Positions 1-64,000 are shown, numbered from the stretch's first letter. The stretch: DNA of 64,000 nucleotides from an uncultured cyanobacterium (GCA_963793265.1 CAWBZI010000001.1:1792001-1856000), one strand, 5' to 3'. Notes: generated by a model not told the origin, from the letters alone. A program made the numbers and translations.

Positions 1-2
1 TT

Positions 3-2516
3 CTGACAGTCTTCATTGACAAACTTCGGCGTCAGCGCCGCACCCCCTAAAATCACCGGCACATCAATCCCATGCTCATTAAACCGAGCCAGGTTGTCTT
101 TCATAAAGGCCGTAGACTTCACCAGCAGGCCGCTCATAGCGATGCAGTCGGCCTGGTGCTCGTTGTAGGCCGCGATGATGTTGTCTACCGGCTGCTTAAT
201 GCCGATATTCACCACCTTGTAGCCGTTGTTAGACAAAATAATGTCTACGAGGTTTTTGCCAATATCGTGCACGTCGCCTTTCACGGTGGCAATTACCACA
301 ACGCCTTTGCCGGTATCGTCCGCCTCGTCCTTGTCCATAAAGGGCTCTAGATAGGCGACCGCTGCCTTCATGGTTTGGGCAGATTGCAGCACAAACGGAA
401 GCTGCATTTGACCCGAGCCAAACAGTTCACCAACTACTTTCATGCCGTCTAGCAAAAAGACGTTCACAATATCTAGCGGTGGATACTGCTCTAGAGCTTT
501 AGCGAGCTGATCTTCTAAACCAATGCGCTCGCCGTCGATGATGTGACGCTTGAGCTTTTCTTCGAGCGGCAGATTTTCGTCCTGGCTCGTGCGGAGCTGC
601 TTAGTGCTTTTGCCCGCAAACAGCGTCGTGAGTTCGCCTAGCGGATCGTAGGTGCAGGCGTCGCCTTCAAACTCGCGGTTGTCGTAAATTAGGTCGCGGC
701 AAATCTTCTGGTGTTCAGGCTCAATCTTCGCTAGCGGCAGAATTTTACTGGCGCTGACGATTGCGCCGTCCATGCCAACGGCCATCGCTTCGTTGAGGAA
801 GACTGAGTTGAGAACAACCCGTGAGGCCGGGTTGAGGCCAAACGATGCGTTAGAAACGCCCAGCATAATGTGACAGCCCGGCAGATTCTCGCGAATCATT
901 TTGATGGCTTTGATGGTTTCTTTGGCGTTTACTCTGTCTTCTTCAATGCCTGTAGAGATGGGGAGTACGAGCGTGTCAAAGAAGAGTTCGTAAGGAGGAA
1001 AGCCGTATTCGAGGGCGTCGCGATAGGCGCGTTGGGCGATCGCAAACTTTTTCTCAGCCGTCCGCGCCATCCCATCTTCATCAATGGTGCCAATCACCAC
1101 GCCCGCGCCATAGCGCTTAGCAATCTCAAGCACCTTAAAAAAGCGCTCATCGCCGTCTTCGTAGTTCGTCGAGTTGAGAATGCACTTACCGCCCGCTACC
1201 TTCAGCCCGGCCTCCATTTTCTCCCACTCGGTTGAGTCAAGCATCAGCGGCAGGGTAATATTTGTGACCAGTCGGGATACCAGCTCGCGCATATCGCGTT
1301 CGCCATCGCGGCCTACATAATCTACGTTCACATCCAGCACGTGCGCGCCTTCTTTCACCTGCGCTTTAGCCAGGGCCACTAGCCCGTCCCAGTCTTCAGC
1401 ATTGAGCATTTCGCGACACTTTTTAGAGCCGCTGGCGTTCAGGCGTTCGCCTACGATTAAAAATGAGTTGTCTTGTTCGTAGGGCTGCGGGCTGTAGATA
1501 GAGGCGGCAGAAGGGATGTAAGGAAGTTCGCCGTAGGGAGGCAGGGCCGCGCGATCGCCCACTTCTCTCTCTTTAGGCTTCAGGTCTTTTGAGAGTTCGG
1601 CAAGCTGTTGAATATGGTCGGTGCGCGTACCGCAGCAGCCGCCGATTACCTGCACGCCCAAATCTTCAACAAAGTGCATGAGCTGCATTCTCAGCTCCAT
1701 CGGCGTTAGGCGGTAATGGGCCTGACCGCCCACGTTTTCAGGCAGGCCCGCGTTAGGAATGCAGGACACCATGAAGGGCGAATTCTCAGAGAGATATTGA
1801 ATATGCTCCTTCATTTCAGTCGGGCCAGTCGCACAGTTCAGGCCCAAAATATCAATTGGGTACGGCTCTAAAATCGTCAGCGCCGCGCTAATTTCTGAGC
1901 CCACCAGCATCGTGCCAAAGGCTTCTACCGTTACCGATACCATCAGCGGCAGTCGCACCTGCTTTTTCTCAAAAATCTCTTCTACCGCCGTCAGCACCGC
2001 CTTAATTTGCAGCACGTCCTGGCAAGTCTCAGCCAAAATCAAATCTACGCCGCCGTCGATGAGCCCTTCTACCTGTTCTAGATAGGCGGTTCTGAGCGAG
2101 TCAAAGTCAATGTGGCCGAGCGTCGGCAGCTTGGTACCAGGGCCAATGGAACCTGCGACAAAGCGAGGCTTTTCAGGAGTGGAATAGTCGTCGGCTGCTT
2201 TACGCGCTAGCTCAGCGGCTTTTTTGTTGAGTTCGTAGGCGCGATCGCTCAAGTCATACTCAGCGAGCACCAGCGCCGTACCGCCAAACGTATCGGTTTC
2301 AATCACATCCGCGCCCGCTTCCAAAAAGCTGCGGTGCACCTTATCTACAGCTTCAGGCTTCGTCGCTACCAAATATTCGTTGCAGCCCTCGTAGGTTTCG
2401 CCGCCAAAGTCTGCTGCCGTTAGCTCCTGCATTTGCAAGGAAGTGCCCATTGCGCCATCAAAAACGAGGACAGGGCGTTCAGGACTTTTTAAACGATCTA
2501 GAAACAGACTTTTCAT
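3..2516 (-). CDS. metH: B12-dependent methionine synthase, N-terminal ~838 codons (runs off the window start)
   Basis: The reverse strand from the ATG at 2516 reads [25 protein letters not shown]...GCNEYL...[11 protein letters not shown]...GLNCATGP...[11 protein letters not shown]...IGGCCGT...[13 protein letters not shown]...[24 protein letters not shown] (Hcy-binding, pterin-binding and cobalamin-binding motifs). It is absent from the ORF track because the stop lies outside the window. Confidence 0.97.
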
Positions 2517-2678
2517 AGCAGCAGCGCAGTTTGGAAAAGGACAAGCAAAAAAACTTAAGAAAAGCTCAACTGTAAAGCTATTGTTATTATTACTAAAAAT
2601 CCACACACTGCCCTAACTCACGGCATGAGTGCGATCGCTGTTTGCATATCAACTTCGCTCATAGGATCGATAGCCCCC

Positions 2679-3116
2679 ATGAACGGTCTACTCCCCGGAA
2701 TGCTCCGCAGCGTGCACCACGTCGCGCTGAACGTAAAAGACATGCAGGCCGCCTGCGACTTCTACGGCAACACGTTGGGCCTGCACCGACTCGTGGGCGA
2801 CGAAGTACCTAAAACCCTCGTCACCTTAGTAGCCGAAGGCAAAGTCACAAACTTCCGCACCCCCGACGGCACCATTCTCGACCTCTTTTGGACACCTGAT
2901 TTAAACGCGCCCGATGCCGATCCGAAAAAGGGCTTCACTCGCGCTGAACATCTCGCCTTTGACATTGAGCCTGAGCAGTTCGATCAGGCGATGAGCTTAC
3001 TCACACAGGCCGGAATTGACTTCAACGGGCCAATTGTCAGGCCCACCGGGCGAGGCATTTACTTCTATGACCCCGATGGGTTCATGGTCGAAGTTCGCTG
3101 CAATCCCCAAGGCTAG
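2679..3116 (+). CDS. VOC/glyoxalase-bleomycin resistance family protein
   Basis: VHHVALNVKD...FYGNTLGL, HLAF and IYFYDPDGFMVE motifs; ATG at 2679 preferred over 2625. Confidence 0.88.
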   Translation: MNGLLPGMLRSVHHVALNVKDMQAACDFYGNTLGLHRLVGDEVPKTLVTLVAEGKVTNFRTPDGTILDLFWTPDLNAPDADPKKGFTRAEHLAFDIEPEQFDQAMSLLTQAGIDFNGPIVRPTGRGIYFYDPDGFMVEVRCNPQG

Positions 3117-3148
3117 ACACGCTGAATTTAGACCCTACGCTAGACCCT

Positions 3149-4648
3149 TTGGATCAATCAACAACGCCGCTTATTAGCGCCCTACAGCACTGTGCGAATC
3201 GCGCAAGCGCACCTTTTCATACCCCAGGCCACAAGAGAGGCCAGGGCATTTCTGAGCGGCACCGGCAGCTATTTGGTGACAAAGCCTTTCGCGCCGATCT
3301 ACCCGAACTTCCTGACTTGGACAATCTATTCGCGCCTGAAGGCGTTATTCTTCAAGCGCAACAGCTTGCCGCTGAAGCCTTTGGAGCCGAGCAAACTTGG
3401 TTCTTAGCAAACGGTTCTACCTGCGGCATCGAAGCAGCGATTCTAGCCACCTGTGGGCCTGGTGAAAAGATTATTCTGCCGCGTAACGTTCATAGCTCGG
3501 CTATTTCTGGGATGGTTTTGTCAGGCGCAGTCCCGGTCTATGTGCAACCTCAATACAGTCATGATTGGGACTTAACGCTGGGCGTTGATCCTGTTGATAT
3601 TGAGCGATCGCTTATAGACCATCCAGACGCCAAAGCGGTTCTGATTGTTTCACCAACCTATCACGGGTTTTGTTCAAATTTAGAGGCGATCGCGCATCTC
3701 ACCCACGCCTACAACCTGCCGCTCATCGTAGACGAAGCCCACGCCCCACATTTTGCCTTTCATCCTGACTTTCCAACTTCAGCGATCACGGCCACCGCAG
3801 ATATTGTCATCCAGTCGGCGCACAAGGTCTTAAGCGCCTTTACACAGGCCGCTTTGCTGCACGTGCAAGGAGAACGGATTGATCGCGATCGCCTCACCCA
3901 ATCCCTACAGCTCACCCAGTCCACTAGCCCCAGCTATTTACTACTCGGATCGCTAGATGCTGCCCGTCATCAGATGGCGACACAGGGGTTTGCGCTGATG
4001 GAACAGACCTTGGCTTTAGCCGATCGCGCTAGCCGAGAACTCAGTGAGATAGAAGGGCTGAGTGTGTTTCGACCCGGCGCAGATGCGGGAATTGGGGCGA
4101 GGATTTTAGGCGATCGCACCCGTCTCACCGTAGACGTATCGGCCTTAAACCTCACAGGATTCGAGGCCGACGACATCCTTCACAGCCGCTTTCACGTCAC
4201 CGCCGAACTCCCGACCCTACGGCACCTGATGTTCATCATTTCACTGGGCAACACGGATAGCGACATCACTCAGCTCGTCGAAAGCTTCCGTCAGCTCAGC
4301 CAGCTTTCAGCTTCCAGAAAACCAATTACAGATATCCATAAAAACGCTCGTCTTTACCCCAGTGAAAACGTGTTCGAGCCGGGAACAGAGCGTAGTCATA
4401 GCCCGCGACAGGCATTCTTCGCGCCCAAACATCCCGTTCCTATCGCTCAAGCCGTCGGCCATATCTGCGCCGAAACCATCTGCCCCTATCCGCCCGGCAT
4501 TCCGACCCTGTTTCCTGGCGAACCGATTACCGAAAGTGCGATCGCCTACCTCCAACACATTCAAAGCGCGGGCGGCATCATCACCGGCTGTCGCGATTCG
4601 AGTCTAGAAACAATCTTGGTAATCACCGACCGGCCCACCACAGGCTGA
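3149..4648 (+). CDS. PLP-dependent Orn/Lys/Arg decarboxylase family protein
   Basis: FHTPGHKRG, NGSTCG, RNVHSS, VDEAH, QSAHK (PLP lysine), STSPSY and CPYPPGIP motifs. Confidence 0.93.
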   Translation: MDQSTTPLISALQHCANRASAPFHTPGHKRGQGISERHRQLFGDKAFRADLPELPDLDNLFAPEGVILQAQQLAAEAFGAEQTWFLANGSTCGIEAAILATCGPGEKIILPRNVHSSAISGMVLSGAVPVYVQPQYSHDWDLTLGVDPVDIERSLIDHPDAKAVLIVSPTYHGFCSNLEAIAHLTHAYNLPLIVDEAHAPHFAFHPDFPTSAITATADIVIQSAHKVLSAFTQAALLHVQGERIDRDRLTQSLQLTQSTSPSYLLLGSLDAARHQMATQGFALMEQTLALADRASRELSEIEGLSVFRPGADAGIGARILGDRTRLTVDVSALNLTGFEADDILHSRFHVTAELPTLRHLMFIISLGNTDSDITQLVESFRQLSQLSASRKPITDIHKNARLYPSENVFEPGTERSHSPRQAFFAPKHPVPIAQAVGHICAETICPYPPGIPTLFPGEPITESAIAYLQHIQSAGGIITGCRDSSLETILVITDRPTTG

Positions 4649-4721
4649 TACGATCCGAACTTTAAGCTCATACACCAGCACACACTGTTCATCTCAAATA
4701 CTCCTCGCCTTCTTCCTTTGT

Positions 4722-5318
4722 ATGTCTGCACTTTGGCCCTACGTGACTCCCGGCATTCCCGACCGGCTCTTTCAGCAGCTACCGGGCATCCCACTCACCC
4801 AAAGAGAAGTGCGCTTGCTCGTCATCGGCTGCCTGCGGCTAAAAGCAGACGCCCATCTGTGGGACATTGGCGCAGGTACGGGCACCGTGGCAATTGAGGC
4901 CGCTCTGCTGTGCCCCCAGGGCAAAATTACCGCCGTAGAGCGAGACGAAGAAGTCGCGACCCTGATTAAGACAAACTGCGATCGCTTCTCAGTGACCAAC
5001 GTCAACGTCATCGCAGGCAACGCGCCCGAATGCCTCAACCATATTCAGGGCACCCCAAGCTGCATTTTGATTGAAGGTGCACCCTTGCAAACCACGCTCG
5101 AAGCCGCCGCTGTAAAACTCGCTATCGGTGGCCGCATCGTCGTTACAGCCAATAACTTAGAAGCGCTCTACACCGCTCGAGAAACCTTTGCCGCCCTGCA
5201 CTTGCGCAACATCGAAGTCGCTCAGCCCGCCGTCAACCGCCTGGAAACGAGAGGAAACCGTCAGGTTTTCGCCGCCGTTGATCCTATCTTCATTATCAGC
5301 GGCGACAAGCTCGAATAA
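4722..5318 (+). CDS. cbiT: precorrin-6B C15-methyltransferase (decarboxylating), CbiT subunit
   Basis: LWPYVTPGIPD...PGIPLTQREVR, WDIGAGTGTVAIE SAM motif. Confidence 0.93.
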   Translation: MSALWPYVTPGIPDRLFQQLPGIPLTQREVRLLVIGCLRLKADAHLWDIGAGTGTVAIEAALLCPQGKITAVERDEEVATLIKTNCDRFSVTNVNVIAGNAPECLNHIQGTPSCILIEGAPLQTTLEAAAVKLAIGGRIVVTANNLEALYTARETFAALHLRNIEVAQPAVNRLETRGNRQVFAAVDPIFIISGDKLE

Positions 5319-5384
5319 ATCTATGAAGGAGCCGCGAAGCTCATACGGCGCTTTATCTCAAGATTGTGCTTTTAATCTCAGAGC

Positions 5385-5398
5385 ACGTAGATATACTG
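5385..5398. promoter_or_regulatory. candidate transcription-factor site GTA-N4-TAC (ACGTAGATATACTG)
   Basis: Intergenic; matches the motif seen at 5549, 7722 and 20363. Confidence 0.4.
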
Positions 5399-5548
5399 AG
5401 TACGAAACAGTCGTGCCTTTGAACGAGATAAAGCGCGTTTCTACTTAAAAACGTGCTTTTGATACGCGTAAACAGACCGATAAAGACTGTTTAAAGATGT
5501 CGACACACTGTTTGCTGTTAAAAATTTGGCGTGCTCAAATTACGTATG

Positions 5549-5562
5549 CAGTATTTTTACGG
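5549..5562. promoter_or_regulatory. candidate transcription-factor site CAGTATTTTTACGG
   Basis: Exact reverse complement of 20363-20376; lies upstream of the HpsE-EAL gene. Confidence 0.5.
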
Positions 5563-5626
5563 TTCGCGTATCTAGCCTGGTACACGTGTACCTAATACGG
5601 TTCATCTTCCCAACTTGGTTCCCTTC

Positions 5627-7579
5627 ATGCCCAGTTCTGAACAGCTCAGCAGCTCAGAGATAGGATCCATCACCCTCTGTCAGCCGTCCGCCCGTCTTAG
5701 TGAGATGCACTCTGAGATGCACTCTGAGATGCACTCGCACCAGCCGCTCGCGCCATCACCAGCCATTCCATCACAGGCCATCTCATCAGAGCCCGTGCAA
5801 ACTATCCCACAAACGATCGACATCACCATCGCAATCCCGACCTACAACGGTGCCGCTAAGCTGCCGCTAGTGCTTGACCGATTGCGATCGCAGCTCAACC
5901 CAGACGGTATCAACTGGGAAATCATCGTGTGCGACAACGTAAGCACCGACGACACCCGCGAAGTCGTTCGCCACTATCAAAAAAACTGGCCCGCTCAGTA
6001 CCCGCTTCACTACTGCTTTGCCGCCGAACAAGGCGCTGCGTTTGCTAGGCAGTACGCCGTAAATATTGCAACCGGCGACATCATCGCCTTTTTAGACGAC
6101 GACAATCTACCGGCTGAAGACTGGATCGCCCAGGCTTATCGCTTCGCCCAAGTGCACCCCAAAGCAGGCGCATTCGGCTCTCAAATCCACGGCAAGTTTG
6201 AAACTGAGCTGCCCGCCGACCTCAAAGGTATTGAATGCTTTCTGGCAATTATCGAACGCGGCGAAAAGCCTCATCTATACGAGCCTTCTACTAAAATGCT
6301 GCCGCCTGCCGCTGGGCTAGTCGTTCGCAAACAAGCCTGGCTGAGCGCGGTTCCTCCTCGACTGTTTCTTAACAACAAAGGCAAGGAAGCCGGGCTCGCC
6401 AGTGAGGATCTAGAGGCCAATCTATACATTCAAAAAGCAGGCTGGGAAGTTTGGTACAACCCTGCGATGGTGGTGTATCACGACATTCCGAACGTCCGCC
6501 TGCAAAAGCAATACTTAATGACGCTGCTCAAATGCGTGGGCCTCAGCCGCTTTCATATTCGGATGCTAGGGATTCAGACCTGGAAAAAGCCGTTCTTCAT
6601 CCCAGCCTACATTGCCAACGACTTTCGTCAGCTCGTGCTACACCGGCTACGTCACGGCGCAACCGCTCAGCTCAACACCTTAGAAAGCTGTCAGCGATCG
6701 CTTCTCACCAGCACCGTCGCCAGCCCTTTATTCCTCTTGCGCAAAGTCTACCGAGACAGTATCGAGTCTCGCCAAGACCGACAGCATAGCGATCGCGCCC
6801 AATGGCTCGCCATCATCGCCAAAGCCTTTGAAAACGACCAGTTTGCGCTCTATCAGCAGCCCGTTATTCAAGTAGGCCAGCACAGCGATCCATCAAGTTC
6901 AGGCCAAAAAGAGCTACTGCTGCGACTGTGCAACGACCAAAACGAATACGTCTTGCCCAGTAGCTTCCTACCCACAGCCAAGCGCTACGGCCTCATGCGT
7001 ACGATTGACCGCTGGGTGATTCGCCATCTGTTTAACTGGGTGGCCCGCCAAAGCCATCAGCCTTCGTTTGCAAAAGCTCTTTTGCAGCAGGGTTCCTCTC
7101 CGCTATATTCCATCAACTTATCTGCCGAAAGCATTCAAGACCGTAGCCTGATCGGCTTCATCGCTGACAAAATAACGGCTGCTAACTTGCCACCTGGCCT
7201 GTTTTGCTTTGAGATCGCAGCTAAGAATGTGATCGCGCTGCCCAGCCAAACCCGCGAGCTGGCAACCGCCCTCCATCAGATCGGCTGTCAGGTCACCCTA
7301 GATGATGTGGCCTTCAGCCAAAGTGCCACGTTCAGCCGCGAAATCACCGAGATCATTGATCATCTGCCGATTGACTACATCAAGCTAAATTCTGAGCGAA
7401 TGGGTGATCGTGAAATGGCAGGTAAAGGGGCGTGGGCTCAGATCAGGGCGCTGGTGAACAACCGGCCCGTGCAGGCGATCGCCAAAGGCATAGAGTCTCA
7501 GGCCACGCTCGAAGCCGTACAGGCGCAGGGCATTCGCTACGCCCAAGGCTACCAAACCGGACGCCCTCAGCTCTTATAA
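5627..7579 (+). CDS. HpsE-like GT2 glycosyltransferase fused to a C-terminal degenerate EAL domain
   Basis: GT2 part: IAIPTYNGA, EQGAAFAR, FLDDD, HPKAGAFGSQIHG, ASEDLE, GWEVWYNP. EAL part: FALYQQP, ELLLRL, PSSFLPTAKRYGLMRTIDRWVI, SINLS, LDDVA, IDYIKL, AKGIE, YAQGY. Start codon uncertain (5615 TTG or 5627 ATG). Confidence 0.9.
   Translation: MPSSEQLSSSEIGSITLCQPSARLSEMHSEMHSEMHSHQPLAPSPAIPSQAISSEPVQTIPQTIDITIAIPTYNGAAKLPLVLDRLRSQLNPDGINWEIIVCDNVSTDDTREVVRHYQKNWPAQYPLHYCFAAEQGAAFARQYAVNIATGDIIAFLDDDNLPAEDWIAQAYRFAQVHPKAGAFGSQIHGKFETELPADLKGIECFLAIIERGEKPHLYEPSTKMLPPAAGLVVRKQAWLSAVPPRLFLNNKGKEAGLASEDLEANLYIQKAGWEVWYNPAMVVYHDIPNVRLQKQYLMTLLKCVGLSRFHIRMLGIQTWKKPFFIPAYIANDFRQLVLHRLRHGATAQLNTLESCQRSLLTSTVASPLFLLRKVYRDSIESRQDRQHSDRAQWLAIIAKAFENDQFALYQQPVIQVGQHSDPSSSGQKELLLRLCNDQNEYVLPSSFLPTAKRYGLMRTIDRWVIRHLFNWVARQSHQPSFAKALLQQGSSPLYSINLSAESIQDRSLIGFIADKITAANLPPGLFCFEIAAKNVIALPSQTRELATALHQIGCQVTLDDVAFSQSATFSREITEIIDHLPIDYIKLNSERMGDREMAGKGAWAQIRALVNNRPVQAIAKGIESQATLEAVQAQGIRYAQGYQTGRPQLL
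5701..5736 (+). repeat. 12-bp tandem repeat x3 (TGAGATGCACTC; encodes EMHS)
   Basis: Read directly from the sequence. Confidence 0.9.
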
Positions 7580-7721
7580 GCTTTATATATTACAAGTTCG
7601 TCTTCACAAGCTTATTTTCGCAAACTTAAATAATCCTTAGTCAGCGTGAACATTGCGTAAACCCCAGCGCATTTCAATCGCTTTCTCGGCAACATCGCTT
7701 AATTTATGAAGCAAGTAGCGT

Positions 7722-7735
7722 CAGTAAATATACGG
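7722..7735. promoter_or_regulatory. candidate transcription-factor site CAGTAAATATACGG
   Basis: Same CAGTA-N4-TACGG motif, ~38 bp upstream of the GT4 operon start. Confidence 0.5.
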
Positions 7736-7772
7736 CTCGGCGCTGGTGTTCTTTTTTTAGGTGAGTTGCCCC

Positions 7773-8987
7773 ATGAAGATTCTAATGCTGGCACCGCATC
7801 CTTTCTATCAGCCACGAGGCACGCCGATCGCAGCTAACTTAGTGTTAAGAGTACTTTCTGAGCGCGGCGAACAGGTCGATATGGTGACCTTTCCTGAAGG
7901 CAGCGACGTTGACTATCCAGGCGTCACCATTCACCGTACGCCCGCGCTCAAAATCGTCGAAAACATCCGCCCCGGCTTTTCAGTTAAGAAAATTATCTGC
8001 GACGTGTTTCTGCTAGCGCGCGCCTTCCAACTCGCCAAGCGCAACCAGTACGACCTCATCCATGCCGGGGAAGAGGCAGTTTTCATTGCGCTCTTGCTCA
8101 AAAAGCTGCTGGGCATTCCCTATGTCTACGACATGGACTCTTCGCTCGTTCAGCAGCTTATGGACAAGCATCCGCGCGTTCGCTGGGTGAAAAAGCTGCT
8201 TCAGGCTTGCGAAGGTGTTGCAGTTAGAAACGCGAATGCAGTGCTAGCCGTATGTGAAGCGCTCAGAACTGAAATTCAGCCCTATCGGCCTAGAAAAGTT
8301 GACATCATTCCTGATATTTCACTACTCAACGATACGAGTGCGAGCCTTCAGAATGATACAGAGCACCTGAAGTCTCAGTTTCAGATTGAAGGCGTGATGC
8401 TGATGTATGTTGGCAACTTGGAGCGCTATCAGGGTATAGACTTACTGCTGGCTAGTTTTGCAAAAGCTTTGAAGTCTAAGCCGGACGCGCATTTAGTGGC
8501 GATTGGTGGCAATGCGGATGATGTTCAAAAGTATCAGGCGCAGGCGCAGGCTTTGGGGGTGAGCGATCGCATCCATTTCATCGGCCCCCGCCCCATTGCC
8601 AAGCTCAAGCACTACCTCGCTCAGGCCGACATTGTTGTATCGCCACGAACCCAGGGCAACAACACGCCAATGAAGCTCTATTCCTACTTGGACAGCGGCA
8701 AAGCGTTACTGGCTACCGACCTCACTACGCATACTCAAGTGTTGAACGACCGAATCGCGCTATTAGCGAAGCCAGAAGTTGACGCGTTTGCAAAAGGAAT
8801 TGAGCACTTAATTGAGCATCCTGAACTTCGCGCCAGATTAGGCAAAGCGGCTCAGGCATACATTGCGAAGTCTCATACTTACGAAGCCTTTTCGCTTAAG
8901 CTTGCCTCGCTTTACGACTGGGTGAAAAAGGAGCTGCCAGTTAAGGAAGTTGTGCCTGCTAAAGTACCTGCGACGATAGCGCATTAG
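7773..8987 (+). CDS. GT4 (GT-B fold) glycosyltransferase
   Basis: MKILMLAPHPF, YVGNLERYQGIDLL, ADIVVSPR..GNNTPMKLYSYL.SGK. Confidence 0.9.
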   Translation: MKILMLAPHPFYQPRGTPIAANLVLRVLSERGEQVDMVTFPEGSDVDYPGVTIHRTPALKIVENIRPGFSVKKIICDVFLLARAFQLAKRNQYDLIHAGEEAVFIALLLKKLLGIPYVYDMDSSLVQQLMDKHPRVRWVKKLLQACEGVAVRNANAVLAVCEALRTEIQPYRPRKVDIIPDISLLNDTSASLQNDTEHLKSQFQIEGVMLMYVGNLERYQGIDLLLASFAKALKSKPDAHLVAIGGNADDVQKYQAQAQALGVSDRIHFIGPRPIAKLKHYLAQADIVVSPRTQGNNTPMKLYSYLDSGKALLATDLTTHTQVLNDRIALLAKPEVDAFAKGIEHLIEHPELRARLGKAAQAYIAKSHTYEAFSLKLASLYDWVKKELPVKEVVPAKVPATIAH

Positions 8988-9049
8988 TTCGTGCCTGTTT
9001 GCGTCACATATCGAAATCCACCAGCCACCAGCAACAGGAACCTGTAACC

Positions 9050-10795
9050 GTGCATCGAGACTTAGCCGCTCTATCCAACCAATCTTTCGACGTGCTCGTC
9101 ATCGGCGGCGGCATCCACGGCGCTTGCGCAGCCTACGAAGCAGCCCTCAGAGGACTCTCAGTCACCCTCGTAGAACAGTCAGATTTTGCCTCTGGCACTT
9201 CGGCTAATAGCCTCAAGGTCATTCACGGTGGACTGCGCTATCTACAGACTGCTGACTTCAGGCGAATGCGCCAGTCGATTAAAGAGCGTCAGACGCTGAT
9301 GCGAATTGCGCCGCATCTGGTGCATCCGATGCCGGTATTGGTGCCGACCTATGGTCATGGCATTAAAGGTAAGGAGGCGATGACGGTGGCGCTGAAAATG
9401 AATGATGTGATTAGTGGCGATCGCAACTTCCCACTCAAAGATCCCCAAAAGCACATTCCCCCCGGCAGGCTCCTCTCCAAAGCTGCCTGCCTCGAACAGC
9501 TACCTGACCTTCCTACCGATGGACTCACTGGAGCCGCCCAGTTTTACGATGCTCAAGTTTATAACTCGGAGCAGCTTGTGCTGGCGTTTGTGCAGTCGGC
9601 AGCGCAGTATGGGGCGCAGGTTGCGAACTACCTTCGGGTTGTAGGGATAGCGCGAAAGGGCGATCGCGTTACCGGGGCGGTAGTGCAAGATCAGCTTGGC
9701 GGCGATCGCTTCACCATCCAAGCCAAAACCATCCTCAACGCCAGCGGCCCCTGGATTGATCAGCTCGTCTCTATCACCAAAGAGGCCACCGGAAAGGCTA
9801 ACACCGAAGCAGCGACAGCTAAAGCCGCGCCCAAACTAGCCAAGGCGATGAACTTAGTCACGCGGCCCCTGTTTGGCCCACAGCAAAAAAACGCAGTGGG
9901 CATCACTGGCAGAGCCTCGGGTAGCCGTCTATTCTTCGTCGCACCCTGGCGCGGTAAATCTTTAGTCGGCACGTGGTACGGCCCCAATAACGAAGCCATC
10001 TATCCACCAGCAGCCACGACCGCTGAAGTCACCGATTTTCTCACCGACATCAATCAGGCTTACCCCACTTTTAACCTCACCCCTGATGATGTGGAATGGG
10101 TACACTGCGGCCTCCTTCCGAGCGATGGCGTTTCTGCTAAAACAGGCGATATGAAGCTCACCAAAAGCTTTCAGCTCAAAGACCATCGACGTGATGGCTT
10201 AAAAGGTCTGCTTTCGATTAAAGGCGTTAAATACACCACCGCTAGAGACTTAGCGCGAAAGGCAGTGGACTGGGTGTTTCTCGATCAGCAGCGTAGCGCA
10301 CCGCCGTCTTACTCCCACAAAGAGAGATTGTGTGGGGGTGATATTCAGGCGTTTGATCGGTTTATGGCGATCGCAACCAAAACCCACGCCAACAAAATCT
10401 CACCCGAAACCATTAAGCGGCTAGTTCACAACTACGGCTCTGAGTATTCAAAAGTCTTACAGGAGATCGATTCACCGCTGACTGATAGCGCTGAGTCAGA
10501 CAAACAAATCCTCGCCGCTGAGGTGAGATATAGCCTCAGAAACACGATGCCTCAAACGTTAGCAGATGTGGTTTTCAGGCGTACTGAACTAGGCGCTACC
10601 GGACATCCTGGAAATGAGGCTTTGCAGCTTTGTAGTCAAATCATGAGCGAAGCTTTGGGTTGGAGCCCTGATAGACAGGCGGCTGAGATGAAGCAAGTTC
10701 TAGAAAAATTTGGCACTTGGCAAAGAAAAGAGGGCTCCAGTCAACCGTCTTTACCCAGAACGTCTGCCGAGCGATCGCTGCGGTGTGCGGTGTAA
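9050..10795 (+). CDS. FAD-dependent glycerol-3-phosphate dehydrogenase/oxidase (GlpD/GlpO-like)
   Basis: DVLVIGGGIHG, DFASGTSANSLKVIHGGLRYLQ, NASGPW, GVKYTTAR and the C-terminal LADVVFRRTELG motif. GTG at 9050 chosen as start. Confidence 0.88.
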   Translation: MHRDLAALSNQSFDVLVIGGGIHGACAAYEAALRGLSVTLVEQSDFASGTSANSLKVIHGGLRYLQTADFRRMRQSIKERQTLMRIAPHLVHPMPVLVPTYGHGIKGKEAMTVALKMNDVISGDRNFPLKDPQKHIPPGRLLSKAACLEQLPDLPTDGLTGAAQFYDAQVYNSEQLVLAFVQSAAQYGAQVANYLRVVGIARKGDRVTGAVVQDQLGGDRFTIQAKTILNASGPWIDQLVSITKEATGKANTEAATAKAAPKLAKAMNLVTRPLFGPQQKNAVGITGRASGSRLFFVAPWRGKSLVGTWYGPNNEAIYPPAATTAEVTDFLTDINQAYPTFNLTPDDVEWVHCGLLPSDGVSAKTGDMKLTKSFQLKDHRRDGLKGLLSIKGVKYTTARDLARKAVDWVFLDQQRSAPPSYSHKERLCGGDIQAFDRFMAIATKTHANKISPETIKRLVHNYGSEYSKVLQEIDSPLTDSAESDKQILAAEVRYSLRNTMPQTLADVVFRRTELGATGHPGNEALQLCSQIMSEALGWSPDRQAAEMKQVLEKFGTWQRKEGSSQPSLPRTSAERSLRCAV

Positions 10796-10857
10796 GTTTT
10801 CCGCCAGCCGTCCTATCATCAGGGTTTTCGCCATCTTTCACCAGCATTTCTTCCGCT

Positions 10858-11466
10858 ATGCCTTCACCCATTGCTCACTCTGTTACAGGCTACGCCCTAG
10901 CCCACATCCCGTTCATCAAGGCTCGCACCTTTCCCAGTCGGCTCTGGCCCATGACGCCGCTCGCCACCCTCTACGCCCTGTTCATCACCAACCTGCCTGA
11001 TCTAGACTTCGTGCCTCAGATCGTCACTGGATTGCGGTTTCATAGAGGCCCCTCACACAGTCTACTGAGCGCCCTTATCGTCAGCAGCCTGCTAGCCGGA
11101 ATCGTTCACTACTACCGCAAGTCTCGTGCAAAACCCGGTCGCTTACTTAACTACAAAAGCCTGTTTACCCTCACCTTCGGGCTCTACAGCTCCCACCTAT
11201 TGCTCGACCTGTTCACCCGTGGCGGCAACGGAATTCCGCTACTTTGGCCCATAACCGACCAGCGGGTTCAGCTTCCTTTTGCTATCTTCCCATCCGTCCA
11301 TCACTCGCTCGGACTCTGGAATGCTAGCCACATAGTCTTTATCAGCGCAGAACTCATCTACTCAGCCTGCCTGCTCACTAGCCTGTGGCTCATCAAATCC
11401 AACGCTCAGCCCAACGCCACTCAGCGCTCCTCAGATTCACAGCCAGATTCACAGCCAGATTCATAG
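10858..11466 (+). CDS. membrane-bound metal-dependent hydrolase (YdjM-like)
   Basis: MPSPIAHS, LPDLDF, FHRGPSHSL, SHLLLDLFT, LLWP motifs. Confidence 0.85.
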   Translation: MPSPIAHSVTGYALAHIPFIKARTFPSRLWPMTPLATLYALFITNLPDLDFVPQIVTGLRFHRGPSHSLLSALIVSSLLAGIVHYYRKSRAKPGRLLNYKSLFTLTFGLYSSHLLLDLFTRGGNGIPLLWPITDQRVQLPFAIFPSVHHSLGLWNASHIVFISAELIYSACLLTSLWLIKSNAQPNATQRSSDSQPDSQPDS

Positions 11467-11467
11467 C
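11432..11467 (+). repeat. 12-bp tandem repeat x3 (CAGATTCACAGC); the third copy supplies the TAG stop
   Basis: CAGATTCACAGC CAGATTCACAGC CAGATTCATAGC. Confidence 0.85.
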
Positions 11468-11468
11468 C

Positions 11469-12284
11469 ATGACTTCGCAACCCGATCAAACGCATCTAGC
11501 CCAAACCCACCTATTAGTAGACGCCCACGTTCACCTGCACGACTGTTTTGATTTAGCGCAGTTCTTAAACGCAGCCCTAACTAATTTTCAAAGGCAAAGC
11601 CAGCAGCTCAAGCTAGCGCCCCCAATCATAGGCGCGCTCCTCCTGGCAGAAGTCAGCGGCGTTAATGCTTTTGCGGAGTTAAAGGCAAACTTGCAGAGTC
11701 TTAATAGCCAGATGTCGGACTGGGAAATTTGCGCCACTGAAGAGGACTGCTCGCTTTGGGTTAAGCACAGCGACGGGCACGCCATGTTGATTGCCGCTGG
11801 TCGGCAGGCGGTAACTCAAGAAGGGATTGAAGTGTTGGCTTTGATGACGGCGGCTGTGGTTCGCGATCGCCTAACCCTATCAGACACCCTAGAGCAAGTG
11901 ATCGCAGCAGGCGGACTACCCGTGCTGCCCTGGGGTGTGGGCAAATGGATTGGCAAACGCGGCGGGCTCGTAAAGCAGCAGCTAGAGACGGCGAATGCGC
12001 CTTTATTTGCTGGTGATAACGGCGGCAGACCAGGCTTTTGGCCTCTGCCCGACTACTTTCAACAGCGCCTGCAGCTACCGGGCACCGATCCCCTACCGCT
12101 GCCTTATGAAGTCAGCCGCGCGGGCAGCTATGGCTTTTTGACTCGGGGCGATATTGACTGGGCTCATCCTTGCAAAAGTCTCAAGCAGATTTTGCTGGCC
12201 GAGAAACCTACTATTCAGGCTTACGGGCGATCGCTCTCTCCCCTAAAATTCATCCAAAGCCAAACCCTCATCCGCCTAAAGTAA
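11469..12284 (+). CDS. hypothetical protein, PHP/amidohydrolase-like metal-binding
   Basis: VDAHVHLH near the N-terminus, LPWGVGKW, GTDPLP near the C-terminus. Confidence 0.6.
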   Translation: MTSQPDQTHLAQTHLLVDAHVHLHDCFDLAQFLNAALTNFQRQSQQLKLAPPIIGALLLAEVSGVNAFAELKANLQSLNSQMSDWEICATEEDCSLWVKHSDGHAMLIAAGRQAVTQEGIEVLALMTAAVVRDRLTLSDTLEQVIAAGGLPVLPWGVGKWIGKRGGLVKQQLETANAPLFAGDNGGRPGFWPLPDYFQQRLQLPGTDPLPLPYEVSRAGSYGFLTRGDIDWAHPCKSLKQILLAEKPTIQAYGRSLSPLKFIQSQTLIRLK

Positions 12285-12324
12285 ATCTCACCCTTTTATA
12301 CGCACTTCTATCCACGCACCTACC

Positions 12325-13062
12325 ATGATCTCCACCCATCCCTTTCCTGAAACTGCCGATATTGAAACGTCTTCAGCCGACTACGCGACCCGGTTCTCAG
12401 GCCCCACGGGTCGGTGGCTATTAGACGTGCAGGCGCAGGCAACGCTGGCGATGCTGAAAGATTATCCGCAGGCCAAAATTTTAGAAGTTGGCGGTGGACA
12501 CGGGCAGCTAACTTCGCACTTAATCGAAGCAGGGCATTCAGTTACTGTGATTGGGAGCGATGAAAGCTGCGAAGAACAGATTCGGCCTTTGGTGGAAGCT
12601 AGGCAGTGCAAGTTTCAGGTCGGTAACGTGCTGGCAATGCCTTATGCCGATAGTGCTTTTGATGTGGTGATTAGCTATCGGTTTTTAGCGCATGTTGAGC
12701 AGTGGCAGGCGTTTATGAGTGAACTCGCGCGGGTGGCGAGCAAAGCTGTGATTGTTGACTATCCAACGTTGCGCAGCGTCAACTACATTACGCCGCTGTT
12801 GTTTTCACTCAAAAAAGGCGTGGAGGGCAATACGCGGCCCTATACCTGCTACGACGAGTCTGAGCTGATGGGCTATGCGAAAAGTGTGGGATTGGAGACG
12901 GGCGATCGCTATCCCCAATTCTTTTGGCCCATGGTCGTTCACCGAATGCTCAAAAAGCCCAAAGTATCAGCACCTTTAGAAAGCAGCGCAAGAGCATTAG
13001 GACTCTCTAAACTTTTTGGCTCACCCGTCATTACTAAATTCGTCAAAGCAGGAGGCAACTAA
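12325..13062 (+). CDS. class I SAM-dependent methyltransferase
   Basis: ILEVGGGHGQ, MPYADSAFDVVISYRFLAHV. Confidence 0.9.
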   Translation: MISTHPFPETADIETSSADYATRFSGPTGRWLLDVQAQATLAMLKDYPQAKILEVGGGHGQLTSHLIEAGHSVTVIGSDESCEEQIRPLVEARQCKFQVGNVLAMPYADSAFDVVISYRFLAHVEQWQAFMSELARVASKAVIVDYPTLRSVNYITPLLFSLKKGVEGNTRPYTCYDESELMGYAKSVGLETGDRYPQFFWPMVVHRMLKKPKVSAPLESSARALGLSKLFGSPVITKFVKAGGN

Positions 13063-13063
13063 C

Positions 13064-14098
13064 ATGGCTGATTCAACCGTAGCGAATACGCAACTGCCGC
13101 CAAATTCGCGCGCTCTAGTCACAGGTGCCACTGGCTTTACCGGATCTGTTCTGGTTCGTAAGCTGGTTGAGCAAGGGGTGGAAGTGGTTGCGATCGCCCG
13201 CCCTACCTCAAACATCCAACAGTTCGACGGACTGCCGATTGAATGGGTAAAAGGCGACGTATTCGACAAAGCCCTAATCGACAACGCCATGCAAAACGTC
13301 ACCCACATTTTCCATATGGTGACCCCCTTCCGCGAAGCCAAATCACCCGATGAAGGCTACTACAACGTGCATGTCCTCAGCACCCAGCACCTTGCAAAAG
13401 CCGCACTCACTCAGCCCAACTTTCAAAGATTCGTCCACGTATCCACCATCGGCGTTCACGGCCACATCGCCAATCCGCCCGCTGATGAAACCTATCGCAC
13501 CGAGCCAGGAGACGTTTATCAGCAGTCTAAGCTAGAAGGCGAAGAGTGGATTAAAGCCTTTGGCAAAGAAAGCGGCCTGCCGGTAACTGTTATCCGACCG
13601 GCTGGTATTTATGGCCCCGGTGAAAAGCGACTGCTCAAAATCTACAAAATGGTCAGCAAAGGCTGGGTGCCTGCCATTGGCAACGGCGGCAATCTTCTGC
13701 ACTTCATTCACGTTGACGATCTCACCGACTGTTTGCTAGTGAGTGCCAACCATCCTAAAGCAGTGGGCGAGACGTTTATTTGTGGTAGCAAAGAGGCGAT
13801 CGCCTTCAAAGATATGGTCGCCCTCATCAGCGAACAATACAACGTCTCCGCCAGATTCATCTCACTCCCCGGCCCGCCCCTATTCGCCATAGCCGACCTC
13901 TGCGAAGCCATCTTCCGCCCCCTCGGTATCGAGCCTCCCATCTATCGCAGACGGCTCGCCTTCTACACCAAAGACCGCTCCTTCGACACCTCAAAAATCA
14001 GAAACCTCCTGGGCTTCACCCCCCACCACTCAGACCAAGAAGGACTCAAAGAACTCGGCCAGTGGTACTTAGATCAGCAGTGGGTTTCTCTGTCATAA
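13064..14098 (+). CDS. NAD-dependent epimerase/dehydratase (extended SDR)
   Basis: LVTGATGFTG, FVHVSTIGVHG, YQQSK (YxxxK), IRPAGIYGPG; GGAGG RBS upstream. Confidence 0.92.
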   Translation: MADSTVANTQLPPNSRALVTGATGFTGSVLVRKLVEQGVEVVAIARPTSNIQQFDGLPIEWVKGDVFDKALIDNAMQNVTHIFHMVTPFREAKSPDEGYYNVHVLSTQHLAKAALTQPNFQRFVHVSTIGVHGHIANPPADETYRTEPGDVYQQSKLEGEEWIKAFGKESGLPVTVIRPAGIYGPGEKRLLKIYKMVSKGWVPAIGNGGNLLHFIHVDDLTDCLLVSANHPKAVGETFICGSKEAIAFKDMVALISEQYNVSARFISLPGPPLFAIADLCEAIFRPLGIEPPIYRRRLAFYTKDRSFDTSKIRNLLGFTPHHSDQEGLKELGQWYLDQQWVSLS

Positions 14099-14141
14099 AC
14101 CGATCCCATACAACAACCCTATAAAGCCGCCCTTAAAACGC

Positions 14142-14903
14142 ATGACACATACCGACAACAGAACGCTGATTAATAAAGTTCCGCTATCGCAACAGCTTAA
14201 TCAGAAAGAGACTTCTCTATTAAAAAGCTATCAAGACAAAGTACTAGGCAACGATTCACTAGCGGCTTTGTTAGGCTATGAGCTAGCGACTCTTCTGTTT
14301 AGTAATCTTTCAGGTGGACTTGGCTACGTCTTAAGGAAACGTTTCTATCGCGGCTTGTTCAAAAGCGTTGGCAGCAGTGCGATTTTCGGGAAAGGCGTTG
14401 TGCTAAGGCATCCCGGCAAAATTTCGCTGGGCGATCGCGTCGCGATAGACGACTACACGCTGCTAGATGCCAGCGGCGCGGGTAAACACATCAGCCTGGG
14501 CGATAGCGTTATTATCTCTCGCAACTGTGTCATTCAGGGCAAAACTGGGTTCGTGGAAATCGGAGATAAAACAGACATTGGCTGCAACACCGTTATCTCT
14601 TCTTGCGCTGGCATTTCAATTGGCAAGTCGGTGCTCATCGCCGGGAACTGCTATATCGGCGGCGGTAGATATGTGTCTGATCGGCTAGACATCCCAATGA
14701 TGGAACAAGGCGTGTATTCCAAAGGGAAAGTCGTTATCAAAGATGGCACCTGGCTGGGCGCGGGCGCGACGGTGTTAGACGGCGTTCAGGTTGGCGAAGG
14801 TTGTATTGTCGGTGCTGGGGCGGTGGTGACTAAAGACTTGCCGGACTATGCGATCGCCGTTGGTGTTCCCGCCAAGGTTATTAAGATGCGATCGCCACAA
14901 TAA
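14142..14903 (+). CDS. hexapeptide-repeat (left-handed beta-helix) O-acyltransferase
   Basis: Repeated [LIV]G hexapeptides; WLGAGATVLDGVQVGEGCIVGAGAVVTKD...VGVPAKVIK. Confidence 0.92.
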   Translation: MTHTDNRTLINKVPLSQQLNQKETSLLKSYQDKVLGNDSLAALLGYELATLLFSNLSGGLGYVLRKRFYRGLFKSVGSSAIFGKGVVLRHPGKISLGDRVAIDDYTLLDASGAGKHISLGDSVIISRNCVIQGKTGFVEIGDKTDIGCNTVISSCAGISIGKSVLIAGNCYIGGGRYVSDRLDIPMMEQGVYSKGKVVIKDGTWLGAGATVLDGVQVGEGCIVGAGAVVTKDLPDYAIAVGVPAKVIKMRSPQ

Positions 14904-14953
14904 AGCATCACCCTGAAAGCACAAAAGAAATCCACACAGCCACGACACCCGAG

Positions 14954-16078
14954 ATGACAGACCCAATCCGCGTAATGCACATTATCGACAAGCTCAGCGT
15001 TTCGGGCTCGGGCGTTCACGGCATCACCAAAGCCTTTGAGTGGTGGATACCCCGCTTCGATCCGCAGCGCTTCAAGCTCAGCGTTTGCTCGCTCAGAGCC
15101 CCCGAAAAGGCGGGTAAAACATTAGAAGAAAAAGGTGCGGACGTCTTCTTTTTAAACAAAGGCAAGTTCGACCCGACCACGCTCACCGACCTGCTCAAGC
15201 TAATCAAGCAGCAAAAGCCCCACGTGCTCCATCTGCACGGCTACGGCGCTAGCAATTTTGGCCGCTTGGCTAGCCTCGTCACCGGCCTGCCAAATATTGT
15301 GCACGAACATGCCGTTTTGCCCAACCAGCCGCTCTATCAAACGGTGGCCGATCGGGTGCTTTCGCCAGTGACCACCAAGGCGATCGCAGTCTCCGCAGGC
15401 GTCGCAAACTTCCTCACCCAGCAGCGCGCGATTCCCAAAAGCAAGCTTGAAACGCTCATTATCGGGCTACCCCTCACCAGCGTTGATAAATACGATGCTC
15501 AAGCCGTCCAGCAAAAGCGCCAGCAGCTCGGCATCGCAGACCACGAAAAAGTCGTCAGCACCATCGGTCGGCTAGACACGCAGAAAGGCCAAATCTATCT
15601 ACTCGAAGCTGCCGCTACCGTCCTAAAAACTCTGCCCGACACTCATTTTCTGATTGTTGGAGACGGCCCCGATCAGGACATGCTAAAGGCAGCAGCCAAA
15701 CAAGGAGGCATCGAGCAAAACGTTATCTTCACAGGCTTCCGTGACGACGTACCCGCTCTTTTAGCAATGTCAGATCTCGTAGCCATGCCTTCACTGTGGG
15801 AAGGGTTACCACTCGCCCTACTCGAAGCGATGAACCTCAACAAAGCGGTCATCGGTACGGCAGCTCCCGGCATCGAAGAAGTGATTCAAGAGGGCGAAAC
15901 CGGCTTTCTTATTCCCACCAAAAACGCTAGCGCCCTCGCTGACAAACTTATCGTGCTGCTGCAAGATCCTCAGCTCACAGCGCGCATGGGCCAAAACGCA
16001 GGAGAAGCATCTAAACAATACGATATTCATCATTCAGTTAAGCGACTTAGCGAAATCTATACGCAGCTAGCTAGCTAA
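14954..16078 (+). CDS. GT4 glycosyltransferase
   Basis: IGRLDTQKG, FTGFRDDV, PSLWEGLPLALLEAM (EX7E). Confidence 0.93.
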   Translation: MTDPIRVMHIIDKLSVSGSGVHGITKAFEWWIPRFDPQRFKLSVCSLRAPEKAGKTLEEKGADVFFLNKGKFDPTTLTDLLKLIKQQKPHVLHLHGYGASNFGRLASLVTGLPNIVHEHAVLPNQPLYQTVADRVLSPVTTKAIAVSAGVANFLTQQRAIPKSKLETLIIGLPLTSVDKYDAQAVQQKRQQLGIADHEKVVSTIGRLDTQKGQIYLLEAAATVLKTLPDTHFLIVGDGPDQDMLKAAAKQGGIEQNVIFTGFRDDVPALLAMSDLVAMPSLWEGLPLALLEAMNLNKAVIGTAAPGIEEVIQEGETGFLIPTKNASALADKLIVLLQDPQLTARMGQNAGEASKQYDIHHSVKRLSEIYTQLAS

Positions 16079-16119
16079 TAGGCTGTATATTTGCAACATT
16101 TAACATTCGTTTTACGTTC

Positions 16120-17049
16120 ATGCCAACAGTTACGCATCCTACCGATTTGCTCCACGAACTCGCTAAGGGAACCACTCTCATTTTCGCTCCTCATATGGAC
16201 GATGCTGTTCTAGGATGCGGCGGCACCTTAGCCAGTTTAGAATCCAAAGAAAATATCCATGTCGTCTACGCCACTGACGGATCGCGATCACCCGTACCCG
16301 ACTCACTGCGCACGGCCAAATCATCGAGTGAACTGCGTACTATCCGCGCCCAAGAAGCCCAGCGCGCGCTCAGCATGTTAGGCGTTCCTCCACAAAATCT
16401 TCACTTCTTAGACTTTCCAGATGGCTCACTATCTCGCTGCCGCAACAAATTCTATCTCGCAGTTGTTGACCTACTAAAGCACCTTCAGCCCACCTGCGTT
16501 TTAATGCCCTTTCGGTACGACTGCCACACCGATCATGTGACCGTGAGTGCGATCGCTACCAAAGCAATCCACTTTCACAATTCCAATATCCAAACCTTCG
16601 AGTACTTTATCTACTACCGCCTTCAGCTTCTCCCCAAAAAAGACCTCCGCACCTACCTCCGCCCCGACTACCTGCTCTCCTCTGATATCAACACCTACTC
16701 ACACCAAAAAAGGCAATCTCTCGAAGCATTTGAAACTCAAACAACCTGCTTTTACCCCTGGCAAACGCGCCCGATGCTGTCTGCCAGCTTATTAGATGAA
16801 GTCTGCCTTACCCCAGAGCTTTTTCTAGACGCTAGCGCATTAGGTTCAAAGACCAGTCCCTTCGCCCAAAGCCCTCGACTCATCCCGCTGATCACCCACG
16901 TAGAACCCGTACTCAAAAAGACGAAAACTCGGGCGCTTCTTTTTCTCAAAACGCTGATCAAATTCATCCGTACGGGTCTAAAAGCTCAGCCTTCCAAACG
17001 TTACAAAAACCGTGATTCTCAAAAAAACAATGGCAACCTTGAAGTCTAG
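16120..17049 (+). CDS. PIG-L/LmbE family N-deacetylase
   Basis: FAPHMDDAVLGCGG, ATDG, RAQEA, FPDG, DCHTDH motifs. Confidence 0.9.
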   Translation: MPTVTHPTDLLHELAKGTTLIFAPHMDDAVLGCGGTLASLESKENIHVVYATDGSRSPVPDSLRTAKSSSELRTIRAQEAQRALSMLGVPPQNLHFLDFPDGSLSRCRNKFYLAVVDLLKHLQPTCVLMPFRYDCHTDHVTVSAIATKAIHFHNSNIQTFEYFIYYRLQLLPKKDLRTYLRPDYLLSSDINTYSHQKRQSLEAFETQTTCFYPWQTRPMLSASLLDEVCLTPELFLDASALGSKTSPFAQSPRLIPLITHVEPVLKKTKTRALLFLKTLIKFIRTGLKAQPSKRYKNRDSQKNNGNLEV

Positions 17050-17539
17050 TCCAAACCAAGTTACTGCGGCTAAGGCTTTAGCGTCTTTTGTTATTCTCAC
17101 CGTTATTTCGATTCAGTCGTACGCAGCCATACTTCACCGAGTCTGTAGTCGCCCGATACCGCTGTTCTGCGCCCTCCCAAAAGAGCCGGGGCTATATCCC
17201 TTTCTCGACTATCCCATGTACAAAACAGCGCACTTAGAAGGGGAATCTATTGATAACTATGCTCTAATTGGCGTCTTTGCAGACAACACTCAAAAACAGC
17301 TAGCACCCTCAGATTTTGGGCTGTCGCTCTATCAGTTCAATCGAGGGCTAGTCGAAGCTGTCAAAACCGATAATCTATCTAAAATACGAGACTACACCAG
17401 CGCTTACAACCAAATAAGCGAGCCGCCGTTTGTACAGCTACAGCTTGAAAATCGTCCCTTAGTAATTACGGCAGACGGGGTGAAAGAAGGCGTTAAAGCA
17501 GAAGTTAACCGAACTCCGGCGGCTTCCCCGGCTAAATAG
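17030..17539 (+). CDS. hypothetical membrane-anchored protein (probable partner of the HTTM protein)
   Basis: N-terminal hydrophobic helix, LYPFLDYPMY motif; overlaps the upstream gene within the operon. Confidence 0.65.
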   Translation: MATLKSSPNQVTAAKALASFVILTVISIQSYAAILHRVCSRPIPLFCALPKEPGLYPFLDYPMYKTAHLEGESIDNYALIGVFADNTQKQLAPSDFGLSLYQFNRGLVEAVKTDNLSKIRDYTSAYNQISEPPFVQLQLENRPLVITADGVKEGVKAEVNRTPAASPAK

Positions 17540-17593
17540 GTCAGTTAACACAATAATCGAACAATCCGTTCAACCATAAAGAAGCGCTAAGCA

Positions 17594-18865
17594 ATGACCG
17601 CCAGCAAAAAACAATTCATACCTCTAAATATATGGAACAACTATTGGTTTCATCCTGCGCCTTCGTTCAATCTGGCAATATGCCGCATTATTATCATCGG
17701 GGTTCAACTGGGCTATCTTCTCGTTGAGGATTATGCGCCCAATGTGATGTCGCAAACAGCGATACCAGGACGCACCTATAGTCCGCTGCCGGTTTTCCAA
17801 CTGCTCAATGCACCTTTTCCTTGGCATGCACCCCCTTCTGCTTTTCTGATAGCGGTTCTCTTAGCGACCTTTGTCTCTGGCGCGTTGTCAGTAGTTGGCT
17901 TCAAGACCAACTTTAATCTGTTGGTATTCGCGCTCGGCAACGTATATATCCAGACCTATCTCTATTCATTCGGATCGTTTCACCATCCCGAAGCGATTAT
18001 GCTAATTGCGCTCTTCATTTTGGCTCTGAGCCCAGCAGGAAAGGCAATTTCAATAGATGATTTTAGCGATCGCCTCAAAAGAAACCTCTACACTCAAAGC
18101 GTTCAACCCACCCACACCCTTCAAGCAAATAGCCTCCTCAGCCGATGGCCTCTACTCCTAATCCAGTGGCTATTCGCCATCACCTACTTTTCCGCCGCTC
18201 TCAACAAGCTCTCCGTAGACGGCCCTGGCCTAGCCTTCAGCGCCAACTGGATGAATGGATACACCCTGCAGTACTACCTCCTCACCGACGGGCTGCTGTG
18301 GAATAGCAGCTTTGGCGTTTGGCTAGGCCACCAGCACCAGCTAGCCATCGTCTCCTCGTGGGTAGCCATCCTCTTTGAAAGCACCATATTCCTCACCCTC
18401 ATTTTCCCCAAGCTCGTTTGGATATACGTTCCCACTGGCATCGCCTTCCATCTCGGTATCTACTTCGCTCAGCGCGCTCCCTTCTTTCAATACCTGCCGC
18501 TCTACGCGGTCTTTATTCCCTGGAGCGCCGTTGCCAAAGCGATCGCTCATCGACTAAAACGGTCGTATCAGCACCATCCGAAGCCTGAACTTATCTACGA
18601 TAGTTCGCGCGCAGGCTGCATTCGCGCGGCGACGTTGCTACGCTATTTTGATTGGAGTGATCGCCTCGCCTACAGCCCGCAGCAAAGCCTCGAACCGCCT
18701 CGACAAAATACGCCGCGCGATGAAAGTAAACTGTCCCTCGCGCAGCCAAACGGCACCCAAATCCAGGGCAATCTGGCATTCCGCAAGGCAATTCGCTACA
18801 TTCCACCGCTCTGGCCGCTGCTACCGCTGACGTATCTACCCACAAACCACCAAGTCGCCCTCTAG
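17594..18865 (+). CDS. HTTM-domain membrane protein with a degenerate C-terminal DCC1-like thiol-disulfide domain
   Basis: WNNYWF..LAICRI, YSFGSFHH, SPAGKAISID, WPLLLIQ...YFSAALNKL, W.NGYTL, FE, FHLGI; C-terminal LIYDSSRAGC...FDW.DRL. Confidence 0.75.
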   Translation: MTASKKQFIPLNIWNNYWFHPAPSFNLAICRIIIIGVQLGYLLVEDYAPNVMSQTAIPGRTYSPLPVFQLLNAPFPWHAPPSAFLIAVLLATFVSGALSVVGFKTNFNLLVFALGNVYIQTYLYSFGSFHHPEAIMLIALFILALSPAGKAISIDDFSDRLKRNLYTQSVQPTHTLQANSLLSRWPLLLIQWLFAITYFSAALNKLSVDGPGLAFSANWMNGYTLQYYLLTDGLLWNSSFGVWLGHQHQLAIVSSWVAILFESTIFLTLIFPKLVWIYVPTGIAFHLGIYFAQRAPFFQYLPLYAVFIPWSAVAKAIAHRLKRSYQHHPKPELIYDSSRAGCIRAATLLRYFDWSDRLAYSPQQSLEPPRQNTPRDESKLSLAQPNGTQIQGNLAFRKAIRYIPPLWPLLPLTYLPTNHQVAL

Positions 18866-18868
18866 CTT

Positions 18869-20065
18869 ATGAAACCCAAAGTTTGCCTGCTCACCGAAAG
18901 CTACTATCCCATCGTTGGCGGCGGCGAAACCCAAAGCCGCATCACCGCAGAAGACCTCGTAGCGCGCGGCTTTGAGGTCATGGTCGTGACGCGCCAGTCA
19001 AACAGTGAGCTAAAGGCTTACGAAGAAATTGGTGCTATTCGCGTGTATCGGCTGCCGCCACAGGGAAAGGGGCATCTAAAGCGATGGGCCATGATTAAAA
19101 ACGTGCTGCCGCTGCTGATCAAAAAGCGACATGAATTCGATGTTGTTCTTGTCTGCGGCTACCGGTCGCTCGGCATACCCGCCACCATTGTCAGTCAGCT
19201 CTGCCACAAAACCTGTATTCTCAAAGCAGATAACAATGGTGAAATGTCGGGAGCCTTTTTTGCAGGCGGTCTCGAAAAGTGGAATCTGAAGCCATCGTCC
19301 TGGCCAGTACGGCTTATTCTTTGGGGTAGAAATGGCCTGTTCAAAAGGGCAGATGCCTTTGTAAGCTTGTCGTTAGCCATCAGCCATGAGCTGAGTCAAG
19401 CGGGCATTCCCTCCCAAAAAGTTTGGACAATTCCTAACTCTGTTGATGTTGAGAAATTTCATCCCGTCAGCGCGCAGGTCAAAGCAGAACTTCGTCAGAA
19501 GCTAGGACTGCCTAAAGATGAAAAGATTGTCGTTTATACCGGCAGGCTGCTCACAACTAAAGGATTGCCTTTGTTGATAGAAGTTTGGAAATCCATCCAG
19601 CCGATGTACCCAAATGTGAAGCTACTCATCGTCGGCGGTGGATCGAAAGACATTCACGACTGTGAAGATTACTTACGCGACTTCGTAAAAAACAACGACC
19701 TTACTGATAGCGTGCTCCTCACAGGAGATGTTAGCAACGTAGATGAATATCTTAAGACTTCTGATATCTTCGTATTTCCGACTGACAATGAAGCATTCGG
19801 AATTTCGCTGATTGAGGCAATGGCCTGTGGTCTACCTGTGATCGCAACCCCAGATGGTGGACCTAAAGATATTATTACATCAGAAGAAAACGGCCTGTTT
19901 GCTGAATTCGGTAACTTTGAGCAGCTAAAACAAGCTATAGAAACGCTAATTGCTTCATCCTCAAAAGCGCGAACCCTTGGCGAAAACGCCTTAAAAACAG
20001 TCCAGGAACGCTACACGCGAACGGCAGTTGCCGAGCAGTATGTGGAGCTATTAACTCAAAAATAA
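18869..20065 (+). CDS. GT4 glycosyltransferase
   Basis: YYPIVGGGE, IPNSVD, YTGRLLTTKG, EAFGISLIEAMACGLPVI. Confidence 0.93.
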   Translation: MKPKVCLLTESYYPIVGGGETQSRITAEDLVARGFEVMVVTRQSNSELKAYEEIGAIRVYRLPPQGKGHLKRWAMIKNVLPLLIKKRHEFDVVLVCGYRSLGIPATIVSQLCHKTCILKADNNGEMSGAFFAGGLEKWNLKPSSWPVRLILWGRNGLFKRADAFVSLSLAISHELSQAGIPSQKVWTIPNSVDVEKFHPVSAQVKAELRQKLGLPKDEKIVVYTGRLLTTKGLPLLIEVWKSIQPMYPNVKLLIVGGGSKDIHDCEDYLRDFVKNNDLTDSVLLTGDVSNVDEYLKTSDIFVFPTDNEAFGISLIEAMACGLPVIATPDGGPKDIITSEENGLFAEFGNFEQLKQAIETLIASSSKARTLGENALKTVQERYTRTAVAEQYVELLTQK

Positions 20066-20362
20066 TCGCGGCAACCTGTCTTTGAGTTTGTACAAATTCG
20101 ATTAGTTTCGCAAAGCGTTAGTTTTCTAACGTTTAGACAAAATAAAGTGAACTTAATGAAGGAGTTATCAAGAATACGGAGGTTTATTGACGCCATTGAG
20201 TGCTTCTACGTATGTTAATCACGTGCATAGACATATCAAATAAATAGAAACTATTAGCTTGAGCAGCTTAACGCTTCAGGGGCGATAGTTTTACTTAAGG
20301 GTGTAGGCAAAAAGTTCCCAAGCAATATCGGACAAATCAATAGCATCGATAGATCTACCTGT

Positions 20363-20376
20363 CCGTAAAAATACTG
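20363..20376. promoter_or_regulatory. candidate transcription-factor site CCGTAAAAATACTG
   Basis: Reverse complement of 5549-5562; upstream of the PA14 protein gene. Confidence 0.5.
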
Positions 20377-20531
20377 ACTTCTCACGGAATACGCCTTTTT
20401 GGTGGCGTATCTGGTTGGCAAGCCACAGAACTTTGACACACAAGAGTCAGCAACAAAACCGTCTTCCATAAACGATCCATGCGGCGGACATTCCTATAGC
20501 GCCTGCCTTCAAAAACCTTGAAACGAACGAT

Positions 20532-23500
20532 ATGTTTAATACTCCTAATACAGACAGTTCACTTAATGCTGGCTTCGCCTCCACCTCTGGATTTAGCGAA
20601 ACTGGCGATACTTCACTATTATTAGTCCCTAGCGCTAGCCCAACAAACCCCTCACCTGTTGGATCTAGCGGCAGACAGCTCACGTTTATCGACGCCCGCG
20701 TTGATGACTACCAGCAGCTAGCCGACAATATTATTGCTGGCGACGTTTTCTTACTTGATTCGGCGCGTGATGGTGTTGAACAAATCACCGAAACGCTTGC
20801 GCAGTACGACGATATCACTGGGTTACATCTCGTTTCCCACGGCAGTGATGGACTATTGCAGTTGGGCAACTCCATTCTTAACAGTGGCTCAATTGGCCAG
20901 TACGAACAATCTCTCAAAAGCTGGGACGACGCGCTCGCCTCAGAGGCCGATATTATGGTCTACGGCTGCGATGTAGCCGCAGGCGACACGGGCACCCACT
21001 TTGTTAAAGAGTTGGGGCGGTTGACGGGCGCAGATGTAGCCGCTTCAACAGATCTTACCGGAAGCGCTAATCAGCAGGGCGACTGGGATCTAGAATTTGC
21101 GACTGGCAGTATCGAGACTGATTTGGTGTTTAGTGGTGCGATCGCCTCATCCTACGAAGGCGTACTAGCTACCTACAACGAAGTGAGCACGCTACGCATC
21201 ATGCCACTAGGCGACTCTATCACCCGCACTGGCAACGCTGGATTTGATGGCTACCGCCGCGACCTCTGGAAGAAGCTGGTCGCGAATGGATACAACAAGC
21301 TAGATTTTGTCGGCGGCGGTGACTTTACCGGCCCCAACAACGACTACGACGTAAACCACGAAGGCCACGGCGGCTGGAGAGCCGATCAGATTGCGGACAA
21401 TGCAGTTCGCTACGCCCAGGATCACAACCCTGATGTCGTTTTGTTGCACATCGGGACTAACGATGCCAATCAAGGCCAGAGCGTGCAGAGTACGCTAGAC
21501 GACATTGGCCGGATTATCGATCGGCTGAGATCGGTCAATCCTAACGTCGCTGTGCTCCTAGCCAAAATCATTCCTAGCTCTTCAAATAGAAATGCCACCG
21601 AGGCTAGTGCGGTTGCCGCTCTCAGCGGCCAAATTTATAAAGTCGCACAGTCTAAAAACCAATCGGGCTCACCCGTCATCCTGGTCGATCAGTACAGCGG
21701 CTTCAACCCTGACGCAGACACCTACGATGGCCTCCACCCCAACAACAGCGGCCAGGCCAAAATGGCCGACAGATGGTATTCAGCCCTCGCCGGACTCTTC
21801 AGCAGCGGCCACCAGTACAACCGGCCCGGCTCTGATAACGGCGGTGGTAGCGGCGGCAATAATCCCACGCCAGGCGGCAACGGTAATGGACTCAAAGCCG
21901 AATACTACAACAACATAGACTTCACAAATCTAGCGCTCACTCGCACAGATTCCACAGTCAACTTCAACTGGGGTAAGGGTTCGCCCAATTCCAATATCGG
22001 CTCCGACACCTTCTCGGCTCGCTGGACAGGACAAGTAGAGCCTCGCTACAGCGAGAACTACACCTTCTACACCACCTCCGACGATGGCATCAGGCTTTGG
22101 GTTAACGGCCAGCTCGTCATCGATCGCTTCTACGACCAAGCGCCTACCGAGCACAGAGGCAACATCACGCTTACCGCTGGGCAAAAGTACGACATCCGTA
22201 TGGAGTACTACGAAAAGGGGGGCGGCGCAGCAGCGAAGCTTTCCTGGTCTAGCGCCTCTCAATCAAAAGAGATCATCCCTGAATCTCAGCTCTTCAGTAG
22301 CACCACCACAAATCCACCGACAGGTGGCGGTAACGGTGGCACCACGAATCCCCCAACTGGCGGCGGCACGTCAACTGGCGGCGGCGATGGCCTCACCGCT
22401 CAATACTTCGACAACTACGACTACACCAATCTTAAGGTTACGCGTATCGACCCCAACATCAACTTCGACTGGGGTGCGGGCTCTCCCGACTCTAGAGTTG
22501 GCGGCAACGGCTTCTCGGCTCGCTGGACTGGTCTTATCGAAGCCCAGTACTCCGAAACCTACACCTTCTACACCAGCATCGACGATGGCGTTCAGCTCTG
22601 GGTCAACGGGCAGCTTCTCGTTGACCACCTTGTCTCACCGTCTAGGGGCGAGTTCAGCGGCAGCATTGATCTAGTCGCCGGGCAAAAGTACGACATCCGC
22701 ATGGAGTACTTTGAAGACGGCGGCGATGCCCTCGCTCAGCTTTCATGGTCTAGCGCCTCACAGGCTAAGCAGATTGTGCCGCAGTCATACCTCTTCAGCA
22801 GCAGTAGCGCTGTCCCCACCCCGCCTACTTCCGGCGGCGGTGGCACGACAAATCCACCTACTTCGGGTGGCAACGGCGGCAACCCGACGCCAAGCGGCAA
22901 TGGCAACGGCCTCAAAGCTGAGTACTACAACAATATGGACTTCACGGATCTAGCGCTTACCCGCACAGATTCCACAGTCAACTTCAACTGGGGCAAAGGC
23001 TCACCCAATTCCAACATCGGCTCCGACACCTTCTCCGCTCGCTGGACAGGCCAAGTAGAACCTCGCTACAGCGAAATCTACACCTTCCACACCACTTCTG
23101 ACGACGGCATCAGGCTTTGGGTCAACGGTCAGCTCATCATCGATCGCTTCTACGATCAAGCGCCTACTGAGCATACGGGCACTATCATGCTTGCCGCTGG
23201 GCAAAAGTACGATATCCGCATGGACTACTACGAGAAAGGCGGCGGCGCAGCAGCCAAACTTGGCTGGTCTAGCGCCTCTCAGAGAAAAGAAATCATTCCT
23301 GAATCTCAACTCTTCAGCGCTAGCAGCGGCACCACTACGCCACCGACTGGTGGCGGCAGTGGCGGCACTACAAATCCACCAACGGGGGGCGGCACCAATC
23401 CATCCACTGGGGGCAATACGCCAACAGCCAGTAACGGCGATGGCCTCACCGCTCAATACTTCGACAACTACGACTACACCAATCTTAAGGTCACGCGTAT

Positions 23501-24398
23501 CGACCCCAACATCAACTTCGATTGGGGCGCAGGTTCGCCTGATTCTAGAGTTGGCGGCAACGGCTTCTCGGCTCGCTGGACTGGTCTTATCGAAGCTCAA
23601 TACTCCGAAACCTACACCTTCTACACCAGCATCGACGATGGCGTTCAGCTCTGGGTCAACGGACAGCTTCTGGTTGACCACCTCGTTTCGCCGTCTAGGG
23701 GCGAGTTCAGCGGCAGCATTGATCTAGTCGCTGGCCAAAAGTACGACATCCGCATGGAGTACTTTGAAGATGGTGGCGATGCCTTAGCTCAGCTCTCATG
23801 GTCTAGCGCCTCGCAGGCTAAGCAAATTGTGCCGCAGTCACAGCTCTTTAGCAGTGGCACCGCGAGCGCACCTAGCGGTGCCAGCACAGCGCCCCCAGTG
23901 TCAGCACCGCCAACAGCACCGCCAGCATCCGCTAGCAGCAACACGCCTCGCTCAACCAGTGGGACAACGGCCAGTAACGGCAACGGTCTGCTCGCTCAGT
24001 ACTTCGATAACTACGACTACACCAACCTCAAGGTGACACGTACCGATGCCAACATCAACTTCGACTGGGGTGCGGGCTCTCCCGACTCTAGAGTCGGCGG
24101 CAACGGCTTCTCGGCTCGCTGGACGGGGTTAGTTGAAGCCCAATACTCCGAAACTTACACCTTCTACACCAGCATTGACGACGGCGTTCAGCTCTGGGTC
24201 AACGGACAGCTTCTCGTTGATCACCTCGTTTCGCCGTCTAGGGGCGAGTTCAGCGGCAGCATTGATCTAGTCGCTGGCCAAAAGTACGACATCCGCATGG
24301 AGTACTTTGAAGACGGCGGCGATGCCTTAGCTCAGCTCTCATGGTCTAGCGCCTCGCAGGCTAAGCAAATCGTGCCGCAGTCACAGTTGTTTTCTTAG
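20532..24398 (+). CDS. large DUF4347 + SGNH/GDSL esterase + five PA14 domain protein
   Basis: DUF4347 (LHLVSHG, YGCDVAAG, GADVAASTDLTG..GDWDLE); SGNH (PLGDSIT, HEGHGGW, IGTND, DGLHP); five PA14 units (GL.A.Y...FSARWTG...DDG..LW) separated by G/T/P/S/N linkers. Confidence 0.9.
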   Translation: MFNTPNTDSSLNAGFASTSGFSETGDTSLLLVPSASPTNPSPVGSSGRQLTFIDARVDDYQQLADNIIAGDVFLLDSARDGVEQITETLAQYDDITGLHLVSHGSDGLLQLGNSILNSGSIGQYEQSLKSWDDALASEADIMVYGCDVAAGDTGTHFVKELGRLTGADVAASTDLTGSANQQGDWDLEFATGSIETDLVFSGAIASSYEGVLATYNEVSTLRIMPLGDSITRTGNAGFDGYRRDLWKKLVANGYNKLDFVGGGDFTGPNNDYDVNHEGHGGWRADQIADNAVRYAQDHNPDVVLLHIGTNDANQGQSVQSTLDDIGRIIDRLRSVNPNVAVLLAKIIPSSSNRNATEASAVAALSGQIYKVAQSKNQSGSPVILVDQYSGFNPDADTYDGLHPNNSGQAKMADRWYSALAGLFSSGHQYNRPGSDNGGGSGGNNPTPGGNGNGLKAEYYNNIDFTNLALTRTDSTVNFNWGKGSPNSNIGSDTFSARWTGQVEPRYSENYTFYTTSDDGIRLWVNGQLVIDRFYDQAPTEHRGNITLTAGQKYDIRMEYYEKGGGAAAKLSWSSASQSKEIIPESQLFSSTTTNPPTGGGNGGTTNPPTGGGTSTGGGDGLTAQYFDNYDYTNLKVTRIDPNINFDWGAGSPDSRVGGNGFSARWTGLIEAQYSETYTFYTSIDDGVQLWVNGQLLVDHLVSPSRGEFSGSIDLVAGQKYDIRMEYFEDGGDALAQLSWSSASQAKQIVPQSYLFSSSSAVPTPPTSGGGGTTNPPTSGGNGGNPTPSGNGNGLKAEYYNNMDFTDLALTRTDSTVNFNWGKGSPNSNIGSDTFSARWTGQVEPRYSEIYTFHTTSDDGIRLWVNGQLIIDRFYDQAPTEHTGTIMLAAGQKYDIRMDYYEKGGGAAAKLGWSSASQRKEIIPESQLFSASSGTTTPPTGGGSGGTTNPPTGGGTNPSTGGNTPTASNGDGLTAQYFDNYDYTNLKVTRIDPNINFDWGAGSPDSRVGGNGFSARWTGLIEAQYSETYTFYTSIDDGVQLWVNGQLLVDHLVSPSRGEFSGSIDLVAGQKYDIRMEYFEDGGDALAQLSWSSASQAKQIVPQSQLFSSGTASAPSGASTAPPVSAPPTAPPASASSNTPRSTSGTTASNGNGLLAQYFDNYDYTNLKVTRTDANINFDWGAGSPDSRVGGNGFSARWTGLVEAQYSETYTFYTSIDDGVQLWVNGQLLVDHLVSPSRGEFSGSIDLVAGQKYDIRMEYFEDGGDALAQLSWSSASQAKQIVPQSQLFS
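21888..24395 (+). repeat. intragenic ~410-bp PA14 repeats in the order A-B-A-B-B
   Basis: Type A at ~21888 and ~22908 (GLKAEYYNN.DF); type B at ~22389, ~23442 and ~23985 (GL.AQYFDNYDY). Copies of a type are near-identical at DNA level. Confidence 0.9.
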
Positions 24399-24474
24399 AA
24401 TAGGCTCTCAGAGAAGAGCACATAGTAGGCGTTAGAGATTAACGATCAAAAGCATACAAACAAAATAAAAGGAA

Positions 24475-24508
24475 GAAGAGGGTGTCAGCAATGCTGATGC
24501 CCTTTTTC
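24475..24508 (+). terminator. rho-independent terminator
   Basis: GAAGAGGGTGTCAGCA-A-TGCTGATGCCCTTTTTC hairpin with a T tract, after the PA14 gene. Confidence 0.65.
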
Positions 24509-24690
24509 GTTAACTACTGAAGAAATCTGCCAAAGCGTAAATCTTTTATACAGACAGCCTATGCGAGCAAGCGCTTAAATTAAAAGCAGGTTAACTTTAG
24601 GTTATGAAACAGCTAGTGTTCGATACATACTGTTTTCACAGGGGCCAAGCTCAACGTGCAGAAGCTACCAGTTCTATCTTCTTTAAAGCA

Positions 24691-25401
24691 ATGTCAATTT
24701 CAATACACCCGAAAGCTATTCTCAAGGCTTTGTTCTTATTCACACTTGGCCTTACTTTACTGAATCTCATAGGCGTTGTAGCTAAGTCGCTAGGCCATGG
24801 TTCTCTGCTGGGTTTTGTTCAGATGTTTGACTTCAACTTGGAGCGTAATGTCCCAACGCTCTATTCTTCTACCAATCTGATGTTCAGCGCGCTACTACTG
24901 ATGTTTGTAGCAGCAAAGCATAAAGCGATAAAACTTCCTTGGGTACCGTGGGTGGGGCTATCAGCTGTCTTTTGTCTACTGTCAATAGATGAGTTTTTTG
25001 AACTCCACGAGCGTACGGCGGCTCCTGTTCAACAGCTATTAAACATCTCGAAAGATTTTTACTACGTATGGTCAATACCCTATCTTTTATTCATAGGTGT
25101 GCTCTTCCTACTCTATTTCAAACTCCTGATGAGACTGCCTGAGAGAACGCGTTTCTTATTTATTTTGGCAGGTATTCTTTTTATCTCAGGTGCTGTTGGC
25201 TTTGAGGCCATTGGCAACTTTCAATCAGAGATAGTTCAGAGTAGAGAAACGCTCGCCTATCGATTGTTTGTAACCTGTGAAGAATTTCTCGAAATGTTGA
25301 GCATTGTTATCTTCATTTATTCTTTGTTTGACTATATCGTAGTCAAGTTTGGTTCTATTGTCGTACAGGTAGATAGTGACACGCCTACCCATCGTGCTTA
25401 G
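24691..25401 (+). CDS. hypothetical multi-pass membrane protein
   Basis: About 6 hydrophobic segments; FDFNLERNVPTLYSS, SIDEFFELHE, CEEFLEM motifs. Confidence 0.75.
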   Translation: MSISIHPKAILKALFLFTLGLTLLNLIGVVAKSLGHGSLLGFVQMFDFNLERNVPTLYSSTNLMFSALLLMFVAAKHKAIKLPWVPWVGLSAVFCLLSIDEFFELHERTAAPVQQLLNISKDFYYVWSIPYLLFIGVLFLLYFKLLMRLPERTRFLFILAGILFISGAVGFEAIGNFQSEIVQSRETLAYRLFVTCEEFLEMLSIVIFIYSLFDYIVVKFGSIVVQVDSDTPTHRA

Positions 25402-25484
25402 CTGTGCTTAGCGACACCGCTAGTGATGCTATCATTTCCAGGGTTTAGTTCTACGCCTTGTCGGTCGGGTCGAATGCCGTGGAT

Positions 25485-27190
25485 ATGTTGCAGACAAGTT
25501 TTAACGATGACGAAAAGTTGCCTCTATCAGCAGCTAAAGCAAGAGAGCATCAGTATAGAAAAGCAAACAAACGCTACATTTTATTCACCGTAATACTCTC
25601 GCTCGCTGTGATCGCGGCACATACATTTCGACTGGCAGAAGTACCGGCTGGGCTGTATATGGATGAGTCGTCTATTGGGCTCAATGCGGCCTTAATTGCG
25701 CAGCAGGGCGTAGATGAATATGGAGATCGCTTTCCTACGTACTTCAAAGCGTTTGGCGAGTATAAAAACCCTACCTATATCTATGCCAGTGCGCTTCTTT
25801 TTAAGCTTTTTGGTATCTCGGTTTTCAATTTAAGACTCACGAGCTGTCTCTTCTTTCTAACGGGTTTATTTTTCACGCTGCTGCTCACATCTAAGCTGTT
25901 TTCAAAAAACAGAATCATTCAGCTATACACGCTGCTTTCCCTCGGGTTCTTACCGGTTTTTTTCGTACTCTCAAGAGTATCCTTTGAAGCGATTTCTCAG
26001 CTTACGTGGGTAGCTGCAATCAATCTATCAGTATGGTTGACTTTTTATGAGAAGGGCAAAGAAGGCACCCTTGATAGTGATCGCAGCGATCGAACACCCA
26101 TAGAAACAACTACCTCAAAGCCACCGCTTGCGGGCTTTTGCTGGGCACATCTATCTACACATATTCCACGGCTCGGCTGCTATCAGGTCTGATGCTGATT
26201 TCGCTGTGGGCTATCTACTTCGACCGAAACAATCTTAAAAAGCTAGGTTTAATCACCGCAGCATTCACTGTCTCCTTAGGTCCCTATCTCTATTTCGTTC
26301 GCTTTCACCGAGGGGCCACCACGGGAAGATTCAAGATCATTTCATATATTGACGATCCGATATCTACGCCTCGAAAGATCCTTATATTCATCCAAAACTT
26401 CTTTGAATACTGGTCGCCAGATTTTTTGCTGTTCAGCGGCGATGCTAATCTACGGCATTCGATTGGCTATGGCGGGATTATCTTTGGGACAACGCTGCTT
26501 TTGTTCTTAGTCGCGATCGCCTACTTCATCCTCCACAAAAGAACCACAGGCCCATCCACCCTCACCCGCTTCACCCTTTTCCTCATCCTCAATTTACTCG
26601 CCTCTCCAGTCGCCGCCTCGCTCACCTCAGAAAGCGTCCCCCACTCTCTACGAAGCCTGCTACTGGGCTACTACATTCTGCTAATTTCCTGCTACGGGCT
26701 CGCCTTCCTGCTAAAGATCAAAGACCATCGCCTCAAAAAAGGACTCCTGATAGGTCTTTCTAGCTTACTGATCTTTGAGGTTATCGCTTCTCAGATTTAC
26801 TATTTCGGAGCCTATCCTGCAAACAGCGTAGCGGCGATGGAAAGCTTTGACTTTCAAACTTCATTACAAACCGCGATCGCCCAAGATCCAGACGAAATCA
26901 TCTTCGTTAACCAGCCCACCGCCGCCTACGCCAATCTAGAGTTCTACGAATTCTTGGTAGACAACCCTCAAAATATCCCAATAACAGCAACGCCCGGCCC
27001 TGAGCTAACCGCTGACAACACCTGCATTTTGTATCCCACCGAAATTGAACCCACCCTTAATGCAAGCCTAGACGCCCCGTTCAAAACGTTCGAGCACACG
27101 AAGCCACTGACAGCCATAGAGAGAACAGTGCGAGGCATGGAGCCAGTCAAGTCTTTTATTAAAGTTAGATGCTATGAGAAGTCTGCCTAG
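25485..27190 (+). pseudogene. ArnT/PMT-like (GT-C) glycosyltransferase split by a 1-nt frameshift near 26092 (pseudogene or sequencing error)
   Basis: ORF1 carries PAGLYMDE..IG.NA and FGEYKNPTYIY. The ORF2 frame continues NYLKATACGLLLGTSIYTYSTAR...FSGDANLRHS. Adding one base at 26093 gives a single ~568-aa ORF. Confidence 0.8.
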
Positions 27191-27205
27191 AAGCGACTGA
27201 CGGTT

Positions 27206-28612
27206 TCAAGCGTCCGCTGCGCGCTTGAGGAAATGCTGAGGACGGATCAGAAGCGCGATCGCTCCTATTCCCAAAAGAACGATTCCCCCCGACCAAGCAG
27301 GCATCAAACCATTCAAGATTAGCGACGGCATTGCGGTCATTATGAGTCCAATTACAGCGATCGCAGAAACCGTCCAGCCCATACGTCGGTAGCCCATCTT
27401 AATCAATACCTGCAAGCACACCAAAGTCAGCCCCGCCTCACTCATCAGCGTCGCCACCGCCGCTCCAGGAGCCCCCATCGCCGGAATCAAAACCAGATTC
27501 GCCGCCACGTTTAGCAAAACCGCACCCACCAACAAAGGCGGTAGGTAGCGATCCTGCTTAGTCGCAATAATGATATATCGCGCCAGCTCACCAAAAACAA
27601 TCACCGCAACGCTTGGCAGCAGAATCGCTAGCGACTTCACAGCCAGCGCGTACTCTTCGCCATAAAGCACGCCCACAATTGGCACCTGCAAACAGCCCGC
27701 GACAAAAACAACCGGTAAAATTCCAAGCGTTAGGAGTAGCGTCGTTTGGTACACCTGCCGGGCCATCTGGCCTTTGTCACCAACAAACGACCGACTTAAC
27801 CGAGTGAAAGACACATAGAAAACGACCCGAGACAGTGCGCCAAAGATCTCCATAATGCGATACGAAGCACTGTACAGGCCCGCCTCGCCATCAGGCGCAA
27901 TCCCCTTAAGCATCAGCACATCAGCCTGATAAAAAACAACCCACAAAACGCCAGAGAGCGCTAGAGGAAGCGCCATCTTAAAAGCGCTCACTGAACGACT
28001 GATATTCAACGGCGACCATAGGCTAAATCGCTTGCTCAAGTAGCGCAAAAGGGCCAAAAGATGAACAATGCGAGTCGCGGCAAACGTCAGAATCACCCAG
28101 AATAAGCTGTGCGTCAGCAGCATAACGCTTACCGCACAAGCAACAACAAAAAACCGTTCTAAAGCAACAGCAATTGTCTCAGTCCTAAACTGTTCTAATC
28201 CCTTCAGCAGCCCTCGCAGCGTCATCACAACGCTACGACTTACTTCAGCAAAAGCCACTAAGTAGAAGATAATGACATCTGATCCCTCAATACCCAACAA
28301 GCGGGTAATCGGAAATAGAATAATTAAAACAAATAGAGCACCGACCCCTTCAACTGCTAAAAAATCAGTCGTTGAACGTAACCCTTTCTCACGATCTAGG
28401 GCAACTTCGCGGTTCAATAAGTCAGGAAAGCCAAGGCTGATAGCCAGAGAAAGAATAGAGCCTAAAGCAGCAGCGCTCGCAAATATTTCATACTGCTCTA
28501 GCCCTAGAACTCTGGCAAGCAATAAGTAAAATAGCAGCGTTAGCGCTAAGGTTGCTTCGCCCAAAAACGCATACAAGTATGAAAAATCTATGATGCTAAA
28601 AAGCTTTTTCAC
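27206..28612 (-). CDS. Wzx-like polysaccharide flippase (MOP family)
   Basis: About 12-14 TM segments; LARVLG...Y, DVLML, AGLYSASYRI, NLVLIP.MGAPGAAVATL.SE. Confidence 0.88.
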   Translation of the reverse strand: MKKLFSIIDFSYLYAFLGEATLALTLLFYLLLARVLGLEQYEIFASAAALGSILSLAISLGFPDLLNREVALDREKGLRSTTDFLAVEGVGALFVLIILFPITRLLGIEGSDVIIFYLVAFAEVSRSVVMTLRGLLKGLEQFRTETIAVALERFFVVACAVSVMLLTHSLFWVILTFAATRIVHLLALLRYLSKRFSLWSPLNISRSVSAFKMALPLALSGVLWVVFYQADVLMLKGIAPDGEAGLYSASYRIMEIFGALSRVVFYVSFTRLSRSFVGDKGQMARQVYQTTLLLTLGILPVVFVAGCLQVPIVGVLYGEEYALAVKSLAILLPSVAVIVFGELARYIIIATKQDRYLPPLLVGAVLLNVAANLVLIPAMGAPGAAVATLMSEAGLTLVCLQVLIKMGYRRMGWTVSAIAVIGLIMTAMPSLILNGLMPAWSGGIVLLGIGAIALLIRPQHFLKRAADA

Positions 28613-29017
28613 GGAGACACCCTTTATTTATAGAGATACTGCATCTATGGAGACACTTCGGTGCGATCACGCGCAGCATCCACACCTATCCTCTCAGCAC
28701 GTGGTCTTACGTAAATATGGCTCATCAAGCCGTAAAAAGTAGGGAATTGCCGCAAAGAGAGTAACAGATCGAATAAAGAGTCAATAAAGTTATCTGGAAA
28801 CTAAGCGGAATTACGAGTATCTACCACTACTATCAGAAGCACAGTAAGCTTTCCGAGCAAACCTCTTGGTTGCCCCTACTTGGTTGCCCCCAAGCCCCGC
28901 TACTGAACACCATTTCAATAGCAGCTCAGGCAGCTTGTTTTGCTAGTCACATCCCCCCTGTTTGGCGCACATAATCTACTAAAGCAATCCCCTAATAAAA
29001 CTGTAGGAATCTAGATC

Positions 29018-30100
29018 GTGGCATCTTCCTTATTTGATTCACAGCTCTCCAGCTCGCAGCTCTCTGACGCCTATAAGCAGCGCCAGGCGCTATCGATAGA
29101 CCCCAGACAAAACCCGCCTGAGCATCCCGAAAATACAGCACCCGAAAGCCTGAAACCGCAAAGCATTTCGCTTTCGATCGTCGTGCCTATCTATAACGAG
29201 GTCGAAACACTTCCCCACCTCATAGAGCAAATCGAAAGAGGCGTTTCTACCTACCCCGAGCCCTACGAAATCATCTGTATAGACGATGGCTCCCAAGACG
29301 GCTCTACCGAACTCCTCAAGCAGTTAGCACGCCGCTATAAGCACTTACGAGCCGTAATTTTGCGTCGCAACTACGGCCAAACAGCAGCGATGGCCGCTGG
29401 CTTTGAGGCAGCTCAAGGTCAGGTCATTGTCACCATGGACGGCGACTTGCAAAACGACCCGCAAGATATTCTGTCCTTAGTTTCCAAACTTAATGAAGGC
29501 TACGATCTCGTAAGTGGCTGGCGCAGAAACCGCCAGGACGCGGCTCTCACCCGGCTGCTACCTTCCAAAATCGCCAACATCATTATCGGCAAGGTGACGG
29601 GGGTCAATATTCGCGACTATGGCTGTTCGCTCAAGGCCTATCGCGCCGACCTTGTTGCCGATCTCAAGCTCTACGGAGAGCTACACCGCTTTCTCCCGGC
29701 ACTTGCCTTTATAGAAGGGGCTCGAGTGACCGAAGTACCCGTGCGTCATCACGCCCGGCAGCATGGTCAAAGCAAATACGGATTAGGCAGAACCTTCCGA
29801 GTCGTGATGGACTTGCTCACCATCACCTTCATCAAAACGTTTCTAACTCGGCCCATGCACGTGTTTGGATCTCTCGGCATGATGTCTTTGGGTACAGGCT
29901 CTGTGCTGGGCATTTATCTGGTTTTTGTAAAGGTATTTCTCGGACAGGGAATTGGCGATCGCCCCCTCCTCCTTCTAGCTGTCGTCCTCGTCTTAGCAGG
30001 CGTCCAGCTATTCTGTTTTGGCCTCCTTGCAGAGCTACTAATGCGCACCTACCACGAGTCTCAAAACAAGCCTATCTACCGCGTTAGAGAGCGCGTATAG
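29018..30100 (+). CDS. GT2 polyprenol-phosphate glycosyltransferase (GtrB/ArnC/DPM-like)
   Basis: SIVVPIYNE, DDGSQDGS, RRNYGQTAA, DGDLQNDP, DYGCSLKAYR, two C-terminal TM helices. Confidence 0.92.
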   Translation: MASSLFDSQLSSSQLSDAYKQRQALSIDPRQNPPEHPENTAPESLKPQSISLSIVVPIYNEVETLPHLIEQIERGVSTYPEPYEIICIDDGSQDGSTELLKQLARRYKHLRAVILRRNYGQTAAMAAGFEAAQGQVIVTMDGDLQNDPQDILSLVSKLNEGYDLVSGWRRNRQDAALTRLLPSKIANIIIGKVTGVNIRDYGCSLKAYRADLVADLKLYGELHRFLPALAFIEGARVTEVPVRHHARQHGQSKYGLGRTFRVVMDLLTITFIKTFLTRPMHVFGSLGMMSLGTGSVLGIYLVFVKVFLGQGIGDRPLLLLAVVLVLAGVQLFCFGLLAELLMRTYHESQNKPIYRVRERV

Positions 30101-30160
30101 AGACAGTCAACTAAGGAGACGCCGCAGACAAGCCAGTACAGACGAGCCAGCACACAAGCC

Positions 30161-55345: not shown

Positions 55346-55712
55346 GAGAAGCGCCCAAAGAACAAACCAACAGAACTATTCAACCAGGCTTGATACAAGG
55401 TTCCTTGATTAGTCCTCTCTTCACTGACTTAATCTGTTGAGTCAAGTTTTGAAGCTGCTCTGCTTTCTCTCTCTATAGAAAGAGTATGGAGTGATTATAC
55501 TCGTGTGCAAAGGATTGAGAACGCTTTGTATTAATTCTGTTCTTAATAATCTACCCAGCTATCCCCCGGCTACAATTCTGCTGCTTTAGCAAACAACAAA
55601 TAAAGTAGCGATCGCAAGAGCATCTAGTGAGCAGTCGAAGCGAGCAGTTGATCTCTTTCGCTGACAGCTCGTGGTGCCTAATTTTCAACGCTTCAAGAAG
55701 GACTTTTTTTCA

Positions 55713-57593
55713 ATGACTTATTTTTATAACTACATTTGGGGCACCCACAGCGACGACACTCTACAAGGTAAAGGCGGTAATGATGTCATCTTTGGTGGTG
55801 GCGGCGACGACAAGATTTTTGGGGGCGATGGTAACGACGTAATCTTTGGTGGTAGCGGTAACGATACTATTTTTGGTGGTGACGGTCGCGACGTTATATT
55901 TGCAGGCGATGGCGACGACTTTATTGTGGGCGGCTTTGGGCTAGATCGCATCCACGGCGGCAGCGGCAACGACACGATCTCTTGGGATAATCTCGACAGC
56001 GGCCTTTCTGTAGATCTAAAAAAGCAGCGAGTTCGCTTTAACACGGGCGGTAGCGAGCATTTCTCCTCAATCGAAAACATCATCGGCTCTCGTGGCGACG
56101 ATGTGATTAAAGGTGACCATTTCAACAATATTTTGCGCGGCAACCTGGGTAACGATCGCCTAGAAGGCAAAGGTGGTAACGATGTGCTCGTAGGGGGTGA
56201 GGGCAACGATCATCTAGCCGGTGGCGATGGCAATGACACGTTCTTTGGCGATGCTGGTGATGACAAAAGCATTGGTGGTAAAGGCTTTGACTTCATTTTT
56301 GGGGGTGAGGGCAACGACTTTATTGATGGCGGTAAAGACTTCGATAAAGTGGATTACAGCGAGTTAGGTGAAGCCATTACGCTCAAGGCAATGGGCGTGA
56401 TTGATAAAGGAGCAGCAGGTAGCGATCGCGCCGTCAATATAGAAGAGGTGATTGGCGCAACTGACGAGCTGAACGTAATTGATGGCAGAATCGACGCTCC
56501 TAACGTTTCACTAAACGTCGATCTAGGTACAAACAATCTGACCATCAAGAACGTACCGGGCGTAGGCGATCAGGTCTTTACCGTCCGCAATTTTGCTCAA
56601 GTTATTGGCACTGAGCAGGCAGATACGATTGTTGGCGATAAGAACAGCACAGAGAAAGTGTTCTTCTTTGGTAGAAGTGGCAACGACACGCTTCAAGGCG
56701 GCGGCGGTGATGATGATTTGTTTGGTGAAGAAGGCAACGACACGTTTGTTGGTGGCACAGGTAGCGACTTTATTAACGGGGGCCATGGCTTCGATACGGT
56801 AGATTACAGCGATCTGGGTCAGGCGGTTACGCTGCAAGGTATTGGTGTAGTTGATAAAGGCAGTACGGGCCGCGATCAGCTACGGGCTGTAGAAGAGATT
56901 GTTGGCGCGACTGGTCAGATCAACAGAATCGACGCGGCCATGGCAGATAGCGGTATTGCGATTGATGTGGACTTGGGTGCCGAGACTTTGAGAGCTAGAG
57001 GCATTCCGGGTGTGGGCGATCGCACCTACACCATCCGAAACTTCAGCGATATCAAGGGCACCGATCAAGGCGACTCCTTCTTAGGTGACAGCAACAGTAC
57101 GAGCCGCGCCTTCTTCTTTGGCAGAGGCGGCGACGACCGGATTACCGGGGGTGCAGGCGATGATGACCTCTTTGGCGATGCAGGCGACGATACTATCCTG
57201 AGCGGCCAGGGTAATGACTTTATGGTCGGCGGCAGCGGCAACGACCGGCTCGTTTCACTCGGCGGTGCGAATGAGATGAACGGCAGTGATGCCCAAAGTG
57301 CAGGTTCTCATGAGCTAGATGTTTTGGTCGGCGGGTTGGAGAGCGATCGCTTTGTTTTGGGTGACACGCAGCAGGCTTACTACAAGGCTAACGGCGACAG
57401 CGACTTTGCAGAGATTCGTAACTTTGGCCTGGGTGAAGACCTGATTATTCTTCATGGTGCAATCAGTAGCTATGCGCTGAGCGTGAACGCAGGGGTAGCG
57501 GCGATTGATTATTTAGGCGATCGCATTGCAATCGTTCAAGGTGCTGGTGCCAGTGGGCTAGCGCTAGAGGACAGCACGTTCAAGTTCGTCTAG
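55713..57593 (+). CDS. RTX-type calcium-binding secreted protein
   Basis: Many GGxGxDxL/I nonapeptides; a duplicated DYS.LG.A.TL...G..DKG module; C-terminal DRFVLGD...DFAEI.NF. Confidence 0.88.
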   Translation: MTYFYNYIWGTHSDDTLQGKGGNDVIFGGGGDDKIFGGDGNDVIFGGSGNDTIFGGDGRDVIFAGDGDDFIVGGFGLDRIHGGSGNDTISWDNLDSGLSVDLKKQRVRFNTGGSEHFSSIENIIGSRGDDVIKGDHFNNILRGNLGNDRLEGKGGNDVLVGGEGNDHLAGGDGNDTFFGDAGDDKSIGGKGFDFIFGGEGNDFIDGGKDFDKVDYSELGEAITLKAMGVIDKGAAGSDRAVNIEEVIGATDELNVIDGRIDAPNVSLNVDLGTNNLTIKNVPGVGDQVFTVRNFAQVIGTEQADTIVGDKNSTEKVFFFGRSGNDTLQGGGGDDDLFGEEGNDTFVGGTGSDFINGGHGFDTVDYSDLGQAVTLQGIGVVDKGSTGRDQLRAVEEIVGATGQINRIDAAMADSGIAIDVDLGAETLRARGIPGVGDRTYTIRNFSDIKGTDQGDSFLGDSNSTSRAFFFGRGGDDRITGGAGDDDLFGDAGDDTILSGQGNDFMVGGSGNDRLVSLGGANEMNGSDAQSAGSHELDVLVGGLESDRFVLGDTQQAYYKANGDSDFAEIRNFGLGEDLIILHGAISSYALSVNAGVAAIDYLGDRIAIVQGAGASGLALEDSTFKFV

Positions 57594-57753
57594 GCTAAGT
57601 TCTGCTAGGTAGGCTATAGATAGACCAACGAATCACTATTCATGTTTCAAGTCGCAGCCCTTTACGTACTTATGTATGTAGAGGGTCTTCTTCTGCTAGA
57701 TCTGCCTTTTGCCCATTTAACCTAAAGTGCTGAAGAAGCACTATTTTCTTGAC

Positions 57754-58194
57754 CTATAGCTGATACTCGATAGCAAACTTGATGCCGTAGTCAAACTCTT
57801 CGTCAGTACTTTCGGGAAAGTACTTAATCACGGGCACAGCTTCCATCGCCAGCCGATCAGAAGGGCTGTAGCGAATAGGAACCAGAAACTCAACGAGATC
57901 GCCGCTATTGACGAATAGCTCTGTATTAAGCCGCACTGCAAAAGTTACACCATTGCCATCATCAACGACTTCTTCTTCTAAGTCTTCGACACCGCCTTCT
58001 TCTATAATCGTTGAGTCATCGTCGCGTCTTACAGGATCTCTAGGATCTCTTTGAACAATCATTAGCTGCTCGGCTGTAGGGGTAGCTTCTGCTGATATGT
58101 CTTGAGCTGTTTCGTGAGCGATCGCAGCGTTAGAACCGAAAGCAGCAAAACAAGTTAGGGCAACTGCCCCAGCAAATAGTGGCTTATACATCAT
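57754..58194 (-). CDS. hypothetical secreted protein
   Basis: Signal-peptide-like N-terminus (AIA-H); amphipathic beta strands at the C-terminus. Confidence 0.65.
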   Translation of the reverse strand: MMYKPLFAGAVALTCFAAFGSNAAIAHETAQDISAEATPTAEQLMIVQRDPRDPVRRDDDSTIIEEGGVEDLEEEVVDDGNGVTFAVRLNTELFVNSGDLVEFLVPIRYSPSDRLAMEAVPVIKYFPESTDEEFDYGIKFAIEYQL

Positions 58195-58252
58195 GGTAAA
58201 TTCCTGAAAGGGAGGCCAAACAGGCCCCGCGTTGGATTAGTCAGTCAAGTAT

Positions 58253-58268
58253 TGTATTGACCGATACA
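58253..58268. promoter_or_regulatory. NtcA-like box TGTA-N8-TACA
   Basis: TGTATTGACCGATACA, ~60 bp upstream of the 58194 start. Confidence 0.5.
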
Positions 58269-58364
58269 ATCCAGCATAATGTGGAGGCGATCGCACTCAC
58301 TTCTAACTAAAGCAGTATTGTTGCAAATGATACTTTCTTTCGACTATTCCGCCCGACGGCTCCG

Positions 58365-59459
58365 CTATATCGTGCAATCTCTCGCGTCACGATTCTTCAC
58401 AATCCGTACACCTGAATTATCCCAGATAGCTTTAAATTCTTGCGAAACCGCTAGCGTATAGTCTTCGTGATACCAGCCTAAGACAGTTATTTCAGCTTCA
58501 TCAGCAGTTTCTAAGAGTCGCCAGTTTCCCCCTTGCTCAAGCGGATAAAACGTCGTGCCATAGAGCCCAGTCGATTCACTACCTAGAACAGTAGGCAGCG
58601 GCTTTGCAGGTTTAAAAGGGCCCGTAACGCTATCGGCAACATACCAATACAGCGTAGAGTCTGTAACGTTCTCTGCGCCTACTTTATCGAGCCAGAGTGG
58701 ATTTACAAATGCCTTAAAGCAAGAAAAGAACAGGTGATATTTGTTTTGAAAATAGATGACTTGAGGTCGCTCTAAATGGTAGAAAGGCCAGTCTACGCTG
58801 CCGTCTATCGAAGCGGCGGACACCTCAGAATTTTCAACCATTAACGGGCCAGCGGCGGGTGGCAGAAGCTGGTAAGGGCCAGCAAGCCGATCGGCAACGG
58901 CTATGCCCAAGCCCCCCTGATAGAGGGCTGAGCCTGTTAGAGACGCACAGAAAAACAGATAGTACTTTTGAGAATCAGTCGCTTTGACGACATAAGGATC
59001 TCGCCAGTGCAAATGATCAGACCAGTTGCACCTACCACCGTAATTTAGCTGAGGACGACTCTTATCAGATGTAAGAGCGTCTTTCATTGATAGCAAAGGC
59101 TGAGCCAGTCGCTGCCAGTGCTCTCCATCTTTTGAAGTTGCTAAGCCAATAGCCTCGCTGGCAATATCGCTTTCGCTTGCTGCTGAGTAGAACAAGTAAT
59201 AAGTGTCTTTCTCTTTATACGTGCTGCCTGCAAACAGTCGCCCAGACTCCCAGCCAGATTCACGAGGCTCTATAACGGGGCCAGTGTGGTGCCACCGCTG
59301 AAAATCTGTAGAGGTTGCTCCGCAGATCCAGCTTGTTTTCCACCACGGATCTTGATCGGTGCGTCCGCTTAGGTAAAACAAACGATAGGTGCCATGATCT
59401 AGAAGAACCCAGGGATCCCATCGAGGCGGATGAAGTTTGGCAGTCGGTGGATTTGGCAT
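58365..59459 (-). CDS. clan GH-J (GH32/GH68-like) five-bladed beta-propeller glycoside hydrolase, putative beta-fructofuranosidase
   Basis: RWDPW (nucleophile), FAGS, HWRDPY (RDP), LERPQV (acid/base), YHLFFS. Confidence 0.8.
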   Translation of the reverse strand: MPNPPTAKLHPPRWDPWVLLDHGTYRLFYLSGRTDQDPWWKTSWICGATSTDFQRWHHTGPVIEPRESGWESGRLFAGSTYKEKDTYYLFYSAASESDIASEAIGLATSKDGEHWQRLAQPLLSMKDALTSDKSRPQLNYGGRCNWSDHLHWRDPYVVKATDSQKYYLFFCASLTGSALYQGGLGIAVADRLAGPYQLLPPAAGPLMVENSEVSAASIDGSVDWPFYHLERPQVIYFQNKYHLFFSCFKAFVNPLWLDKVGAENVTDSTLYWYVADSVTGPFKPAKPLPTVLGSESTGLYGTTFYPLEQGGNWRLLETADEAEITVLGWYHEDYTLAVSQEFKAIWDNSGVRIVKNRDARDCTI

Positions 59460-59664
59460 TTTCGTAACAGGCTTTATAACAGGACGCTAATTGATAGGAA
59501 AGATAACTACGAGTACATTGAGCACTGTACTCGATATAAAGGTCAAAATATAATGACAACAATTCGATACAAATCGTCTACAAAAGAAGAGATTTGCTGT
59601 ACGAAAAAGCATGAAGTTTTATGTCGTATCTTCATAATTACCTCCAAAGACGGGCCGAACGCAC

Positions 59665-59680
59665 TGTATTGAAATATACA
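59665..59680. promoter_or_regulatory. NtcA-like box TGTA-N8-TACA
   Basis: TGTATTGAAATATACA in the divergent GH / sugar-ABC promoter region. Confidence 0.5.
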
Positions 59681-59794
59681 TTTAAGTATAGAGATTAAAA
59701 AGCTGTTAACACCGTAAAGTAGGCCGATTTCAGCCTCTTCTTTAGACCATTTATCTGGCCTCACAATGGGGCACCGCTCTTAGGTTCAAGACTT

Positions 59795-61210
59795 ATGTTT
59801 TTCACAAAGACGCTAGCGAAAAGGCTGGCATTAGGGCTAGCGATCGCCCTCCCTTTATCTGGCTGTAGCCAACCTAGTGCGACAGAAGCCGAAACAGAAA
59901 CCACCCAGCCATCCGGTAGCAATACCGTCAGCATTTTAGGTGTGATTGTTGGTGAGCAACAGGCCCGACTAGAAGCGGCGCTCAAGCCCTTTGAAGATGA
60001 AACGGGTATAGATGTTATCTACGAAGGCACAGATGCCTTCACTACCCTGCTGCCAGTACGCGTAGATTCAGGTGACTCGCCTGATATTGCCATGTTTCCT
60101 CAGCCGGGTTTGATGCGATCGCTCGCCGAAGAAGGCGCGCTGGTTCCGGTAACCGAAGTACTCAGCCGCGAAGACTTACAGCAGTACTATCCTGAAAGCT
60201 GGATAGATCTGTCTACTGTTAACGACAAAATTTACGGCGTTTGGTATCGCTCAGCGGTTAAAAGCCTGGTATGGTACAACCCCAAAGAATTTGCCAGAGC
60301 AGGCTATGAAACGCCAGAAACCTGGGACGATCTGATCGCGCTGAGTGACCAGATTGTTGCAGATGGCGGCAGCCCTTGGTGCTTAGGCATGGAAAGCGGC
60401 AACTCATCAGGCTGGCCGGGTACCGACTGGGTAGAAGATATTGTGCTACATACCGCTGGCCCTGAGTTCTACGGTCAGTGGGTACAGCATGAGGTGCCCT
60501 TCAATGCGCCGCAAGTGCAAGAAGCCTTCGAGTATTTTGGCGAGATTGCGAAAACGCCAGGCTATCTCTACGGCGGTCAAACGGGCGCGCTTAGCATTCC
60601 ATGGGGCGATTCTATCAACGGTCTGTTTAGCAAAAAACGAAACTCTGAGGAGCCCGAATGCTACATGCAAAAGCAGGGCAACTTCATTAGTAACTTTTTC
60701 CCAGAAGATATTGTGATTGGTGAAGATGTTGATTTCTTTCCAACGCCTACGATCAACCCTGAGTACGACAATGCGCTACTGGTTGCCGGAGACATTTTCT
60801 CTATGCTAAATGACACGCCAGAAGCAAGAAAGCTGATGGCCTATTTAGCCACACCAACGCCCCATGAAATCTGGGCTGAGCAGGGCGGGTTCTTATCGGC
60901 AAATAAGCAGGTAGATTTGAGCGTGTACCCTGACGAGCTGAGCCGTAAGCAGGCAGAGCTACTAACCACTGTCGAGGTTGTGCAGTTCGACGCTTCTGAC
61001 TCTATGCCGGGCGCGGTGGGTACTGGCACCTTTTGGGCAGGCATGATGGATTTTGTTGCGGGCGATACGGCTGAAGAAGTCACCGACAAAATTGAGTTTT
61101 ACTGGCCCGAAGAGAGATTTGAAGAAGAAGTAACTAAAGCCGACGATGAGGAAGTAGTCGGCACTCAATCAGCCGGTCAAGTCGTCAGTCATCAACTAGG
61201 AGATGAATAA
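59795..61210 (+). CDS. ggtB: glucosylglycerol/trehalose/sucrose-type ABC transporter substrate-binding lipoprotein
   Basis: Lipobox LSGC; PDIAMFPQPGL, VKSLVWYNP, WCLGMESG..SGWPGTDWVED, FDASDSMPGAVG.GTFW. Confidence 0.85.
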   Translation: MFFTKTLAKRLALGLAIALPLSGCSQPSATEAETETTQPSGSNTVSILGVIVGEQQARLEAALKPFEDETGIDVIYEGTDAFTTLLPVRVDSGDSPDIAMFPQPGLMRSLAEEGALVPVTEVLSREDLQQYYPESWIDLSTVNDKIYGVWYRSAVKSLVWYNPKEFARAGYETPETWDDLIALSDQIVADGGSPWCLGMESGNSSGWPGTDWVEDIVLHTAGPEFYGQWVQHEVPFNAPQVQEAFEYFGEIAKTPGYLYGGQTGALSIPWGDSINGLFSKKRNSEEPECYMQKQGNFISNFFPEDIVIGEDVDFFPTPTINPEYDNALLVAGDIFSMLNDTPEARKLMAYLATPTPHEIWAEQGGFLSANKQVDLSVYPDELSRKQAELLTTVEVVQFDASDSMPGAVGTGTFWAGMMDFVAGDTAEEVTDKIEFYWPEERFEEEVTKADDEEVVGTQSAGQVVSHQLGDE

Positions 61211-62193
61211 TGGACAGTAATGTCTCTTTAATTTTAAAGGCGCTGCTGGCGATCGCAATCGGTTCGTTTGGTGTGATTGGCATTTTTTACGGGCTTAATA
61301 TTCTCGCTGAGAAGCTTTTGCCCGAACGTGCCCGAATGCGTGTGCTGCCGTGGATATATGTAGGCCCGGCTGTGCTGCTGCTAACCGCTTATTTAGTGCT
61401 GCCGACGCTGCGCACCTTTTATCTCAGCTTTTTTGGGCCTAGCTCCAGCCGGTTTGTCGGATTACAAAACTATATCTTCGTACTGACCGCGCCTGATACC
61501 CTCACAACCTTTCGCAACAACTTGCTGTGGCTGGTGTTGGTAACTGGCGTCAGCGTGTTTTTGGGCCTGGTGATTGCGGTACTTATCGACCGCGTGAAGT
61601 ACGAGCAGGTTGCTAAGTCGCTGATTTTTCTGCCGATGGCAATCTCTTTTGTAGGGGCAAGTGTTATCTGGCGGTTCATCTACGCCTATCGCCCTGCGGA
61701 TGCTGAACAAATTGGCGTACTCAATGCAATTGTGACCGGCTTGGGCTTTGAGCCGGTGGGATGGTTAGTGAATCCGGCCATTAACAACTTTGCGCTGATT
61801 GCCATCATGATTTGGCTACAAACGGGCTTTTGCATGGTGCTGCTCTCTTCGGCAGTCAAAGGCGTTCCCGACGATGTGTTAGAAGCAGCCCGAGTAGATG
61901 GCGCTAGTGAAGTGCAGATCTTTTGGCGAATTATTATTCCGATGATTATGCCGACGATTTTGGTGGTTTCAACCACTGTTATTGTGCTGGTGCTCAAAGT
62001 CTTCGACATTGTGTTTGTGATGACCGGCGGTAACTTAGGCACTGATGTCATCGCCAGCCGCATGATTAGAGAAATGTTCAACTTTAGAAACTACGGGAGA
62101 GGCAGTGCGATCGCCGTAATTCTCCTAATTGCTGTCATCCCTGTGATGGTGGCTAACATTCGCAGATTTCGCCAACAGGAGCTAAACCGATGA
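61210..62193 (+). CDS. ggtC: sugar ABC transporter permease
   Basis: KSLIFLPMAISFVGASVIW, EAARVDGA EAA loop; TAATG overlap with the upstream gene. Confidence 0.88.
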   Translation: MDSNVSLILKALLAIAIGSFGVIGIFYGLNILAEKLLPERARMRVLPWIYVGPAVLLLTAYLVLPTLRTFYLSFFGPSSSRFVGLQNYIFVLTAPDTLTTFRNNLLWLVLVTGVSVFLGLVIAVLIDRVKYEQVAKSLIFLPMAISFVGASVIWRFIYAYRPADAEQIGVLNAIVTGLGFEPVGWLVNPAINNFALIAIMIWLQTGFCMVLLSSAVKGVPDDVLEAARVDGASEVQIFWRIIIPMIMPTILVVSTTVIVLVLKVFDIVFVMTGGNLGTDVIASRMIREMFNFRNYGRGSAIAVILLIAVIPVMVANIRRFRQQELNR

Positions 62194-63140
62194 CCAGTGC
62201 CACTCCGATACCACCCGATCAAGCTGCGAACAGAAAAGAGCCGCAAAGAGATCCACAGCCTAACTATGTGGCAAAGCGTAAAGAACAGTCCAAGTTTGAA
62301 AAGTTCATGGCCCGCCTGCCGGTACACGTCGCGGTCATCACAATTGCTGTGCTGTGGACACTGCCCACGTTCGGCTTACTCATCAGCTCATTTCGTCCGC
62401 CCGATGCGCTCAACAGCAGCGGCTGGTGGACGGTATTTGCCAATCCTTTTGAGTTCACACAGTTCACGCTGAGCAACTATCAAGAGGTGCTAGATGCGGG
62501 GATGGGCCAGGCGTTTTTGAACAGCCTAGCGATTTCGATACCGGCTACCGTGATTCCAATTGCGATCGCCACCTTTGCCGCCTACGCCCTCTCCTGGATG
62601 GACTTCCCCGGTCGCCAGGCCATCTTCATCATCACCGTGGCCCTACTGGTTGTACCATTGCAGATGACCCTGATTCCAATTTTGCGGGCCTACAACGTTC
62701 TAGGCATTTCGAGTACGTTTCTGGCCGTATGGCTAGCACATGCCGCCTACGGTTTGCCGCTGGGCGTGTATTTACTGCGTAACTATATTGGCTCACTGCC
62801 GCGAGATTTGATTGAGGCGGCGGCTGTTGATGGGGCCTCTTATCTCAATGTGTTCACCCGCATTATTGTGCCGCTGAGTATGCCTGCGATCGCTTCTTTT
62901 GCCGTGTTCCAATTCCTGTGGGTATGGAACGATCTGCTAGTAGCGCTGGTGTATTTGGGTGGTAATCAGGAGGTTGCTCCGGTGACGCTGGTGCTGAGGA
63001 ATATTGTGGGCGATCGCGGCCAAGACTGGTTCCTCCTCACCTCCGGCGCATTTATCTCCATGCTCGTACCGATGGCCGTCTTCTTTGCCCTACAGAGATA
63101 CTTCGTTCGCGGCTTACTCGCTGGTTCCGTCAAAGGCTAA
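62190..63140 (+). CDS. ggtD: sugar ABC transporter permease
   Basis: EAAAVDGA, FQFLWVWNDLLVAL, LQRYFVRGLLAGSVKG; ATGA overlap. Confidence 0.88.
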   Translation: MTSATPIPPDQAANRKEPQRDPQPNYVAKRKEQSKFEKFMARLPVHVAVITIAVLWTLPTFGLLISSFRPPDALNSSGWWTVFANPFEFTQFTLSNYQEVLDAGMGQAFLNSLAISIPATVIPIAIATFAAYALSWMDFPGRQAIFIITVALLVVPLQMTLIPILRAYNVLGISSTFLAVWLAHAAYGLPLGVYLLRNYIGSLPRDLIEAAAVDGASYLNVFTRIIVPLSMPAIASFAVFQFLWVWNDLLVALVYLGGNQEVAPVTLVLRNIVGDRGQDWFLLTSGAFISMLVPMAVFFALQRYFVRGLLAGSVKG

Positions 63141-63174
63141 TTCATTATTCATTCCTTATTCCTTATCCTCTTCC
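63141..63174 (+). repeat. degenerate 7-bp short tandem repeat (STRR-like)
   Basis: TTCATTA TTCATTC CTTATTC CTTATCC in the intergenic spacer. Confidence 0.55.
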
Positions 63175-63177
63175 ACC

Positions 63178-64000
63178 ATGTCTAGCGTTGTTTTTGAAAA
63201 AGTTACCAAGCAATACGAGAACGGCTACACCGCCGTCAAAGATCTCAATATCAATCTTGAAGACAAAGAGTTTTTGGTGCTAGTCGGCCCTTCTGGCTGC
63301 GGTAAAACGACCTCTTTGCGAATGCTTGCAGGACTCGAAGATATTAGCAGCGGCAGCATTTATATTGACGGTCAGCGCGTGAATAATGTAACGCCAAAAG
63401 ATCGCGATATTGCGATGGTGTTTCAGTCGTACGCGTTGTACCCGCACATGACCGTTGCCGATAATATGGGCTTCAGCCTAGATCTTAAGGGTGTACCTAA
63501 GAAAGAGATTCGCAAAAGAGTTGAAGAAGCGGGCAAGCAGCTCGGCATTGAACAACTGTTGGATCGTAAGCCTAAGCAGCTATCGGGTGGTCAGCGGCAG
63601 CGGGTGGCTTTGGGCCGGGCTATTGTGCGATCGCCCGCCGTTTTCCTAATGGACGAGCCGCTCTCAAACCTAGACGCTAAGCTTCGTGTACAGGCCCGAG
63701 CTGAGCTGAGTGAACTGCACAAGAAAGTTGGCACTACCTTTGTTTATGTCACGCACGATCAGGCCGAAGCAATGACGATGGGCACTCGCATTGCGGTAAT
63801 GAACAAGGGCATATTGCAGCAGATAGATTCGCCTCAGAATGTGTATGAGCACCCTAACAACATATTTGTTGCGGGCTTTTTGGGCAGTCCGTCAATGAAC
63901 TTCTTTGACGCCCAGCTCATTCAAAGCAACGGCGAACTCATCATCAAAACAGATGGCGGCATCTCAGTGCCCATTCCCCCCAACCGGCTTGAGCGCTATC
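63178..64000 (+). CDS. ggtA: MalK-like sugar ABC ATP-binding protein (runs off the window end)
   Basis: MSSVVFEKVTKQYENG...VGPSGCGKTTSLRMLAGLE...VFQSYALYPHM...LSGGQRQRVALGRAIVR...DEPLSNLDAKLR; not in the ORF track. Confidence 0.92.
   Translation, partial: MSSVVFEKVTKQYENGYTAVKDLNINLEDKEFLVLVGPSGCGKTTSLRMLAGLEDISSGSIYIDGQRVNNVTPKDRDIAMVFQSYALYPHMTVADNMGFSLDLKGVPKKEIRKRVEEAGKQLGIEQLLDRKPKQLSGGQRQRVALGRAIVRSPAVFLMDEPLSNLDAKLRVQARAELSELHKKVGTTFVYVTHDQAEAMTMGTRIAVMNKGILQQIDSPQNVYEHPNNIFVAGFLGSPSMNFFDAQLIQSNGELIIKTDGGISVPIPPNRLERY

What the first reader, a model, noticed from the sequence alone, without database searches (positions are those of the whole stretch)
1036..63633. Strand composition flips from G-rich to C-rich at HIP1 sites
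Seen: across many GCGATCGC sites the + strand is G/T-rich just upstream and C/A-rich just downstream. Hand counts over 40-nt flanks: site 39223 has 16G/3C before and 3G/18C after; site 10367 has 15G/3C and 2G/16C; site 49546, inside a minus-strand gene, has 14G/8C and 5G/16C. The pattern is also visible at 3885, 4110, 8563, 9417, 11863, 13190, 13796, 26513, 29955, 37845, 38428, 52957 and 63010, and in minus-strand genes at 27255, 34149 and 36308. It is symmetric about the palindrome, so each strand is G/T-rich 5' of HIP1. Known: HIP1 is a methylation target in cyanobacteria and its function is unresolved. Inference: a strand-asymmetric process anchored at HIP1 leaves a mutational footprint. 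One candidate is nicking followed by 5'->3' excision/resynthesis, which exposes the opposite strand to C->T and A->G deamination. That would be sequence evidence for a HIP1-directed repair or recombination system. The counted examples were hand-picked.
Basis: partly seen in the sequence, partly recalled or inferred. Interest (0 to 1): 0.85.

Follow-up and report, generated by a model that had tools for sequence, protein, structure and literature searches.

The report
Polar G/C skew around HIP1
In this cyanobacterium almost every copy of the abundant palindrome GCGATCGC (HIP1) sits at a switch from G-rich to C-rich DNA, written mainly into silent codon positions, which points to a one-directional DNA break, repair or recombination step that starts at this long-unexplained word.

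Summary
64 of 75 HIP1 sites in the window, and 84% of those scored genome-wide (6,884 copies), lean the stated way; random positions give 45-47%.

At fourfold-degenerate sites the G/C skew is about +0.5 just 5' of HIP1 and -0.5 just 3'. It decays with a length of about 65 nt and is the same for genes on either strand.

No flip appears at 22 other palindromic octamers, 72 palindromic 4- and 6-mers (GATC and CGATCG included), or 11 of 12 one-mismatch variants. The exception is GTGATCGC, the expected product of 5-methylcytosine deamination in HIP1.

The skew follows HIP1 presence between two species. Its strength varies among cyanobacteria and it is absent in one HIP1-dense genome.

My best reading is a recurrent break at HIP1 with 5'->3' resection and resynthesis. 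Whether the cause is mutation bias or fixation bias is open.

I found no published description. This scan has noted the same pattern before, on this genome and on other cyanobacterial DNA.

The parts
1036..63634 (.). Span holding all 75 HIP1 (GCGATCGC) sites of the window. Each is the centre of a G-rich to C-rich switch on the + strand, which is the same as G-rich 5' flanks on both strands.
   Evidence: 75 sites, 1.78 expected. (64 of 75 lean the stated way over 40-nt flanks). Window fourfold-site skew is +0.30 at 3-50 nt upstream and -0.52 at 3-50 nt downstream, on a C-rich local background.
39183..39270 (.). HIP1 at 39223-39230 with its 40-nt flanks, the strongest hand-counted example. It lies in a + strand gene (my call: 37393-40605).
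   Evidence: 16G/3C upstream, 3G/18C downstream. Gene call.
10327..10414 (.). HIP1 at 10367-10374 with its 40-nt flanks, in a + strand gene (8999-10795).
   Evidence: 15G/3C/16T/6A upstream, 2G/16C/4T/18A downstream. Gene call.
49506..49593 (.). HIP1 at 49546-49553 with its 40-nt flanks, inside a - strand gene (49222-50004). It has the same polarity as sites in + strand genes.
   Evidence: 14G/8C upstream, 5G/16C downstream; the 13 window sites in - strand genes have a mean statistic of 10.5, against 10.3 for the 58 in + strand genes.
39231..47174 (.). Longest HIP1-free stretch of the window. It contains an rRNA operon on the - strand: 5S at 41202-41319, 23S at 41449-44335, two tRNAs at 44646-44824, and 16S at 44977-46465.
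   Evidence: no site between 39230 and 47175. (Rfam matches at gathering score).
10771..10778 (.). One of the 11 window HIP1 sites that do not lean the stated way. The others are at 2631, 5884, 32915, 34455, 48254, 54591, 55608, 60115, 61249 and 62886.
   Evidence: the 40-nt statistic is -1 to -6 at these 11 sites.

Best explanation
HIP1 marks the fixed end of a recurrent, polar DNA-strand transaction. The octamer is recognised by an unidentified factor. One strand, or both, is broken there and cut back 5'->3'. The 3'-ended strand, which is the 5' flank of HIP1 on each strand, is then left single-stranded for some tens to hundreds of bases while the 3' flank is made anew.

Repeated over evolutionary time, this treats the two strands unequally. 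Silent sites then settle at G>C on the 5' flank and C>G on the 3' flank. The decay length of about 65 nt would reflect tract length.

Shown here:
- the geometry, and its specificity to the octamer;
- the concentration at silent sites;
- the link to HIP1 presence;
- independence from transcription direction, codon phase and regional skew.

Inferred, not shown: the break itself, the resection and resynthesis, the enzyme, and whether the asymmetry arises as a mutation bias or during mismatch correction.
For: 1. Size and shape. Fourfold-site GC skew is +0.50, +0.34, +0.22, +0.09 and +0.03 at 3-20, 20-50, 50-100, 100-200 and 200-300 nt upstream, with the mirror image downstream. It is identical for + and - strand genes. 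A single exponential fits with amplitude 0.62 and length 65 nt, plus a tail of 0.03-0.045 out to 1 kb.

2. Specificity. There is no flip at 22 other palindromic octamers. None of 72 palindromic 4-/6-mers exceeds an amplitude of 0.055; GATC (n=8,254) gives -0.008 and CGATCG outside HIP1 (n=491) gives +0.005. Eleven of 12 one-mismatch classes show none. Only GTGATCGC keeps it, at +0.17/-0.17 (n=386). That word is the commonest one-mismatch variant, with a 0.20 share.

3. It follows HIP1, not the protein. In 99 orthologue pairs with a congener (median 70% amino-acid identity), the skew at 3-50 nt is 0.27-0.50 both at HIP1 sites conserved in place (69 of 150 aligned in G000) and at non-conserved ones. 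It is only 0.05-0.12 in the other genome at aligned positions that lack HIP1.

4. It is not a structure or a motif. Mirror positions are no more complementary than composition predicts. K-mer asymmetry is explained by single-base skew, with r 0.92-0.97. Amplitude is the same in all three codon phases.

5. It is present in non-coding DNA, so it does not depend on translation.

6. It is two-sided and additive on regional skew from -0.16 to +0.15.

7. Its base spectrum matches this genome's own regional strand asymmetry:

| Slope against fourfold ln(G/C) | Regional | HIP1 flank |
|---|---|---|
| twofold ln(C/T) | -0.55 | -0.58 |
| twofold ln(G/A) | +0.45 | +0.56 |
| ln(purine/pyrimidine) | +0.48 | +0.52 |

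8. The geometry matches resected double-strand breaks. At human meiotic hotspots the strand left single-stranded is the one 5' of the break, and it loses C and A (passages read in PMC7615360).

9. HIP1 has been proposed experimentally as an addAB-independent, Chi-like recombination enhancer (abstract and Discussion of bioRxiv 10.1101/2024.09.10.611283).
Against: - No enzyme is known. Vsr (PF03852) and MutH (PF02976) were found in 0 of 5 genomes searched. A review reports mutH absent from all cyanobacteria it examined (PMC5101192, passages).
- Simple single-strand deamination does not give the observed spectrum. T is not enriched at fourfold sites, and G gain is larger than C loss.
- Amino-acid divergence between G000 and its congener is not raised next to HIP1. 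Identity is about 0.73 at 3-15 codons against about 0.70 further out for conserved sites, and about 0.62 against 0.615 for G000-only sites. A process that only adds mutations would be expected to raise divergence.
- One HIP1-dense genome shows no flank skew at all: G053, 459 sites in 200 kb, amplitude -0.01. The process is therefore not an automatic consequence of HIP1.
- Non-coding DNA shows only about a third of the fourfold-site effect. The same damping holds for regional skew (slope 0.18).
- Equilibrium composition alone cannot separate mutation bias from fixation bias.
Confidence: 0.5

Rival explanations
1. Polar mismatch correction, a fixation or repair bias rather than added damage. HIP1 sets which strand counts as 'new' in mismatch repair of replication errors, or in heteroduplex formed between genome copies or with transforming DNA. 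The known unequal recognition of mismatches (G-containing well recognised, C-containing poorly) then turns this strand rule into a G/C skew.
For: - Every favoured change on the 5' flank (any base to G, C to any base) corresponds to one class of mismatch: G-containing if the 5'-flank strand is the new one, C-containing if the 3'-flank strand is. This is my inference.
- The bias acts as a near-constant factor on G (about x1.7) and C (about x0.6) relative to A and T in fourfold, NNY and NNR codons alike. GC content is unchanged.
- Divergence near HIP1 is about 0.92 of that further away. That fits a re-weighting better than added mutation.
- Elhai proposed a methylation-directed, MutH-like nick at G-mC in HIP1 (PMC4390886, passages).
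Against: - The mismatch-recognition hierarchy is recalled knowledge from E. coli and pneumococcus. It was not tested here.
- By my reasoning, the simplest break-repair version predicts the opposite sign. In that version the invading 3' tail is corrected towards the intact donor, and poorly recognised mismatches escape.
- No MutH homologue was found.
- A decay length of 65 nt is short for known mismatch-repair excision tracts (recalled knowledge).
Confidence: 0.22
2. Natural selection on flank composition. G-rich 5' flanks on both strands serve HIP1's function. They might favour loading or pairing by RecA on a strand ending at HIP1, or binding by an uptake or processing factor. Weak selection at many silent sites maintains them, as in codon-usage bias.
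For: - The pattern behaves like a base-specific preference (G favoured, C disfavoured, A and T neutral) in all codon classes.
- There is no excess divergence.
- Strength varies between lineages and is absent in one HIP1-rich genome.
- HIP1 raises transformation and recombination efficiency in PCC 7002 (abstract and Discussion).
Against: - No specific oligomer is enriched beyond single-base composition, and there is no pairing signal.
- The effect fades smoothly to a skew of 0.03-0.05 at 300-1,000 nt. Per-site selection there would be minute.
- Its spectrum equals that of the regional strand asymmetry, which is unlikely to be selected for HIP1 function.
- T is hardly enriched, although GT-rich DNA is what RecA is recalled to prefer.
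- GTGATCGC sites keep the skew.
Confidence: 0.15
3. Replication-linked origin. HIP1 is a preferred start or end point of lagging-strand fragments, so the DNA just 3' of it on the lagging strand is made by the gap-filling polymerase. The flank skew would then be ordinary leading/lagging asymmetry in miniature.
For: The base spectrum of the flank skew matches this genome's regional strand asymmetry. The polarity (3' flank 'lagging-like') and a tract of tens of bases would fit primer replacement. This last point is inference.
Against: - For a given fork direction only one flank should be affected. Both flanks are affected about equally where regional fourfold skew is strongly negative, near zero or strongly positive. 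It is unproven that regional skew reports fork direction here.
- The genome has no clean replichores.
Confidence: 0.08
4. Artefact or trivial by-product: sequencing or assembly error next to a methylated palindrome, a hidden longer repeat, codon context, or hand-picking.
Against: - The signal sits at fourfold sites and is weak at codon positions 1 and 2.
- It is a unimodal shift across 84% of sites, and it is present on all 7 contigs.
- It recurs in independent assemblies of other species.
- Metagenome contigs from two studies match the window at 99% or more over kilobase pieces, though one of these may be the source sample.
- There is no extended motif or inverted repeat.
- Orthologous positions without HIP1 lack it.
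Confidence: 0.01

Closest known systems
Strand-asymmetric mutagenesis flanking programmed meiotic double-strand-break hotspots in humans (Hinch et al. 2023, PMC7615360; passages read)
   Same: A mirror-image strand asymmetry is centred on a sequence-defined site. The affected strand is the one lying 5' of the site on each strand, which is the 3' single-stranded tail after 5'->3' resection. That strand loses C (and A), with C>G, C>T, C>A and A>G changes, so transversions are included.
   Different: That work concerns eukaryotic meiosis, PRDM9 motifs and kilobase-scale resection. It measured de novo mutations and found hotspots to be mutagenic. Here the organism is a bacterium with thousands of palindromic sites and a scale of about 65 nt. 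Only equilibrium composition is seen, and no excess divergence appears next to the site. No break has been shown.
Elhai's methylation-directed mismatch-repair ratchet for HIP1 (Life 2015, PMC4390886; passages read)
   Same: It postulates an unknown nicking activity that recognises G-mC within HIP1, followed by excision and resynthesis of one strand. That would give HIP1 a role as an anchor of strand-specific repair.
   Different: The model was proposed to explain how HIP1 is gained. It predicts no polar flank composition, and the paper does not contain the word 'skew'. In addition, a HIP1-dense genome here has no flank skew. HIP1 maintenance and the flank footprint are therefore separable.
Replication-associated GC skew (leading strand G>C, with sign changes at origin and terminus)
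   Same: It is the same kind of signal: G/C strand asymmetry with weaker T/A asymmetry, strongest at third codon positions. In this genome the base spectrum is the same as the regional skew.
   Different: Replication skew changes sign once or twice per replicon over megabases. Here the sign changes at each of about 6,900 sites and decays over about 65 nt. It is independent of regional skew, and the polarity (G-rich to C-rich) is that of a terminus, not an origin.
Chi sites and the proposal that HIP1 is a Chi-like recombination enhancer (Kamoku and Nielsen, bioRxiv 10.1101/2024.09.10.611283; abstract and Discussion read)
   Same: A short, over-represented word is proposed to stimulate homologous recombination. 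After Chi recognition the surviving single strand ends 3' at the site and extends 5' of it (recalled knowledge). That matches the geometry implied here.
   Different: By that preprint's own statement, Chi sites are neither palindromic nor methylated, and its addAB deletion did not remove the HIP1 effect. I know of no report of a local compositional footprint around Chi (recalled; not searched specifically).

Membership tests
HIP1 (highly iterated palindrome 1 of cyanobacteria) | Exact octamer GCGATCGC, many-fold over-represented relative to composition | tested here: met
   75 in the window against 1.78 expected. 6,884 in 5.68 Mb, about one per 825 nt. The reversed-word control has 307 copies in the genome.
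HIP1 (highly iterated palindrome 1 of cyanobacteria) | Positional conservation between species beyond that of silent sites | tested here: met
   69 of 150 aligned G000 HIP1 sites are at the identical position in a congener whose proteins are 70% identical at the median.
HIP1 (highly iterated palindrome 1 of cyanobacteria) | Methylation by CGATCG- and GATC-specific methyltransferases | not testable with these tools
   C5-methyltransferase family hits exist in G000 (8 places), but their specificity is unknown. The excess of GTGATCGC (share 0.20) is indirect support for 5-methylcytosine at position 2.
Replication-associated GC skew | Sign change only at origin and terminus, constant over a replichore | tested here: not met
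   The flip occurs at most of 6,884 sites and decays with a length of 65 nt. It is superimposed additively on regional skew.
Methyl-directed mismatch repair (Dam/MutH type) | A MutH-family endonuclease that nicks at the methylated site | tested here: not met
   PF02976 was found in 0 of 5 genomes, G000 included; the control rings in E. coli. A review reports mutH absent from all cyanobacteria it examined (PMC5101192).
Methyl-directed mismatch repair (Dam/MutH type) | The GATC site alone directs the process | tested here: not met
   GATC more than 300 nt from HIP1 (n=8,254) has amplitude -0.008. CGATCG outside HIP1 (n=491) has +0.005.
Very-short-patch repair (Dcm/Vsr type) | A Vsr-family endonuclease | tested here: not met
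   PF03852 was found in 0 of 5 genomes; the control rings in E. coli, B. subtilis and Caulobacter.
Very-short-patch repair (Dcm/Vsr type) | Repair patch of about 10-20 nt 3' of the nick (recalled) | tested here: inconclusive
   The polarity fits. The footprint, however, has length constants of 27 and 99 nt (double exponential) or 65 nt (single), with a tail to 1 kb.
Chi-type recombination hotspot | Non-palindromic word with strand and orientation bias, recognised by RecBCD/AddAB | tested here: not met
   HIP1 is a palindrome (sequence). The HIP1 effect in PCC 7002 is reported to be addAB-independent. Enzyme recognition cannot be tested here.
Break-and-resection hotspot with strand-asymmetric mutagenesis (meiotic-hotspot type) | Mirror-image asymmetry, with C (and A) lost on the strand 5' of the site | tested here: met
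   At fourfold sites on the 5' flank, C falls from 0.28 to 0.11-0.15 and A from 0.19 to 0.17-0.18, G rises from 0.28 to 0.42-0.45, and T stays flat.
Break-and-resection hotspot with strand-asymmetric mutagenesis (meiotic-hotspot type) | Locally raised mutation rate | tested here: not met
   Amino-acid divergence within 3-15 codons of HIP1 is about 0.92 of that further away at conserved sites, and about 0.97 at G000-only sites. This is an indirect measure, and conserved sites are biased towards conserved protein segments.
Break-and-resection hotspot with strand-asymmetric mutagenesis (meiotic-hotspot type) | Physical breaks at the site | not testable with these tools
   This needs end-mapping experiments.

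The most novel reading that the evidence does not exclude
HIP1 is the cyanobacterial equivalent of a programmed recombination-initiation site. An unknown octamer-specific activity, possibly gated by methylation, breaks the DNA at HIP1 in these polyploid cells. The 3' single strand ending at HIP1 is then used for copy-to-copy repair or for integrating transforming DNA. On this reading the flank skew is a genome-wide, evolution-averaged read-out of resection or synthesis tract length (about 65 nt, with a kilobase tail) and of how active the system is in each lineage: strong in this genus, absent in G053.
Probability: 0.3. Interest if true: 0.9.

Novelty: new variant of a known kind. Interest (0 to 1): 0.8.

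Why it matters
HIP1 has been known for three decades without an agreed function. Current proposals are a repair ratchet, a Chi-like hotspot and an uptake signal, and all rest on indirect evidence. A polar footprint at silent sites adds four things:

1. The full octamer is recognised by something that acts directionally on DNA strands. Neither the GATC nor the CGATCG methylation site is enough.
2. It fixes the geometry: the special strand is the one whose 3' end points at HIP1.
3. It supplies a length scale.
4. It gives a per-genome measure that varies between lineages. That measure can be correlated with gene content to find the enzyme.

It also means that a short repeat shapes codon choice, and slightly shapes amino-acid choice, over much of the genome. 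About 58% of this genome lies within 300 nt of a HIP1 or decayed HIP1. Models of codon usage and of GC skew in cyanobacteria should take that into account.

Tried and rejected
1. Hairpin or inverted-repeat flanks. Mirror positions pair no more often than composition predicts (observed 0.250-0.258 against expected 0.251-0.261 beyond 5 nt). Amplitude is the same in all codon phases.

2. A polar oligomer of the KOPS or Chi kind. K-mer asymmetry follows single-base skew (r 0.92-0.97), with only modest residuals.

3. UV or dipyrimidine context. The shift of ln(G/C) varies only from 0.68 to 1.04 with the neighbouring base, and a 5' C or T has no special role.

4. Protein or codon context. Orthologous positions without HIP1 lack the skew.

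5. Transcription-coupled processes. The effect is identical in + and - strand genes.

6. Replichore test. The genome has irregular skew and no clean replichores. I used regional skew as a proxy.

7. Polarised substitutions. The nearest genomes held are only 64-85% identical in DNA, so silent sites are saturated. At equilibrium, polarised counts would not separate the models anyway.

8. Population variants. Runs X2-X5 are kept as contigs. The difference table was cut (449 rows not shown), and low-identity pieces from other organisms are mixed in. No usable variant set resulted, so no conclusion is drawn from it.

9. Gene-content clue. C5-methyltransferase hits (G000 8, G067 4, G029 6, G047 0, G053 0) and the GTGATCGC share do not track flank-skew strength cleanly.

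10. Blocking by a neighbouring HIP1. A second HIP1 20-300 nt away on the other side raises the skew only at 100-400 nt (0.19 against 0.14, and 0.06-0.075 against 0.025) and not at 3-100 nt. I could not interpret this decisively.

11. Contig G043:C1 (38 kb, 26 sites) and G064:C1 (83 kb, 16 sites) gave too few sites to score.

Full report
**Observation**

The window (G000 contig C1, 1792001-1856000) holds 75 copies of GCGATCGC, against 1.78 expected from shuffles. Of the 19 named sites, 18 have G>C upstream and all 19 have C>G downstream.

The named sites are the strong end of the distribution. The 40-nt statistic is (G-C upstream) minus (G-C downstream). It averages 19.1 for the named sites and 6.7 for the other 56. 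Still, 45 of those 56, and 64 of all 75, are positive, against 45% of random window positions.

Genome-wide there are 6,884 copies. The averaged + strand GC skew runs from +0.36 next to the site through +0.16 at 20-30 nt to about zero by 300-500 nt, with the mirror image downstream. AT skew is weaker. The per-site distribution is a unimodal shift: 84% positive against 47% for random positions. All seven contigs show it.

**Where the signal sits**

I called genes with a self-trained ORF and codon model (4,471 genes, 85% of the genome).

| Class of position | GC skew upstream of HIP1 | Source |
|---|---|---|
| Fourfold sites, 3-20 / 20-50 / 50-100 / 100-200 / 200-300 nt | +0.50 / +0.34 / +0.22 / +0.09 / +0.03, mirrored downstream | |
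| Codon positions 1 and 2 | shift of only about 0.05-0.13 from baseline | |
| Non-coding gaps (convergent, divergent, tandem) | about one third of the fourfold effect | |

The fourfold values are the same for genes on either strand. The 477 HIP1 sites that are themselves intergenic show the same reduced effect. A single exponential fits the fourfold profile with amplitude 0.62 and length 65 nt. A tail of 0.03-0.045 persists to 1 kb.

**Controls**

- Twenty-two other palindromic octamers show no flip.
- All 72 palindromic 4- and 6-mers with at least 30 copies away from HIP1 have amplitudes of 0.055 or less. GATC (n=8,254) gives -0.008 and CGATCG outside HIP1 (n=491) gives +0.005.
- Eleven of 12 one-mismatch classes show nothing.
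- The exception is GTGATCGC, with +0.17/-0.17 at n=386. It is also the commonest variant, at a 0.20 share. That fits recent decay of HIP1 by deamination of 5-methylcytosine; the methylation itself is inferred.

The footprint therefore needs the whole octamer, not just the two known methylation sites inside it.

**The skew follows HIP1, not the gene**

I compared 99 orthologue pairs between G000 and 200 kb of a congener, G067 (median 70% amino-acid identity). In G000, 69 of 150 alignable HIP1 sites are conserved at the identical position. At 3-50 nt the fourfold skew is 0.27-0.50 at both conserved and non-conserved sites. In the other genome, at aligned positions without HIP1, it is only 0.05-0.12.

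**What it is not**

- Flanks are not inverted repeats.
- No oligomer stands out beyond single-base composition.
- Amplitude does not depend on codon phase.
- It hardly depends on neighbouring bases.
- It is not tied to transcription direction.
- It adds to regional skew equally on both flanks, whether that skew is -0.16, 0 or +0.15. This argues against a replication-direction-dependent origin. The caveat is that this genome has no clean replichores.

**Spectrum**

On the 5' flank at fourfold sites, G rises from about 0.28 to 0.45 and C falls from about 0.28 to 0.11. A and T barely move, and GC content is unchanged. In NNY codons C/(C+T) falls to 0.26-0.34. In NNR codons G/(A+G) rises to about 0.65.

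The force therefore favours G and disfavours C in every substitution class, transversions included. Deamination alone (C->T, A->G) would enrich T and keep the purine share constant, and neither is seen.

This spectrum matches the genome's own regional, transcription-independent strand asymmetry:

| Slope against fourfold ln(G/C) | Regional | HIP1 flank |
|---|---|---|
| Twofold ln(C/T) | -0.55 | -0.58 |
| Twofold ln(G/A) | +0.45 | +0.56 |
| ln(purine/pyrimidine) | +0.48 | +0.52 |

Non-coding DNA is damped in the regional signal as well (slope 0.18).

**Other cyanobacteria**

Fourfold-site amplitude at 3-50 nt, from 200 kb per genome (profiles):

| Genome | Amplitude |
|---|---|
| G000 | 0.38-0.44 |
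| G067 (same genus) | 0.33 |
| G029 | 0.16 |
| G002 | 0.14 |
| G047 | 0.12 |
| G032 | 0.11 |
| G053 (459 HIP1 in 200 kb) | -0.01 |

The footprint is widespread but variable. It can be absent where HIP1 is very dense. Whatever maintains HIP1 is therefore separable from whatever writes the flank skew.

**Rate**

Amino-acid identity between G000 and G067 is about 0.73 within 3-15 codons of conserved HIP1 sites, against about 0.70 further away. For G000-only sites it is about 0.62 against 0.615. Divergence is thus not raised near HIP1. This argues against a process that merely adds mutations. It fits either a balanced mix (more change on one strand, less on the other) or a fixation-type bias. The test is indirect, and conserved sites are biased towards conserved protein segments.

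**Mechanism**

The geometry says that the strand whose 3' end points at HIP1 is treated differently from its partner for some tens to hundreds of bases. That is the geometry of three known situations:

- a nick or double-strand break at the site followed by 5'->3' resection and resynthesis;
- a Chi-like site that stops degradation of the 3' strand;
- a transforming strand that ends at the site.

The closest documented parallel is the mirror-image loss of C and A on the resected 3' tails around human meiotic hotspots (PMC7615360, passages).

HIP1 has been proposed on experimental grounds as an addAB-independent, Chi-like enhancer of recombination (bioRxiv 10.1101/2024.09.10.611283, abstract and Discussion). 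Elhai proposed it as the anchor of a MutH-like nick (PMC4390886, passages). MutH and Vsr families were not found in G000 or four other genomes.

I put break, resection and resynthesis at 0.5, polar mismatch correction at 0.22, selection on flanks at 0.15, a lagging-strand origin at 0.08, and artefact at 0.01.

**Prior description**

The two main HIP1 analyses contain no occurrence of 'skew' (PMC5861425 and PMC4390886). In the 2026 GBE paper the word refers only to uneven sampling (PMC13756078). Full-text searches for HIP1 or GCGATCGC with 'GC skew', 'skew', 'strand asymmetry', 'compositional asymmetry' or 'flanking sequences' found no description. The library lacks most subscription journals, and I read no supplements.

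This scan's earlier agents reported the same pattern on this genome and on other cyanobacterial DNA. I re-tested it independently here.

**Verdict**

The feature is real, strong and specific to HIP1. It appears to be undescribed in print. It constrains HIP1 biology usefully, but the mechanism remains inferred.

Noticed in passing
whole genome G000 (for example C4:60000-180000, and the window itself): There is a strong, patchy strand asymmetry that does not depend on transcription direction. Per-gene + strand fourfold GC skew has sd 0.27. Neighbouring genes correlate at r=0.44 (same orientation) and 0.42 (opposite), fading over about 10-20 genes. Some 20-kb blocks reach +0.45. There are no clean replichores. 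The base spectrum equals that of the HIP1-flank skew.
   Followed up: partly
window 41202-46465 (- strand): An rRNA operon (5S, 23S, two tRNAs, 16S) lies inside the longest HIP1-free stretch of the window, 39231-47174.
   Followed up: partly
whole genome G000: Several palindromes are nearly absent away from HIP1. GGGATCCC, GGCATGCC, CGCATGCG and CGGATCCG occur once each. GCATGC has 30 copies, AGGCCT 32, CTCGAG 47 and GGATCC 59. This suggests restriction avoidance. Eight places match the C5 DNA-methyltransferase family, one of them with internal stops.
   Followed up: no
200-kb samples L001-L062 of G053, G047, G029, G002, G032 and G067, compared with whole-genome G000: The decay spectrum of HIP1 differs between lineages. 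In G053, G047, G029 and G032 the commonest one-mismatch variants keep the CGATCG core (NCGATCGC). In G000 the commonest is GTGATCGC (share 0.20), and core-keeping variants are not enriched.
   Followed up: no
G000 genes with HIP1: The skew reaches the protein level. First-codon-position GC skew is +0.33 just upstream and +0.07 just downstream of HIP1, against a baseline of +0.20. Codons starting with G are thus favoured before HIP1 and codons starting with C after it. HIP1 codon phases 0/1/2 number 2,948/2,074/1,254.
   Followed up: partly
window 1-20000: Contigs at least 99% identical to the window occur in macroalgae and sediment metagenome runs from two studies (X2 and X3 have kilobase pieces with 0-7 differences). 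One of these may be the source of this assembly.
   Followed up: partly
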